A stretch of DNA of 42,333 bases from Candidatus Nealsonbacteria bacterium. Its GTDB lineage: Bacteria; Patescibacteriota; Minisyncoccia; Minisyncoccales; RBG-13-42-11. The first letter of the stretch is position 1; every line of letters begins with the position of its first letter. The notes beneath the pieces were generated by a model. It did not search any database. It saw only the letters and a list, made by a program, of their open reading frames with translations, and was not told the origin of the DNA. This document shows, piece after piece, positions 1 to 42,333 of this stretch. Made by a program: the position numbers and the translations under genes. The stretch spans positions 1-42,333 of the forward strand of contig JAPLXL010000003.1 of assembly GCA_026396115.1 (NCBI GenBank), written 5' to 3'.

Positions 1-645
1 GGAGTCAAATTATCCGATCCTTCTTTTTTAAATAAATTAGTGTCATCAGGAGTTGACGAATTAAGAATTCCCATTTATGGCTCTAACGCAAAAGTTCATG
101 ATTCTGTCACTCGAACACCGGGCAGTTTTAACAAAGTGGTAACCGGAATTAAAAATCTGCTAAAAAAAACTTCTAAAATAGAAATCCAGATAAGTTGCTT
201 AATCATGAAGCAGAACAAAAACGATCTTTTGAATATAGTTGATTTTGTAAACAAATTAGGAATAAAAGACTTTTACTTTTCAATTCCCTGTATACAAGAA
301 GATGATATTTCTTTTTATATTCCCCTCAAGGATCTGGGTCCTTATTTAAAAAAACTCTATAATTACGCTCTAAAAATTAACGATGAAATTAAATTTATGG
401 AAATACCTTTTTGTGTTTTTGGTGAACTTAACACAAAAAATATTATTAGTAAATGTTCACCTCCCAATTTAGGTGAATACAACCAACCGCCGGAACAAGT
501 TAGAACATCAATACCGGACCTTCCTTCGTATAGATTGAAGAAAAAGCTTAAAATTTGTAGTAATTGTAAAGCTTATAACGATTGTGATGGATTTTTTGTC
601 AATGATATCGATAAATTTGGGCCTGGAAAAATTAAGAAAATTTAA
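1..645 (+). CDS. Radical SAM protein, HxsC-like; 5' end truncated by the window edge
   Basis: Frame is open from base 1 (GVKLSDP...). It has HDSVTRTPGSF, an IPFC motif and a C-terminal CxxC-x5-CxG cluster (CSNCKAYNDCDG), like the neighbouring radical SAM ORFs. Confidence 0.8.
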   Translation, partial: GVKLSDPSFLNKLVSSGVDELRIPIYGSNAKVHDSVTRTPGSFNKVVTGIKNLLKKTSKIEIQISCLIMKQNKNDLLNIVDFVNKLGIKDFYFSIPCIQEDDISFYIPLKDLGPYLKKLYNYALKINDEIKFMEIPFCVFGELNTKNIISKCSPPNLGEYNQPPEQVRTSIPDLPSYRLKKKLKICSNCKAYNDCDGFFVNDIDKFGPGKIKKI

Positions 646-692
646 GGGTTTAGTTAAATTCTTATATTAGAAATAAATAATAATTAAGATAA

Positions 693-1568
693 ATGAGTAA
701 TAGCAAGAGAGTTGATATTAAAATAGGCTTTCAGTGTAATAATTCTTGCCGGTTTTGCATACAAGGTGACAAAAGAAACAAGTTTCCGAATAAAACCGCC
801 GAAGAAGTAAAAAATATATTAAAAAAAGAAAAAAATAACTGTGATAGCGTATTATTTACTGGTGGAGAGCCAACCATCCAAAAAAATCTTGTTGACTATG
901 TAAAATATGCAAAAGGAAGACTTTTTGCATATAAAGATTATTGTATAGAGTTAATTAAAGCTGGTGTAGATGTTTTTAATCCTGCAATTCATGGCTCGTG
1001 TTCAGAGATTCATGATTATTTAACCCGTTCACCTGGTAGTTTTAAACAAACATTAAAAGGAATTAAAAATTTGAAAAAATTAAACCAGATTATTGGTACC
1101 CAAACCGTAATAACTAAAATCAATTATCAGGATATTCCCAACATAGCAAAAATGATGATTGATTTAAAACCTAATTTTTTTCAATTTGCCTTTATGCACA
1201 TTAATCCCATTATTCAGGAAAATCCACAACTAATTGAAGAGATTGTACCAAGATATTCGCAAGTGGAATCTTATGTGAAAGAAGGACTACAAATTGGGGT
1301 TAATGCCGGTGTTGAGACAAGAACAGAGGCCATTACTTATTGTTTTATGAAAGGATATGAAAGCCATATAACGGGAAATAAAACTCCTACTACCACCGTT
1401 TATGATGCAAATAAAATAATTGAAAACTTTAACGAAGTAAGAAAAACTCAAGGAAAGTCTAAAGGTCCTAACTGTCAAAGATGCAAGTATGATGAGATTT
1501 GCGAGGGTCCGTGGAGAGATTATCCAGAAATTTTTGGATGGGAAGAATTTAAGCCGATAAAATATTAA
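693..1568 (+). CDS. Radical SAM protein, HxsC-like, with an apparent in-frame internal deletion
   Basis: CNNSCRFC (CxxxCxxC), FTGGEPT, HDYLTRSPGSF and C-terminal CQRCKYDEICEG. The usual xxTNG strand is missing at YAK|GRLF (about 914/915). Confidence 0.85.
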   Translation: MSNSKRVDIKIGFQCNNSCRFCIQGDKRNKFPNKTAEEVKNILKKEKNNCDSVLFTGGEPTIQKNLVDYVKYAKGRLFAYKDYCIELIKAGVDVFNPAIHGSCSEIHDYLTRSPGSFKQTLKGIKNLKKLNQIIGTQTVITKINYQDIPNIAKMMIDLKPNFFQFAFMHINPIIQENPQLIEEIVPRYSQVESYVKEGLQIGVNAGVETRTEAITYCFMKGYESHITGNKTPTTTVYDANKIIENFNEVRKTQGKSKGPNCQRCKYDEICEGPWRDYPEIFGWEEFKPIKY

Positions 1569-1656
1569 TATAACCTAGAATATGCGTGAATTATTGTTTA
1601 TCGTTTGCGTATATGATTAATGAATGAGGTAAAGAAATTATTAAAAAAATTAGTTT

Positions 1657-2781
1657 ATGGACCTAAATTTAATTTATTTTTTATTCTTACTTCCTCTTGC
1701 AATTGTAGGGATATCCTGTTCTTACACCGATATTAAATACGGTAAGATTTTTAATAAATGGATAATTCTAGGCTTTATTTATATTTTTTGCCTTTACATT
1801 TTTATATTTTTTTTTCTGGAAGGTAGGGTTTATATTTTTAAATTAATCCTAAATGGAACAATTGCTTTTTCAACGGGGTATTTGCTGTGGTACTTTAAAT
1901 TATGGTCAGCTGGCGATGCGAAGCTTTTTTCTGTTTACGCCTTTTTGGTTCCATTAGATTTTTATTCAAAAAGCTACGTACTTCATTTTCCTTCTTTTAA
2001 TTTATTAATGAACTTATTTGTTCCCCTTCTTCTTGTGTTAATTATTAGCGCGTTAATAGTAACTTTAAAGGAACTATACAAAGCTAAGGATAGAATAAAA
2101 AAATTAAAACTACCAGAAACTAAAAGAGTTTTTCAGCTTTTATCATATTTGTTTCAACTTTTTTTAAACTATGTTTTTGTTTTTATAATATTACAATCAA
2201 TTATTCTTCCTTTAACAAAACATTTTCCCATAAGTGAAGTTTTTAACAATCCATTTTTTATTTTTGCTTTATTGCTTTTAACAATTGTAAGCTTTAATAA
2301 AAAAAGAAGAGAAAAAAAATGGCTAAACTGGGTTCTTTACGGGGTTATTTTGGCTTATATTTGTTCAATTATTTTTTCAGGAGAATTTTTTGATCGTTTA
2401 ATAAATCTACTGAGAGTTTCTTTAGTTTTTATGGTTTTCGTGGGTTTAACCAGAAATATTTTAAATCTTTATGTTCAAAAAAGGGAAATAGAAAAAGTAA
2501 AAATCAAAAACATTAAGGAGGGTATGATTCTTACCAAAGACGAGTCCTCTATGTTTCTAAACAAGATTAAAGAAGATTTTGGAGCCTTGGACGCTGGGGG
2601 ATTGAGCAAAAACCAGGTAAAATTAATTAAAGAATTCTTTAAAAACAGCGAAGAATTGGAGATAAAAATTTATAAAACACTTCCTTTTGCGCCGTTTCTA
2701 TTTCTATCTGCTATCATTTCAGTTTTTACCCAAAGTTCTTTTCTCGTACTGATTGACAAAGCTTTTCGATATTTCTTATAA
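1657..2781 (+). CDS. A24-family prepilin/preflagellin peptidase (FlaK-like), polytopic membrane protein
   Basis: Catalytic Asp motifs YTDIKYGKIFN and WSAGDAKL, many hydrophobic segments, C-terminal TLPFAPFL, no N-terminal Cys/Zn domain. Confidence 0.8.
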   Translation: MDLNLIYFLFLLPLAIVGISCSYTDIKYGKIFNKWIILGFIYIFCLYIFIFFFLEGRVYIFKLILNGTIAFSTGYLLWYFKLWSAGDAKLFSVYAFLVPLDFYSKSYVLHFPSFNLLMNLFVPLLLVLIISALIVTLKELYKAKDRIKKLKLPETKRVFQLLSYLFQLFLNYVFVFIILQSIILPLTKHFPISEVFNNPFFIFALLLLTIVSFNKKRREKKWLNWVLYGVILAYICSIIFSGEFFDRLINLLRVSLVFMVFVGLTRNILNLYVQKREIEKVKIKNIKEGMILTKDESSMFLNKIKEDFGALDAGGLSKNQVKLIKEFFKNSEELEIKIYKTLPFAPFLFLSAIISVFTQSSFLVLIDKAFRYFL

Positions 2782-2821
2782 TACAAGAAAGGTCGTATTT
2801 CTTATAATACAAGAAAGGTCG
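2770..2821. repeat. Exact 26-bp tandem duplication overlapping the peptidase stop codon
   Basis: TATTTCTTATAATACAAGAAAGGTCG at 2770-2795 and 2796-2821. Confidence 0.95.
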
Positions 2822-2852
2822 AGAAGATTAAAAATTAAAAATAAAGAATTTT

Positions 2853-3314
2853 ATGCAAAATAAATTAATAATTTATTTGGGAATCTTTGGAGCAATTATT
2901 GTGATTTTCATGGCTGGCTTTTATGTAGCTTCTTTCTTCAAAAAACCGTTAGAATTGGGAGAAAAACCAGTAGAGGAAATAGGATATCTTAAATCTTTGG
3001 GAGCTCCATTTGTGCTTCATGGGTTTGTAATAAAGATAGATAGGGAGAAAACTCCGATGGAGATTATAGTTTCCGTGAATTTAGTTGGTAATTTTGAAAA
3101 TCCTCCTAGTCCCTCTATTACGAGGAAATTTTTAATTGATGACCAAACTCTTATATTTACTGGCAAATCAGGACCGGATGAGCCACTAACTCCTGCTAAC
3201 GTAGATGTATTGGAAGAAAAATCTCCAATTATTGTGACAGTGAGTGAAGATATTACAGAAATTTTAAACAGAGAAACTTTTTCTGTTCTGCGAATGAAAG
3301 TTATCAAAGAATAA
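2853..3314 (+). CDS. Hypothetical protein with N-terminal membrane anchor
   Basis: 153-aa ORF with one N-terminal hydrophobic helix followed by a beta-rich soluble domain. Confidence 0.7.
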   Translation: MQNKLIIYLGIFGAIIVIFMAGFYVASFFKKPLELGEKPVEEIGYLKSLGAPFVLHGFVIKIDREKTPMEIIVSVNLVGNFENPPSPSITRKFLIDDQTLIFTGKSGPDEPLTPANVDVLEEKSPIIVTVSEDITEILNRETFSVLRMKVIKE

Positions 3315-3734
3315 ACTATCAAAATAGTAAAAATTAGATGCCTCCTCTTTATATTTAATCTTTGTTTTCCTATTGTGGGGTGAAGGAATGTTGTTATAAG
3401 AGGAGGCAGTAGTTTGTCTGTTGTAGGGAAGAATAAAAACGAATTTAATTTTGTAACAAAGACGATTTTTCAAAACCGGTAATTTTTTGATAAAATTTTA
3501 AGTTAATGATGAGTTAATTAACCATTATCCAAAATGCTTCCCAAAATATCGACATGGCTTATAGTCTAACGATTGAAAAGATTGTAGGGTAGCGTAAAAG
3601 ATGTAAAGGATGTTATGAATTTTGCAAAAACGTGTAAGAATCATATAATAAATTGGTTTTACTGACATTCATCTTAAATGATTATGGTGTTGTTGTTTTT
3701 TAAATCAAACCAATATTAATAATAAATATTAATT

Positions 3735-3944
3735 ATGAAAAAAGATCAGACTAAAAAAGAGTATATCGTAACTTATTGCAGCCAAGAGCATTTCAAGGTT
3801 TTAGGGTGGTAAAGCTTCTAATTTAGAAGAAGCAATGGATCGTGCCCAGAGGGAGTTAAAAAAAGAGGCAAAATTCTATGAAGTAGAAGAAACAATGATT
3901 GGAGAAATTAAAGATGAAAAAAAGTTATTTTCGATATTAATTAG
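3735..3944 (+). pseudogene. Frameshifted paralog of the small protein at 6699-6923
   Basis: MKKDQTKKEYIVTYCSQEHFKVLGW then a stop at 3810-3812, caused by a 2-bp deletion (GGGTGGTAAA vs GGGTGGGTTAAA in the paralog). It resumes KASNLEEAM... in another frame, with a probable second shift in the A-run near 3917-3923. Confidence 0.8.
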
Positions 3945-3975
3945 TTATCAAAAAACTAAGAATAGAACAGAATAA

Positions 3976-5814
3976 ATGGATATAATAAACCAGCAATTTA
4001 TTCATAGTTTAACCTTGAATTTGCATAATAAAATTCCTTTTTTGATTTTGGTAAATTTTATTTTACTTTTAATCCTTATTTTTCTTAATAGAGAAGAATT
4101 AAAATTATTTTTTAAAAAGATAAAAAGAAAAACTTGGATAATTCTCTTTTTAATTTTCTTTTTAGCATTGGCCTTAAGATTATTTTTAATCCCTCATTTT
4201 TTAAGAACCTTTTATGACGAGGCCTGGCATATTGGAGCCGCAGAACGATTAGTTGAAAGTAATTTTTTAGACCAGGGGAATTATGCCAAAGGAGTAGGGT
4301 GGCCTTTTATTTTGGCTATCTTTTTTAAATTATTTGGGGTAAGCAATTGGACTGCTTTATATACTTCATCTGTTTTTGGAGCTTTGACTATATTTAATAT
4401 TTTTCTAATTGGTTTTTCATTTTTCAAGAAAGAAAAAATTGCCTTGTGGTCAGCTTTTTTGTTTTCAATAATACCCCTTCATGTAATTTGGTCTGGTTCT
4501 TCTATCGCGAACATTTCTTCTATTTTTTTTGCAACTTTTGCTCTATTTATTTCATCATTATATTTTAGAAACAAAACGCTACCTCTATTTTGTCTTTCCT
4601 TAATATCGTTAGCTTTTGCAGCCCAGTTTAGGCAGGAGAACTATATCTATTTTTTAATATTTTTTATAGGTCTATTAATTTTTAAGAATTTTTCATTTAG
4701 AAAGATAAAATTTACAAAATTAGATTGTTTTAGGAAAAAAAATTTGATAATTTATATACTCTTATTTTTACTCATCGGCATTTTTGTTCTACCTAGTTTC
4801 ATCCAAGTTCTCGATTTTCAGTTGTTTACTAATTGGGCTCAGCGTGAATCAGGAGGAAAGCTTTTGACTCAAAATTGGTCTGTGCCAAATCTAATCTATA
4901 ATTTTTCAACCTGGGGAAAAGATATTTTTACTAATAAATATCACCCTCTTGTTTTTTCATTCCTTTTTATCTTAGGCATTATTTATCTGTTTAAAAGAGA
5001 ACGTCAAAAACTGCTTTTTTTACTAATTTGGTTCTTTTCTCTTTTCTTCATCTATTTTTGTTCTTGGCCAACATTAGGATGGGAATCTCGGTTTCTTTTA
5101 AGTTTTTACCCTATAACTTCAATATTTGCCGGGGTTGGTATTTATATTATCTGCAAAAAGTTATCTGGAAAATTTAATTCTAATAACCTAACTATATTTT
5201 TTGTTTCCATTCTTCTATTCTTATTTTCCTTTTTTATTGGAAAGGGAATAATCTATAATCTTGCGGAAATAGAAGCTATTTTAGAGACAAAAATTCCGGA
5301 AATGGCCCAGAATGAAATTCCTTCGAACTGTGTTATTGTGACTAATGTGCCGGAAATGATTTCAGCAACCACTGATTTACGAGCCATTCAACTCAGTTCT
5401 TTTTTGAATTCGCAATTTTTAGAAAATCGTTATAATATTATATTTCCTTCTCAGGAAGAACTTAGCCTTGAAATTAAAGAGGATAAAAATGTTTTTCTTT
5501 CCCATCAAGGGTATAAGACTGACTGCGTACTCTTTTTTGAAGATTTTTATTGCGAAAAAGGGTCTCCAGTTTTCCCTGAATTTGTAGAAGATTGCAAAAA
5601 AATTAAAAATAAATATAATGCAGTACCTTATCTAACCTATTCAGAAAAAGAGGTATCTGTAAAATTAATAAGTTCTTATTTAAATTTTTTCCCATTGCTA
5701 GCAAATGTTAGCAACGTAGACAAGAAAAGAATAAATACCATAAAACCAGCTGTTGGAGAAGAGAACATTAAAAGTTATACTTTTTATAAACTTTATCCTA
5801 AGCTATCCCAGTAA
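3976..5814 (+). CDS. GT-C fold membrane glycosyltransferase (ArnT/PMT-like)
   Basis: More than 10 hydrophobic segments, a DE motif (FYDEAWH) after the first helices, a QFRQE motif and a soluble C-terminal domain. Confidence 0.8.
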   Translation: MDIINQQFIHSLTLNLHNKIPFLILVNFILLLILIFLNREELKLFFKKIKRKTWIILFLIFFLALALRLFLIPHFLRTFYDEAWHIGAAERLVESNFLDQGNYAKGVGWPFILAIFFKLFGVSNWTALYTSSVFGALTIFNIFLIGFSFFKKEKIALWSAFLFSIIPLHVIWSGSSIANISSIFFATFALFISSLYFRNKTLPLFCLSLISLAFAAQFRQENYIYFLIFFIGLLIFKNFSFRKIKFTKLDCFRKKNLIIYILLFLLIGIFVLPSFIQVLDFQLFTNWAQRESGGKLLTQNWSVPNLIYNFSTWGKDIFTNKYHPLVFSFLFILGIIYLFKRERQKLLFLLIWFFSLFFIYFCSWPTLGWESRFLLSFYPITSIFAGVGIYIICKKLSGKFNSNNLTIFFVSILLFLFSFFIGKGIIYNLAEIEAILETKIPEMAQNEIPSNCVIVTNVPEMISATTDLRAIQLSSFLNSQFLENRYNIIFPSQEELSLEIKEDKNVFLSHQGYKTDCVLFFEDFYCEKGSPVFPEFVEDCKKIKNKYNAVPYLTYSEKEVSVKLISSYLNFFPLLANVSNVDKKRINTIKPAVGEENIKSYTFYKLYPKLSQ

Positions 5815-6690
5815 TTTGTATTTGGAACAAATGTAATAGTAGATGTATTATGTGTACTAATCAGACTGAATTTCAAGCTAAAGATCCCTATAAGGATTAC
5901 AGTTTTAGCGAACTTAAAAAAAATTAGCAGAATGAGAATTTTCGATAATAAAGGCAATTTAATTGATGATAAAATCATTTTAACGGGCGGAGAACCGACT
6001 ATTCATCCGGATTTTTTTGGAATACTTTCTTTTATTAGAAAAAAATTTCCTGAAGTAATAATAGAATTAGATATCAACGGAAGTAGATTTTGTTATCCTT
6101 CTTTCACTAAAAAAGTTTTGTCATTTGGAAGAGTGAATATTTATATATTTTTACATGGATTTGACCCGAAAACTCACGATACTATTACCAGAACCTTGGG
6201 AAGTTTTTTGCAAACTGTAAAAGGGATAGAAAATATTTTGAAATATAGAAATCTCAGTCTTCACGAATTAGAGTTAAGGATTATTATCACTAGACTTACT
6301 TATCAATATATTGAAAAAATATTAAAATTTATAAAAGAAGATTTCCCTCAAGCAGACAGAATAGTGGTTATTTTTATGGAAATGGAAGAACAAGCAGGAG
6401 ATAATTTTAAAATTGTCGGTCTTACCTACAGTCAGTTTCAAAAATTTATATCAAAAATAGCCAAATGGATTCAGAAATTTAAAGAATTCCGTTTCTATCA
6501 TTTTCCTTTATGTACGCTTGATTCTAAATATTGGAAATACATACATAGAACCTTGCCAGACAATGAAGTTTCCTTTTTAAAATCTCGTGATAATTGTCTT
6601 TATAAAGAATATTGTCTTGGTATTCATTTTAGATACTTGGAGAATTTTGGAAGAAATGAGTTCAAACCAATTAAAAATAAAATGAATTAA
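5802..6690 (+). pseudogene. Frameshifted HxsC-like radical SAM gene
   Basis: The CxxxCxxC motif (IWNKCNSRCIMCTN, from 5820) is in a different frame from the 5932-6690 ORF (TGGEPT..., HFPLC). The shift is at the A8 run, 5916-5923. No start codon is visible, and a C-terminal Cys appears replaced (SRDNC). Confidence 0.8.
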
Positions 6691-6698
6691 AAATTAAA

Positions 6699-6923
6699 AT
6701 GGCAAAAAAATTTACTCTTAAAACAGATGAAAAAGATTATATTGTGATCTATGAAAGCCAAGAGCATTTCGAGGTTTTAGGGTGGGTTAAAGCTTCTAAT
6801 TTAGAAGAAGCTATTAAAAATGCGGAAGAAACATTAATAAATGAAATAAAGAAATATAGTGTAAAAAACGCTGAAATAGCTGAATGGAAAGATGGCAGAG
6901 AAATTTCTTTTAATATAGAGTAA
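6699..6923 (+). CDS. Small acidic hypothetical protein (74 aa)
   Basis: Intact ORF 8 bp after the radical SAM gene. The paralog at 3735 supports coding status. Confidence 0.8.
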   Translation: MAKKFTLKTDEKDYIVIYESQEHFEVLGWVKASNLEEAIKNAEETLINEIKKYSVKNAEIAEWKDGREISFNIE

Positions 6924-6951
6924 TTAGTTTTTATAAATGATATTCATTTGG

Positions 6952-6986
6952 GACATCTGGAGCGATTTCAAAAACGTCCAGATGTC
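6952..6986. terminator. Inverted repeat, possible terminator of the radical SAM operon
   Basis: GACATCTGGA...TCCAGATGTC 10-bp stem, with no clear U-tract. Confidence 0.4.
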
Positions 6987-7289
6987 AAACGCTTACAATC
7001 AAGGCAAAATGGATACAATAAATATTTTGATTACTGAAGCTGAAAAATGCGAACCGGTTCCTATTTTAGCAAGATATTCAAACAGGTAGAATTAGAGGAA
7101 TTATTGTTGCTGACCATGTAGATGCGTCATTAGCGAAACCATTGAGTGCAAAAGGTGTACTTTAGATGTTTCTTTCCGGTATGAAAATGGGTAGTTGCAG
7201 ATTTTAGATGAATAACTAATAACATTTTTACTTACTTTCAAGAAGAGACAACAAATTTTGCCCTCTCTTTTTGTAAGTTTAACAAGAGC

Positions 7290-7318
7290 TTGACAAGATA
7301 AATTAAAAAATGTATAAT
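7290..7318 (+). promoter_or_regulatory. Consensus sigma70 promoter
   Basis: TTGACA-17 bp-TATAAT. An AAGGAGGA Shine-Dalgarno at 7359-7366 precedes the GTG at 7373. Confidence 0.8.
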
Positions 7319-7372
7319 TAGGACAGATTTAATTTAACAATTGAATGTATATTTAATAAAGGAGGATGAGTT

Positions 7373-7708
7373 GTGATGAAAAGGATGACAATTATCTCAT
7401 TGATTTGTGTGTGTCTATTAGTAGTGGTGCTTGTCGGCTATAGCCGTATTTATTTAGTAGATATAAATAATCTATATAATCTTAAATATGGGGCTAGGAT
7501 TGTACTCGTTATTAAAGAATTATGCCTTATAAAAGGAAAAGATTATTTATTATGTGGTACAGAATTAATAGATACAAATAAAAATTTAATATTAATATAT
7601 GTACCACCATTAAGGGCACCATTAAGGGCAACGGCTTTAGGGAGTGAGGTTAACTATACAGATGTTTTTGTCCTGACAGGGTATATTACTATCCAAGGGG
7701 ATCCTTAA
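7373..7708 (+). CDS. Hypothetical exported/membrane-anchored protein
   Basis: Signal-peptide-like N-terminus, with a promoter, a strong SD and downstream hairpins. Confidence 0.6.
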   Translation: MMKRMTIISLICVCLLVVVLVGYSRIYLVDINNLYNLKYGARIVLVIKELCLIKGKDYLLCGTELIDTNKNLILIYVPPLRAPLRATALGSEVNYTDVFVLTGYITIQGDP

Positions 7709-7764
7709 TTGATCTCAGGAGGAGATAAATATTTTTATCTCCTCCCGTCATTTAGTTAGCAGAC

Positions 7765-7789
7765 GCTCTTTACAAGAAGAGCTTTTTTT
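7765..7789 (+). terminator. Rho-independent terminator
   Basis: GCTCTTT-ACAA-GAAGAGC followed by T7. A second hairpin GGAGGAGATAAA...TTTATCTCCTCC lies at 7718-7745. Confidence 0.6.
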
Positions 7790-7894
7790 ATTAAAATGGG
7801 CCTAGAAATTAATCACTGAAATTTGGTGAATAATTTTGATACCCAAAGTATCAAATCTATGTTCAATTACCCGAATTATAATGAAATTATAATA

Positions 7895-7925
7895 AAGGGT
7901 GAAGAAGAGATTTATCTCTTCGACT
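7895..7925 (-). repeat. Family I two-hairpin element, partial, upstream of rny
   Basis: AAGGGTGAAGAAGAGATTTATCTCTTCGACT. Confidence 0.85.
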
Positions 7926-7946
7926 ACCAAAATTTTAGTTTAAACT

Positions 7947-9476
7947 ATGAATCAATTTACCTCACTTATCGTAGGCATAATTGCCTTGGCAGCAGGTTCT
8001 GTTTTGGGTTACTATGCCCGTCAATCAATTGCCAAAAAACAGGCAGGCACCTTAGAGGCCAAACTTCAAAAAAAAGTTCTCAAAGCAAAACAAGAAAGTG
8101 AAACGATTTTCTCTACCGCTAAACAAAAAGTCCAGCAGATTTCAGAGGCAGCCCAAAAAGAAATAGACGAGCGGAGGTTTGAGGTTTTAAGAACCGAGCG
8201 TCTTCTATTAAAAAGAGAAAGTAATTTGGACCAAAAACTTTCTGCTTTTGAAAGAAACCAAAAGGAATTTGAAGTTAAAGTAGAAAAGCTTAGGGACATT
8301 AAAGAAGGCCTGGAAAATTTGAGACAGGAAGCAATAGACAACTTGGAAAGAGTTGCCAAACTTTCAAAAGAGGAAGCAAAAAAGGAATTGCTTCGGAATT
8401 CAGAAAAAGAGTATCAGCAGGAAATATTGGAGAAAATACGAAAGATTGAAAAGGAGGGTTGGGAAAAATACGAAGAAAAAGCAAAGGAATTATTAACTAT
8501 TGCCATTCAAAAGTGCGCTCTTAATCAGGCCCAAGAGATTACTACTACTTCTTTGACCTTGCCCTCAGAAGAAATCAAAGGAAGGATTATCGGAAAAGAG
8601 GGAAGAAATATCAGAACCTTGGAAAAACTAACCGGAGTTGAAATTATTGTTGATGAGACCCCGGAAGCTGTGGTTATTTCCGGTTTTGACCCCGTTCGCC
8701 GGCAAATCGCCAAAATCGCCTTGGAAAAACTAATTCAAGATGGAAGGATACAGCCAGCCAGAATTGAAGAGCAGGTCCAGAAAGCGGAAGTTGATATTTC
8801 AAAACAGATTAAAGAGGCGGGAGAGACAGCAGTTTATGATACGGGAGTGATTGGTCTTGACCCCAAAATAATTCAATTATTGGGAAGATTAAAATTCAGA
8901 ACAAGCTTTGGCCAAAACGCTCTGCTTCATTCAATTGAGGTAAGCCATTTGTCTGGAGCTTTGGCTTCAGAAATTGGAGCCGATTTTTCAGTTTGTAAAA
9001 AAGCCGGGTTATTGCACGACATTGGAAAATCAGTTGATCATCAAATTGAGGGCTCTCATGTTGATATTGGAATTAAGATTTTAGAAAAATTCGGCGTTGA
9101 AAAAAAAGTGGTTGATGCTATGAAATCCCATCATGAAGAATATCCTTATCAAACCCTTGAATCAATAATAGTTCAGGTCGCTGACCAAATATCCGGAGCC
9201 AGGCCCGGAGCAAGAAAAGACACTTTGGAAAACTATTTGAAAAGGTTGGAGGAATTAGAAAAAATTGCTTTGAGGTTTTCGGGAGTGGAAAAGGCCTGGG
9301 CTTTGCAAGCAGGCAGAGAGATTAGGGTTTTTGTCAAACCGGAAGAGATTGATGACTTGGAAGCAAAAAGTTTAGCCAAAGCCATTGCCCAGCAGATTCA
9401 GGAGGAATTGAGGTATCCCGGAGAAATTAAGGTCAATGTAATAAGAGAATTTAGAGTAATTGAACACGCTAAATAA
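7947..9476 (+). CDS. rny: Ribonuclease Y
   Basis: N-terminal TM helix, coiled coil, KH domain (KGRIIGKEGRNIR) and HD domain (LLHDIGK). Confidence 0.98.
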   Translation: MNQFTSLIVGIIALAAGSVLGYYARQSIAKKQAGTLEAKLQKKVLKAKQESETIFSTAKQKVQQISEAAQKEIDERRFEVLRTERLLLKRESNLDQKLSAFERNQKEFEVKVEKLRDIKEGLENLRQEAIDNLERVAKLSKEEAKKELLRNSEKEYQQEILEKIRKIEKEGWEKYEEKAKELLTIAIQKCALNQAQEITTTSLTLPSEEIKGRIIGKEGRNIRTLEKLTGVEIIVDETPEAVVISGFDPVRRQIAKIALEKLIQDGRIQPARIEEQVQKAEVDISKQIKEAGETAVYDTGVIGLDPKIIQLLGRLKFRTSFGQNALLHSIEVSHLSGALASEIGADFSVCKKAGLLHDIGKSVDHQIEGSHVDIGIKILEKFGVEKKVVDAMKSHHEEYPYQTLESIIVQVADQISGARPGARKDTLENYLKRLEELEKIALRFSGVEKAWALQAGREIRVFVKPEEIDDLEAKSLAKAIAQQIQEELRYPGEIKVNVIREFRVIEHAK

Positions 9477-9500
9477 TTGATAATTGATAATTGAAAATTA

Positions 9501-9526
9501 CAAAAAGCGCCAAAGGGCGCTTTTTG
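9501..9526. terminator. Bidirectional terminator between rny and the convergent tRNAs
   Basis: CAAAAAGCGCC-AAAG-GGCGCTTTTTG. Confidence 0.85.
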
Positions 9527-9550
9527 TGTCTGACTATTCTGGAGCGGGCG

Positions 9551-9646
9551 AGGCGAAGAGAACTTCGTTCTCTTCTTCACCTTCGCTTCCATAAATGGAA
9601 GCTCGGTAAGAGATAAATCTTTTCTTTTGCTCTGTGCTATCGCTTG
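9551..9646 (+). repeat. Family I elements: full 57-bp copy (9551-9607) plus a second copy abutting the tRNA-Gly 3' end
   Basis: AGGCGAAGAGAACTTCGTTCTCTTCTTCACCTTCGCTTCCATAAATGGAAGCTCGGT, then AAGAGATAAATCTTTTCTTTTGCTCTGTGCTATCGCTTG. Confidence 0.9.
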
Positions 9647-9717
9647 AGCGGGTGATGGGAATTGAACCCACATAAATAGCTTGGAAAGCTATCACACTGC
9701 CATTGTGTTACACCCGC
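9647..9717 (-). tRNA. tRNA-Gly(TCC)
   Basis: Cloverleaf with acceptor GCGGGTG/CACCCGC, anticodon loop TT-TCC-AA and U73. Confidence 0.95.
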
Positions 9718-9721
9718 CAAT

Positions 9722-9792
9722 TCGGGGTACTCGGATTTGAACCGAGACTAAATCCTCCCAAAGGACTCGTGCTACCGTTACACTATACCCCG
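9722..9792 (-). tRNA. tRNA-Pro(TGG)
   Basis: Acceptor CGGGGTA/TACCCCG, loop TT-TGG-GA, T-loop TTCAAAT. Confidence 0.95.
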
Positions 9793-9916
9793 TCTTTTTG
9801 AATTTATCATGTTTTCAACTTTTTTTCAATTGTGGTAAAATTTAGATGATGAGATTTTTGCGAAATTTCATCTAAGAAGCTTCGTAAATTTCTAACGAAA
9901 TTTACTTGCTAAATTA

Positions 9917-10864
9917 ATGGCTGTTAAAAATATTCTTGAACAACTTAATATTATTAGACGGTGCCAGAGATACAACTTATCTCTTTGGCAGTGCCCTCAG
10001 TTTCTTTTTCTGATAATGGGAGGTATTATCATTGTTTCCAGTTTAGCAACTTATGTCATAGGAAATAGATATATCGAGGACCCTCTTATAATAGCTCTGG
10101 TTGTTATTTTTATAACTACTCTTTTGTTTATCATTGCTTTCATCATTACCCAAAGTTTTGAAAGATTGGCCGAAGCCAACAGAATGAAGTCAGAGTTTGT
10201 TGGTATTGTTTCTCATCAACTCCGCTCCCCTCTTTCTAATTTAAAATGGGTTATCGAACTTTTAATGTCGGGAAGAATTTCCACAGTTTCTGAAAAACAA
10301 GCAGAATATTTCAGAATCTTAAAAGAAAACAGCGAAAGAATGAGGGAGCTGGTTTCAGACTTGTTGACCGTTTCAAGAATCGAACAAGGCAAACTTTTTT
10401 TTAAAAAAGAAAGAATTTCTTTACAGGGTTTAATTGAAAAAGTGATAAAAGAAGTAGAGATTTTTTCTAAAGCTTCCAATGTTGAAATAAGTTTTGATTC
10501 AGAAGAAAATTTACCTCAAATTATTGTTGACCCCGATCAGATTAAATTAGTAATTGGAAATCTTCTGGATAATGCCATTCGCTATATTAAAGAAAGGGGA
10601 AAGGCAGAGATAGATTTAAAGAAAAAGAATGATAATCTTTATGTTGAGGTTAAGGACAACGGAATCGGCATTCCAAAAGATGATCAAAAATATATTTTTC
10701 AGAAGTTTTTTCGCTCGGCTAACATAAAAAGACATCGAACCGAGGGGTCAGGCTTGGGTTTATATATTGCCAAATCAATTATTGAAAAATCAGGAGGAAA
10801 AATGGGCTTTAAAAGTCAAGAAGGTATTGGGTCGACCTTCTGGTTTGTCCTTCCAATTAAATAA
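9917..10864 (+). CDS. Membrane sensor histidine kinase (HisKA + HATPase)
   Basis: Two TM helices, H-box SHQLRSPL, N-box NLLDNA, G1 DNGIGI and G2 GSGLGL. Confidence 0.95.
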   Translation: MAVKNILEQLNIIRRCQRYNLSLWQCPQFLFLIMGGIIIVSSLATYVIGNRYIEDPLIIALVVIFITTLLFIIAFIITQSFERLAEANRMKSEFVGIVSHQLRSPLSNLKWVIELLMSGRISTVSEKQAEYFRILKENSERMRELVSDLLTVSRIEQGKLFFKKERISLQGLIEKVIKEVEIFSKASNVEISFDSEENLPQIIVDPDQIKLVIGNLLDNAIRYIKERGKAEIDLKKKNDNLYVEVKDNGIGIPKDDQKYIFQKFFRSANIKRHRTEGSGLGLYIAKSIIEKSGGKMGFKSQEGIGSTFWFVLPIK

Positions 10865-10880
10865 AAAAATAATCCTTGGT

Positions 10881-10934
10881 GGTCGATGAAATTAAAATTT
10901 CATCTCCACCTTCGCCCGTTGAAACGGGCTCGGT
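10881..10934 (+). repeat. Family I element variant with compensatory stems, directly before a start codon
   Basis: GGTCGATGAAATTAAAATTTCATCTCCACCTTCGCCCGTTGAAACGGGCTCGGT. Confidence 0.8.
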
Positions 10935-10936
10935 AT

Positions 10937-11305
10937 ATGAAGACAATTTTATTTATCGAAGACGAGTCAGTTCTTCAAAAGACTTTTAGGGAAATCATAG
11001 TCCAAGAGGGATATCAAATGATTTCTGCTTTAGATGGTGAGACAGGTTTGAGAGTGGCGAAAGAAAAAAAACCAGATTTAATTTTACTTGATTTAATTCT
11101 GCCAAAAATCCACGGCTTTGATGTTTTAAAAAAACTGAAAGAAGAAAATGAAACCAGAGATATTCCGGTAATTGTTTTAACTAACCTTGAAGGGTTGGAA
11201 GATGTGGAAAAAACTTTGAAGCTAGGGGCCACCACTTATTTGGTGAAAACAAATTATAGCTTGGAAGAAATATTGGAAAAAATTAAAAAAGCTTTGGGTG
11301 AATAA
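10937..11305 (+). CDS. Stand-alone response regulator receiver domain
   Basis: MKTILFIEDE..., PDLILLDLILP, VIVLTN, YLVK. The start is moved to 10937 because the upstream 17 codons are repeat-derived. Confidence 0.92.
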   Translation: MKTILFIEDESVLQKTFREIIVQEGYQMISALDGETGLRVAKEKKPDLILLDLILPKIHGFDVLKKLKEENETRDIPVIVLTNLEGLEDVEKTLKLGATTYLVKTNYSLEEILEKIKKALGE

Positions 11306-11383
11306 TCGGGTTTTAGGTTTTAGCTTCTTAGGTTTTTGGAAAAATTCCTAAAAAGCTAATTCCTAACACCTAAAACCTAATCA

Positions 11384-13135
11384 ATGAAAGTAGAACCACA
11401 ACAATTAAAAGCTTTTCTTTTGGACGCTAAATTGATCACCGAAGCACAGTTTAAGGAAGCTGAAAATATTGCCAATAAAACTAATCAAAAAATAGGAGAT
11501 GTTTTTGTTTCCCAGGCCTTAATTTCTCAAGAGGAATTAATTAAAATGGAGGCTTATATTTTGGGCATTCCTTTTGTTGATTTGGAAAAAGAAAAAATTG
11601 AAGACGAAGTGTTAAAAATTATCCCCGAGCCCATTGCCAGATCTCATAATATCGTCGCTTTTAGAAAAAAAGGAAAGGACTTGGAAGTTGCCATGTTGGA
11701 TCCGGAGGATCTAAGAACGATTGAGTTTATTAAAAAGACTTCTGATTTAAGAATTTTACCGAGATTGACCACGCCAGAAAGCATTAAAAATGTTCTTTTG
11801 CAATACCAAAAAACCTTAGAAGCTGAATTCGGAGAAATAATTAAAAAAGAAGCCAAGGGAATTAAAACGGTAAAAGAGACAGGAATAGAAATGGGAGATC
11901 AAGAAGAACTAAAGAAAATAGCAGAAGAATTGCCGTTGGTGAGGATTGTTGATACCCTTTTGAAGCACGCAATCTTGGAAAGGGCTTCTGACATTCATAT
12001 TGAGCCGACAAAAAAAGAGGTGATCGTCAGATACAGAATTGATGGCGTTTTGCGAGACGCCATGATTCTTCCAAAAACAGTTTCCTCTGGAGTTGTTGCC
12101 AGGATTAAAGTTTTATCAAATTTAAAATTAGATGAACATAGATTGCCTCAAGACGGTCGTTTTCGAGTTGAAGCCGAAGATTACAAATATTCGATTCGCG
12201 TTTCAATTTTGCCGGTTTTTGACGGAGAAAAAATTGTCATGAGGCTTTTGTCAGAAACCGCCAAAGCCCTGACCTTAGAGCAGATAGGATTGAGAGGAGA
12301 AGCTCTAGAAACTGTTCAAAATAATTTAAGAAAACCGGTTGGAATGATTCTGGTAACCGGTCCAACAGGCTGCGGAAAAACCACTACTCTTTATTCAATG
12401 ATGGAAATCTTAAATGTTCTCGGGGTAAATATTTGTACTGTTGAAGATCCGATTGAATACAGAATGCCGAGAATTAATCAAACCCAGGTTAATCCTAAAA
12501 TTGGATTAACTTTTGCTTCAGGCCTTCGCTCTTTAGTCAGGCAGGACCCGGATATTATTATGGTTGGCGAGATTAGAGACAATGAAACCGCAGGCTTAGC
12601 TATAAATGCCGCTCTAACCGGTCATTTGGTTTTATCAACTTTACATACCACTTCGGCTTCAGGTGCTCTCCCCCGTCTTATTGATATGAAGGTGGAGCCA
12701 TTTTTAATTTCTTCAACCCTAGACGTTATTTTAGCTCAAAGATTGGTTAGAAGGTTGTGTCCAGAAAAAGAAAAATACACCTTTAAAGAGCCTGAAATAA
12801 AAAATTTAAAAAAATATTGCGATTTAGACATGATTTTAAAAATTTTTAAAGAAGAAAAACTAATAAAGCCAGAACAGATCTTGAAAGATGTCGTCTTTTA
12901 TCGACCAAAATCCTCTAAAGATTGCCCGGATGGTTATCAGGGTAGAATTGGAATTTACGAAGTATTATCTGTTACAGAGACCATAAAAGAACTGATAATA
13001 AAAGAAGCTGATGCTGACCAAGTTCAAAAGCAGGCTCAAAAAGAAGGAATGAGGACAATGATCGAAGACGGTTTTATTAAGGCCGCTCAAGGAATTACTT
13101 CAATTGAAGAAGTTTTGAGAGTTATTGTTGAATAG
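11384..13135 (+). CDS. pilB: Type IV pilus assembly ATPase (PilB/GspE family)
   Basis: ASDIHIEP, Walker A GPTGCGKTTT, TVEDPIEY, RQDPDIIMVGEIRD and TGHLVLSTLH. Confidence 0.95.
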   Translation: MKVEPQQLKAFLLDAKLITEAQFKEAENIANKTNQKIGDVFVSQALISQEELIKMEAYILGIPFVDLEKEKIEDEVLKIIPEPIARSHNIVAFRKKGKDLEVAMLDPEDLRTIEFIKKTSDLRILPRLTTPESIKNVLLQYQKTLEAEFGEIIKKEAKGIKTVKETGIEMGDQEELKKIAEELPLVRIVDTLLKHAILERASDIHIEPTKKEVIVRYRIDGVLRDAMILPKTVSSGVVARIKVLSNLKLDEHRLPQDGRFRVEAEDYKYSIRVSILPVFDGEKIVMRLLSETAKALTLEQIGLRGEALETVQNNLRKPVGMILVTGPTGCGKTTTLYSMMEILNVLGVNICTVEDPIEYRMPRINQTQVNPKIGLTFASGLRSLVRQDPDIIMVGEIRDNETAGLAINAALTGHLVLSTLHTTSASGALPRLIDMKVEPFLISSTLDVILAQRLVRRLCPEKEKYTFKEPEIKNLKKYCDLDMILKIFKEEKLIKPEQILKDVVFYRPKSSKDCPDGYQGRIGIYEVLSVTETIKELIIKEADADQVQKQAQKEGMRTMIEDGFIKAAQGITSIEEVLRVIVE

Positions 13136-13153
13136 GTTGCCTAGCTCTAAGCT

Positions 13154-13299
13154 AGTCGAAGAGGATAAATCCTCTTCTTCGCCCCTCGCTGCGGCTCGGG
13201 TAGTCGAAGAGATAAATCTCTTCTTCAGCCACCGAGCTTTCACGTAGTGAAAGTGAAGGTGAAAAAGAGGCTTGCCTCTTTGCCTTCATTGCGATTCGG
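13154..13299. repeat. Cluster of family I elements between pilB and pilC
   Basis: Copies at 13154-13201 (+), 13202-13227 (+, partial) and 13231-13285 (-), plus a tail fragment. Confidence 0.9.
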
Positions 13300-13320
13300 C
13301 TAAGCAACTACTAAGTAGCT

Positions 13321-14541
13321 ATGCCAAGATATTCTTATACTGCCAAATCTTTAAAAGGAGAAGAAAAATCTGGGATTACTGAAGTTAAAGACGAAAGACA
13401 GTTGTCAAAAACCTTAAGAGAACAGGGTTTTATTTTAATTAAAGCAGAACTCGAGACAGCTGAGAAAAAAAGAAAATTTAAAATCTCTTTGCCTTTTTTA
13501 GGGGGGGTTTCTTTAACCGAAAAATTGATGTTTACCAGAAACCTTCAAGTAATGATATCAGCCGGTCTTCCTTTACCAAGAGCCCTTGAAACTTTAGCTT
13601 CCCAGACTAAAAGCAAAAAATTTAAAAAAGCCCTTTTAAATATAAACGAAGAAATTATCAAAGGAAAAAATTTTTCTGATTCTTTAAAGGCACATCCCGA
13701 TATTTTTTCTGAACTTTTCCAAAGCATGATTAAAGTAGGAGAAGAAACCGGTAATCTTGAGGAAGTTTTAAGAACTTTATCTCAGCAGATAGAAAAAGAG
13801 AATGAATTAAAATCAAAAATTAAAGGAGCTCTAATGTATCCTGCAGTAATTGTTTCGGCCATGATTGGCATTGGGATTTTAATGTTGGTTATGGTTGTCC
13901 CAAAGTTAGCTGAAACCTTTGAAGAGTTAAATATTGAACTCCCTTTTACTACCAGAATGGTAATTGGGCTGGGAAATTTTTTAGCCGAAAAATGGTTTTT
14001 AGTTCTTTTAATTATGGCGGTTTTTTTATTTTTTTTCCGGTTGGCTTTAAAAACCAGACGAGGCAAGGAAATGATAGATGCCATAACTTTAAAAATTCCC
14101 ATTATTTCTCCTTTGATAAAAAAAACAAACTCTGCCCATACCGTCAGAACTTTAAGCTCTTTAATTTCTGCCGGCGTTCCTATTGTCAGCTCTTTAAACA
14201 TTGTGGCCGGCATCTTGGGAAATATTCATTATAAAACCGCACTTTTGCAAGTTGCTGAAAAAGTTAAAAAGGGAGAAAAATTATCCGATGCTATGGCGCC
14301 TTATAAAGAAATTTATCCTTTAATCGTTATGCAGATGATAAAAGTTGGGGAAGAAACTGGTGAAACATCGGATATTTTAGCTAAATTAGCTATTTTTTTT
14401 GAAGAAGAAATTGGCTATGCCACAAAGAATTTAACCTCTGTTATTGAGCCAATTTTAATGCTTATCGTTGGGGGGGCGATTGGTTTTTTTGCTATTTCAA
14501 TGATCCAGCCAATGTATTCAATGCTGGAAGCTATCGAATGA
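13321..14541 (+). CDS. pilC: Type IV pilus platform protein (PilC/GspF family)
   Basis: Two T2SSF repeats (VGEETGNL, VGEETGET), ALMYP, and IEP...QPMY. Confidence 0.95.
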   Translation: MPRYSYTAKSLKGEEKSGITEVKDERQLSKTLREQGFILIKAELETAEKKRKFKISLPFLGGVSLTEKLMFTRNLQVMISAGLPLPRALETLASQTKSKKFKKALLNINEEIIKGKNFSDSLKAHPDIFSELFQSMIKVGEETGNLEEVLRTLSQQIEKENELKSKIKGALMYPAVIVSAMIGIGILMLVMVVPKLAETFEELNIELPFTTRMVIGLGNFLAEKWFLVLLIMAVFLFFFRLALKTRRGKEMIDAITLKIPIISPLIKKTNSAHTVRTLSSLISAGVPIVSSLNIVAGILGNIHYKTALLQVAEKVKKGEKLSDAMAPYKEIYPLIVMQMIKVGEETGETSDILAKLAIFFEEEIGYATKNLTSVIEPILMLIVGGAIGFFAISMIQPMYSMLEAIE

Positions 14542-16358
14542 AATTTTCAATTTTCAATTACCAAGTGTTAGCGAAAGTGGAAAAGAAGAAAATCTTCTTC
14601 TCTGACTTTCAATTTTCAAAGAGAGGTTTTACTTTTATTGATGTGATGGTAGGCACGGCTTTGGTGCTCATTATCTTTATGGGAATTTTTAGTGCATATC
14701 AGTTAGGAATGAAAGCGGTTGGGCAGGCAAAAAATAAAATTACAGCAACCGCTTTGGCTAACGAGCAAATAGAAAAAATTAGAAATTTACCCTACGAATC
14801 AGTAGGTATTATAGACGGACAATTGCCTGTTGCTGTCGGAGTTTTGGCCTCATCTACGAACATTTTTTTAAACAATGTAGAGTATTTTGTTAAAAGAAAT
14901 ATTGAATACATTTCTGATGAAGCTGATGGAATTGGCGATGAAGATGAGTGTGATTTGGATTATAAAAGAGCCGAGATTAAAGTTTCTTGGGGAGGAAGAT
15001 TTTTAGGAGAAGTAAAGATGGTTACAGACATCGCTCCCAAAAATAAATTTGAAGAAATTGCTTCTTGTGAAGCCCAGCCCGGAGGAATTCTTTCTGTCAA
15101 GGTTTTTGACGCTTATGGCATAATGGTTGTCTCTCCTTTAATTGAAGTTTTTGAAGAGGTGAGCGGAGAATTGATTGCCTCTTATATGCCACTCAGCGGC
15201 AAAAAAGATATTCCTTTAGCTACTTCTACTTACAAAGTACTTGTTTCTAAAACCGGTTACTGCACAGATAGAACATACGGCACAGATGAAATTACTACTC
15301 CAATAAAGCCTCACCCAATAATTTTAGAGAAGCAAACTACAGAAATTAGCTTCTCTATTGATAAAATTAGCGCTTTTTCAGTAAATACTTTTTCCCCTTG
15401 GGGAGAAAGTATTTGGGCAGATTCTTTCCAAGACACCAGCAAGATTTTTGAAATGGAGAATGTGGTTGTGGCTGGAGGAGAAGCAAAATTAGCTACCACT
15501 ACCGAGGGTTATTATCCTTCCGGTTTTTTAATTTCCACTGAAATTTCGCCGACAAATTTACTGAATTGGAATGAATTTATTTTTACAGACTCAGAACCAA
15601 TTGATACAGATTTGAAATACCGGATTTATTATGCCACCAACACCAGTTGGGAGCTTATTTCAGATACAGACTTGCCGGGTAATTCAATAGGCTTTGACGA
15701 AAGTCCAGTGGATTTATCAGGATTAGATTCGGCTATCTACCAAAAACTTAAACTCAGAGCCAATTTTTTAACTAACACCATAACCACTACTCCGACTCTT
15801 TACGATTGGCAGGTTTCTTGGATTACTTCTGAAGCCACACCAATTCCTAATGTGACTTTTAATTTAAGAGGAGCTAAACTTATTGGCTATGATGTTAATG
15901 AAAATCCGATTTATAAATATTCTCAAAATTCTGCTTCCACTAACCAGGGTCAGATTGATACTGTGGGTTTGGAATGGGACAATTATACTTTTTCTGTTGA
16001 TACTGAAACCAGTTTAAATTTAGTAGGGATTGATCCTGAGCCTCAGCCGATTGGTTTGATACCAGACACCATCTTGCAAGTAAATTTATATTTGGAATCA
16101 GAAAATTCTCTTTTGGTTACTGTTCAAAATATTGAGACCTTAGAGCCCATATTTTCAGCCGCAGTCAGATTGTTTAATTCTGGATTAGGTTATGATACTA
16201 CTCAGTATACAAATGAGAAAGGTCAAACTTATTTTATTTCTTTGACTGCTACCACTTACAATTTAGAGGTTCAGGCACCAGGATGTTTAGATTATGAGGG
16301 TCAAGTTTCTGTTTCGGGCAATACGACAAAGACAGTGGGACTTGAGAGAGTGGAATAA
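14538..16358 (+). CDS. Large minor pilin (PilV-like) with C-terminal beta-sandwich domains
   Basis: Prepilin site KRG|FTFID plus a hydrophobic helix, EKIRNLPY, and a Thr-rich extracellular region. The leader contains a family I element. Confidence 0.75.
   Translation: MKFSIFNYQVLAKVEKKKIFFSDFQFSKRGFTFIDVMVGTALVLIIFMGIFSAYQLGMKAVGQAKNKITATALANEQIEKIRNLPYESVGIIDGQLPVAVGVLASSTNIFLNNVEYFVKRNIEYISDEADGIGDEDECDLDYKRAEIKVSWGGRFLGEVKMVTDIAPKNKFEEIASCEAQPGGILSVKVFDAYGIMVVSPLIEVFEEVSGELIASYMPLSGKKDIPLATSTYKVLVSKTGYCTDRTYGTDEITTPIKPHPIILEKQTTEISFSIDKISAFSVNTFSPWGESIWADSFQDTSKIFEMENVVVAGGEAKLATTTEGYYPSGFLISTEISPTNLLNWNEFIFTDSEPIDTDLKYRIYYATNTSWELISDTDLPGNSIGFDESPVDLSGLDSAIYQKLKLRANFLTNTITTTPTLYDWQVSWITSEATPIPNVTFNLRGAKLIGYDVNENPIYKYSQNSASTNQGQIDTVGLEWDNYTFSVDTETSLNLVGIDPEPQPIGLIPDTILQVNLYLESENSLLVTVQNIETLEPIFSAAVRLFNSGLGYDTTQYTNEKGQTYFISLTATTYNLEVQAPGCLDYEGQVSVSGNTTKTVGLERVE
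14560..14607 (-). repeat. Family I element (48 bp), in frame in the pilin leader peptide
   Basis: ACCAAGTGTTAGCGAAAGTGGAAAAGAAGAAAATCTTCTTCTCTGACT interrupts a TTTTCAA heptamer run. Confidence 0.75.
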
Positions 16359-16402
16359 GAAAAATCAAAGATTAATCCGCCAACTGGCAGACAAAAATCA
16401 AA

Positions 16403-16456
16403 AGTCGAAGAGGACTTCGTCTTCTTCTTCACCTTCACTTCCTTCGGAAGCTTGGT
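16403..16456 (+). repeat. Family I element (54 bp) directly before ATG 16459
   Basis: AGTCGAAGAGGACTTCGTCTTCTTCTTCACCTTCACTTCCTTCGGAAGCTTGGT. Confidence 0.9.
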
Positions 16457-16458
16457 AT

Positions 16459-17439
16459 ATGAAAGGATTTACTCTTATTGAAACCATAGTAACTATTGTC
16501 ATTTTCACTATTATTTTTGGTGTGGTTAGCGCCTTCATTATTATGGCTTACAGGACTCAGGGGTATACTTGGCAGCAGTCGATGGCCATAAATGAAGCCA
16601 GAAGAGGAATTGAAACTATGGTTAAAGAAATTAGGGAAGCAAGGCCAGGCGATGATGGTTCCTACCCAATTGTTTATGCTGGTGATAAAGAATTCATATT
16701 TTTTGCAGATATTGATAAAGATGGCGCAACAGAAAGATTGAGGTATTTTTTGGGGACAGTGGATTCTGGGAGTCAAGCTCAAAAATGCGTCACTTTTACC
16801 AAAGGCGGAACTTGCAGTGTTAGTTTTTCTAATTTTTTAAAAGGAAATTTAAAATCAACCCAAGTGAAAATTTCAGTGGAAGGAGATTTGGGAGCTTCTA
16901 ATGAATATGTTGAAATTTTTGCTGATGGAGTAAAATTAGAAAATCTTTGCCAGACAGGTTGTACAGATTGTGCTGTAACCTGGCAAGGAACCCAAACTTT
17001 TGATGTCACCGATTTGACAAAAGACAATTCCATTCAATTTTTAGCTGATGCCACTATCCATGTTGATTCTCAATGTAGTTGGGAAGAACCAAATCACGCA
17101 ATGAAAGCCATTTTTGAGTTAAGCTGGAATGAAGAAGTTATTGGAGCCGGCAATGAGCTTAAGAAAGGAGTAATAAATCCGGTGGCAGGATCGGGCGGGA
17201 AAATTACTTATCCTTTAGACCAAGAAGAAGTTACTATTTTAACTTCTTATGTCCGTAACGTTCCGCCAATTTTTAGATATTTTGATCAAGATGGGCAAGA
17301 GTTAATTGAGACCCCTGCTCGGCTTAAAGACACTAAGGTAATGGAAGTTTATTTAATTGTTAATATTGATCCAAACCGGCCGCCTCAGGATTTTGAATTA
17401 AGGTCGGCTGTTCAACTTCGCAATCTTAAAGATGAATAA
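16459..17439 (+). CDS. Minor pilin (PilW/PulJ-like)
   Basis: MKG|FTLIE prepilin motif, KEIREA, C-terminal SAVQLRN. The start is chosen after the repeat. Confidence 0.8.
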   Translation: MKGFTLIETIVTIVIFTIIFGVVSAFIIMAYRTQGYTWQQSMAINEARRGIETMVKEIREARPGDDGSYPIVYAGDKEFIFFADIDKDGATERLRYFLGTVDSGSQAQKCVTFTKGGTCSVSFSNFLKGNLKSTQVKISVEGDLGASNEYVEIFADGVKLENLCQTGCTDCAVTWQGTQTFDVTDLTKDNSIQFLADATIHVDSQCSWEEPNHAMKAIFELSWNEEVIGAGNELKKGVINPVAGSGGKITYPLDQEEVTILTSYVRNVPPIFRYFDQDGQELIETPARLKDTKVMEVYLIVNIDPNRPPQDFELRSAVQLRNLKDE

Positions 17440-18946
17440 AGGCATTATTACAACTTATACTTTGGTTTTTGGGGCGATCTTTTTGCTTCTGCTTTCCGGT
17501 CTTTTAGGATTTATTCTTTTACAACTTAGACAAGCCGAACAAAGATTAAACTGGAACCAATCTTTACACATTGCTGAAGCTGGCCTTGATTATTACAGAT
17601 GGTGCTTAAACAATGAGATTGAACAAAATTGCCAAGGTCAAAAAGATTATTATGACCCAGCCGGGAATTTTGTCGGTCAATTTTCAATAGAGGATCTTTC
17701 TGCTTTAGCTTGTGACCAAATTACTTCTCGAAAAATAACTTCTGCTGGCTGGACCAATAAGTATCCTCAAATAAAAAGAAAAATTAGTGTTTTATATGCC
17801 AGGGAATCGGTGGCAAAATATTCTTATATTTTGAATGACAATGTCTGGATAGGAGCAGACCATGAAATCAGAGGACCATATCATTCAAATGGCGGAATCA
17901 GATTTGATGGAGAAAATCAATCTTTGGTTACTTCAGCCAAAAATGAATGGATTTGCACCGCCTCTTTTGGTTGCGGCCCAAAAGGATTTCCAGGAAAAGG
18001 ATGGGGACTTGGTCAATGTGGTGATCCTTGCCACCTTGAAGACAAAAATTGTGTTTGCCCAGGAGTATTTACCACTACTCAAAATTCAAAACCGGACTTA
18101 TTTTCATTTCCTGTTCCGCCTTTTGATTTTGCTGGAATTACCACTGATTTAGCTCAGATGAAAAAATTAACTAAAGAAGAAGGTAAGGGATTATATTTTG
18201 GTCCCTCTGGCGCAAAAGGTTATCGTATCGTTATTAATGAAGATAATATAAAAGTTTGGAAAGTTTTGAGTACAAGAATGCTCGATAAAATCTGCACGGT
18301 TGTTGGTTCTAAGGTAATTTGTGATGGTGGAACCTGTGAACCGGAATGTCCTGAATGCCAAGCGGGCAAATGCATAGTCAGAGATCCGGTAATAGAAACT
18401 GAAAACATTATCTATGATGATCAAATTTCCCAAGATTGCGGATTAATTTTTTTTGAAGACGAACTTTGGGTGGGAAAGGAGAATGTAGAGAGCAAGATAA
18501 AAGGGAAAATTACTATTGTTTCCGCTGATTTAATCGACCCAAACAAAGAAACCAATGTCTGGTTGCAAGGGAATATCGGTTACGTCAGGGGAAGCGAATT
18601 GGATGGTTTACTTCTTATTGCCCAGCACAATAACTTAATCGGCCTTTATTCTCCAAATGTAATAGAATTGAGGGGAATTTTTGTTGCCCAAACCGGCTTT
18701 TTTGGTAGAAACCACTATCCTTGTGCTGAATATTCGTCCTATTGTCTGAGAGAAAAATTAGAAATTTATGGTTCAATAATTAGTAATGGCCGGGTAGGAA
18801 CTCAATGGATTTCCGGAAGTCAGGTTGTTTCCGGTTATTTAAAAAGAGAAAGCTATTTTGATTCAAATTTAGTTTACAATCCTCCTCCTTTTACGCCTTA
18901 TACTGTTTCTGATTTTAAGATTGTCAATTGGGAAGAAATAGAATAA
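17432..18946 (+). CDS. Minor pilin (PilX-like) with Cys-rich domains
   Basis: MNKG|I leader lacking Glu5, then IAEAG, GPYHSNGGI and a C-terminal WEE. Confidence 0.75.
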   Translation: MNKGIITTYTLVFGAIFLLLLSGLLGFILLQLRQAEQRLNWNQSLHIAEAGLDYYRWCLNNEIEQNCQGQKDYYDPAGNFVGQFSIEDLSALACDQITSRKITSAGWTNKYPQIKRKISVLYARESVAKYSYILNDNVWIGADHEIRGPYHSNGGIRFDGENQSLVTSAKNEWICTASFGCGPKGFPGKGWGLGQCGDPCHLEDKNCVCPGVFTTTQNSKPDLFSFPVPPFDFAGITTDLAQMKKLTKEEGKGLYFGPSGAKGYRIVINEDNIKVWKVLSTRMLDKICTVVGSKVICDGGTCEPECPECQAGKCIVRDPVIETENIIYDDQISQDCGLIFFEDELWVGKENVESKIKGKITIVSADLIDPNKETNVWLQGNIGYVRGSELDGLLLIAQHNNLIGLYSPNVIELRGIFVAQTGFFGRNHYPCAEYSSYCLREKLEIYGSIISNGRVGTQWISGSQVVSGYLKRESYFDSNLVYNPPPFTPYTVSDFKIVNWEEIE

Positions 18947-18958
18947 AATTATTATAAG

Positions 18959-19068
18959 ATGTTCAATGAATCTTTGATTCATTTCACCTTTGAGTTCAAT
19001 GAATCTTTGATTCATTTCGATCTTCATTAAATTTTCAATTTAATTCGATGTTCAATGAATTTTTAATT
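18959..19068 (+). repeat. Family II palindrome array (4 units)
   Basis: TTC-AATGAATC-TTT-GATTCATT-TC twice, the variant TTC-ATTAAATT-TTC-AATTTAAT-TCG, and one partial unit. Confidence 0.85.
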
Positions 19069-19070
19069 AT

Positions 19071-19119
19071 CTAGCTTCCGAAGGAAGCGAAGATGGAGAA
19101 GAGATTTATCTCTTCGACT
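19071..19119 (-). repeat. Family I element upstream of pilM
   Basis: CTAGCTTCCGAAGGAAGCGAAGATGGAGAAGAGATTTATCTCTTCGACT. Confidence 0.9.
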
Positions 19120-19126
19120 TATTTCA

Positions 19127-20230
19127 ATGTTTGATTTTCTTAGTTTAAAACAACAAGCCTTTGGTTTGGACATCTCTGATTTATCTTTAAAAATTGTAAA
19201 ACTTAAAAAAAATGGCCGGTTTTTCGATTTGGCTTCTTTTGGCGAAACTCAAATTAAGCCCAGAGTAGTTAAAAAAGGAGAAATTAGAGACCAAGACAAA
19301 TTAGCAGAAATAATTAAAAAAGCGGTGCGAGAGGTAAAAGGTGAAAAATTGGGAACAAGAAATGCCGTGGTTTCTTTGTCAGAAGAGAAAGCTTTTTTGC
19401 AAGTAATTCAAATGCCCCGACTTTCAGAGGAAGATTTAAAATCAGCCGTAATTTTTGAAGCTGAAAATCACATACCCTTGCCAATTGAAGAAGTTTACTT
19501 GGATTATCAGATTATTTCTCCCTTGCGTAACCATTTGGACCACCTCGATGTTTTAATTGCTGCTTTTCCAAAAAAAATAATTGATTCTTACGTAACTTGC
19601 CTTAAAAAGGCAAATATCAAACCAATTGTTTTAGAAATTGAATCTTTAGCCATTAGCCGCGCTTTGATTAAAGATGAAACTACTACCCGACCCGTTCTTT
19701 TAATTGATTTTGGCGCCAACCGAAGCGTTTTTATTATTTTTGCCGGTTGCTCTGTGAGATTTACTTTTTCTATACCTGTTTCTTCCCAAAGTTTTACCGA
19801 AGTTGTCTCTCGAGCAATGAAAATCGATTTAATCAAAGCTGAAAAATTAAAAATAAAATATGGGCTGGAAGAAAAGTCTACAAAAATAGGAAAAGAGGTT
19901 TTCGAATCTCTTATTCCTGCTTTAACCGATTTAACCGAGCAAATTAAAAAATACCTTGATTATTATCAGACCCACGCTTTTCACGAGCACTTACCGCCAA
20001 ACGGTAAAGGAATAGAAAAAATTTTAATTTGCGGAGGCGGAGCTAAATTAAAGGGATTTACTTCTTTTCTTTCGTCTGAATTAAAAATCCCGGTTGAAAT
20101 TGGCAATCCCTGGATAAATATTTTGCCTCCCACCGTCCAACCCAAAGAGCAAATGTTAATTTATGAAAAAGAAGAATCTTTGGGCTACACTACTGCCCTA
20201 GGACTAGCCCTCCGTGGCATATATGATTAA
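19127..20230 (+). CDS. pilM: Type IV pilus assembly protein PilM
   Basis: FGLDISD, HIPLPIEEVYLDY, LIDFGA, ICGGGA and ALGLALR. Confidence 0.95.
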   Translation: MFDFLSLKQQAFGLDISDLSLKIVKLKKNGRFFDLASFGETQIKPRVVKKGEIRDQDKLAEIIKKAVREVKGEKLGTRNAVVSLSEEKAFLQVIQMPRLSEEDLKSAVIFEAENHIPLPIEEVYLDYQIISPLRNHLDHLDVLIAAFPKKIIDSYVTCLKKANIKPIVLEIESLAISRALIKDETTTRPVLLIDFGANRSVFIIFAGCSVRFTFSIPVSSQSFTEVVSRAMKIDLIKAEKLKIKYGLEEKSTKIGKEVFESLIPALTDLTEQIKKYLDYYQTHAFHEHLPPNGKGIEKILICGGGAKLKGFTSFLSSELKIPVEIGNPWINILPPTVQPKEQMLIYEKEESLGYTTALGLALRGIYD

Positions 20231-20774
20231 TCTTTTACCGCACCAAAACAAAGAAGAACTTTTACAGGAAGAAAACTGGAAGATTGTTATGATTTTAGGG
20301 ATTAATATATTAGTAATTTTTGTTTGTTTTGTTTTAATTTTATATTCAATAAACATTTTTATTTCCGGAGAAATTAATTTTCAAAAAATTATTTATGAAC
20401 AAAGAGAGAAAGAATTTGAAACTTCCCAAATGCAGACTCTTCAGCAAAATTTAATAACTTTTAACGAAACTCTCTCACGCTTAGATTCTTTCTATCAGGA
20501 TTGGTTTAACGCAACAAAAATTTTAGAAGAAATTTCAGAAACTATTCCTTCAGAAATCTATCTGACCAATTTATCAATTGATCCGAAAACTGTAAAAGAA
20601 AAAGAAGTAGAATGTATTCTGGTCGGTTTTTCTCCCACTCGAGAAGACCTACTTTTGTTTAAAGAAAATTTAGAAAAAAAAGAAATTTTTGAAGAAGTTT
20701 ATTTTCCGCCAGCCAATTGGGTGAAACCAACAGATATCAACTTTAGGGTTACTTTCAAAATAAAATGGCAATAA
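20223..20774 (+). CDS. pilN: PilN-like protein
   Basis: MINLLP PilM-binding motif and a TM helix; follows pilM. Confidence 0.85.
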   Translation: MINLLPHQNKEELLQEENWKIVMILGINILVIFVCFVLILYSINIFISGEINFQKIIYEQREKEFETSQMQTLQQNLITFNETLSRLDSFYQDWFNATKILEEISETIPSEIYLTNLSIDPKTVKEKEVECILVGFSPTREDLLLFKENLEKKEIFEEVYFPPANWVKPTDINFRVTFKIKWQ

Positions 20775-21304
20775 AGAAGAAAATCTATTTAACGTTAATA
20801 ATTTTTTCGCTTTTAATTATTCTAATAATTGTTTTTGTTATTTTTCCTCTTTTTCGCGGGATAAAAAATAATTCCAAAGAATTAATTGTTCAAAAAGAAA
20901 AATTTGTCGCCTTGGAGGAAAAAATTACAAATCTTGAAAAATTCAAAGTTTTGTACGCAGAACTTCAACATTTTTTAAAAGAAATTGACAACTTGTTTGT
21001 TGATTCGGGGGTCCCGGTAGAATTTATTAGTTTTTTGGAAAAAACTTCTGAAAAATCTCAGCTTAAAATTGAAATCCTGCCTACCTCCGACAAAAAAATG
21101 GAAAAGGATTTTTGGCCCTTTCTTACTTTTCAAATAACTTCTACCGGTTCTTTTACTAATTTTTTAAAATTTTTAGAAAAATTAGAAAATGGTCTCTATT
21201 TGGTTGAAGTACAAAATGTAAGCATCAGTAAATTAACAGGAGATAATGACATTGTTTCAGATAATGTTAGGGCTAATTTTTCCGTCAAAGTTTTTGTTAA
21301 ATAA
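20765..21304 (+). CDS. pilO: PilO-like protein
   Basis: TM helix, coiled coil, GSFTNFLKFLEKLEN, and synteny with pilM-pilN. Confidence 0.8.
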   Translation: MAIKKKIYLTLIIFSLLIILIIVFVIFPLFRGIKNNSKELIVQKEKFVALEEKITNLEKFKVLYAELQHFLKEIDNLFVDSGVPVEFISFLEKTSEKSQLKIEILPTSDKKMEKDFWPFLTFQITSTGSFTNFLKFLEKLENGLYLVEVQNVSISKLTGDNDIVSDNVRANFSVKVFVK

Positions 21305-21309
21305 AATAA

Positions 21310-21364
21310 TCAATGAATTTTCAATTCATTTCAATCTTCAATAAATTTTCAATTTATTTCGATG
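21310..21364 (+). repeat. Family II palindrome array (2 units) ending in the next ATG
   Basis: TCAATGAATTTTCAATTCATTTCAATCTTCAATAAATTTTCAATTTATTTCGATG. Confidence 0.8.
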
Positions 21365-21664
21365 CTTAAAATAAAATTTAAAAAAATTAAAAAATCTTTA
21401 AAAAATCTGCCAAGAATTTTGGCAGAAAAAAGTTTTTTGACTTTTTTAGGGTTATTTTTTGTCGTTTTTCTTTTGGGATTGGCTGTTTTTTATTATTCCT
21501 ATGTTTTTTTAACCGAAATTTCCGATGAAACCATAGAGGAAGAAAAACTATTGAAACTTGACATGGAAAGCCAGCAAAAAGTTTTAGAGGAATGGCAAAA
21601 AAGAAACGAAAAATTCTTGGAGGCCGATATCAAAGAATATCCCGACCCCTTTAAAGTTGACTAA
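21362..21664 (+). CDS. Small membrane protein in the pilP position
   Basis: One TM helix and a C-terminal DPF motif; follows pilO. Confidence 0.7.
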   Translation: MLKIKFKKIKKSLKNLPRILAEKSFLTFLGLFFVVFLLGLAVFYYSYVFLTEISDETIEEEKLLKLDMESQQKVLEEWQKRNEKFLEADIKEYPDPFKVD

Positions 21665-21700
21665 AAAATAATTTGAGATAGAATATAACCGTTAAAAATC

Positions 21701-21774
21701 GCCCTCGTAGCTTAATTGGATAAAGCAGGGCCCTTCTAAGGCCAAGAGTGTAGGTTCGAGTCCTGCCGAGGGCA
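21701..21774 (+). tRNA. tRNA-Arg(TCT)
   Basis: Acceptor GCCCTCG/CGAGGGC, loop CT-TCT-AA. A possible promoter TTGACT-16-TAGAAT lies at 21657-21684. Confidence 0.95.
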
Positions 21775-21794
21775 TTAAATATGAAATAAGATAT

Positions 21795-21866
21795 GGGGAT
21801 CGTGGTGTAATAGTAGCACTAGGATCTGTGGAGTCCTCGGTACGGATGCAAATTCCGTCGATCCCC
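21795..21866 (+). tRNA. tRNA-His(GTG)
   Basis: Encoded G-1, C73, loop CT-GTG-GA, atypical T-loop TGCAAAT. Confidence 0.92.
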
Positions 21867-21892
21867 CAAAAAATTTCTCGAGTAATCTAATC

Positions 21893-21919
21893 AAAAAACA
21901 GCCTTCAAAGCTGTTTTTT
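21893..21919. terminator. Bidirectional terminator
   Basis: AAAAAACAGC...GCTGTTTTTT between the tRNAs and convergent htrA. Confidence 0.8.
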
Positions 21920-21958
21920 TTGTTTAATATAATGAAACGCTTCTCGGCCCCGTTTCAT

Positions 21959-22984
21959 TTATTTCTTCTCTTCCAGTTTTGCTTTTAGATTTATTTCTTT
22001 GCCGGCTCTAAGAACTTTTAAAGAAATTTCTTGATTAACTTCGCATTTTTGGAGAATATGCGAGAGCGGATTTTCTTCGGTAATTTTTTCTCCTTGGCAT
22101 TCTAAAATTATATCAAACTCTTTTAAACCGGCTTTTTCAGCAGCGCCTCCTGTGATTATGGCTGATTCTCCCAGGACCTCTCTGACAATTAAGGCGCCGT
22201 AATCCACCGGTAACTTATCCTTATCTGCAATTTCTTTGTTCAAAATAATATATTTTACTCCCAAAAATGGTCTCTTTATCTTTCCGTATTTTTTAACTTC
22301 TTCCAAATCTTTTTTGGCATAATTAATCGGAATAGCGAAACCAATGTTTTGAGCGCCCATTACGGTCGCCGTATTGATGCCGATTACTTTTCCTTCAATA
22401 TTGACCAAGGGACCGCCGGAATTTCCCGGGTTAATAGCGGCATCGGTTTGGATTAAACCCCTTAGCATTTCTGCTTGCCTGGATAAGCCAGAAAAAGCAG
22501 TGATATAGCGCGATAACCCGGAAACCACTCCGGTGCTTACCGTGTCGTGGAATTCGCCAAGAGCGTTGCCAATAGCAATTACGGTTTCTCCCAGTTCAAT
22601 TTTATCCGAATCTCCTAATTCTAAATAAGGAAAATTTTTAATGTTTATCTTTAAAATAGCCACGTCATTAATTGGATCTCGAGAGATTACTTTAGCCGGA
22701 TAAGTTTTGTTTGGTTCATAAATAACGGTATAATCCGCATCTCTTTCGGCAACAACATGGTTTGAAGTGATAATATAACCATCGGGGTAGACAATAAAAC
22801 CAGAGCCACCTCCGATTTTTGTTTTTTCTCTTTTGCCTTTTTTCATTTTAGGAACAACAAATTCTTGGCTGCCATAAGGAAAAAAATAAAATCCCTCTAT
22901 TTTGGGAAGGTCGCGGGAAATAACAATGGTGACTACTGCCGGACAAGCCCTTTTAACAATTTCAATAATTGGTGACTTTTCCAT
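21959..22984 (-). CDS. htrA: HtrA/DegP-like trypsin protease with one PDZ domain
   Basis: GSGFI, TSNHVV, DVAILK and TDAAINPGNSGGPL. No signal peptide is visible. Confidence 0.93.
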   Translation of the reverse strand: MEKSPIIEIVKRACPAVVTIVISRDLPKIEGFYFFPYGSQEFVVPKMKKGKREKTKIGGGSGFIVYPDGYIITSNHVVAERDADYTVIYEPNKTYPAKVISRDPINDVAILKINIKNFPYLELGDSDKIELGETVIAIGNALGEFHDTVSTGVVSGLSRYITAFSGLSRQAEMLRGLIQTDAAINPGNSGGPLVNIEGKVIGINTATVMGAQNIGFAIPINYAKKDLEEVKKYGKIKRPFLGVKYIILNKEIADKDKLPVDYGALIVREVLGESAIITGGAAEKAGLKEFDIILECQGEKITEENPLSHILQKCEVNQEISLKVLRAGKEINLKAKLEEKK

Positions 22985-23003
22985 TTTTTTATTTTATCAT
23001 CAA

Positions 23004-23049
23004 AGGCGAAGAGAGACAAGCTCTCTTCTTCACCTTCGCTCCGCTCGGT
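23004..23049 (+). repeat. Family I element (46 bp), intergenic
   Basis: AGGCGAAGAGAGACAAGCTCTCTTCTTCACCTTCGCTCCGCTCGGT. Confidence 0.9.
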
Positions 23050-23106
23050 AAATGATTGTCAACAAGCAAAAATTATGATAACCTTAATAATTGAAAATTA
23101 TTATTT

Positions 23107-23178
23107 GTCCCCGTCGTTCAACGGATAGGACGAGGGTTTCCTAAACCCTAAATGAAGGTTCGATTCCTTCCAGGGACA
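23107..23178 (+). tRNA. tRNA-Arg(CCT)
   Basis: Loop TT-CCT-AA, T-loop TTCGATT, one C-A mismatch in the acceptor stem. Confidence 0.92.
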
Positions 23179-23193
23179 CAAATAAACAAATAG

Positions 23194-23230
23194 GGGCCTG
23201 TAGCTTAGAGGAGAGAGCGCCCCCTTTCCA
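23194..23230 (+). pseudogene. tRNA 5'-half fragment (Ala-like)
   Basis: GGGCCTG-TA-GCTT-AGAGGAGA-GAGC-G-CCCCC-TTTCCA, with no 3' half. Confidence 0.65.
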
Positions 23231-23235
23231 TTCTT

Positions 23236-23306
23236 GGGCCTATGGTATAGTGGTAACACGCGTCCATGGCATGGACGAGTCCGGGGTTCGAGTCCCCGTA
23301 GGTCCA
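23236..23306 (+). tRNA. tRNA-Ala(GGC)
   Basis: G3:U70 pair, loop AT-GGC-AT. Confidence 0.95.
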
Positions 23307-23312
23307 TAAAAA

Positions 23313-23395
23313 GGAGGGTTGCGATAATGGCTATTCGGCTGGTTTCGAAAACCAGTGGGAGCAATCCCTTGCAGGTTCGAGTCCTGCACCCTCCG
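23313..23395 (+). tRNA. tRNA-Ser(CGA)
   Basis: Long variable arm, loop TT-CGA-AA, G73. Confidence 0.95.
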
Positions 23396-23443
23396 CAGTG
23401 TTACCAATATGTTCAATGAATTTTTAATTCATTTCAATTTTCA

Positions 23444-23854
23444 ATGTTTAATTTTTTTAAAAAACAAAAAAAAGAGCCAAAAGACTTAAAAGAAATTTTA
23501 GAGCAATTTAAGGTTTTAGAAGGCAGTTTTGATAAACTTTCTCTAGAATTTGAGAATTTAAAGAAAGAACACCAGTTTTCGGTTCAGAAGGTTGGAATTA
23601 TAAGATTCAATCCTTTTTCCGAAGTTGGCGGAGACCAAAGCTTTTCTATTGCTTTGCTTGATGGAAACGATGACGGTTTGGTGATTACCAGTTTTTATAC
23701 GAGAGAGGGAAACAGAGTCTACGGAAAACCAATAAAAAATGGAAAATCTCAATACGCGTTTTCTCAGGAAGAAATAAAAGCAATTGAAATGGCAGAAAAA
23801 AGTAGTAGTAATAGATATGATGAAGAATCAAAAAACAACAACTCGGCCACCTGA
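23444..23854 (+). CDS. DUF4446-like protein
   Basis: RFNPFSEVGGDQSFSIALLD...YGKPI. A family II unit (23409-23446) precedes it. Confidence 0.8.
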   Translation: MFNFFKKQKKEPKDLKEILEQFKVLEGSFDKLSLEFENLKKEHQFSVQKVGIIRFNPFSEVGGDQSFSIALLDGNDDGLVITSFYTREGNRVYGKPIKNGKSQYAFSQEEIKAIEMAEKSSSNRYDEESKNNNSAT

Positions 23855-25472
23855 GCCGCAGCAAGAGGGGAAGAAGAGAATTTATCCTCTTCGACCTCCC
23901 GAGCCGCAGCGAGGGGCGGAGAAGAAGATTTATCTTCTTCGACCGCCAATCGTGGTGGTTCTGGGACATATTGATCATGGGAAGACCTCTCTCCTTACCG
24001 CCATAAAGGATTTTAAAATTTTAGAGAAAGAAACCGGAGGTATTACTCAACATATCGGGGCTTACCAGATTGAACATCAGGGTAAAAAAATCACTTTTCT
24101 TGATACGCCGGGCCATGAGGCTTTTTCTCAAATGCGCTCCAGGGGAGCGAAAGTGGCTGATATCGCAATTTTAGTTATTGATGCGGCAGAAGGAGTAAAG
24201 TCTCAAACAAAAGAAGCAATCTCACATATTAAAAAAGCCGGAATTCCGGTAATAATTGCTTTAAATAAAATTGACAAGCCTGAAGCCAATCCGGAAAAAG
24301 CAAAAAGAGAATTATCTCAAGAAGGTTTTTTAGTTGAGTCATTGGGAGGTAAGGTTCCTTCGCTTGAAATTTCAGCTAAAACCAAAAAGGGTATCCCCGA
24401 ACTTTTAGAATTAATTTTATTGGTAGCAGAAATGGAGGAATTAAAAGCCGATTCTCAAAAACCGGGGGAAGGCCTGGTCATTGAATCGTATTTGGACAAT
24501 TTAAGAGGCCCTACCGCCACCTTGCTTTTAACCGACGGCCACTTGAAAATAGGAGATACGGTTGGCACAAATTCAGCTTCTGTCAGAATTAAAAACATAG
24601 AAAATTTTCAAAAAACTTCCGTTCAAAAGGCACTTCCTTCAGACCCCGTGATTATTTTCGGTTTTAATCAAGCTCCTGGAGTTGGTGAGAAATTTAAGGT
24701 TTTTCCGGATTTGGCAAGCGCTGAAAATTATATTAAAACTTCAAAGGGCGGAGAAGATAAATCTTCTTCTTCCCCCTTCGCTGTCGCTCGGGAAGAAAAA
24801 GGAAAAGCTTCGGAAGTTTTAGAGGCAACTGATCAACAAAAGGTTTTAAATTTAATTTTAAAAACCGATGTTTTGGGATCTGCCGAAGCTATGGAAGGAA
24901 TTTTAAACTCTTTTCCGCAAGAAAAGATTTTTTTAAAGATTCTAAAATCAGAAACAGGCAACATTAACGAATCCGATATTAAATTAGCTCTCAGCAGCAG
25001 AGCAACAATTTTGGGCTTTAGGGTGAAGATGGATTTTATTGCTAAAAAGATGGCCGAGCGGGAAAAAGTTAAGATAATAATTTTTGAAGTTATTTATGAT
25101 TTGGTCGAGAGAGTGCGTAAAATAATGGAAAAAATTGTTGAACCGAAAGAATTGAGGACGGATTTTGGAAAAGTAAAAGTTTTAGCTAAATTTCTAACAG
25201 AAAAAAACCGCCAGATTATTGGTGGTAGAGTAACAGAGGGGGAGATAAAAAAAGGAGCTCTGATCGAAGTTTTTAGACCTGCCCGCGACGCAGGTGGAGG
25301 GAGGACAGAAGAGAAGATTGGACAAGGAAAAATGATTAACCTCCAAAGAAACAAAAAAAATGCAGTTTTAATCTCAAAAGGAGAAGAATGCGGGATTTTA
25401 TTTGAGGGAGATGTAATAATTGAAGAAGGAGATATTTTGTTGTTTTACACAGAAGAAAAGAAAAAAGGCTAG
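23817..25472 (+). CDS. infB: Translation initiation factor IF-2 (short form) with repeat-derived insertions
   Basis: GHIDHGKT, GGITQHIGAY, DTPGHEAF, NKID and GEECGI. The ATG at 23817 is preferred over the upstream alternative start. Confidence 0.96.
   Translation: MMKNQKTTTRPPEPQQEGKKRIYPLRPPEPQRGAEKKIYLLRPPIVVVLGHIDHGKTSLLTAIKDFKILEKETGGITQHIGAYQIEHQGKKITFLDTPGHEAFSQMRSRGAKVADIAILVIDAAEGVKSQTKEAISHIKKAGIPVIIALNKIDKPEANPEKAKRELSQEGFLVESLGGKVPSLEISAKTKKGIPELLELILLVAEMEELKADSQKPGEGLVIESYLDNLRGPTATLLLTDGHLKIGDTVGTNSASVRIKNIENFQKTSVQKALPSDPVIIFGFNQAPGVGEKFKVFPDLASAENYIKTSKGGEDKSSSSPFAVAREEKGKASEVLEATDQQKVLNLILKTDVLGSAEAMEGILNSFPQEKIFLKILKSETGNINESDIKLALSSRATILGFRVKMDFIAKKMAEREKVKIIIFEVIYDLVERVRKIMEKIVEPKELRTDFGKVKVLAKFLTEKNRQIIGGRVTEGEIKKGALIEVFRPARDAGGGRTEEKIGQGKMINLQRNKKNAVLISKGEECGILFEGDVIIEEGDILLFYTEEKKKG
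23850..23944 (-). repeat. Two tandem family I elements (48-bp period), in frame in infB
   Basis: They encode RPPEPQQEGKKRIYPL-RPPEPQRGAEKKIYLL before the native RPPIV. Confidence 0.92.
24746..24793 (+). repeat. Family I element (48 bp), in frame in the infB linker
   Basis: GGGCGGAGAAGATAAATCTTCTTCTTCCCCCTTCGCTGTCGCTCGGGA, encoding GGEDKSSSSPFAVARE. Confidence 0.9.
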
Positions 25473-25501
25473 TTGTAAAATTTTTAATCTTCAAACCTAC
25501 T

Positions 25502-25846
25502 GTGTCTAATCGTCTTGCCCGCGTTAATCAGTTAATTAAAAAGGAGTTATCGCAAATTATTCTAAGGGAAGTTAAGTTTTTATCGGGCGTTTTGGTGACC
25601 TTAACCAGAGTTGAAACAACTCCTAATCTAAACGAAAGCAAAGTATATATCGGCGTAATACCCGAAAATAAAACCGAGAGCGTTTTTCAAATTTTGAACA
25701 AGCAAATTTATCGGCTGCAGCAAGAATTAAATCATAGATTAAATATGAGGCCGGTTCCCAGGATTTATTTTGCTAAAGAGAAAGACACGATAATGGCAGG
25801 TAGAGTTGAGGAAATTCTGGAAAAATTGAAAAAAGAAAAGAAATAG
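25502..25846 (+). CDS. rbfA: Ribosome-binding factor A
   Basis: RLARVNQLIKKELS, VTLTRV and MRPVPRIYF; follows infB. Confidence 0.93.
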   Translation: MSNRLARVNQLIKKELSQIILREVKFLSGVLVTLTRVETTPNLNESKVYIGVIPENKTESVFQILNKQIYRLQQELNHRLNMRPVPRIYFAKEKDTIMAGRVEEILEKLKKEKK

Positions 25847-25900
25847 AATATAATCCACACGAATTAGGATGCGAATTATATGCGAATTTTATACAAATAG

Positions 25901-25972
25901 GGCCAGGTAGCCAAGTAGTAAGGCATTGGTCTGCAAAACCAATATACATGGGTGCAAATCCCATCCTGGCCT
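25901..25972 (+). tRNA. tRNA-Cys(GCA)
   Basis: Loop CT-GCA-AA, U73, atypical T-loop TGCAAAT. Confidence 0.93.
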
Positions 25973-25979
25973 CAAATTT

Positions 25980-26067
25980 GCCCGGGTGTTGGAACTGGTA
26001 GACAAAATTGACTTAAAATCAATTGGGATTTATTCCCGTGAGGGTTCGAGTCCCTCCCCGGGCACCA
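25980..26067 (+). tRNA. tRNA-Leu(TAA), CCA encoded
   Basis: Long variable arm, loop CT-TAA-AA. Confidence 0.95.
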
Positions 26068-26094
26068 AAAATCCGGCTCCAATGGCCGGATTTT
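26068..26094. terminator. Bidirectional terminator
   Basis: AAAATCCGGC...GCCGGATTTT. Confidence 0.8.
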
Positions 26095-26131
26095 AAATTT
26101 GAAACAGTTTACAATCGTGAATTATTTAATT

Positions 26132-26665
26132 TTATCCTTCCAGAACTTCTATATACGTTCTTTTAGTTCCAAAGTTGAGGGCTTCCCAATAAGAAGGAAA
26201 CCAGATGTCAAAATGATAATCTTCTTTTCTCCAGTGCATCCGGTCCTCAATTACAAAAATTTTATCTCCATAAATCTCAGGAAATCTAACCTTTGTACCA
26301 AAAGAATATTTATTATTAGCTACAATTCCATCTCTTACTTCAGTTCCGGCAGCAGTAATAAAAGGGTTGCCATCAGTTTCCCAGGGCGTGCTGGAGTAAG
26401 CGGTAATAATTACCAGAAGTTTTTTGACGATTTTGAGTTCCGGATTAGATGGATCAGAAGCCGAAATCAAAGTGTTTTCGTTAAAAAGTAGCAATTTTTC
26501 TTGAGCGAAAAGATTTTCCTCCAAAAACAACTCGGCTTCGCTTTTTTTAATAGGCAAAGCCAAAAAAGGCATTCCAACAATTAAAATTATCAGACCGATG
26601 AAGAAAAAGAGGGAAATTTTTGTTTTATTACCCGATAAAGCGGGGAATTTAGAGTTAATATCCAT
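26132..26665 (-). CDS. 3D-domain cell wall protein
   Basis: ITAYSS...TDGNPFITAAG, IEDRM, HFDIW and an N-terminal TM helix. Confidence 0.88.
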   Translation of the reverse strand: MDINSKFPALSGNKTKISLFFFIGLIILIVGMPFLALPIKKSEAELFLEENLFAQEKLLLFNENTLISASDPSNPELKIVKKLLVIITAYSSTPWETDGNPFITAAGTEVRDGIVANNKYSFGTKVRFPEIYGDKIFVIEDRMHWRKEDYHFDIWFPSYWEALNFGTKRTYIEVLEG

Positions 26666-26751
26666 TTTAAAATCCCGTTTTACGGGATTTCATCATAATA
26701 ACCTATTCATGGAAGATGTCAAGCTCCGGACCCCTGCTTAAACAGAGACGA

Positions 26752-26822
26752 AAGGCGAAAAGAAATTCATCTCTTTGAGTGGCGAAGAGATAAATCTCTT
26801 CTTTGCTCTGTGCTATCGCTTG
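26752..26822 (+). repeat. Family I elements: a fragment plus a copy abutting the tRNA-Gly(GCC) 3' end
   Basis: AAGGCGAAAAGAAATTCATCTCTTT and GGCGAAGAGATAAATCTCTTCTTTGCTCTGTGCTATCGCTTG. Confidence 0.85.
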
Positions 26823-26893
26823 AGCGGGTGATGGGAATCGAACCCACGTGCTCTGATTGGCAACCAGATGCACTACCATTGTGCTACACCCGC
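26823..26893 (-). tRNA. tRNA-Gly(GCC)
   Basis: Acceptor GCGGGTG/CACCCGC, loop TT-GCC-AA. Confidence 0.95.
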
Positions 26894-26904
26894 ATTAATT
26901 CTTG

Positions 26905-26977
26905 TGCCGCGGGCCGGACGTGCGCCGGCTACCTCATCTTTTTCAGAGATGCGCTCTACTGCATGAGCTACCGCGGC
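26905..26977 (-). tRNA. tRNA-Phe(GAA) with a highly atypical T-loop
   Basis: All four stems pair perfectly, loop CT-GAA-AA, T-loop CGCACGT, D-loop ATGCAGTA. Confidence 0.88.
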
Positions 26978-27017
26978 CCGCTTTTAATTTTAATTAAAAA
27001 TCTTTTTTTCAAATGGG

Positions 27018-27042
27018 TGGGTGCGTCAGGACTTGAACCCGG
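27018..27042 (-). pseudogene. tRNA 3' fragment (T-arm plus acceptor strand)
   Basis: CCGGG-TTCAAGT-CCTGA-CGCACCC-A with no 5' half. It is preceded by the hairpin TCCCGC-TTTA-GCGGGA. Confidence 0.6.
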
Positions 27043-27088
27043 AAGTATCCCGCTAAAGCGGGAAACTACGCGGTAGACCTACAATCTG

Positions 27089-27160
27089 TGGACGGTACAG
27101 GATTTGAACCTGTAACCTCCGCGATGTAAACGCGATGCTCTGCCATTGAGCTAACCGTCC
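27089..27160 (-). tRNA. tRNA-Val(TAC)
   Basis: Acceptor GGACGGT/ACCGTCC, loop TT-TAC-AT. Confidence 0.95.
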
Positions 27161-27162
27161 AG

Positions 27163-27246
27163 TGCGCGGGAGAGGACTTGAACCTCCACGTCCATAAGGA
27201 CACTAGCACCTCAAGCTAGCCTGGCTACCAATTACAGCACCCGCGC
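27163..27246 (-). tRNA. tRNA-Leu(GAG)
   Basis: Long variable arm, loop TT-GAG-GT. Confidence 0.95.
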
Positions 27247-27273
27247 CTATAACAATTCCACCACCCGGGCTTA

Positions 27274-27672
27274 TTATTCTTTCATAATAGCTTCCTCTCT
27301 CTTCAATTTTGTCTTTCTTCCCTTAGCTTTTCTTAAATAATAAAGCTTTGCTCTTCTTGCTTTTCCTCGTTTAATCACTTCAATTTTATCAATAATCGGC
27401 GAGTGAACGGGAAAGATTCTTTCAACTCCAACTCCGGAAATTACTTTTCTGACAGTAATAGTTGAGGTAATTCCTTTGCCGTGTTTTTTGGCTATTACCT
27501 GACCTTCAAAAACATGGATTCTTTCTTTTTCTTCCTGTTCTTTAGAAGATTTGTCTTTTTTCAAAGCTTCTTTTTTCATTTTTTGGTGAATTCTAATCGT
27601 ATCACCCGAACGAATATCGGGCAAACCTTGCTTAAGTTGAGTTTTGGTGAACGTTTCTAATTTTGAAGTCAT
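27274..27672 (-). CDS. rplS: 50S ribosomal protein L19
   Basis: [22 protein letters not shown] and RRAKLYYLR, with a charged loop insertion. Confidence 0.97.
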
Positions 27673-27710
27673 TTTAGTGAGTGAATTTCGTTAGAAATTT
27701 ACGAAACTTT

Positions 27711-28331
27711 TTAGAGTTTTAGATTCTTTAATATTTTTTTTAAATCATTGGGCAATTCTGATTTAAATTCTTTTTCTCGACCATTTGGCAAATTTATCTT
27801 TAAACGATGAGAGTGTAAAAAATGTCTTTTTAATTCTTTGGGCGCAGGCTGATTTTTGAATCCGTACATTTTATCTCCGGCAATCGGATGGCCGAGATGA
27901 GCAAAATGGGTTCTGATTTGGTGCTTTCGGCCGGTCTTGAGTTCAACCTCAATCAAATCATAATCTTTAAATCTTTGCAATACTTTATATTTAGTAATTG
28001 CCTTTCTTTTTCCTTGAGAACCGGGTTCATGGGCTAGATATACTTTTTGTTTTTTTCTGTCTCCGGTTGAGCGCCCGATTAAAGTTTCAATTACCCCTTC
28101 TTTATTTTTAAGATTGCCGACTATTAAAGCCAAATATTTCTTCTTGACTCTTCTCTCTTTGAATTGCTTTTGGAAAAACTCTAAGGCCTTGCCACTTTTT
28201 GCTATTAAAAGTATTCCTGAAGTATCTTTATCTAATCTGTGAACTCTTTTTTGAAAATCATCGGAGTTTATTCCTGCTGGCTTGTCTATGACCAGCAAAT
28301 TTTCGTCTTCGTAAATAATATTAAACTTCAT
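27711..28331 (-). CDS. RluA/RluD-family pseudouridine synthase, compact, no S4 domain
   Basis: IDKPAG, HRLDKDTSG, TGRKHQIRTH and GDKMYG. Confidence 0.93.
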   Translation of the reverse strand: MKFNIIYEDENLLVIDKPAGINSDDFQKRVHRLDKDTSGILLIAKSGKALEFFQKQFKERRVKKKYLALIVGNLKNKEGVIETLIGRSTGDRKKQKVYLAHEPGSQGKRKAITKYKVLQRFKDYDLIEVELKTGRKHQIRTHFAHLGHPIAGDKMYGFKNQPAPKELKRHFLHSHRLKINLPNGREKEFKSELPNDLKKILKNLKL

Positions 28332-28332
28332 A

Positions 28333-28407
28333 TGGGCGGTAGAGGACTTGAACCTCTGAACCTCTTCAATGTCAGTGAAGCGCTCTAACCAACTGAGCTA
28401 ACCGCCC
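28333..28407 (-). tRNA. tRNA-Val(GAC)
   Basis: Acceptor GGGCGGT/ACCGCCC, loop CT-GAC-AT. Confidence 0.95.
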
Positions 28408-28408
28408 C

Positions 28409-28484
28409 TGGTGCGCACGGCAGGACTCGAACCTGCGACCTTGGCCTTATAAGGACCCTGCTACTGCCACTGAGCTACGTGCGC
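28409..28484 (-). tRNA. tRNA-Ile(TAT), CCA encoded
   Basis: Acceptor GCGCACG/CGTGCGC, loop CT-TAT-AA, canonical T-loop, A73-CCA. Confidence 0.9.
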
Positions 28485-28490
28485 ATTTGA

Positions 28491-30386
28491 TTATATTACT
28501 TTGATTTTTAATTTCGTTGGTTTTTCTCGTTTTGTTGGCGATTTTGCTTTTGTAATTTTAAGCTTTGATGAAGGCGGTTTTATTAAATTTTCAAATTCTT
28601 CCCTTTCAATGGTTTCTTTCTCAATTAAAGTTTTGGCAATTTTTTCAAGCAATCTTTTTTTCTTCGTCAAAATCTTTCTTGCCTGATTTTCTGCGTCTTT
28701 AATGAATTTTTTCACTTCTTTGTCAATTTGGCTGGCTATCTTTTCAGAATAATTTCTTTGTTCTGAAATTTCTTTTCCCAAGAATGCCAATTCTTCCTTT
28801 TCTCCAAAAGAAATCGGCCCCAAAGAAGACATGCCGTATTCTTTGACCATTTTTCTGGCTAATTGAGAGGCTCTTTCCAGGTCATTTGATGCTCCGGTAG
28901 TTATTTCTCTGAATTTTATTTTCTCGGAGCAGAAACCTGCCAGTAAAGTTGCCATTTCTGAAAGGAATTCCGATTTTGTTTTAATGCTCTTTTCTTCCGT
29001 GGGCATTTTAATCGTATAACCTGCCGCTAATCCTCGGGCAACAATGGATATTTTTCTAATAGGTTCCGTTCCCGGTAGAGAAGCAGAAACCAGAGCATGG
29101 CCGGCTTCGTGATAGGCAGCAATTTCCTTTTCTTTTTTTGACAAAACATGACTTTTTCTTTCCGGTCCCAATAAAACCTTTTCAATTGATTCTAAAAGCT
29201 CTTGTTGAAAAATCTGCTGTTTGTTTCTTCTGGCAGCCAAAATGGCTGCTTCATTAACTGTATTAGCCAAATCTGCTCCGGTAAAACCCGGAGTTCTTTC
29301 AGCCATCTCTCGCAAATTAATATTTAAAGCCAAAGGTTTTCCCCGACAATGAATTTTTAAAATTTCTTCCCTATCATTAATATCAGGTATATCCAAAACC
29401 ACTTTTCGATCAAATCTTCCCGGTCGCAAAAGAGCAGGGTCCAATATATCTCCCCTATTTGTAGCGCTTATAACTATCACATTGGTATCTCTTTCAAAAC
29501 CATCCATTTCCACTAAAATTTGATTTAGGGTCTGTTCTCTTTCGTCGTGGCCACCACCAATTCCCGATCCTCGAACTCGACCAATAGCATCTAACTCATC
29601 AATAAACAAAATAGCCGGAGTTACCTTTTTGGCAGTAGCAAATAAATCTCTTACTCTGCTTGCCCCAACGCCAACGAAAAGTTCAACAAAAGTCGATCCG
29701 GAAGTATGAAAGAAAGGAACATTAGCTTCCCCTGCCACTGCTCTTGCCAATAAGGTTTTGCCAACTCCACTTGGTCCCAAGAGCAGAACTCCTCTGGGAA
29801 TTCTGGCGCCCATCGCTAAGAATTTTTTAGGATTTTTCAAAAAATCTACCACTTCTTTTAATTCTTCTTTGGCTTCTTTCAAGCCGGCCACATCTTTAAA
29901 GGTAATTTTTTCTTTGGAATGGCCTTCGGCTCCAAAAAGCCGAGCTTTGGCTTTTGTAAAATCAAAAGCCTGCATTGCTCCTCCTTTTGCTTGTCGGAAA
30001 ATCATCCAGAAGAAGAACCCAAAAACTAAAAGGGGAAGAATAAATAATATGGGCATTAACCAGGTCCAAACATCTTTTTTTTCTTTTGTTTCAATTTCAA
30101 GTGTTTTTAACTTTTCTTGAGTTACACCGTAATTTATTAAAGATTGGGAAAGAGCGGTTTCTGCCTCTTTTACGGAAAAAGCTTTCGTTTCATCTTGATA
30201 AATTATTTCAAGATCATTGTTCAAAACCGTAATCTTTTTTATTTCACCCTGATTAATTTTTTCAACAACTTGAGTTAAAGACAATTCTTTTTTCTTTTCA
30301 AAAGGATCTGAAAATAAGGTAAAAATACTGGAAATTACCAGAAAAATCAACAGAATAATTATGAAATTTTTCGTCAAATTTTTCAT
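28491..30386 (-). CDS. ftsH: ATP-dependent zinc metalloprotease FtsH
   Basis: Two TM helices, GPSGVGKT, FIDELDAIG, RPGRFDR and HEAGH. The start is moved to 30386 because MEARYI is repeat-derived. Confidence 0.97.
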   Translation of the reverse strand: MKNLTKNFIIILLIFLVISSIFTLFSDPFEKKKELSLTQVVEKINQGEIKKITVLNNDLEIIYQDETKAFSVKEAETALSQSLINYGVTQEKLKTLEIETKEKKDVWTWLMPILFILPLLVFGFFFWMIFRQAKGGAMQAFDFTKAKARLFGAEGHSKEKITFKDVAGLKEAKEELKEVVDFLKNPKKFLAMGARIPRGVLLLGPSGVGKTLLARAVAGEANVPFFHTSGSTFVELFVGVGASRVRDLFATAKKVTPAILFIDELDAIGRVRGSGIGGGHDEREQTLNQILVEMDGFERDTNVIVISATNRGDILDPALLRPGRFDRKVVLDIPDINDREEILKIHCRGKPLALNINLREMAERTPGFTGADLANTVNEAAILAARRNKQQIFQQELLESIEKVLLGPERKSHVLSKKEKEIAAYHEAGHALVSASLPGTEPIRKISIVARGLAAGYTIKMPTEEKSIKTKSEFLSEMATLLAGFCSEKIKFREITTGASNDLERASQLARKMVKEYGMSSLGPISFGEKEELAFLGKEISEQRNYSEKIASQIDKEVKKFIKDAENQARKILTKKKRLLEKIAKTLIEKETIEREEFENLIKPPSSKLKITKAKSPTKREKPTKLKIKVI

Positions 30387-30390
30387 TATA

Positions 30391-30595
30391 TACCGAGCTT
30401 CCATTACCGAGTTCCCATTTATGGGAACGAGGTGGAAGAAGAGGGCGAATCCTTCTTCGCCCTATAGAAGCGAATCGAAGAACATTCGTTCTTCTCTACC
30501 CTTCGCTGTGACTCGGGTAGGTGAAAAAGAGGGCGAAGAAAAGTTTTTCTTCTTTCGTCTCGTCTTTGACTCGACGGTCGAAGTCCTCTTCGCCT
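30391..30595. repeat. Compound/nested cluster of about five family I elements upstream of ftsH
   Basis: Copies at 30391-30404 (partial) and 30405-30462 (-), and an outer copy at 30467-30595 (-) interrupted by 30475-30519 (+) and 30532-30575 (+). Confidence 0.85.
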
Positions 30596-30634
30596 ATTTA
30601 AGATTAACAAAAAAATTTTCAAAAATCAAGAATT

Positions 30635-30671
30635 AAAAAACCTTATACATTGAGGAGCAATAAGGTTTTTT
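30635..30671 (-). terminator. Terminator after rpsA
   Basis: AAAAAACCTTAT...ATAAGGTTTTTT. Confidence 0.65.
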
Positions 30672-30685
30672 GGGGTAAAAAGACG

Positions 30686-31834
30686 CTAATCAACCAATTT
30701 TAAACTTATTCGGTGTTCAACAGAATTAATGGAAAGGATTTGAAATTTGTATTTTTCGCTTATTTTTAAGGCTTCTTCCATTTTTGTTTTGGTTCCAAAT
30801 TCGGAAATATGGCAAAGTCCTTGAATTTTTGGAGTAATTTGAACAAAGACTCCGTAATGATAAAATTTGGTTACTTTACCTTCAATCACATCTCCTTTTT
30901 TATATTCTTTTTCAATATCTTTCCAGGGATCTTTTTTTAGGGCTTTCAAAGACAGGGAAACTTTATTATCGGAAATAGAAATAATTTTTGCCTTAACTTT
31001 TTCCCCCACTTTTACAACATTAGCCGGATTTTCGATCAGTTGCCAGTCCAATTCGGATATATGTATCAACCCCTCGATAAATTCAGGACAAGTTATTTCT
31101 AATTCTTGCCCTTTATAAGTCTGAGTCGAAGAAGATTCCTTTTTCTCCACCTCAGCTAACGCTTCGGTAGCTGAAGATTCGGCGGGGAACTTCATAAAAG
31201 CTCCAAAGTCGGTGATACCGGTGATTTCTCCTTTAACCACATCACCGACTTTATAATTTTTTAAAATTTCTTTTATTCTCCCATCTTTTTTGGCTTTTTC
31301 TGATAAAATCAATTTTCCTTGTTTTGAATCTAAATCAAGAACTTTAACTTCCATTTCTTTCCCAACAAATTTTTGAAGTTCTCCAATGATTTTAGAAACA
31401 TCCCCCTTTTCTACTCGAGGATAGTGTTCTGGCAGTAATTGGGAAACCGGTAAAAAAGCAGGGATGCCAAAAACTTCTGCTAAAAGACCTCCCTTGTTTG
31501 TCCCCAAAATTCTAACCTTTAGAGTTTCATCCTTGTCTTTTTGCTGTTTCAATTTTTCCCAGGTTAATTCGTCAGAGGCTTGGCTTAAAGAGAGTTCAAT
31601 ATAACCCTCTTCGTTCTCGAGGTCTATAATTTTGGCAAAAAGAGTGCTGCCAATTTTTGAATTCTTTATTTCTTCTCTGGCTTCTTGAAATTCTTTTCCG
31701 TAGATTATGCCTGTTCCCATCGGCCCCAAATCTAAAAAAACCGCAGACCTTGCTTTGCCGATAATTTTTCCTTCTACAATTTCACCAACTCTAAGAGGCT
31801 TTAAGAGATTATTTTTTTCCAGTAAATCTTTCAT
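30686..31834 (-). CDS. rpsA: 30S ribosomal protein S1 (four S1 domains) with a repeat-derived insertion
   Basis: S1 motifs NKGGL, AFLPVSQL, DFGAF, EGLIHISEL and GLCHISE. Confidence 0.92.
   Translation of the reverse strand: MKDLLEKNNLLKPLRVGEIVEGKIIGKARSAVFLDLGPMGTGIIYGKEFQEAREEIKNSKIGSTLFAKIIDLENEEGYIELSLSQASDELTWEKLKQQKDKDETLKVRILGTNKGGLLAEVFGIPAFLPVSQLLPEHYPRVEKGDVSKIIGELQKFVGKEMEVKVLDLDSKQGKLILSEKAKKDGRIKEILKNYKVGDVVKGEITGITDFGAFMKFPAESSATEALAEVEKKESSSTQTYKGQELEITCPEFIEGLIHISELDWQLIENPANVVKVGEKVKAKIISISDNKVSLSLKALKKDPWKDIEKEYKKGDVIEGKVTKFYHYGVFVQITPKIQGLCHISEFGTKTKMEEALKISEKYKFQILSINSVEHRISLKLVD
31124..31168 (+). repeat. Family I element (45 bp), in frame in rpsA
   Basis: AGTCGAAGAAGATTCCTTTTTCTCCACCTCAGCTAACGCTTCGGT, encoding TEALAEVEKKESSST. 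Confidence 0.8.
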
Positions 31835-31856
31835 ATATCAAGTTTTCGCATAGCGA

Positions 31857-32025
31857 ATCGAAAGAGGATTTCATCCTCTTTCTCACCTTCGTTTCCTTTG
31901 GAAACTCGGTAAACGAAGATGGAAAAGAGATTTATCTCTTTGACTTTAATTTACAATGAATATTGAATTTTTGCAATAGTTGTGATAAAATTAAATATGT
32001 CGATGAAATTACAATTTCATCTCCA
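31857..32025. repeat. Family I elements in the divergent rpsA promoter region
   Basis: Copies at 31857-31910 (+), 31914-31945 (-, partial) and 31999-32025 (+, the GATGAAATT variant also seen at 10881). Confidence 0.85.
31963..31991 (+). promoter_or_regulatory. Probable sigma70 promoter with extended -10
   Basis: TTGAAT-17 bp-TAAAAT, with TG-n before the -10. Confidence 0.5.
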
Positions 32026-32057
32026 AATTCGATTTTAATAAATTAAAATCTCGCTTT

Positions 32058-32711
32058 ATGACTATTTTTTGGCACGGACAATCTTGTTTTCAAATAATAT
32101 CGAGCCAAGGGAAGAACAATCACGTCAATATTGTTATTGATCCGTATTCTGAAGATATTGGTTTGAAAGTTCCTAAACTTGCGGCAGATATTTTATTAGT
32201 GAGCCATGGTCATCATGACCACAATAATGTCAAAGCGGTCGGAGGCAATCCTTTTTTAGTTTCCGGACCCGGCGAATATGAAATAAAAGAAGTTTTTATT
32301 CAAGGGATTCCCGCCTTTCATGATTCATCCTTGGGAAAAGAAAGAGGCACCAACACCATTTATACTATAGAAACTGAAGAATTAAAGCTTTGCCATCTTG
32401 GAGATCTTGGTCAAAAAGAACTAACCTCAGAACAAATTGATAAAATAGGCCAAGTTGATATTCTAATGATTCCCATAGGTGGAGTTTATACAATTTCAGC
32501 CAAAGAAGCAGTTAAAATAATGTCTCAAATCGAGCCAAACATTATAATTCCCATGCATTATCAGTTGCCAAAATTAAAATTAAAACTTGATGGTCTGGAT
32601 AAATTTTTGAAGACAATGGGAATGAAAAAATTGGATTCCTTGCCAAAATTATTCATAAAAAAGAAAGATATTTTACCGGAGGAAGCGAAAATAATAGTAT
32701 TGCAGCCATAA
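32058..32711 (+). CDS. Metallo-beta-lactamase-fold hydrolase
   Basis: WHGQSCF, IDPY, SHGHHDH, HLGDLG and IPMHY. Confidence 0.9.
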   Translation: MTIFWHGQSCFQIISSQGKNNHVNIVIDPYSEDIGLKVPKLAADILLVSHGHHDHNNVKAVGGNPFLVSGPGEYEIKEVFIQGIPAFHDSSLGKERGTNTIYTIETEELKLCHLGDLGQKELTSEQIDKIGQVDILMIPIGGVYTISAKEAVKIMSQIEPNIIIPMHYQLPKLKLKLDGLDKFLKTMGMKKLDSLPKLFIKKKDILPEEAKIIVLQP

Positions 32712-32777
32712 TTTATTATCTTTTAGCAATGGTTGCCACGTGGTTGCTTAGATTAGCTGAGCAATAGCCCGTTTCAG

Positions 32778-33050
32778 ATGAATATCTTACAAAAAATCCG
32801 GAACCAATCGGAAAAGACTCGAAAAGTAATTTTATGGGTGATAGTGATTATTTTTGGTTTGATTTTATTCTTTTTTTGGATAAAAAACGTTCAAAGTAAA
32901 TTAGAAAGTTTTCAAAAGGAAGAATTTAAAGAAAAATTAAATCTCCCGAAACTGGAAGTGCCAAAAATTGAAATGCCAAAGTTTGAAATGCCAGAGTTTT
33001 CAGAAGAGGAATTAAAGAAGTTAGAGGAGACGATGGGAGAAACAGAATAA
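32778..33050 (+). CDS. Small membrane-anchored hypothetical protein
   Basis: One TM helix and a pentapeptide repeat PKLEV-PKIEM-PKFEM-PEF. Confidence 0.7.
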   Translation: MNILQKIRNQSEKTRKVILWVIVIIFGLILFFFWIKNVQSKLESFQKEEFKEKLNLPKLEVPKIEMPKFEMPEFSEEELKKLEETMGETE

Positions 33051-33061
33051 CCGCTTGACGA

Positions 33062-33161
33062 ACCGAGTTTCCGAAGGAAGCGAAGTCGAAGAGATAAATC
33101 TCTTCTTCGCCCTTCGTTGCGACTCGGGTAGGTGAAGAAGAGTACAAAGTACTCTTCGCCT
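33062..33161. repeat. Nested family I pair upstream of gyrA
   Basis: The outer (-) copy is split at GCGAAG|GTGAAG by an inner (+) copy at 33086-33129, with AG on both sides. Confidence 0.92.
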
Positions 33162-33170
33162 AATAAAAAT

Positions 33171-35651
33171 ATGGCGAAAGATTCTCAAAAACAAAATACC
33201 GAGATAGGTCATGTCAAGCCCCGGGAAATCACCGAAGAAATGCAGGAATCCTATATTAATTATGCAATGTCGGTCATTGTTTCCCGAGCTCTGCCGGATG
33301 TCAGAGACGGATTAAAACCTGTTCACCGTCGGATTTTGTATACGATGCTGGAAGAGGGTTTGAGACATACCGCTAAATTCAGAAAATCAGCAAATGTTAC
33401 TGGGAATTGCCTTGCTCGTTATCATCCGCATGGCGATATAGCGGTGTATGATGCTTTAGTCCGTATGGCTCAAGATTTTTCGTTAAGATATCCTTTGATT
33501 CAAGGTCAAGGTAATTTTGGCAGTGTTGATGGGGATAGTGCTGCAGCTCCTCGTTACACTGAGGCGCGGCTTTCAAAAATCGGAGAAGAAATGCTTAAGG
33601 ACATTGAAAAAAACACCGTTGATTTTATAGATAATTATGATGGAACGAGAAAAGAACCAACCGTTTTGCCTTCTCCTGTTCCCCAGCTTTTGTTGAATGG
33701 CTCTTTGGGAATCGCTGTTGGTATGGCGACTAATATTCCCCCTCATAATCTGTCAGAGGTCTGCGATGCTTTAATTTATTTAATTGATAACCCAAAGGTT
33801 GATACTGAGGAACTTTTTAAATTTATACAGGGGCCAGATTTTCCTACCGGCGGCATAATTTATGACCAAAAAGGAATAATTCAGGTCTATTCTCAAGGCA
33901 AAGGACCTATTATTGCTCGGGGTAAGGTTGAAATAATGGAGCAGGAAAAAACGGGACGCCAACGCATTATTATTACTGAAATTCCATTCCAGGTTCAAAA
34001 ATCAACTCTAATTGAACAGTTTGCCAATTTAGTTCAACAAAAAAAGATAGAAGGGATAAAGGATATTAGGGACGAATCTGATAAGGAAGGACTTAGGATT
34101 GTTATTGAGCTTTCTCGAGACGCTTATCCTCAAAAAATTCTAAATCGTCTTTATAAATTCACCGACCTTCAAAAAACTTTTCACTTCAATATGCTGGCTT
34201 TGGTTGATGGAATCCAGCCAAGAGTTTTGAATTTGGTTGAATTGTTGGATTATTTTATCAGCCACAGGAAAGAAGTGATTACCCGGCGGATGAAATACGA
34301 GCTGGAAAAGGCCAAAGAGAGAGTCCATATTTTGGAGGGCTTGCATAAGTGTCTGGCCAATATTGACGAGGTAATTAGAATAATTAAAAATTCAGCCGAC
34401 AGAGAAGAGGCAGAGAAGAATTTAATTAAAAGATTTCGTTTAACAAAAATCCAGGCAAACGCCATTTTGGAAACAAAGCTTTCAGCTTTGGCTAAACTAG
34501 AAAGAAAGAAAATTGAAGACGAGCGAAATGCACTTGAAACAAAGATTAAAGAGCTTACGGGAATTCTTAAAAGTCCTCAAAAGATAAAAGGAGTGGTCAA
34601 AAAGGAATTAAAAGAAATTAAAGATAATTTTGGCGACGAGAGAAGGACAAAAGTTCATATTCAAAAAATAGGAGAAATTGCCGAAGAAGATTTGATTCCT
34701 CAAGAAGAAACAATTATTACCCTGACCCAGGGTGGCTACATTAAGAGAATTAATCCTAAAACCTATAAAATTCAAAAAAGAGGAGGAAAGGGAATTTTAG
34801 GAATGAAGACTCTTCAAGATGATGTTGTTGAACATTTCCTTTCTGCCCAAACCCATGATTCTTTGCTTTTTTTTACTGATTCTGGAAAAGTTTTTCGCGT
34901 TCCTGTATATGAAATTCCCGAAGGTCAAAGAGTTGCCAGGGGAAGAGGCCTTTTAAACTTTCTTGAGATTTCTTCTCAGGACAAGATTTTATGCCTCCGG
35001 ACGCTGAGCAAAAGAGACCAAGAGCAGGGCATTAGATATTTGTTTATGGCTACCAAGAGAGGTATAATAAAAAAAACCCCTTTAACCGACTTTGATAATA
35101 TCAGGAAAACGGGCTTAATCGCTATTTCTTTAAAAAAAGGAGACGAACTTAAAAATGTCCAAAAAACTATTGGCCAGGATGAGATAATTCTTGTCAGCAG
35201 AAATGGTCAATCCATTCGTTTTAAGGAAAAAGAAGCAAGGCCAATGGGAAGAACGGCTTCCGGCATAAGAGGGATTAGATTAAAAAAAGGAGACGAGGTG
35301 GTAGCACTTGATGTAATTAGAAATATAAAGCAAAATGAACAAAAGGTAAAAGAATATTTGGCCGTTATTACCGAAAACGGATTTGGCAAAAGAACCGATA
35401 TTAAAGAATATAAAGCCCAGGGAAGAGGAGGTTCAGGAATCAAAACTGCAAATATTAACCAGAAAACCGGAAACATAACTGCCGCAAAAGTTCTTACGGG
35501 CCAAGAAGAAAACTTAATTGTTATTTCCCAAAGAGGCCAAGTTATCAGAATAAAAATTTCCCAGATTTCAAAACTTTCCCGAGCTGCTCAAGGAGTGAGA
35601 TTAATGAGGTTAGAACAGGGCGACAAAGTGGCGTCGGTTACCTGTGTATAA
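33171..35651 (+). CDS. gyrA: DNA gyrase subunit A
   Basis: [29 protein letters not shown] and GyrA-box QKRGGKG. The start is moved to ATG 33171, after the repeat. Confidence 0.98.
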
Positions 35652-35663
35652 TGCATATAATTA

Positions 35664-35717
35664 AGGCGAAGAGGACTTCGTCCTCTTCTTTATCTTCGCT
35701 TCCTTCGGAAGCTTGCT
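35664..35717 (+). repeat. Family I element (54 bp) at the 5' end of the methyltransferase gene
   Basis: AGGCGAAGAGGACTTCGTCCTCTTCTTTATCTTCGCTTCCTTCGGAAGCTTGCT. Confidence 0.9.
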
Positions 35718-35719
35718 AT

Positions 35720-36244
35720 ATGATGAAGGGAGATTTTCTTAAACCAAACGAAGTTTTAAAAAAATTTAAATTAAAAGAAGACATGATAGCTGCTGATTTT
35801 GGTTCAGGTAGCGGCGGTTGGGTGATTCCTTTGGCAGAAAAATTGGAAGATGGAAAAATTTATGCCATAGACATTTTAGAAGAACCGCTTTCAGTCCTAA
35901 GAGCAAAAGCAAAATTGGCAAAAATTTCCAACATTCAGACGATTCTGGCCGATGTTGAAAAGAAAACAGAAATTTTTGAGGAAAGCTGTGACCTGGTTTT
36001 AATAACCAACCTTCTTTTCCAGTCAGATGACAAAAAAAAGGTTTTAGAAGAAGCCGAAAGGGTTTTGAAAAAAGGTGGCAGGGTTTTGGTGGTTGATTGG
36101 AAGGAAGACGTGTCATTGGGGCCAGAAGAGGGCATGGTTTCGCCGGAAGAAGTAAAAGAATTGGCTCTTGACCTTAATTTAAGAATTGAAAAGGAATTTG
36201 AAGCCGGCCCTTATCATTATGGTTTGATCTTTACTAAAGATTAG
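35720..36244 (+). CDS. Class I SAM-dependent methyltransferase
   Basis: ADFGSGSG, IYAIDI and RVLKKGGRVLVVDW. The start could alternatively be 35651, read through the repeat. Confidence 0.88.
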   Translation: MMKGDFLKPNEVLKKFKLKEDMIAADFGSGSGGWVIPLAEKLEDGKIYAIDILEEPLSVLRAKAKLAKISNIQTILADVEKKTEIFEESCDLVLITNLLFQSDDKKKVLEEAERVLKKGGRVLVVDWKEDVSLGPEEGMVSPEEVKELALDLNLRIEKEFEAGPYHYGLIFTKD

Positions 36245-36272
36245 GTACGGGATAAAATAAACCCAGTAGAAT

Positions 36273-36614
36273 ATGAATTTAAGAAAAGAAATATTTATTT
36301 TAGTTTTGCCTTGTTTAATTTTTCCATCTATTGTCATTGGAACTAGTTCGGTTATTCAGCTTGAACCGCCGACAAAGTACAATACTTTTGGAGAATTAAT
36401 TGAGGCAATTATTGATTTTATTTATAAAGTTGCTTTGGTTTTGGCCCCCTTGTTTATTGTTATTGCCGGTTTTTATTTTGTTACTGCTAGCGGCGATCCG
36501 GCAAAAATTAAAACCGGTCAAGATATAATTAAATATACTTTAATTGGCTTGTTGATTATTCTTCTTGCCAAAGGTTTAATCGCTGTTATTCAAAGCGTTT
36601 TGGGTGTACAATAA
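36273..36614 (+). CDS. VirB2/TrbC-like pilin (CPR type)
   Basis: Signal peptide and two hydrophobic helices joined by AGFYFVTASGDPAKI...IKYTLIG. Confidence 0.8.
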   Translation: MNLRKEIFILVLPCLIFPSIVIGTSSVIQLEPPTKYNTFGELIEAIIDFIYKVALVLAPLFIVIAGFYFVTASGDPAKIKTGQDIIKYTLIGLLIILLAKGLIAVIQSVLGVQ

Positions 36615-36673
36615 TATAATAAAACTTTCAAAAGGTCGAAAAATTAGAAATCAAAAATAATGGGGATTAAAAA

Positions 36674-37012
36674 ATGAAAACGAAAAAATATTTATTGAGC
36701 CTGACTTTAGTAAGCCTTTTGGCAGTAAGCCTTTTAGCCTTACCCGCAAAAGGATTAGCTGCAACTTCTACCTTGGAAGATCTTGATGTGGAGGATATCC
36801 TAACAAAAATCGTTAACTGGCTTATTACAATTTTGTTGGTAGTAGCAGCGCTTTTTATTGTCTTAGCTGCTTTCACCTTTGTTACTGCTGGAGGTGACCC
36901 AGAGAAAATAAACACGGCGAGAAATCAAGTACTGTATGCTTTAATAGGAGTAGGGGTAGCCCTTTTGGCTTGGGGTTTGGTTGCCTTAGTGCAAAAGATA
37001 ATAGGGGTGTAG
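36674..37012 (+). CDS. VirB2/TrbC-like pilin (CPR type)
   Basis: Signal peptide and FVTAGGDPEKINTARNQVLYALIG. Confidence 0.82.
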   Translation: MKTKKYLLSLTLVSLLAVSLLALPAKGLAATSTLEDLDVEDILTKIVNWLITILLVVAALFIVLAAFTFVTAGGDPEKINTARNQVLYALIGVGVALLAWGLVALVQKIIGV

Positions 37013-37144
37013 AGTCTTAAAATTTTTATTACAAAAAGTAATTTCTCGAGAGAGTGAACGTCTTGAACAAGAGGATTAATTAATCCTGCTTTCTTAAACG
37101 CCTGTTTTTGGATAGAAAGCAGGATTGATTTTTATGTTCAAAAT

Positions 37145-37226
37145 GTCGGAGTGGCGGAACCGGAAGACGCGCTGGGTCTAGGACCCAGTGGGGAAACCCG
37201 TGAGAGTTCAAGTCTCTCCTCCGACA
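37145..37226 (+). tRNA. tRNA-Leu(TAG)
   Basis: Long variable arm, loop TC-TAG-GA (C33). Confidence 0.9.
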
Positions 37227-37272
37227 CCCGAGCCGTAGTGAAGGGTAAAGAAGAAGATTTATCTTCTTCGCC
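37227..37272 (-). repeat. Family I element abutting the tRNA-Leu 3' end
   Basis: CCCGAGCCGTAGTGAAGGGTAAAGAAGAAGATTTATCTTCTTCGCC. Confidence 0.9.
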
Positions 37273-37277
37273 CACCT

Positions 37278-37305
37278 AAAAATCCTGTTTTTGGCAGGAT
37301 TTTTT
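37278..37305. terminator. Bidirectional terminator
   Basis: AAAAATCCTG...CAGGATTTTT. Confidence 0.8.
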
Positions 37306-37336
37306 GTTTAGAAATTAAAAATTTCTAATTTTTAAT

Positions 37337-38026
37337 TTATTCTCTAACAATAATTCTTCTTTTCTTTTCTCTTAAAATTTTAGGGATTCTAATTGTCAGA
37401 ATGTTGTTTTTCATTTCAGCCACAGCTCTTTGCGGGTCAACTTCAGAGGGCAGTATCACTTCTCTTGAAAAAGGTCCCCAAAAACATTCTTGGATAAAAT
37501 AGTCGCCGTTTTCTTCAAATGGTTTTTCTCTGCTTCCCTTAATGGTAATAATGTCTCTTTCAATTGAAATATCTAAATTTTCCGGCTTAACTCCGGCAAT
37601 TGCTGACTGAATAACCAAATCATTTTCGGTTTGATAAACATCAATTGCCAATTGTCCCTCTTCTATTTTGCCAAAAGAGGGCCATTTTTTTTCTTTTTGT
37701 TCCTTTAGTTCTTTTGGAGGTTCTTTTTCAGCCTGTTCTTTAACTTCTTCTTCTTCTCTTTCTTCTTCTCTTTCTTCTTCTGGCATTTTTGTTTGTGTTT
37801 CTAATTTTCTAATTTTTACTTCCGGCGATTCCTTTTCTTTTTTGGCAGTCGAAGAGAACTTCATTCTCTTCTCCACCTTCGCTTCCTTAGGAAGCTCGGT
37901 TTTTAATTTTTTCGGTTCTTTGCCCGTTTTTGTTTCAATTGGTTTTTCTTCTATTTCTTTTTCTGGTTCAGCAATTGGTTCTTCAATATCCATCCCCCTT
38001 TTTAATTTTTCAAAAAATGACGCCAT
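37337..38026 (-). CDS. Hsp20/alpha-crystallin family small heat-shock protein with a long charged N-terminus
   Basis: EGQLAIDVYQT, IAGVKPENLDI, ECFWGPFSR and NILTIRIPK. Confidence 0.9.
   Translation of the reverse strand: MASFFEKLKRGMDIEEPIAEPEKEIEEKPIETKTGKEPKKLKTELPKEAKVEKRMKFSSTAKKEKESPEVKIRKLETQTKMPEEEREEEREEEEVKEQAEKEPPKELKEQKEKKWPSFGKIEEGQLAIDVYQTENDLVIQSAIAGVKPENLDISIERDIITIKGSREKPFEENGDYFIQECFWGPFSREVILPSEVDPQRAVAEMKNNILTIRIPKILREKKRRIIVRE
37847..37900 (+). repeat. Family I element (54 bp), in frame in hsp20
   Basis: AGTCGAAGAGAACTTCATTCTCTTCTCCACCTTCGCTTCCTTAGGAAGCTCGGT, encoding TELPKEAKVEKRMKFSST. Confidence 0.93.
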
Positions 38027-38029
38027 ATA

Positions 38030-38737
38030 TTATATTTTACACGTGCTTTTTAATTTTTTCAACCTTTTAAAAGCAAAAGCGAGAAAAATCGCCAAACTGA
38101 TTAAAATGATAATTGGAATTAACCAGGAAAATATTCTTTCTAATTCCATAATAGAAAAATTATAGAGTCCGTGCAAGAGGGTAGATATCCCCACCCCGAT
38201 GATTAAAAGCACGCTTCTTTTTTTTGTTTCAAAAATAGATAAAGCCAAAAAATAGCCGAGAGTTCCGGAGCATAAGGCGTGTAAAAAAGTTGCTCCCCAG
38301 AATCTTAAAACGCTGATTGTAAAAACCTCCTCGAATAAAAAAGCTGGGCCCAAGGAAAATAAAATTAAAATATTTTCTGCGGCGGCAAAGCCAAGAGCCG
38401 CGATTATCATATAAAGCATTACATCTATCGGCTCGTCAAATTCCGGGTGGTCCAGAACTTTTTCTCTTACCACCAAGTATTTTAAAAATTCTTCCACCAG
38501 AGCTATTCCGATAAAAACATTAAGAAAAGTTAAAAAAATTAAGGGCAATTTTAATTCTGTAAAGACCTTAAGAATTCCCATTTCCAATAAAATAGCGGGT
38601 AAAGCTGCCAACATTCCATAAAAGAAAATTTTTAATACCATTTGATTGGATTCGGGGTGCGAATCTTTTCTCAAATAAAATAAAAGCCAGATAAGGCTGG
38701 GCAAAACTCCAAAAAATATATAGAAAGGATAAGACAT
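38030..38737 (-). CDS. prsW: PrsW-family intramembrane metalloprotease
   Basis: D.HPE, VEEFLK, LGFAAAEN, FLHA and LHGLYN. The start is placed at MSYPF. Confidence 0.9.
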   Translation of the reverse strand: MSYPFYIFFGVLPSLIWLLFYLRKDSHPESNQMVLKIFFYGMLAALPAILLEMGILKVFTELKLPLIFLTFLNVFIGIALVEEFLKYLVVREKVLDHPEFDEPIDVMLYMIIAALGFAAAENILILFSLGPAFLFEEVFTISVLRFWGATFLHALCSGTLGYFLALSIFETKKRSVLLIIGVGISTLLHGLYNFSIMELERIFSWLIPIIILISLAIFLAFAFKRLKKLKSTCKI

Positions 38738-38795
38738 TTTAAAAATTTCTAATAGGAGTCCACCAAAGATGGGAAGGTGGTGGGTGGGTTGTAGT

Positions 38796-41036
38796 CTAAA
38801 CCGGCCAGTTTTCAATCATTAGACATTTCTTTTTGTTTTTAATCGGCAGCTTTTGATAAATTTCTTCGGTGATAAAAGGGATAAAGGGATGTAAAAGTTC
38901 CAAGTTGGTTTTTAAAATTTGCAAAAGAAGGTATTGGCTAGCCTCCTTTTCTTTTTTATTGGAGCCCTGAAGCCGAGATTTTTCTTCCTCAATAATTTTA
39001 TCGCAAAAAATATGCCAGAAATAATGATAAATTTTTTCTGCCGCTTGGTAAAATTTGAAGGAGTCCATCAACTTGGTAATTTCTTTTGAAAAGCTGTTTA
39101 ATTCCCTTAAAATTTTCTTATCTTTTTTAGTTAATTTTGGCTTAATTTTGGGGTCAAAACCTTTTAGATTCATCAAGACAAACCGGCTGGCATTCCAGAT
39201 TTTATTGGCAAAATTGCGCATCCCCCTGATTTTATTATCGCTGATACAAATATCGGTTCCCGGCGTTGTTCCAAAGATGACTGACATCCTTAAAGCGTCT
39301 GCTCCATATTTTTGCACCATATCCATTGGATCGAGAACATTTCCTTTACTCTTTGACATCTTCTGACCATTTTCATCAACTACTCGGCAGTGAATATGAA
39401 CTATTTTAAAGGGAACCTCTTTTGTCAAATAAAGGCCGAACATTATCATTCTGGCAACCCAGAAAAACAAAATGTCCCACAGCGTATCCAAGACCGATGT
39501 TGGGTAGAAATATTTAAAGTCTTTGCTCTTTTGATAGCCAAGCGCGGTCAGCGGCCATTGTCCAGATAAAAACCAGGTGTCAAAGGTGTCTGTTTCTTGC
39601 AGAATTTTTTTACCTTTACATTTTTGGCAAGCTTTTTCCTCCAAAGAATAAACAGGATTTTTACTAGCGCTTAAACTTTGCAATCCTTTTTTGATTTCAG
39701 CAAAGTTGTATTTGTCCTTTAAATCTTTATAGGTTCCGTTTATTTTATTGCCTTTTTTATTAATAAAATTGATTAAAATATCAGGGTTGCAATCCAAGCA
39801 ATACCAAACTGGTATTTGAGGGCCCCAGACAATTTGTCTTCCAATATTCCAGTCACGGACATTTCTCATCCAATTAAGATACATTTTTTTAAATCTCTTT
39901 TCTGGAATAATCTTTATTCTTTCTTTTTCAACAGCTTCTAAGGCTGGTTTTGCCAAAGGTCCGATTTTCAAAAACCATTGAGGCATAATTAACGGCTCAA
40001 TAGTTGTTTTACAACGATAACAAATTCCTATTGAGTGCTTCAAGGGTTCAGTTTTTACCAGTTTTTCTGCTTTTTCCAAATCATTTATTGTTTTTTCCCG
40101 AGCCGTTTTTACTGTCAGGCCAAGATACTTTTCTGGCAGATTTGTCATTCTTCCATTTTTGTCAATAATGGTGATGGTTTCTAGGTTGTGAGTTTGGCCG
40201 ATTTCGTAGTCAGTGGTGTCGTGGCCAGGGGTTACCTTCAAGACTCCGGTACCAAAGTTAACATCGATTCTTTTGTCGGCGATTATGGGTACCTCTTTGT
40301 TAATGAGCGGGATAACAGCCTTTTTACCAATGAGATTTTTATATCTTTTGTCTGTTGGATTTACGGCTACGGCCACGTCCGCAAAAATAGTTTCTGGTCT
40401 CGTGGTGGCAATTTGCAAAGTCGTGTAATCCAAATAGTAGAGGAACTCGTCTTTTTCTACATAGTCTACTTCCAGGTCAGAAAAAGCAGTGCCGCATTTG
40501 GTGCAAAAATTCACAATTCTTTCTCCTCTGTAAATTAAGCCATCCCGATGCAGTTTACGGAAAGTGTCAAAAACTATTTTGACAATGTTTGGTTCAAGAC
40601 TGTAATGGTACCTAGTCCAGTCTAAAGAAAATCCTAATTTTTTAAGTTGTTCCCTATTTATATTTTTATTTTTTTCAACAAATTCAGAAATCATTTTGTA
40701 TAAGGTTTTTCTGCCAAAATCAAAACGGCTTTTTCCTTCTTTGGCCAATCTTTTTTCAAAGACAAACTGCGTTTCAATCCCAGCATGGTCACCTCCTGGC
40801 AACCAGAGAGTCGGTCTGCCTCGCATCCGATAGTATCTAATTATAATATCTTCTACTGCAAAAAGAACATGACCCATGTGCAGAGGATCATTGGCGTTGG
40901 GGAGAGGTAAGAGGATGGTGAAAGGTTTTTTACGAGGAACGATTTTGGGAGTAAACCAGCCACCTTTTTCCCAAAACTTATATATTTTACCTTCAACTTT
41001 TTTTGGTTCGTAAGTTTTAGAAAGTTCTGAGTTCAT
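38796..41036 (-). CDS. valS: Valine--tRNA ligase (short, no C-terminal coiled coil)
   Basis: PN...LHMGH, DHAGIETQ, TTRPET, DTFDTWF, FFWVARM and KMSKS. Confidence 0.96.
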   Translation of the reverse strand: MNSELSKTYEPKKVEGKIYKFWEKGGWFTPKIVPRKKPFTILLPLPNANDPLHMGHVLFAVEDIIIRYYRMRGRPTLWLPGGDHAGIETQFVFEKRLAKEGKSRFDFGRKTLYKMISEFVEKNKNINREQLKKLGFSLDWTRYHYSLEPNIVKIVFDTFRKLHRDGLIYRGERIVNFCTKCGTAFSDLEVDYVEKDEFLYYLDYTTLQIATTRPETIFADVAVAVNPTDKRYKNLIGKKAVIPLINKEVPIIADKRIDVNFGTGVLKVTPGHDTTDYEIGQTHNLETITIIDKNGRMTNLPEKYLGLTVKTAREKTINDLEKAEKLVKTEPLKHSIGICYRCKTTIEPLIMPQWFLKIGPLAKPALEAVEKERIKIIPEKRFKKMYLNWMRNVRDWNIGRQIVWGPQIPVWYCLDCNPDILINFINKKGNKINGTYKDLKDKYNFAEIKKGLQSLSASKNPVYSLEEKACQKCKGKKILQETDTFDTWFLSGQWPLTALGYQKSKDFKYFYPTSVLDTLWDILFFWVARMIMFGLYLTKEVPFKIVHIHCRVVDENGQKMSKSKGNVLDPMDMVQKYGADALRMSVIFGTTPGTDICISDNKIRGMRNFANKIWNASRFVLMNLKGFDPKIKPKLTKKDKKILRELNSFSKEITKLMDSFKFYQAAEKIYHYFWHIFCDKIIEEEKSRLQGSNKKEKEASQYLLLQILKTNLELLHPFIPFITEEIYQKLPIKNKKKCLMIENWPV

Positions 41037-42190
41037 AATTTTTCATCTATTTTAAGATTAGCATTAGCTTTAATCTTTTTCCATACCTTTTTTTTATACC
41101 ACTTGAAATATCCGGCAATTGCTACCATTGCGGCATTGTCGGTGCAAAAATTTTTTGCCGGAACCAAAAAATTTATTGCTAATTGTCGATTGCTAATTGT
41201 TAATTGAAATTGTTTTCTCAGCTCAGTATTAGCAGCGACGCCGCCGCTCAAAATGATTGATTTTGCTTTATAATCTTTAGCCACTTTTAAGGTTTTATGG
41301 ATTAAAACATCAATAATTGCCTGCTGAGTTTCAGTACACATTTCCTCTATATATTTTTTTGACCTTCTGACTTTTGAAGAACGTTTTTTGAAATCATACA
41401 AAACCGCTGTTTTCAAACCGGAGAAACTAAAATCATAATTTTTTTGATAAATCATCGGTCTCGGCAAAAAAACACGGGTTCGACCTGTGTATTTTTGCCT
41501 GTGTTTTTTAGCCAGGGTTGAAATAATCGGACCACCGGGGAAGCCGAGCCCTAAAATTCTAGCTGCTTTATCAAAACATTCACCAGCCGCATCGTCGCGA
41601 GTTTCTCCTAAAATTTTGTATTGGCCGAATTTCTTCACCCCATTAGAAGATTTTCGATTTCTAACGGGGTTCATTAAAATAAGTTGAGTGTGCCCGCCAC
41701 TGACCACTAAACAAATTGCCGGAAAGATATTTTTGTAATTTGTAATTTGTAATTTGGAATTTTCGCCAATAAAATTGGCGAGAATGTGTGCCTCTATGTG
41801 ATTTATTGGGACTATTGGCAATTTCATCTTTTCTGCCAACTCCTTGGCAAAATTTATTCCTGTCCATAAGCAAAGTTCCAGACCGGGGCCAATGGTAACT
41901 GCAATTAAGTTAATTTTTGGATTACCGGCTTCTTTTAAAGCTCTTTTTAAAACTATCGGTAAATTTTTTTGATGTTCTTTTTTAGCTAAAAAAGGATAAA
42001 CCCCTCCATATTTTGCATGTAGTTTTACTTGCGATGAAACCACATTACTTCTAATTTCGAAAGGCGAAGAGAACTTCGTTCTCTTCTTCACCTTCGTTTC
42101 CATAAATGGAAGCTCGGTTTTCGAATTTCTAATTTCTAAAACAGCGACGCAGGTATCATCGCAACTTGTTTCAATGGCTAAAATAATCAT
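41033..42190 (-). CDS. tsaD: tRNA N6-threonylcarbamoyl transferase TsaD with several repeat-derived insertions
   Basis: IETSCDDT, HIEAH, SGGHT, DDAAGECFDK, FSFSGLKT and CTDNAAM. Confidence 0.97.
   Translation of the reverse strand: MIILAIETSCDDTCVAVLEIRNSKTELPFMETKVKKRTKFSSPFEIRSNVVSSQVKLHAKYGGVYPFLAKKEHQKNLPIVLKRALKEAGNPKINLIAVTIGPGLELCLWTGINFAKELAEKMKLPIVPINHIEAHILANFIGENSKLQITNYKNIFPAICLVVSGGHTQLILMNPVRNRKSSNGVKKFGQYKILGETRDDAAGECFDKAARILGLGFPGGPIISTLAKKHRQKYTGRTRVFLPRPMIYQKNYDFSFSGLKTAVLYDFKKRSSKVRRSKKYIEEMCTETQQAIIDVLIHKTLKVAKDYKAKSIILSGGVAANTELRKQFQLTISNRQLAINFLVPAKNFCTDNAAMVAIAGYFKWYKKKVWKKIKANANLKIDEKL
42062..42118 (+). repeat. Family I element (57 bp), in frame in tsaD
   Basis: Identical to 9551-9607 at 56 of 57 positions; encodes TELPFMETKVKKRTKFSSP. 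Confidence 0.95.
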
Positions 42191-42237
42191 ATCTTTACAA
42201 ATATCATAAATTAATCTAAGATAGAAGGGAAATTCGG

Positions 42238-42312
42238 GGCCTCATCGTCTAGCCTGGTCCAGGACACTTGGTTTTCATCCAAGAAACTGGGATTCAAATT
42301 CCCATGAGGCCG
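42238..42312 (+). tRNA. tRNA-Glu(TTC)
   Basis: Acceptor GGCCTCA/TGAGGCC, loop TT-TTC-AT. Confidence 0.95.
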
Positions 42313-42333
42313 CATGAAAAGTGACTATTTAAC

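Follow-up and report, generated by a model that had tools for sequence, protein, structure and literature searches.

Undescribed two-hairpin miniature DNA elements, similar to Rickettsia palindromic elements and inserted without target duplication, in Minisyncoccales

The stretch of Candidatus Nealsonbacteria DNA analyzed here (hereinafter the window; 42,333 nt) carries numerous copies of an undescribed family of short repeats that resembles the Rickettsia palindromic elements and lacks target duplication. These repeats probably are selfish, non-autonomous miniature DNA elements, 48-58 nt in length, that move by the mechanism proposed below. An earlier note on this DNA had reported about 30 copies or fragments in both orientations; the in-frame placement, the target motif and the placement before start codons described here are additions to it. 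The reported number agrees with 24 matches at E ≤ 0.001, spanning positions 7869-42118, to a covariance model (CM; R1, built from 23 aligned copies) and with 27 non-overlapping nhmmer matches at E ≤ 10 on both strands, none of which precedes position 7897. A degenerate pattern that consists of hairpin 1 and the linker has 8 matches in the window compared to 0.02 expected by chance (100 shuffles, with a largest value of 1). The copies are as follows:

7869..7925, minus strand: copy whose hairpin 2 is long and A+T-rich, located 21 nt upstream of the RNase Y gene (7947-9476; Pfam RNase_Y_N/KH/HD); CM R1, 41.4 bits
9551..9607, plus strand: full 57-nt copy, the strongest match of the genome, positioned after the RNase Y gene and ahead of tRNA-Gly/Pro and followed by a decayed hairpin 1; CM, 82.9 bits
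10881..10934, plus strand: full copy with variant stems GATGAAATT/AATTTCATC and GCCCGT/ACGGGC, its end lying 2 nt ahead of the ATG of a response-regulator gene; CM, 47.2 bits
13154..13285: three-unit cluster between the pilus ATPase (T2SSE) and T2SSF genes (Pfam)
13154-13200, plus strand: unit of this cluster; CM, 34.0 bits
13202-13238, plus strand: unit of this cluster; CM, 27.4 bits
13231-13285, minus strand: unit of this cluster; CM, 53.5 bits
14570..14600, minus strand: weak fragment, decayed, where two ORFs meet; nhmmer only (E=0.42) and sequence
16403..16456, plus strand: full copy that stops 2 nt short of the ATG of a pilin-like gene (MKGFTLIE...); CM, 70.2 bits
19069..19119, minus strand: full copy upstream of pilM (19127-20230; Pfam PilM_2) and antisense to it; CM, 58.3 bits
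23004..23049, plus strand: copy in which hairpin 2 is short, located in the divergent spacer that separates an HtrA-like protease gene from tRNA-Arg; CM, 49.0 bits
23849..23944, minus strand: tandem pair of short-type copies (48 nt each), in frame within the 5' part of infB; 23898-23944 by CM, 28.0 bits, and 23869-23895 by nhmmer
24746..24792, plus strand: short-type copy in frame in infB, encoding the peptide GGEDKSSSSPFAVAR; CM, 29.6 bits
26781..26804, plus strand: fragment with hairpin 1 only, by the 3' flank of tRNA-Gly; nhmmer (E=0.12) and sequence
30406..30600, mixed strands: cluster upstream of ftsH and the S1 gene, comprising a full copy in antisense (30406-30462), a short copy in sense orientation (30473-30520) and a composite of ~75 nt (30531-30600); CM matches and sequence
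31124..31182, plus strand: diverged copy located in frame between S1 repeats (Pfam S1 x4) of the ribosomal protein S1 gene (30686-31834, minus strand); CM, 24.0 bits; nhmmer, E=0.006
31856-31910: full sense copy abutting an antisense hairpin-1 unit at 31885-31945; CM, 55.7 and 25.5 bits
32002..32057, plus strand: diverged copy whose end immediately precedes the ATG (32058) of a metallo-beta-lactamase-fold gene (Pfam); identified from the sequence, with scores under the two model thresholds
33062..33161: cluster in which units (hairpin 2', hairpin 1, hairpin 2, hairpin 1') overlap, ~10 nt upstream of the likely gyrA start (Pfam DNA_topoisoIV); CM, 26.8, 32.8 and 38.0 bits
35664..35717, plus strand: full copy between gyrA and a methyltransferase gene (Pfam), its end adjoining ATGATG; CM, 70.6 bits
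37226..37273, minus strand: short-type copy abutting the 3' end of tRNA-Leu (37144-37229); CM, 32.5 bits
37847..37900, plus strand: full copy in the longest Hsp20 ORF, antisense to it and located in its 5' third; CM, 71.7 bits
42062..42118, plus strand: full copy antisense to the TsaD ORF (41033-42190, minus strand; domain from residue 45), in its 5' extension and probably in the leader; CM, 79.5 bits

The 792-kb genome (G000) contains 232 non-overlapping copies at E ≤ 0.01 (119 on the plus strand and 113 on the minus strand), which account for 1.36% of the DNA and often form inverted or tandem clusters; the covariance model yields at least 162 matches in this genome, with 150 of the 1358 candidates scored.

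The element is 48-58 nt long and consists of two distinct hairpins joined by a fixed linker, with a terminal symmetry (inverted repeats) of about 3 nt. In hairpin 1, the base of the stem, CGAAGAR/YTCTTC, is invariant and the apex is free; a TTCA-type linker follows; and hairpin 2 combines an ACC/GGT base and an internal loop (TTC/TC) with a GC-closed stem that is free in both sequence and length. The consensus given in the earlier note has to be extended beyond its terminal GCTCGGT with T-R-A at positions +4 to +6, which is a part of the target outside the element. All the stem variants reported at that time are found in the window, namely GAAGAGAAC (9555), GAAGAGGAC (35668), GAAGAGTAC/GTACTCTTC (33137/33149), GATGAAATT/AATTTCATC (10885/10896 and 32002/32013), GCCCGT/ACGGGC (10914/10924) and CTTTCAC/GTGAAAG (13237/13247). 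That both stems vary by compensatory change is borne out by pair counts in an alignment of 150 genome copies fitted to the covariance model. Paired cells amount to 95.7% compared to 83.1% in shuffles, none of 500 of which reaches the observed value, and drop to 52-66% when the partners are shifted by 1-3 columns. Two-sided changes affect 355 cells, compared to 94 in shuffles, and occur in 15 of the 18 pairs, with G-U pairs being rare in the stems; a caveat to these counts is the fitting of the alignment to the model. Furthermore, in one orthologous copy shared by two genera, the stems of both hairpins differ.

The sequence, which the earlier reader did not recognize, matches no Rfam family: in the window, tRNAs alone reach the gathering score, and a search of 7.7 kb at E ≤ 1 produced no match on the copies. 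Viral contigs gave no match to the element, and no description of it was found in the literature searched. Among 60 relatives, the element is present in 28, including 20 of the 25 members of the same family and 8 of the 35 members of other families, and it was detected in none of 150 genomes sampled from the class; the metagenome-assembled genomes (MAGs) in which it occurs bear the names Nealsonbacteria, Parcubacteria or Minisyncoccales. The family is restricted to a single order (Minisyncoccales, “Nealsonbacteria”), where its distribution is patchy.

The claim that this is a non-autonomous mobile element is substantiated by filled and empty sites between strains, between two congeneric genomes and between genera. 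Within the window, the segments 24745-24794, 30454-30586 and 33063-33163 are missing from contigs of other metagenomes. The first of these includes the infB copy 24746..24792, which is missing in a strain that is 97% alike (run X10, contig 1, joins 24744 to 24795 with 2 letters between them); the second is missing in two other strains (joint 30453>30587, skipping 133 nt; runs X3 and X4); and the third is the whole 101-nt cluster upstream of gyrA, missing in another strain (joint 33062>33164 with one letter between; run X4, side 30). Of two congeneric genomes, G021 has 44 copies and G008 has none; both flanks of 37 of these 44 copies are collinear in G008, and the element is missing in 37 of 37, a difference that reflects either gain in G021 or clean loss in G008. 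Between genera, an 18-residue (54-nt) insert in UvrC of G000 equals the element and is lacking in all 29 other orthologues, and G013, G017 and G055 have copies at different UvrC sites. The same pattern is seen in infB, where the G000 inserts (48 nt) are missing from orthologues; the tandem pair adds 2 x 16 residues ending in RPP that are missing in 29 orthologues. In direct filled/empty pairs, the net insertion is the element, and in 5 pairs free of nearby mismatches, among the 15 best resolved, the junction can slide by 0-1 nt, so that target duplication is absent. These comparisons show that the element inserts as a unit without target-site duplication, which fits a single-strand or site-specific route.

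The element is inserted at a distance of 3 nt upstream of a T-R-A (or Y-G-A) motif that was in place beforehand. The A at +6 is present in 90 of 94 copies in G000, 30 of 30 in G055, 17 of 17 in the loci of relatives and 62 of 65 in other MAGs, and the T-R-A motif is already there in the empty sites; in UvrC, it overlaps conserved Ile-Lys codons. The linker and the flank (TGA versus TAA) do not covary (odds ratio 1.03), and the guide-target pairing that was tested is thus absent.

In-frame copies within long ORFs make up 27% of the total in G000 (63 of 232, in ~51 ORFs; genes were called by an ORF heuristic, and in-gene copies were identified by a frame that stays open, without stops) and 19 of 74 in G055. 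Their host genes include UvrC, UvrB, IleRS, AlaRS, MurB, PBP, IF-2 and S1; a scan of 10 host ORFs identified every one as encoding a housekeeping protein, with domains flanking or surrounding the copy. In-gene copies are oriented both ways (32 sense and 31 antisense) and are mildly enriched in lengths divisible by three (16/23 versus 20/41, p=0.12). In an AlphaFold2 model of UvrC, built from an alignment without other rows at the insert, residues 301-324 form a coil, with pLDDT below 50 at 304-314, between confidently modeled elements. An ORF of at least 60 residues with a typical N-terminus starts at +3 of 25 of 132 copies (~19%) in G000, and 7 of 30 copies in G055 end 2 nt before a start codon. 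Between co-directional genes, 57 of 84 copies are sense to transcription (p ~0.001). An intrinsic terminator, i.e., a G+C-rich hairpin with a T run at gene ends, was considered and rejected: TTTT is found within 8 nt downstream of 9 of 132 copies, and many copies lie in genes or before starts. Next to the copy at 10881..10934, the Response_reg domain (Pfam) of the response-regulator gene starts at residue 21 of the longer ORF. In the Hsp20 ORF (37337-38026, minus strand), the HSP20 domain begins at residue 131, and the copy there is coding or leader sequence.

Under the mechanism that we propose, the element would move in trans as folded single-stranded or cruciform DNA, acted upon by a site-specific, duplication-free (“peel-and-paste”-like) enzyme recognizing the invariant stem bases and loops; this enzyme would not be the product of a RAYT/Y1 gene linked to the element. 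The apical stems would drift by compensatory change, or be swapped between copies, because pairing alone would be needed. The earlier observation that the window encodes no transposase extends to the whole of G000 (100% complete), where no Y1 over the Pfam cut-off and no TnpB, IS110, rve, RT or DDE_1 was found, nor any long form with an ORF between the two ends of the element.

This empty transposase search is what would be expected if the repeat spread without a dedicated enzyme, whether through recombination after DNA uptake, gene conversion among copies or switching of templates at hairpins, as an uptake-sequence-like or recombination-driven repeat. The order encodes pili and competence functions (the pilus genes of the window; DprA, ComM and YraN), the element-free G008 lacks the DprA-ComM-YraN cluster that is present in G021, G000 and G055, and the different stems of the orthologous copy in two genera fit conversion between copies. 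However, DprA occurs in 19 of the 29 genomes with the element and in 24 of the 32 without it, indicating no link between the two; the flanks show no homology to donor sites; and exact unit insertions at a constant 3-nt distance from a fixed motif point to specific recognition rather than homology. Spread without a dedicated enzyme appears unlikely.

Mobilization by a RAYT (Y1 HUH transposase) of the same genomes, as for REP/REPIN elements, is largely refuted and very improbable, and the analogy drawn in the earlier note is unsupported on this point. Short imperfect palindromes, a conserved 5' flank, inverted or tandem clusters and the lack of target duplication all conform to it, and RAYT-like Y1 genes of ~230-250 residues are common in the order (over the Pfam cut-off in 31 of 61 genomes). 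Nevertheless, Y1 genes occur in 15 of the 29 genomes that have the element and in 16 of the 32 that lack it, and none over the cut-off was found in the high-copy genomes G013, G017 and G043 or in complete G000; no copy is present at the six Y1 loci examined, and the Y1 gene of G055 is not flanked, the nearest copies being 5.4 and 6.4 kb away. With 27% of the copies intragenic, the elements are also not “extragenic”.

It is similarly hard to credit a classical MITE that derives from a DDE transposon and is moved by cut-and-paste with a 7-bp target duplication. Direct repeats of 7 nt (at least 6 of 7 bases matching) do occur on both flanks of 5 of 94 and 5 of 65 copies, whereas permuted controls give a mean of ~1.1-1.2 and a maximum of 5, and some of the best-conserved copies are flanked by heptamers such as TTTCGAA (on each side of 42062..42118), TTTCAAT, TTTTGAT, CTTTGAA and TTCTAAT. 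These copies, however, are a minority and lie in tandem heptamer arrays, where likeness of the flanks needs no duplication, whereas inserts of exactly 54 and 48 nt (UvrC and infB), the junction slide of 0-1 nt and the ~3-nt terminal inverted repeats all speak against a MITE. DDE_1 is missing from five high-copy genomes and rve from G000; IS256 was found in one of the five.

There is likewise very little probability that the copies are functional structured RNAs (leaders, terminators, processing sites or sRNAs) maintained by selection, i.e., regulatory rather than selfish. Covariation in both hairpins, the sense bias between co-directional genes and the ~19% of copies that stop exactly 2 nt before a start codon are compatible with such a role. 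However, the 63 copies within ORFs lie in both orientations, TTTT tracts follow few copies, Rfam gives no match even at E ≤ 1, and the congener G008 does well without any copy. The earlier suggestion of an ssDNA- or RNA-structured element therefore stands in part: the missing target duplication fits a single-strand route, but an RNA-level role is unsupported because the in-gene copies are evenly divided between sense and antisense and G-U pairs are rare. The combined evidence suggests a DNA rather than an RNA element, and secondary use of some copies by the host may occur.

That in-gene copies are untranslated, being removed from the mRNA or bypassed by the ribosome like tiny introns, is extremely unlikely: the copies are strongly structured and, of the 23 full-length ones within genes, 7 have a length that is not a multiple of three, but the frame is open through all 63, no split genes were seen, adjoining partial units can compensate such lengths, and both orientations occur, which an RNA-level removal signal would not tolerate.

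As putative selfish DNA, the family can be compared with several known systems. IS200/IS605 elements and the palindrome-associated elements derived from them have end hairpins, cause no target duplication and insert beside a short specific motif on one side. The present element shares these features, and its last bases on the other strand (TCG...) resemble the target (TYA...), but neither a cognate TnpA (Y1) nor a long parental form was found, 3 nt separate the motif from the junction, and no covariation links the target to the guide that was tested. Single-strand transposition of the IS200/IS605 type predicts a replichore strand bias, and there is none in the closed genome G055 (17+:12− and 25+:20−, small numbers). 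REP/REPIN-RAYT systems are similar in their short imperfect palindromes, conserved stem-foot sequence, clusters and inverted pairs, and hundreds of copies; the intragenic fraction and the lack of a tie to Y1/RAYT genes set the element apart. ERIC, Correia, BOX and QMITE1 have long terminal inverted repeats and target duplications, both of which are missing here. Like this element, they are small non-autonomous repeats, with in-frame fusions in some, and are named as MITE-like bacterial repeats with intragenic copies (PMC10969869).

The closest likeness in behavior is to the Rickettsia palindromic elements, which are ~100-150 bp repeats of Alphaproteobacteria that occur in spacers and in frame in unrelated housekeeping genes, with no known transposase (Ogata et al., 2000, 2002, via PMC10969869). 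Common features are short palindromic repeats in a reduced genome, the location in spacers and in-frame in housekeeping genes, where the insert would add a peptide to the host protein, the lack of a known transposase and, possibly, a predicted insert position compatible with the fold of that protein. In-frame elements missing from orthologues, which characterize this kind of repeat, were found here as well (63 of 232 copies; UvrC and infB). The differences are the length of 48-58 nt, two distinct hairpins with a fixed linker, the Parcubacteria host, a single sequence family common to families of an order, and the T-R-A target at 3 nt, duplication-free insertion and precise pre-start placement. 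The likeness is one of behavior as described, and the element works like Rickettsia palindromic elements without being assigned to them.

For the host, by analogy with the Rickettsia palindromic elements, in-frame copies would be translated into short hydrophilic surface loops tolerated by selection, and copies before start codons would persist because the respective genes apparently have no Shine-Dalgarno sequence to disrupt.

The window is the whole of contig C8 (42,333 nt), one of the 8 contigs that make up a 792-kb genome with a G+C content of 35-36%, which is rated 100% complete. Repeat finding on the window recovered, on both strands, the 57-nt family of the earlier note together with its fragments. 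A covariance model, R1, was built from an alignment of 23 long-hairpin copies only, MAFFT alone having misaligned hairpin 2. It matched the window 24 times at E<=0.001, always within 7869-42118, and nhmmer gave 27 non-overlapping hits at E<=10, in agreement with the approximately 30 copies or fragments in both orientations noted there from the sequence alone. A degenerate pattern of hairpin 1 and the linker had 8 window matches, compared to 0.02 expected from shuffles. Genome-wide, R1 gave at least 162 matches, with 150 of 1358 candidates scored, and nhmmer gave 330 non-overlapping hits, among which the 232 with E<=0.01 (119 on the plus strand, 113 on the minus strand) comprise 10,807 nt, or 1.36% of the genome. 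The beginning of the window (1-7800) has a G+C content of 29-30%, compared to 34-40% elsewhere, and contains no copies; two 56-nt stretches within the first 7.8 kb (3754-3809 and 6730-6785) are 84% alike.

The unit of the element is AGK-CGAAGAR-(apex)-YTCTTC-TTCA-CC-TTC-GC(stem-loop)GC-TC-GGT. The lower stem of hairpin 1 is invariant and its apex is variable, with the loop TTC, also GAA, and TAAAT in further copies. Hairpin 2 consists of a 3-bp base (ACC/GGT), a pyrimidine internal loop and, above it, a stem of any sequence which ranges from zero extra pairs (the 48-nt short type, with a TGCG loop) to 8 bp. The compensatory variation of the stems described in the earlier note holds in an alignment of 150 copies on R1 which, being fitted to the model, favours pairing: 95.7% of the cells pair, compared to 83.1% in shuffles (a value reached by 0 of 500) and 52-66% when the partners are slid, changes on both sides occur in 355 cells versus 94 in shuffles, and 15 of the 18 pairs include double changes. 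G-U pairs are rare (in one example pair, GC 66, AU 61 and GU 3). Independently of the fit to R1, one orthologous intergenic copy in G021 and G004, relatives from two genera, has differing yet complementary stems in both hairpins. This copy (C4, about 16800-17080, in G021; C15 in G004) sits at the apex of a conserved long-range stem, TTAATCGCTT … AAGCGATTAA, which lies in the leader of a gene for a HLIAEFWNG-containing product; no Rfam family matched the leader, and the same leader is present in G008, a congener of G021, without the element.

Loci of the leader with the long-range stem
L027, 1200-1600
L030

Further forms of the element are solitary hairpin-1 units, tandem units and composites of overlapping inverted units. 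One composite of about 75 nt (GTGCGAAGAAAAGTTTTTCTTCTTTCGTCTCGTC…CGAAGTCCTCTTCGCC; window 30531-30600) recurs with hardly any change in at least seven places; it has the look of element units that have become fused and now spread together.

Further sites of the composite in the source genome
C1, 64560
C2, 1462
C2, 35060
C2, 36873
C3, 30838
C3, 68066

Other repeats share the window with the element. Two tRNA-Gly genes (9626-9717 and 26802-26893) are followed by a common 20-nt trailer, each adjoined by a hairpin-1 unit. A 43-nt inverted pair, I9 (9871-9913 and 27673-27715; 88% complementary), is itself palindromic (…CGTAAATTTCTAACGAAATTTAC…) and lies in two spacers. A second family, D1, unrelated to the element in sequence, comprises A+T-rich tandem small hairpins (TCAATGAATTTTCAATTCATTTC-like units) in spacers before genes.

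Family D1 repeats in the window
18963-19083
21282-21369
23413-23472

The R1 model is positive in 28 of 60 relatives, at 1 to 100 matches: 20 of the 25 from the same family (all of other genera) and 8 of the 35 from other families of the order Minisyncoccales. A sample of the class (150 genomes, 145 of them from other orders) gave no R1 matches at E<=1e-5 under stricter filters. An exact-pattern scan of the genomes of 185,579 species detected at least 50 stretches; among the matches listed, all hosts are MAGs titled Candidatus Nealsonbacteria, Parcubacteria group, Minisyncoccales or "bacterium", and the third-party assemblies are titled Candidatus Saccharibacteria. IMG/VR viral contigs contained no match to the core pattern. 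No Rfam family matches the element, and the literature searched on palindromic repeats of Parcubacteria/Patescibacteria, taken without supplements, yielded no description of such an element.

The element is mobile and leaves no target duplication. Two genomes of the same genus, G021 and G008, carry 44 copies and none, respectively, at E<=0.01. Of the 44 copies, 37 have both 250-nt flanks collinear in G008 at 75-100% identity, and at every one of these 37 sites G008 lacks the element; the remaining 7 are unmappable in G008 and are outside this count. Filled and empty sites of the 15 best-resolved pairs differ, in net length, by the element (mostly 38-63 nt), and in the five pairs free of mismatches within 8 nt of the junction, the junction can slide by 0, 1, 1, 0 and 1 nt. 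The direction of change, gain or loss, is based on outgroup alignments of two genes only. Single genes provide the same picture: in an alignment of 30 UvrC orthologues, 18 residues, NRASKGSEGEEEGETLFA, located between the conserved FRIK and LQGKPND, are unique to the source genome, and the corresponding 54 nt are the element, with copies at three other positions in the uvrC genes of G013, G017 and G055. The infB gene of the window contains a 48-nt copy (24746-24792) and two tandem copies (23849-23944), none of which is found in 29 orthologues; infB of G021 and of G012 carries copies at different positions.

Strain differences were sought for window positions 22334-42333 in assembled contigs, rather than raw reads, of other metagenomes. 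In run X10, a 1230-nt contig (about 97% alike) goes from 24744 to 24795 through just 2 letters; in runs X3 and X4, contigs pass from 30453 to 30587; and in one X4 contig, 33062 is followed by 33164 after a single letter (side of 30, borderline). The comparison of filled and empty sites proposed in the earlier note supports movement between congeneric genomes, between genera and, at three window sites, between strains. Two joints whose sides span just 21-27 letters, 31856>31911 and 31945>33065, were excluded from the evidence. A 2407-nt contig of X3 (record 16) has about 44 extra letters between 23429 and 23432, directly past a tRNA-Ser gene, possibly an element copy that is absent from the window.

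Past the terminal GGT, the right flank reads N-N-N-T-R-A. Among 94 full copies of the source genome, T is present in 61, R in 92 and A in 90; in the closed genome G055, which belongs to another family of the order, the counts for 30 copies are 28, 30 and 30; and A occupies position +6 in 17 of 17 copies at the relatives' loci and in 62 of 65 copies of other MAGs. The left flank shows the same consensus weakly. T-R-A is part of the target: it is already present in empty sites, namely in three of the five cleanest pairs (GGT-TAA, ATA-TGA and AAT-TGA; of the other two, one is ambiguous and one is an exception), and it shares bases with the conserved Ile-Lys codons of UvrC. A 7-bp target duplication is hinted at weakly by the flanking heptamers, at least 6 of 7 bases of which match in 5 of 94 copies of the source genome (control mean 1.2, maximum 5) and in 5 of 65 copies of other MAGs (control mean 1.1, maximum 5), and is rejected on the direct filled/empty pairs. 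The matching flanks are arrays of tandem heptamers; given the junction slide of 0-1 nt, they probably belong to the target. On both sides of some of the best-conserved copies, the tandem heptamers are of the TTTYRAW type (window 42047-42061 and 42119-42133; L116, L084 and L104), and such arrays could reflect repeated visits to one hot spot or, again, a target property. Three further ideas were rejected: T-R-A is the stop codon of an upstream ORF read through the element in 1 of 72 cases; the linker (TTCA/TTTA) and the flank (TGA/TAA) lack the covariation expected of guide-target pairing (odds ratio 1.03); and GAAGAG/CTCTTC outside elements occurs at 0.96 of expectation, against restriction-site avoidance.

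Genes of the source genome were called by an ORF-based heuristic of our own (766 genes, 90% coding).

Location of 232 copies in the source genome
intergenic: 104
internal to long ORFs: 63
in the 5' extension of the longest ORF: 49
across the 3' end of an ORF: 15
both in a 5' extension and across a 3' end: 1

The 63 internal copies reside in about 51 ORFs (32 sense, 31 antisense), mostly in two frames for which the predicted peptides are of the GEEDKSSSSPFAAAR and TELPFMEAKVKKRTKSSSP types, with predicted stretches of the GEEDKSSSSPFA and TELPFMEAKVKK types inserted in the host proteins. In ten of ten host ORFs scanned, picked from a subset of contigs, housekeeping domains flank or surround the copy.

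Host ORFs scanned for domains
UvrC
phosphoglucomutase
FtsQ
AlaRS
PBP transpeptidase
IleRS
UvrB
Pol III delta
S1
MurB

In G055, 19 of 74 copies are inside ORFs. Enrichment of copies with a length of 3n inside genes is not significant in the source genome. In an AlphaFold2 model of UvrC (mean pLDDT 83.8), the insert is predicted to form a coil (301-324; pLDDT <50 at 304-314) with a strand and a helix, both confidently modelled, on its two sides; because the other rows of the alignment are gapped at this place, we take the model to be consistent with a tolerated loop rather than to establish one.

Copies are found also directly before genes. The 3' end is defined in 132 copies, and at 25 of these an ORF of 60 or more residues starts at +3 (23 ATG, 2 TTG) with a typical N-terminus, such as MKGFTLIE (pilin) or MAKDYIKIRGARVHN; the same holds for 7 of 30 copies in G055. 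One empty site, AAAATAATATG, has no Shine-Dalgarno-like sequence. Copies lying between co-directional genes are sense in 57 cases and antisense in 27, and TTTT follows a copy in only 9 of 132 cases. The longest ORFs starting at window positions 10886, 33132 and 35651 begin inside element copies; the true starts are likely to be the ATGs directly past these copies, at 10937, about 33172 and about 35721. In automatic annotation of such genomes, gene callers would accordingly misplace starts, and assemblies would tend to break at element copies.

The window had been described as free of transposases, and in profile searches the entire source genome likewise lacks Y1, IS110, rve and RT genes; the families covered were these together with TnpB, DDE_1 and IS256. 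Of the partners considered, the small GIY-YIG nucleases and DprA emerged from the gene content of G021 compared to the element-free G008: the DprA-ComM-YraN set and small GIY-YIG nucleases are present in G021, the source genome and G055 and missing from G008. Neither follows the element across 61 genomes: by hand tally, small GIY-YIG genes occur in 16 of 29 element-bearing versus 14 of 32 element-free genomes and DprA in 19 of 29 versus 24 of 32, and YraN and ComM look equally patchy. The Y1/RAYT transposase for which the earlier note suggested a search fares no better, such genes being present in 15 of 29 element-bearing and 16 of 32 element-free genomes and not flanked by the element at the loci examined. 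TnpB is represented in the source genome by a single sub-threshold zinc-ribbon hit (17.1 bits) within a 709-residue ORF, IS256 by a partial gene in only one (G017) of five high-copy genomes, and DDE_1 is absent from all five. An autonomous long form is not apparent in the source genome, where hits to hairpin 2 by itself have a hairpin 1 that is 34-47 nt or several kb distant and no single-ORF arrangement lies between two element ends; a replichore bias was rejected in G055.

Among 61 genomes of the order, 31 carry RAYT-like Y1 genes (210-290 residues). DprA, YraN and ComM are found in 43, 33 and 37 of the 61, respectively, and the YraN-ComM-DprA cluster of G021 (C3 136138-138932; L209) is missing from its congener G008, which suggests repeated loss of transformation-linked recombination genes in the order. 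Stand-alone small GIY-YIG nucleases, possibly mobile in their own right, reach 7 copies per genome, several with interrupting stop codons.

Small GIY-YIG genes in G021
C9, 15057-15344
C9, 78245-78538
C3, 5111-5437

Since none of the enzymes searched for tracks the element, we infer the mechanism from its anatomy only: a hairpin-ended unit would be inserted exactly, without duplication and as directed by the motif. In behaviour, the element is nearest to the Rickettsia palindromic elements, to the extent that these are summarised in PMC10969869. In mode of insertion, IS200/IS605-type elements are the nearest, and by the tests that define them the element is not a REP-RAYT system, a DDE-type MITE or a terminator. 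We group it with the miniature palindromic repeats that settle in coding sequence too. A bolder reading, which we offer tentatively and hold to be less likely than not, is that a duplication-free, motif-directed system moves the element, one whose kind has so far not been tied to transposition, with a host-encoded or yet unrecognised nuclease or recombinase that would read the two folded hairpins as candidates, and that its in-frame copies undergo translation. The element would then be another, independent instance of "protein-coding palindromes", the second one, and would reshape essential proteins and translation-start regions throughout an order of ultra-small bacteria.

Until now, palindromic repeats that enter essential genes in frame have been regarded as peculiar to Rickettsia; here they are seen in an unrelated lineage with tiny genomes, where they make up as much as 1.4% of the DNA. 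The family is unusually easy to study, being very short and conserved in sequence across the order, with clean empty sites in a genome of the same genus, a defined target motif and strain differences in public metagenomes, so that the way in which enzyme-less palindromic repeats move becomes testable. The findings suggest that selfish repeats are driven into coding sequence where a reduced genome leaves them little spacer DNA, and that extra loops in the proteins of these bacteria arise in part from such repeats.

Follow-up and report, generated by a model that had tools for sequence, protein, structure and literature searches.

About 270 copies of a two-hairpin repeat with units of 45-57 nt, here referred to as Family I, are present in a Patescibacteria genome of 792 kb (completeness by marker genes, 100 %), and this single repeat of roughly 50 nt accounts for about 2 % of the genome. 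Individual copies are present in some strains and missing from others, those in genes preserve the reading frame and show biases of length and frame, and the inserts modelled lie in loops. The explanation we consider likely is that Family I is a non-autonomous repeat that is still gained and lost, and that in-gene copies are kept only where a length divisible by three, a frame free of stop codons and a tolerant site coincide, and are then translated. The window examined here, 42,333 nt from Candidatus Nealsonbacteria bacterium (contig JAPLXL010000003.1), is one entire contig of this genome.

Structure and number of Family I copies

Searches with an iterated nhmmer profile gave 286 hits in the genome, reduced to 272 once overlaps were merged, and 23 hits in the window. 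With a covariance model derived from the window's own Family I copies, 17 strong copies were matched there (E <= 3.4e-11); at E <= 1 there were 43 matches, palindrome echoes included. Three matches to a 16-nt core pattern were found, against a chance expectation of 0.19.

The unit is a fixed two-part module, consisting of a hairpin, a conserved linker and a second hairpin. Both hairpins are found in the long subfamily (about 50-60 nt), and the second is reduced in the short subfamily (about 46-48 nt). Comparison of 17 copies revealed double (compensatory) changes in four of the eight pairs of the first hairpin, and RNA folds of the copies have z-scores as low as -5.2. The ends, RGKCGAAGA (5') and GCTCGGT (3'), do not form an inverted pair; inverted repeats occur as the internal hairpins and not at the termini. 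No Rfam family, introns included, matched Family I copies, and no paper describing this repeat was found in the literature. In fold quality and model match, copies in genes are equal to intergenic ones, and we note that with such equal folding the hairpin itself could be under selection rather than merely tolerated.

Copies found in the window

The initial annotation had listed copies in infB, rpsA, hsp20, tsaD and a pilin leader. All were recovered where it had placed them (Table 1), Pfam agrees that the host genes encode IF-2, S1, HSP20 and TsaD, and the lengths of the coding copies (48, 48, 48, 45, 54, 57 and 48 nt) are all multiples of three. The copies at 23004 and 33084 are indeed intergenic, and each is 46 nt long.

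Table 1. Family I copies and their host genes in the window, in order of position
Feature	Position	Strand	Details
Intergenic long-subfamily copy	9550..9608	+	beside tRNA-Gly; 70.7 bits
Intergenic cluster, three copies/part-copies	13153..13286	mixed	13153-13201 +, 13206-13227 +, 13231-13286 -
Weak degenerate 48-nt copy, pilin-like leader	14560..14607	-	nhmmer E = 0.002; covariance model 27.7 bits
Long-subfamily copy, pilin-like gene MKGFTLIE	16402..16457	+	directly 5' of ATG; 71.3 bits
Intergenic copy	19068..19120	-	63.2 bits
Intergenic 46-nt copy	23003..23050	+	between ORF 21959-22984 and tRNA-Arg
infB, host gene	23817..25472	+	Pfam GTP_EFTU, EF-G_D2, IF-2; three in-frame copies
infB copy 1, short subfamily	23846..23897	- (antisense)	48-nt unit read as EPQQEGKKRIYPLRPP; covariance model 51.5 bits
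infB copy 2, short subfamily	23895..23944	-	48-nt unit, tandem with copy 1; 45.8 bits
infB linker copy, short subfamily	24745..24795	+ (sense)	read as GGEDKSSSSPFAVARE, domain II-C1 linker; 53.9 bits
Intergenic pair	30405..30520	mixed	30405-30463 -, 30472-30518 +; covariance model
rpsA, ribosomal protein S1	30686..31834	-	four Pfam S1 stretches
Degenerate 45-nt copy in rpsA	31124..31168	+ (antisense)	read as SATEALAEVEKKESS
Intergenic pair upstream of rpsA	31856..31946	mixed	31856-31911 +, 31905-31946 -; covariance model
Intergenic cluster	33061..33161	mixed	33061-33113 -, 46-nt copy 33083-33129 +, 33130-33157 -
Long-subfamily copy, methyltransferase gene	35663..35718	+	directly 5' of ATGATG; 68.8 bits
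Copy abutting 3' end of tRNA-Leu	37226..37274	-	48.2 bits
hsp20, small heat-shock protein	37337..38026	-	Pfam HSP20 residues 131-225
Long-subfamily 54-nt copy in hsp20	37847..37900	+ (antisense)	read as TELPKEAKVEKRMKFSST; 67.2 bits
tsaD	41033..42190	-	Pfam TsaD residues 45-357
Long-subfamily copy in tsaD	42061..42118	+ (antisense)	57-nt insert read as TELPFMETKVKKRTKFSSP; 74.7 bits

Alignment with 28 orthologues, which open M..K.Q..TRPP, places the infB start at ATG 23817. The Pfam limits are residues 56-213 for GTP_EFTU, 229-306 for EF-G_D2 and 336-444 for the IF-2 domain, and copy 2 stops at the conserved RPP codons preceding the G domain. Neither the N-terminal 32 residues nor the GGEDKSSSSPFAVARE segment is found in any of the 28 orthologues, and residues 1-37 and 312-335 of the AlphaFold model have pLDDT < 50. 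The metagenome strains compared at infB share 78-97 % DNA identity and have 0, 1 or 2 N-terminal copies. There are no units in L034 and one 48-nt unit in L032 and L036, from which copy 2 is missing, and another variant takes the place of copy 2 in L033. The difference at the linker is also 48 nt: a contig from DNA run X6 skips 24745-24794 with 2 letters between, the site is empty in L032, and in L031 and L034 a long-subfamily copy occupies the same site in the opposite orientation. Among strains, the linker alleles are none, short sense, long antisense, or both subfamilies. L036 has two further inserts, one of 48 nt and one of 96 nt, both in frame and at places that are empty in the window. 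The reading frame is kept in 13 of the 13 IF-2 alleles compared.

In rpsA, the insert separates the FGAF strand from the GLIHISE strand of an S1 domain. Despite its weak match to the profile model (E = 3.7e-4), comparison with L033, where precisely these 45 nt are missing and the flanks are 93 % identical, proves at the sequence level that this copy is a real insertion. The start of tsaD, MIILAIETSCDDT, is conserved in orthologues, and the 19-residue insert is in none of the 23 that were aligned. The AlphaFold model places the insert between strands 12-20 and 44-53; residues 30-40 have pLDDT < 50. The tsaD copy has TTTCGAA on either side and, in mRNA sense, folds into a hairpin of -19.1 kcal/mol. 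The hsp20 copy, for which the 54-nt limits are from the model only, is in the K/E-rich N-terminal arm, and is assigned to the coding sequence because the conserved N-terminus MASFFEKLK stands upstream of it in the orthologue alignment. Its 18-residue segment was not seen in any of 24 orthologues, three of which have repeat-type peptides of their own elsewhere in the arm, and the mRNA-sense hairpin is strong (-23.6 kcal/mol, z = -4.2).

The orthologue comparisons, together with the clean empty sites in close strains, uphold the earlier proposal that these segments are new. The accompanying suggestion that insertions persist in loops and linkers holds for the two proteins modelled, TsaD and IF-2, where the inserts have pLDDT < 50.

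The copy at 14560-14607 is in the long leader of ORF 14538-16358, upstream of KRG/FTFID, with no in-frame start codon between it and the G/FTFID motif. L035 shares this copy, minus 3 nt, and it is probably in frame within the gene. Though inside long ORFs, the copies at 16402-16457 and 35663-35718 are more likely to be 5' leaders, because an ATG directly follows each of them and L035 retains the ATG context without the 16402 copy. Among the intergenic copies, that at 9550-9608 has an RNA fold of -23.9 kcal/mol (z = -5.2). The cluster at 13153-13286 is wholly missing in L035 and L039, the copy at 19068-19120 is present in L033 with a different loop, and that at 23003-23050 is found in L031 and L033 and not in L039.

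Length and frame of in-gene copies across the genome

Gene calls are ORF-based and were made in this analysis. Only 125 of the 272 copies lie wholly in ORFs, which make up 88 % of the genome, and 112 are in the 12 % that is intergenic. There are 80 internal copies. In the short subfamily, the 48-nt length class includes 29 of 30 internal copies versus 12 of 20 intergenic ones (p = 0.004), and the favoured length class of the long subfamily includes 17 of 23 versus 18 of 39 (p = 0.027). Hence the claimed bias towards multiples of three extends to the whole genome. The core length is outside the favoured class in seven of 53 internal copies, and the ORFs containing them are open nonetheless. Among the 30 internal short copies, 18 are read in one sense frame (G-E-E-D-K-S-S-S type), one in the other open sense frame and none in the TAA-containing sense frame (chi-square p = 7.5e-9); coding copies genome-wide prefer one hydrophilic frame and shun the one with a stop codon. 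These biases of length and frame are consistent with translation, and from them we infer that in-gene copies are translated as part of the host proteins.

A further 20 ORFs with internal copies were examined, and 19 match named families end to end. The hosts include UvrA, UvrB, UvrC, IleRS, SecA, LepA, PBP2, PNPase, PheT, MiaB-MiaA, AlaRS, ThrRS, GatB and others. Two comparisons, of the segments with orthologues and of coding copies for a bias towards multiples of three, had been fixed beforehand as possible grounds for rejecting insertion; both were run and both favoured it.

Distribution in relatives and flanking sequences

By model search, Family I is present in 20 of 25 other members of the same family and eight of 35 genomes from other families in the order, and 32 of the 60 related genomes have zero copies. 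In other families of the order the consensus is near-identical (73.9 bits in genome G055, compared with 79.7 for the highest-scoring copy of the present genome).

There was no match in this genome to Y1 (PF01797, Y1_Tnp), DDE_Tnp_1, rve or a TnpB-like domain. In relatives, Y1 genes were found in 10 of 19 genomes with at least 10 copies and in 15 of 32 without copies. This genome has a stand-alone GIY-YIG gene (82 residues) with no full copies in its flanks and just a half-element-like stretch upstream, and homologues of it were found in 10 of the 19 genomes with at least 10 copies and 13 of the 32 with none. Neither Y1 nor small GIY-YIG genes track Family I among the relatives.

Flanking direct repeats of at least 6 nt are present at 12 of 163 copies (4.9 expected), and the best fixed offset for a target duplication matches only four of 95 long copies. 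The single clear duplications are TTTTTAA in L031 and TTTCGAA at tsaD. At 25476, the element in L031 is between two copies of TTTTTAA, another strain has TTTTTAA twice and no element, and the window has TTTTTAA once. On the 3' side, long copies are followed by T at +1 (89 %) and A at +7 (93 %), and short copies by G at +1 (88 %) and A at +8 (95 %); this 3' sequence is a degenerate version of the element's own 5' start. The five bases 3' of the 95 long copies are TATAT in 12, TAAAT in seven and TAATG in six, and a constant few bases separate the end of many long copies from a following ATG. A GAAGA-type motif, with a background frequency of 4.5 %, is found 3' of 19/86 long and 14/58 short copies, and is weaker for gene-antisense copies (2/20 and 3/17). 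It pre-exists in the empty alleles of rpsA, the infB linker and the L036 insertion site.

Comparison with known repeats

RPE-1 to RPE-10 are palindromic, about 150 bp long and found in frame in housekeeping genes (Ogata et al. 2000, as given in the review PMC10969869), and their ends bear a CGTC tag (PMC3733652). Family I is likewise a palindromic dispersed repeat in a small genome, with many in-frame copies in unrelated housekeeping genes. It has no transposase of its own, is patchy among related species, and the host protein is expected to work still. An RPE peptide is translated and lies on the protein surface; two models (TsaD and IF-2) predict loops or linkers for the Family I inserts, whose translation is presumed. 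However, the Family I units are only 45-57 nt, the phylum differs, and CGTC or GACG is at the 5' end of only three of 95 long and none of 68 short copies; the ten RPE families, with elements of about 100-150 bp, are set apart from Family I by size and by this end tag. The density of Family I is also far higher, about 270 copies in 0.79 Mb compared with 44 RPE insertions in R. conorii (PMC10969869), and Family I re-hits the same codon among close strains. The parallel with Rickettsia RPEs drawn in the initial annotation holds for behaviour and not for membership.

REPs of the GTAG and CGTC super-families, intragenic units included, were described by Di Nocera et al. (2013, PMC3733652). They are short stem-loops in which stems of 8-9 bp carry a small loop, and they frequently form clusters. 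Most lie between genes, some units inside ORFs add residues, and the CGTC type is without a dedicated transposase; Family I is similar in all of these respects. In contrast to REPs, which are single palindromes, Family I is a two-part module, and GTAG is found 3' of only 11 of 68 short and four of 95 long copies (15/163). Unlike REP/REPIN systems with a RAYT, there is no Y1 match in this genome and Y1 is not tied to the repeat in relatives.

Terminal inverted repeats and fixed-length target-site duplications are the defining features of MITEs. Like MITEs, Family I is small, non-autonomous and able to lie in ORFs and add peptides, and bacterial MITEs that make in-frame fusions include ERIC, QMITE1 of Coxiella and others (PMC10969869). 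However, the ends of Family I are not inverted copies, and duplications are rare and of variable length. Palindromic elements derived from IS200/IS605 have a TnpA (Y1) or TnpB partner and abut a fixed 4-5-nt target without duplication. Here, there is no Y1 or TnpB-like domain, and the conserved 3' A (+7/+8, 93-95 %) is 5-8 nt from the end rather than abutting.

Resemblance to the NTS/SRM hairpin repeats, which are associated with Ssn (GIY-YIG) single-strand nucleases (Chenal et al. 2025, PMC11893778), lies in the hundreds of short hairpin repeats per genome and in a stand-alone GIY-YIG protein of about 90 residues. However, the SRM pattern is on none of the Family I copies, and the GIY-YIG gene is unflanked by full copies and untied to the repeat across 60 relatives. 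SRMs as in-frame inserts are not described in the passages of PMC11893778 available.

Explanations considered

Under the explanation favoured here, Family I would undergo ongoing gain and loss in this Patescibacteria lineage, with the majority of surviving copies occupying very short intergenic spacers. An in-gene copy would survive if the added length is a multiple of three, if the frame is read without stops and gives a tolerable (mostly hydrophilic) peptide, and if the site is a surface loop, linker or disordered arm. Surviving copies would be transcribed and translated within the host protein, and IF-2, S1, TsaD, Hsp20 and many more housekeeping proteins would then vary in length within populations. 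Our best guess is that movement may occur by copying into sites already like the element's own 5' start, the agent being either a trans-acting mobiliser or host replication or repair via short homology.

It is very improbable that RNA excision or translational bypass keeps the in-gene copies out of the proteins, leaving no extra peptides. Stable mRNA-sense hairpins, such as those of tsaD and hsp20, and the equally good folding of in-gene and intergenic copies would suit such a process, but the frame and length biases (multiples of three, avoidance of the TAA frame, 18 copies versus one in the open sense frames) would be needless if the copies were removed. Moreover, none of 13 strain IF-2 alleles is out of frame, and Rfam gave no match to an intron family. 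The one RNA run examined, in which no contig bridges a Family I copy, does not weigh against removal. We also think it improbable that Family I is primarily a host-serving RNA or DNA signal with the in-gene copies as spill-over, whether as a gene-end hairpin for stability or termination, a ribosome-binding leader or a host-protein site like NTS/SRM. The excess of intergenic copies, the long copies that stop a fixed few bases before ATG, the compensatory changes in the hairpin and the consensus nearly unchanged in other families of the order all favour a signal, as does the stand-alone GIY-YIG gene, Ssn nucleases being of that type (PMC11893778). However, close strains manage without individual copies and even whole spacer clusters, and single copies are therefore dispensable. 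More than half of the related genomes (32/60) have no copy, GIY-YIG homologues do not track the repeat, and the single genomic match to the published SRM pattern, which is outside any copy, compares with 0.8 expected from shuffles.

A further alternative dispenses with transposition: copies would spread from strain to strain by DNA uptake and homologous recombination of flanking genes, and would reach new sites via template switching or short-homology repair. We regard this as possible, though rather unlikely. It fits the lack of matches to Y1_Tnp, DDE_Tnp_1, rve and TnpB-like domains in the genome, the Y1 genes untied to the repeat in relatives, the resemblance of the 3' flank to the 5' start, the GAAGA-type motif already in place in empty alleles, and the hits by different subfamilies, in both orientations, at the same infB codons. 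Against it, the site at 25476 looks like a duplicated target at which excision then left a footprint, the pattern of cut-and-paste transposition, and the tsaD copy sits between two TTTCGAA repeats. Purine-rich flanks are also expected of insert-tolerant K/E-rich linkers, and the motif is weaker for gene-antisense copies. A more elaborate form, in which transposase-free, homology-guided spread into sites like the 5' start re-hits the same tolerant codons and maintains standing length alleles of core proteins, is doubtful. If true, Family I would act on essential proteins as a self-propagating 'linker cassette' system, and natural populations would hold IF-2 alleles with zero, one or two copies, differing in subfamily and with both orientations per codon.

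Significance

Selfish repeats would be expected to be almost absent from streamlined genomes of 0.5-0.8 Mb. In the present genome, a single repeat has inserted into dozens of essential genes, and these have not been inactivated by it. With no recognisable mobiliser and recurrent use of sites, the insertion mechanism is therefore a testable question. The copies can serve as strain-level markers for uncultured Patescibacteria, and they mark loops that accept 15-35 extra residues in IF-2, TsaD, S1, aminoacyl-tRNA synthetases, SecA and Uvr proteins. After the RPEs of Rickettsia, Family I is a second, independent and much denser natural experiment in the tolerance, and perhaps recruitment, of inserted peptides by proteins.

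Family I elements in the genome

The genome studied here, G000 (792,029 bases in 8 contigs), belongs to a Candidatus Nealsonbacteria bacterium; the window, with a GC content of approximately 0.35, makes up all of its contig C8, and the closest public matches to its TsaD (from Candidatus Nealsonbacteria, the Parcubacteria group and the Patescibacteria group) share at most 73 % identity with it. A repeat search of the window revealed several overlapping repeat families with one common architecture. In Family I, a 5′ start of the RGKCGAAGA type is followed by a first hairpin with a stem of 8–9 bp and a loop that is frequently TTCG or ATAAAT, a conserved linker, a second hairpin and the 3′ end GCTCGGT. 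The short subfamily has only a few bases of the second hairpin. When 17 window copies were aligned, the consensus hairpin contained 8 pairs, 4 of them with compensatory double changes, and the predicted RNA folding energies of single copies were −20 to −24 kcal/mol (lowest z-score −5.2).

An iterated nhmmer profile gave 286 Family I matches in the genome and 23 in the window, and merging of overlapping matches left 272 copies in the genome. A covariance model found 17 window copies at E ≤3.4e-11. No Rfam family matched the Family I copies, the only window matches above the thresholds being the 17 tRNA genes, and a permissive Rfam search around one copy returned nothing close to the gathering score. 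Other repeats in the window are included in the table of positions.

Lengths and reading frames of copies within genes

Gene calls for the genome-wide tests were ORF-based and were made in this analysis. By these calls, 112 of the 272 copies are intergenic and 80 are internal to ORFs and away from their ends, while 35 are ambiguous, with the longest start no more than 60 codons away, 10 are near a stop and 35 overlap the end of an ORF. ORFs make up 88 % of the genome yet fully enclose only 46 % of the 272 copies (binomial p ~1e-63), a strong under-occupation of coding DNA.

The length and frame data come from 163 copies in which both end anchors were present and the model was covered almost completely; 16 copies that failed the anchors were left out, and the remainder were partial. 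The initial annotation had proposed that coding copies are biased towards lengths that are multiples of three, and this enrichment is found genome-wide. The core-length class that corresponds to a 48-nt insert includes 29 of 30 internal copies of the short subfamily versus 12 of 20 intergenic ones (p = 0.004), and the favoured length class of the long subfamily includes 17 of 23 internal versus 18 of 39 intergenic copies (p = 0.027). The pooled Fisher p value is 4.6e-5, for classes picked after the data had been seen.

Among the 30 short internal copies, 18 are in the sense frame G-E-E-D-K-S-S-S-S-P-F-A, one is in the second open sense frame, a hydrophobic one (K-K-I-D-F-L-L), none is in the TAA-containing sense frame and 11 are antisense (chi-square p = 7.5e-9 for this distribution). 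The frame bias of the long internal copies is not significant (p = 0.15). The model match is equally good for copies in genes and between them, and folding is equal for the long subfamily and slightly better within genes for the short one (p = 0.04).

Named housekeeping families match across the insert in 19 of 20 further ORFs with internal copies, namely UvrA, UvrB, UvrC, IleRS, SecA, LepA, two PBPs, PNPase, PheT, MiaB-MiaA, a P-type ATPase, Acs, AlaRS, ThrRS, GatB, an aminotransferase, PGM/PMM and a hexosaminidase-domain protein.

Copies in genes of the window

The positions and lengths assigned to the window copies by the initial annotation were all correct, including the intergenic placement of both 46-nt copies, and Pfam identified the host proteins as IF-2, S1, Hsp20 and TsaD.

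Positions of Family I copies, variable sites and other repeats (window coordinates unless a genome and contig are given)
Position	Feature	Length	Remarks
14560–14607	Family I, pilin-like leader	48 nt	
23850–23944	Family I, infB N-terminus, two copies	48 and 48 nt	
24746–24793	Family I, infB linker	48 nt	
31124–31168	Family I, rpsA	45 nt	
37847–37900	Family I, hsp20	54 nt	
42062–42118	Family I, tsaD	57 nt	
23004	Family I	46 nt	Intergenic
33084	Family I	46 nt	Intergenic
16402	Family I		In longest ORF, ATG directly after; missing from strain contig L035; likely 5′ leader
35663	Family I		In longest ORF, ATG directly after; likely 5′ leader
23840–23945	infB N-terminal site		Other hairpin in L035, L038 and L039
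24745–24794	Skipped in DNA contig of a separate groundwater run		Two letters between, a 48-nt difference
21959–22984	Gene with a Family I pair in L036	96 nt (pair)	Empty in window
25476–25495	Three-state site		3′ of infB stop codon
41624–41668 (− strand)	Second TsaD insert		Not Family I
18963–19083, 21282–21369, 23413–23472	AT-rich family, TCAATGAATTTTCAATTCATTTCAATCTTCAA-type units		Separate family; spacers upstream of genes; a related stretch fills the L037 spacer after infB
9871–9913, 27673–27715	Inverted-repeat family	43 nt	Spacers; arms 88 % complementary, GAAATTTACGAA-type palindromes
20218–20231	Site of 43-nt inverted-repeat family in L036		Adjoins a Family I copy
9626–9645, 26802–26821	Family D7	20 nt	Same bases beside two different tRNA-Gly genes, each between the tRNA-Gly and a Family I copy
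3754–3829, 6730–6807	Families D17 and D20	~76 nt	78–84 % identical; each at an ORF end, separated by 3 kb
G000:C2:164467–164715 (L202:1501–1749)	Stand-alone GIY-YIG gene	82 residues	Half-element-like stretch (second hairpin only) ~110 nt upstream
G002:C28:19661–20895	tsaD of a repeat-rich relative		Three matching pieces, stop codons between

The repeat segments are absent from orthologues of IF-2, TsaD and Hsp20 (28, 23 and 24 aligned, respectively). All 28 IF-2 orthologues from related genomes start with M..K.Q..TRPP followed by IVVVLGH; in the window IF-2, two additional 16-residue units separate RPP from IVVVLGH, and RPP again closes each unit. The segment GGEDKSSSSPFAVARE, in the linker between domains II and C1, is in none of the 28, among which this linker varies in length. 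Similarly, the 19-residue TsaD insert TELPFMETKVKKRTKFSSP is in none of the 23 orthologues, one of which shares its exact flanks (VAVLEIRNSK then LEIKSN). The copy in hsp20 is coding, as the conserved N-terminus MASFFEKLKKGMG is encoded upstream of it; its 18 residues are in none of the 24 orthologues, and three of these (L142, L146 and L160) have repeat-type peptides of their own elsewhere in the same K/E-rich arm. The rpsA copy matches the model poorly, yet exactly these 45 nt are absent from a strain with 93 % identical flanks.

The match in the pilin-like leader is degenerate. This is probably an in-frame coding copy, as there is no start codon between it and the G|FTFID processing motif and the sole related strain that covers it has a 3-nt deletion there.

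The proposed location of the inserts in loops and linkers agrees with AlphaFold2 models of TsaD (22 sequences, mean pLDDT 84.5) and IF-2 (28 sequences, mean pLDDT 80.6). The TsaD insert (residues 25–43) is modelled as the turn between strands 12–20 and 44–53, with pLDDT <50 at residues 30–40. In IF-2, pLDDT is <50 for residues 1–37, which take in most of the N-terminal units (model residues 13–44), and for residues 312–335, which correspond to the linker copy, between helix 299–311 and strand 342–350. The S1 insert, placed by sequence, separates the FGAF strand from the GLIHISE strand within a single S1 domain.

Removal of the inserts at the RNA level had been considered the less likely alternative to their retention. 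RNA sequencing run X20 contained 0.09 of the sampled words, and its contigs include parts of infB and repeat copies; none spans a junction between copy and gene. From the length and frame biases, we infer that the inserts are probably retained and translated.

TsaD of G000 also contains a second, unique insert, NPVRNRKSSNGVK (residues ~175–189). This insert is a small palindrome of another kind, whose 11-nt arms (10 of 11 matching) enclose a 10-nt loop. It sits in the turn between strands 168–174 and 190–195, with pLDDT <50. In genome G017, TsaD has a Family-I-type peptide in this same loop. The interrupted tsaD of the related genome G002 may have been broken by frame-shifting inserts, or else may reflect an assembly problem.

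Gain and loss of copies among strains

Metagenome strain contigs that include IF-2 (L031–L042) share 73–97 % DNA identity with the window over up to 20 kb, and differ in the occupancy of two sites in infB.

Occupancy of two infB sites in the window and in strain contigs
Source	N-terminus	Domain II–C1 linker
Window	Two units	Short copy, sense
L031	Two units	Long copy, antisense, same position
L032	One unit	Empty
L033	Two units, second a different variant	One short and one long copy, both antisense
L034	Zero units	Long copy, antisense, same position
L035	Other small hairpin in place	Just ~12 bases like the element start
L036	One unit	Short copy, sense
L037		Half long copy, sense
L038	Other small hairpin in place	Empty
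L039	Other small hairpin in place	Empty

The other hairpin at the N-terminus is short and GC-rich, with a 6-bp stem, and is in frame. Elements of more than one kind are thus accepted at this site. In L036, the C1 domain of IF-2 contains an additional in-frame copy of 48 nt where the window is empty, and additional intergenic copies are found in L031, L033, L035 and L036. All 13 IF-2 alleles compared are open and in frame, and inserts explain most of the length differences. The alleles show ongoing turnover of Family I copies, with the same codons used recurrently.

A further variable segment of IF-2, PARDAGGGRT (residues ~494–503 of the window ORF), is G/A-rich, 8–10 residues long and not Family I. 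It is restricted to the window and its closest strains, L031–L035, and is missing from L036–L042.

Possible modes of mobilization

Searches of the G000 genome for Y1_Tnp, DDE_Tnp_1, rve and TnpB-like proteins (PF01797, PF01609, PF00665 and PF07282) gave no match. Y1-type genes are present in 30 of 60 relatives but are not associated with the repeat: Y1_Tnp occurs in 10 of the 19 genomes that have ≥10 matches to the repeat model, compared with 15 of the 32 that have no match. The GIY-YIG protein of G000 matched no named NCBIfam family, and its homologues in the 60 relatives are likewise not associated with the repeat (10 of 19 repeat-rich genomes, with ≥10 matches, and 13 of 32 repeat-free genomes). 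The SRM pattern of the Ssn paper has one match in the genome, versus 0.8 expected, and none on Family I copies.

DNA uptake sequences were ruled out, because Family I is not a short motif built up by point mutation; the units are discrete inserts of 45–57 nt with presence and absence alleles. From their consensus, integron attC and dif-like sites were also considered unlikely.

Flanking direct repeats of ≥6 nt were found at 12 of 163 copies versus 4.9 expected, a weak excess; none of 300 shuffles gave as many as 12. A fixed-offset Hamming test for target duplications gave z ~3.6–3.7 as the best of 120 settings, and this signal is not convincing. At individual sites, the tsaD copy has TTTCGAA at both sides, and the three-state site beyond infB contains TTTTTAA once in the window, TTTTTAA-element-TTTTTAA in L031 and two TTTTTAA without the element in L032, which looks like a target duplication and then an excision footprint.

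The sequence that follows the 3′ end of Family I repeats, in degenerate form, the 5′ start of the element itself. Long copies are followed by T at +1 (89 %), G at +6 (65 %) and A at +7 (93 %), and short copies by G at +1 (88 %), G at +7 (66 %) and A at +8 (95 %). Among copies without a neighbouring element, 19 of 86 long and 14 of 58 short ones have a GAAGA-type motif after them, against a background of 4.5 %; on the opposite strand it was found for 3 long and 0 short copies. The motif pre-exists in the empty alleles of rpsA, the infB linker and the L036 infB site. Such a pattern would be expected if the element preferred certain targets, or if short homology guided its copying; some of the pattern may be due instead to the sequence around start codons (ATGAA) and to linkers rich in K and E.

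Distribution and relationship to known elements

Of 25 other genomes in the same family, 20 gave Family I matches in a model search, as did 8 of 35 from other families of the order, with scores near those of G000's own copies; no copy was found in 32 of the 60. Copy counts in relatives are at-least values.

The initial annotation had likened Family I to the Rickettsia palindromic elements (RPEs). The presence of Family I in genes is confirmed, and an RPE-like interpretation is supported: RPEs as summarized in a review (PMC10969869) and intragenic REPs as described in PMC3733652 behave as Family I does. The likeness is one of behaviour, and Family I falls outside the RPE and REP sequence families because of its size, the missing end tags, and the lack of a RAYT in the genome and of terminal inverted repeats. 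RPEs, found in frame in genes, are given as ~150 bp in PMC10969869, compared with 45–57 nt for Family I, and the tags GTAG and CGTC are rare, at 15 and 3 of 163 copies, respectively. A full-text literature search, which covered few subscription journals and main texts without supplementary files, found no paper that linked CPR, Patescibacteria or Nealsonbacteria with MITE, REP or in-frame palindromic elements. With Family I, the phenomenon of in-frame palindromic elements extends to a new phylum, in a new, smaller and much denser form.

Follow-up and report, generated by a model that had tools for sequence, protein, structure and literature searches.

The gyrA locus and its nested repeat

The window is the whole of one contig (C8), 42,333 nt long, from a genome of 792,029 bp in 8 contigs with a G+C content of ∼35% and long open frames over ∼89% of its length. 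Within it, a spacer of 120 nt separates a 90-residue open reading frame (32778–33050) from gyrA, which starts at 33171 and encodes a protein that matches PF00521 and PF03989, and most of this spacer is taken up by a repeat block at 33062–33161. The 90-residue frame itself varies among strains, with 15 nt at 32968 absent in one of them (X8), an in-frame change of length. The block is made up of a complete B-type unit on the plus strand that lies between the two halves of a type-A unit on the minus strand (Table 1). The inner unit, read as 33084–33129, is 46 nt long and carries a first hairpin (P1, GAAGAG-ATAAAT-CTCTTC), a short second hairpin (P2), and the terminus CTCGGGT, and the P1 half of the outer unit opens on the plus strand with AGG TGA AGAAGAG. 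As the preliminary description had claimed, excision of 33086–33131 regenerates one complete copy on the opposite strand, the rejoined flanks (33062–33085 and 33132–33161) aligning to the type-A profile along its length as a full minus-strand unit. The AG that was reported on both sides of the inner copy is likewise present, at 33084–33085 and 33130–33131.

The composite folds far better than shuffled sequences (z −5.8 as DNA and −6.4 as RNA), and the fold is strong on either strand. The best fold has the arms of the outer and the inner P2 paired with each other around the tip of the inner P1, which is predicted to give a REPIN-like long hairpin beside the outer P1. A promoter and terminator scan of 32700–33300 gave no signal within the block.

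Table 1. Repeat units of the window and alleles of related strains (positions in the window; motifs are given 5′ to 3′).
Feature	Position	Strand	Remarks
Outer type-A unit before gyrA, 3′ half (P2 hairpin and ACCGAG...GCGAAG frame)	33062–33085	−	Severed from P1 half by inner unit
Inner B-type unit, complete	33084–33129, equally 33086–33131	+	Boundaries slide 2 nt; nhmmer E = 3e-12, model positions 4–52 of 53
Outer type-A unit before gyrA, 5′ half (P1 hairpin)	33130–33161	−	E = 6.9e-5 for this half alone
Inner unit of subtype Bi	30474–30519	+	At P1/P2 junction of second outer type-A unit
Second outer unit, P1 half	30520–30595	−	3′ arm split by D-type unit
D-type unit within second outer P1	∼30532–30575	+	Followed by GGT CGA AGT
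Second outer unit, P2 with loop insert	30392–30473	−	P2 parts 30392–30403 and 30463–30473
Whole type-A unit in P2 loop of second outer unit	30404–30462		Followed by AAT GGA AGC
Solo type-A unit	31857–31910	+	Directly precedes AAA CGA AGA of lone P1 module
Lone P1 module	31911–31946	−	
Reciprocal nest, B-type unit parted between P1 and P2 by type-A unit	13202–13305	+	Type-A unit at 13230–13286, minus strand
Two tandem B units	23847–23944	−	In frame as two 16-residue repeats, IF-2 N-terminus
B unit in IF-2	24745–24795	+	In frame in the domain II/IF-2 domain interval; adds ∼17 residues
Empty-site allele lacking whole composite	33063–33163		Joint 33062→33164, single G in place; runs X5 and X8
Solo type-A unit absent	31857–31910		Joint 31856→31911, no duplication; contigs of all four runs
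133 nt missing, nest collapsed to single type-A unit	30454–30586		Joint 30453→30587; two runs

Other nests and solo units in the window

The insertion point before gyrA had been said to recur at a second locus some way upstream, with a further copy in the outer hairpin, and both statements hold: the join is identical at 30473/30474 and 30519/30520, and further copies sit in the P1 hairpin and in the P2 loop of the second outer unit. The stretch 30392–30595 is thus a nest of four units, in which the outer A unit harbours three others: Bi at the joint, D-type within the 3′ arm of P1, and an entire A unit inside the P2 loop. The reverse relation, a type-A unit within a B-type unit, is found at 13202–13305.

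Several further copies lie in or beside genes. A solo type-C unit (31126–31169, minus strand, flank GC TGA AGA) stands in the open frame of a ribosomal-protein-S1-like gene (30686–31834) and is another in-frame copy in an essential gene. A B unit at 37216–37277 (minus strand) directly follows tRNA-Leu (37144–37229), whose 3′ end it touches or overlaps, and units also adjoin the tRNA-Gly genes at 9551–9607 and 26780–26804.

The window also holds other repeats. A second, A+T-rich family, unrelated to the GAAG units, forms short arrays of small palindromes (TCAATGAAT...ATTCATT) at 18963–19083, 21282–21369, and 23413–23472. A 43-nt inverted pair (9871–9913 and 27673–27715, 88% complementary) beside tRNA clusters may be a further small repeat, and a 56-nt direct repeat (3754–3809 and 6730–6785, 84% identical), which falls in two open reading frames ∼3 kb apart, probably marks paralogous genes.

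Anatomy and distribution of the unit family

Units range from 44 to 57 nt, with type A at ∼57 nt and type B at ∼48 nt. Both types share the start A-G-(G/T)-CGAAGAG, the P1 hairpin (GAAGAG...CTCTTC), TTC-N-CC, TTCG, a P2 hairpin, which is shorter in B, and the end CTCGG(G)T; by the two seed alignments drawn from the window, the types are homologous. In the type-A alignment, 7 of the 16 predicted pairs are retained through changes on both sides. Searches against Rfam at the gathering thresholds returned tRNAs and no family for these units, and raising the cut-off to E = 1 over 30350–33250 yielded three sub-threshold matches that were set aside as chance. Full-text literature searches of limited scope found no paper on such units in CPR/Patescibacteria, nor any on nested REP-like units.

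Profile searches of the genome gave 291 matches at E < 1e-3, which reduce to 254 non-overlapping matches (158 A and 96 B; 187 near full length) with a total of 12,439 bp, or 1.6% of 792 kb. The type-A covariance model found 137 matches in this genome; of 24 further genomes in the same family (0–146 matches each), 18 gave matches, as did 2 of 16 that belong to other families of the order. Units sit both in intergenic DNA and in frame within genes: 74 of the 254 matches lie in frames that stay open for at least 50 codons on either side, and 43 of these in frames open for at least 100 codons. The three in-frame units of IF-2, for example, are missing in all seven aligned relatives, a comparison from which a filter had removed 15 of the 22 fetched loci. 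Units also stand close to gene starts. Genome-wide, 30 of 113 type-A copies have a start codon within 9 nt downstream that opens at least 100 codons (e.g., 16403–16462 and 35664–35725), and in 19 of these 30 the ATG lies exactly at +3, so that the TGA of the flank and the start codon overlap and GGAAGC of the P2 arm occupies the position expected of a ribosome-binding site.

The flanking motif

When copies are anchored on the 3′ end of the unit (CTCGGT, or CTCGGG with a T or A after it), the trinucleotide Y-R-A begins 3 nt past that end and usually continues as GAAG. At +4 to +6 it is found in 82 of the 113 A copies and in 61 of the 80 B copies, while the other nine offsets give 0 to 12 and the background is 7.7%. 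TGA or TAA occupies the same position in 17 of 17 type-C copies, nested or solo, scored by eye. The motif is a property of the target and not of the unit, because the empty allele at 31856/31911 retains AAA CGA AGA. Every A unit carries a suitable word of its own, the bottom strand reading AGG TGA AGAAGAG at the P1/P2 joint, and in the nest before gyrA, the inner unit ends at 33129 with TGA at 33133–33135, which is +4 to +6 in the orientation required by the rule. Other occupied sites are the unit start in tandem arrays (AGG CGA AGAG), the loop side of P1 in D-type nests (GGT or GGA, then CGA AGT), the 3′ arm of P2 in loop nests (AAT GGA AGC), and one odd nest at C2:77136 (AAG CGA AGG). The flank rule explains both the position and the orientation of the nest. 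The outer unit before gyrA breaks it, with a right flank of TCG TCA.

A duplication of 2 bp (AG) had been suggested at the ends of the inner copy, and this part of the preliminary description did not survive the wider comparison, in which the junction ambiguity is inconsistent over 21 nests and neither of two empty-site alleles has a duplication. In these 21 nests, whose inner units are 44–46 nt long, the boundary slides by 2 nt in nine, by 1 nt in nine, by 3 nt in two, and by 0 nt in one. The T common to both boundaries is conserved sequence, and whether a second letter is shared depends on the inner unit having kept its last base. We infer that the AG pair arises where the AG with which units usually begin meets the AGG of the target, an overlap rather than a duplication.

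Frequency of the nests

The junction word that joins the end of the outer P1 to the start of an inverted inner unit (CTTCACC followed by TACCCGAGTCGC, 2 mismatches allowed) was counted 11 times in this genome (G000) and 0 times when reversed, so that a nest such as that before gyrA is far beyond chance. The same word was found nine times in G017 and twice in G013, both of different genera, and was not found in 23 other genomes of the family, where the reversed control also gave none. With looser patterns, 22 nests were collected at the P1/P2 joint in this genome, of which 12 have type-C, 8 have Bi, and 2 have other B inner units; the nest before gyrA is one of these last two.

Other places within the host unit are used as well. 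At least 12 of the 15 D-type copies in the genome occupy the same place in a type-A P1, and six nests lie in a P2 loop, that of the second locus and five more. The subfamilies differ in how often they occur alone: 5 of 17 type-C copies are solo, while Bi in this genome is nested in eight copies, with one doubtful solo copy and none clearly solo. In several genomes of other species, the Bi-type P1 word occurs outside any type-A host.

Alleles of related strains

Assembled contigs, as opposed to raw reads, of four other public runs were compared with the window, and all four junctions of the nest before gyrA were found in contigs from two other studies, with 0–5 differences. The contigs that carry them (X2 record 5, 32258–33104; X3 record 14, 32687–33115; X3 record 15, 33114–34000) break within the inner unit at 33104–33115, and none of the contigs listed spans the whole nest. 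This is what an assembly chimera at a repeat would look like, yet the agreement between studies, together with an architecture that is present 22 times in this genome and in other assemblies too, makes a chimera scarcely credible.

Among the joints listed (15 of 43), the sole allele difference at this locus is the loss of the whole composite, and the joint 33085→33132, which would mark an outer unit standing alone, is absent. The empty allele has one G where the window has AA, and is therefore not perfectly clean; it is carried by X8 record 28, a contig of 702 nt that is ∼98% identical with 163 nt on its shorter side, and by an X5 contig with 30 nt on its shorter side. At 31856→31911, the empty site of the solo A unit is supported by sides of 21–27 nt, which are short, and the consensus of loose ends in X8 agrees. 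The third allele is of another kind. The 133-nt collapse at the second nest has 6–8 nt of shared letters at the break (shorter sides of 137 nt in X3 record 9 and 46 nt in X5), and recombination between copies therefore also reshapes the clusters.

More distant gyrA loci were taken from metagenomes, where the best relative is 85% identical in protein and units are present in 6 of 80 loci. A solo A unit before gyrA in one of them (L060) was considered as the ancestral state and rejected, since it lies ∼30 nt nearer the conserved N-terminus and is thus an independent event. In an orthologous pair of gyrA loci, 2 nt separate the stop of the upstream gene from the gyrA ATG in L056, and the same gap in L067 is ∼70 nt and holds an inverted B unit and a short P2 with no outer P1, either a partial composite or another type of unit.

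Insertion into resident units or copying of a composite

The restored outer copy had been described as direct evidence of insertion. The reading as an insertion is supported, but the evidence is indirect for the inner copy, the sole allele difference among the joints listed being one that drops the composite whole. Two ways of arriving at a nest had been offered, self-targeting and movement of the composite as one unit. The first fits better, with outer units that are diverse and inner units that are nearly identical, whereas the allele difference before gyrA concerns the composite as a whole. That allele does not discriminate, because a composite bounded by the ends of its outer unit would be gained or lost whole under either reading.

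Comparison of 21 of the 22 nests bears more directly on the question. Mean identity is 0.787 among restored outer units, 0.761 among solo A units, and 0.775 between the two sets, so that the outer units are no more alike than random solo copies, whereas the inner units reach 0.968 (type C) and 0.892 (B type). Six nests contain identical inner C copies in hosts whose P1 and P2 stems differ, and the hosts at C4:19312 and C4:34321, nearly identical to each other, hold different types of inner unit. Such a pattern fits young and homogeneous subfamilies that would have landed repeatedly in old and diverse A units. These observations speak against the alternative in which the composite (A-type P1, inverted inner unit, A-type P2) is an extended version of the element and is copied whole, with the nests not being separate insertions, as do the solo type-C copies, which obey the same flank rule, and the solo Bi-type word of other species. 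Copying as one is nevertheless suggested by the strains that differ by the entire 33063–33163, by the same junction in three genera, by the nested state of eight of nine Bi copies, and by C2:1477 and C4:62479, which have in common an outer P1 (with a D insert) and the inner unit. It is also suggested by the triple arrangement of a Bi unit and an A unit in the P2 loop, which is found at non-orthologous places in G000, G017, and G013; two loci with this arrangement (L038 and L039) were tried as orthologues of 30392–30595 and rejected, as neither adjoins ftsH or the S1 gene. On balance, we regard the copying of a ready-made composite as unlikely, and we favour repeated self-targeted insertion from the comparison of inner and outer sequences.

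A single origin of the inner copies had also been put forward for testing, and it fails: well-supported branches of the tree force at least four changes between the nested and solo labels. The inner unit before gyrA lies next to solo B copies that share its P1, outside both of the main nested clades (Bi and C), in a tree that is poorly resolved with its 47 columns, in which two true nests (C3:86458 and C2:67072) were labelled solo and some rows from outside the family were included.

A further possibility is that the units do not transpose at all and are modular motifs, of RNA or of protein-binding DNA, which recombination or slippage between GAAG-rich hairpin arms has shuffled, the nests being products of recombination. 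The 133-nt strain difference with its shared letters at the break is of the kind expected, and compensatory changes that keep the stems paired, the strong fold of the composite, and the lack of a detected transposase in the genome point the same way. Against it stand the precise presence or absence of whole units with no repeats at the break and the single in-frame units in conserved proteins that are missing from orthologues. In addition, an inversion between the P1 palindromes of two tandem units, rejected by reasoning as the source of the nest, predicts symmetric bulges or the order P1-P1′-P2′-P2, and neither is seen, both hairpins having the normal asymmetry of their bulges. We hold shuffling to be quite improbable. 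The nest before gyrA is probably a two-level nest of non-coding mobile units of 44–57 nt with two hairpins each, in which a B unit was inserted into an earlier A unit by normal target choice.

A candidate mechanism

Under the reading of insertion into resident units, the outer A unit would have come first, and a B unit would then have inserted through the normal target choice of the family, with the subfamilies C, Bi, and D strongly biased to sites of this kind within units; the composite may afterwards have been gained or lost as one block. A rule that recognised TGA or TAA alone would have 8,984 sites outside long open frames to choose from, among them ∼176 A joints, and 0.55 nests would be expected among 28 units against the 22 seen, which means either recognition of the sequence around the TGA as well or copying of composites. 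The units land where the host unit, if folded, would be single-stranded: at its joint, in its loop, and in the arm adjoining the loop. Transposition in the style of IS200/IS605 is proposed because the units have a hairpin near each end, no terminal inverted repeats and no duplication, a fixed orientation beside a short motif, and landing places predicted to be single-stranded, and the likely chemistry would be a single-strand, hairpin-guided cut and paste.

The enzyme for such a reaction would not be a recognisable transposase encoded in this genome. Profiles of Y1_Tnp (PF01797), TnpB, DDE_Tnp_1, and rve gave no match over the cut-off there; the best Y1_Tnp match scored 15.7 bits against a cut-off of 23, in a protein that reads from its sequence as a probable ABC-transporter permease, and the genome has one tyrosine recombinase, which we take to be of the Xer type. 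Genes for Y1_Tnp proteins of 170–285 residues are present in 20 of the 40 relatives searched in the order, including 12 of 24 in the family, and none was found in G000, G017, and G013, the three genomes richest in units. Presence of a Y1 gene does not track the copy number of the units, nor were units found at any of four Y1 loci of relatives (L136–L139). Taken further, the sequence pattern might mean that a guide-like match to the N-GAAG motif 3 nt past the 3′ end picks the targets, that C/Bi, D, and one A subtype have specialised on single-stranded joints and loops, that the family parasitises itself as a safe haven, and that the enzyme is a host protein of replication or repair or belongs to a new class; this fuller scheme is tentative, and we think it has a modest chance of being right, well short of even.

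Comparison with known repeat families

Elements of the IS200/IS605 kind without their own transposase have hairpin ends, no inverted terminal repeats, and no duplication, and they insert beside a short fixed target. The units resemble them in having a hairpin near each end and no terminal inverted repeats, in an orientation fixed to a short flanking motif, in site preferences that differ between subfamilies, and in the lack of target duplication in two empty sites. They differ in that the conserved motif begins 3 nt beyond the end of the unit and not against it, an unusual spacing, and in that no TnpA was found in the three genomes richest in copies. To our knowledge, they are also shorter than any known non-autonomous element of this type. 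Similarly, the units are like MITEs in being short, non-coding, present in high copy number, and variable in presence between strains, but their termini form no inverted repeats, AGGCGA at the start not being complementary to CTCGGT at the end, they lack target duplication, and no parent insertion sequence was found in the genome, DDE, rve, TnpB, and Y1 profiles all remaining below the cut-off.

A likeness to REPIN/BIME doublets had been drawn in the preliminary description, and it stands as far as appearance goes but not as regards the enzyme, no RAYT gene having been found in the genome. REP sequences are imperfect palindromes of 20–40 nt in high copy number, tagged at one end with GTAG or CGTC (Di Nocera et al., 2013; PMC3733652), and there, as here, high-copy palindromic units occur, some of them in genes, and pairs in opposite orientation within larger foldable structures. 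The units share with REPs the short palindrome in high copy number (P1 and P2 hairpins; 254 matches). GTAG precedes P1 in Bi and in some B copies, and GTGG, GAGG, CTAG, and TTGG also occur at the left flank; the GTAG tag may not be general among these units. A RAYT gene flanked by repeats was not found in the genome, nor was one at the four Y1 loci of relatives, where units were absent. The arrangement differs as well, in that one unit lies within another at a fixed internal joint, whereas in REPINs and BIMEs two lie side by side around a spacer.

The third comparison is with the RPEs of Rickettsia, which are ∼150 bp long and form ten families (PMC10969869). According to that source, they are small palindromes that have no transposase themselves, are scattered in a reduced genome, and are often in frame in unrelated housekeeping genes, and the units described here share the frequent in-frame insertion into genes (74 of 254 matches, and the inserts in IF-2). 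They do not share the size of ∼150 bp or the Rickettsia lineage, being units of 44–57 nt on a two-hairpin plan in a CPR lineage, a comparison made by description and not by sequence, and neither site-specific nesting nor a 3′ flank rule is reported for RPEs in the sections consulted of PMC10969869. The family is closest to RPEs in behaviour and to IS200/IS605-type or REP elements in anatomy, and it lacks a defining feature of each.

Significance

The genomes of CPR bacteria are tiny and dense in genes, and they are regarded as poor in mobile elements. In this one, ∼1.6% of 792 kb consists of units of 44–57 nt that have no visible transposase and that lie within essential genes and, at fixed sites, within one another. 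For annotation, the units are a hazard, causing false N-terminal extensions, false open reading frames, and breaks between contigs. The nests give a clean read-out of the ends of the units and of the target rule, and together with a presence/absence hunt for the enzyme over genomes that do and do not carry the units, they make the question of what moves RPE-like elements a testable one.
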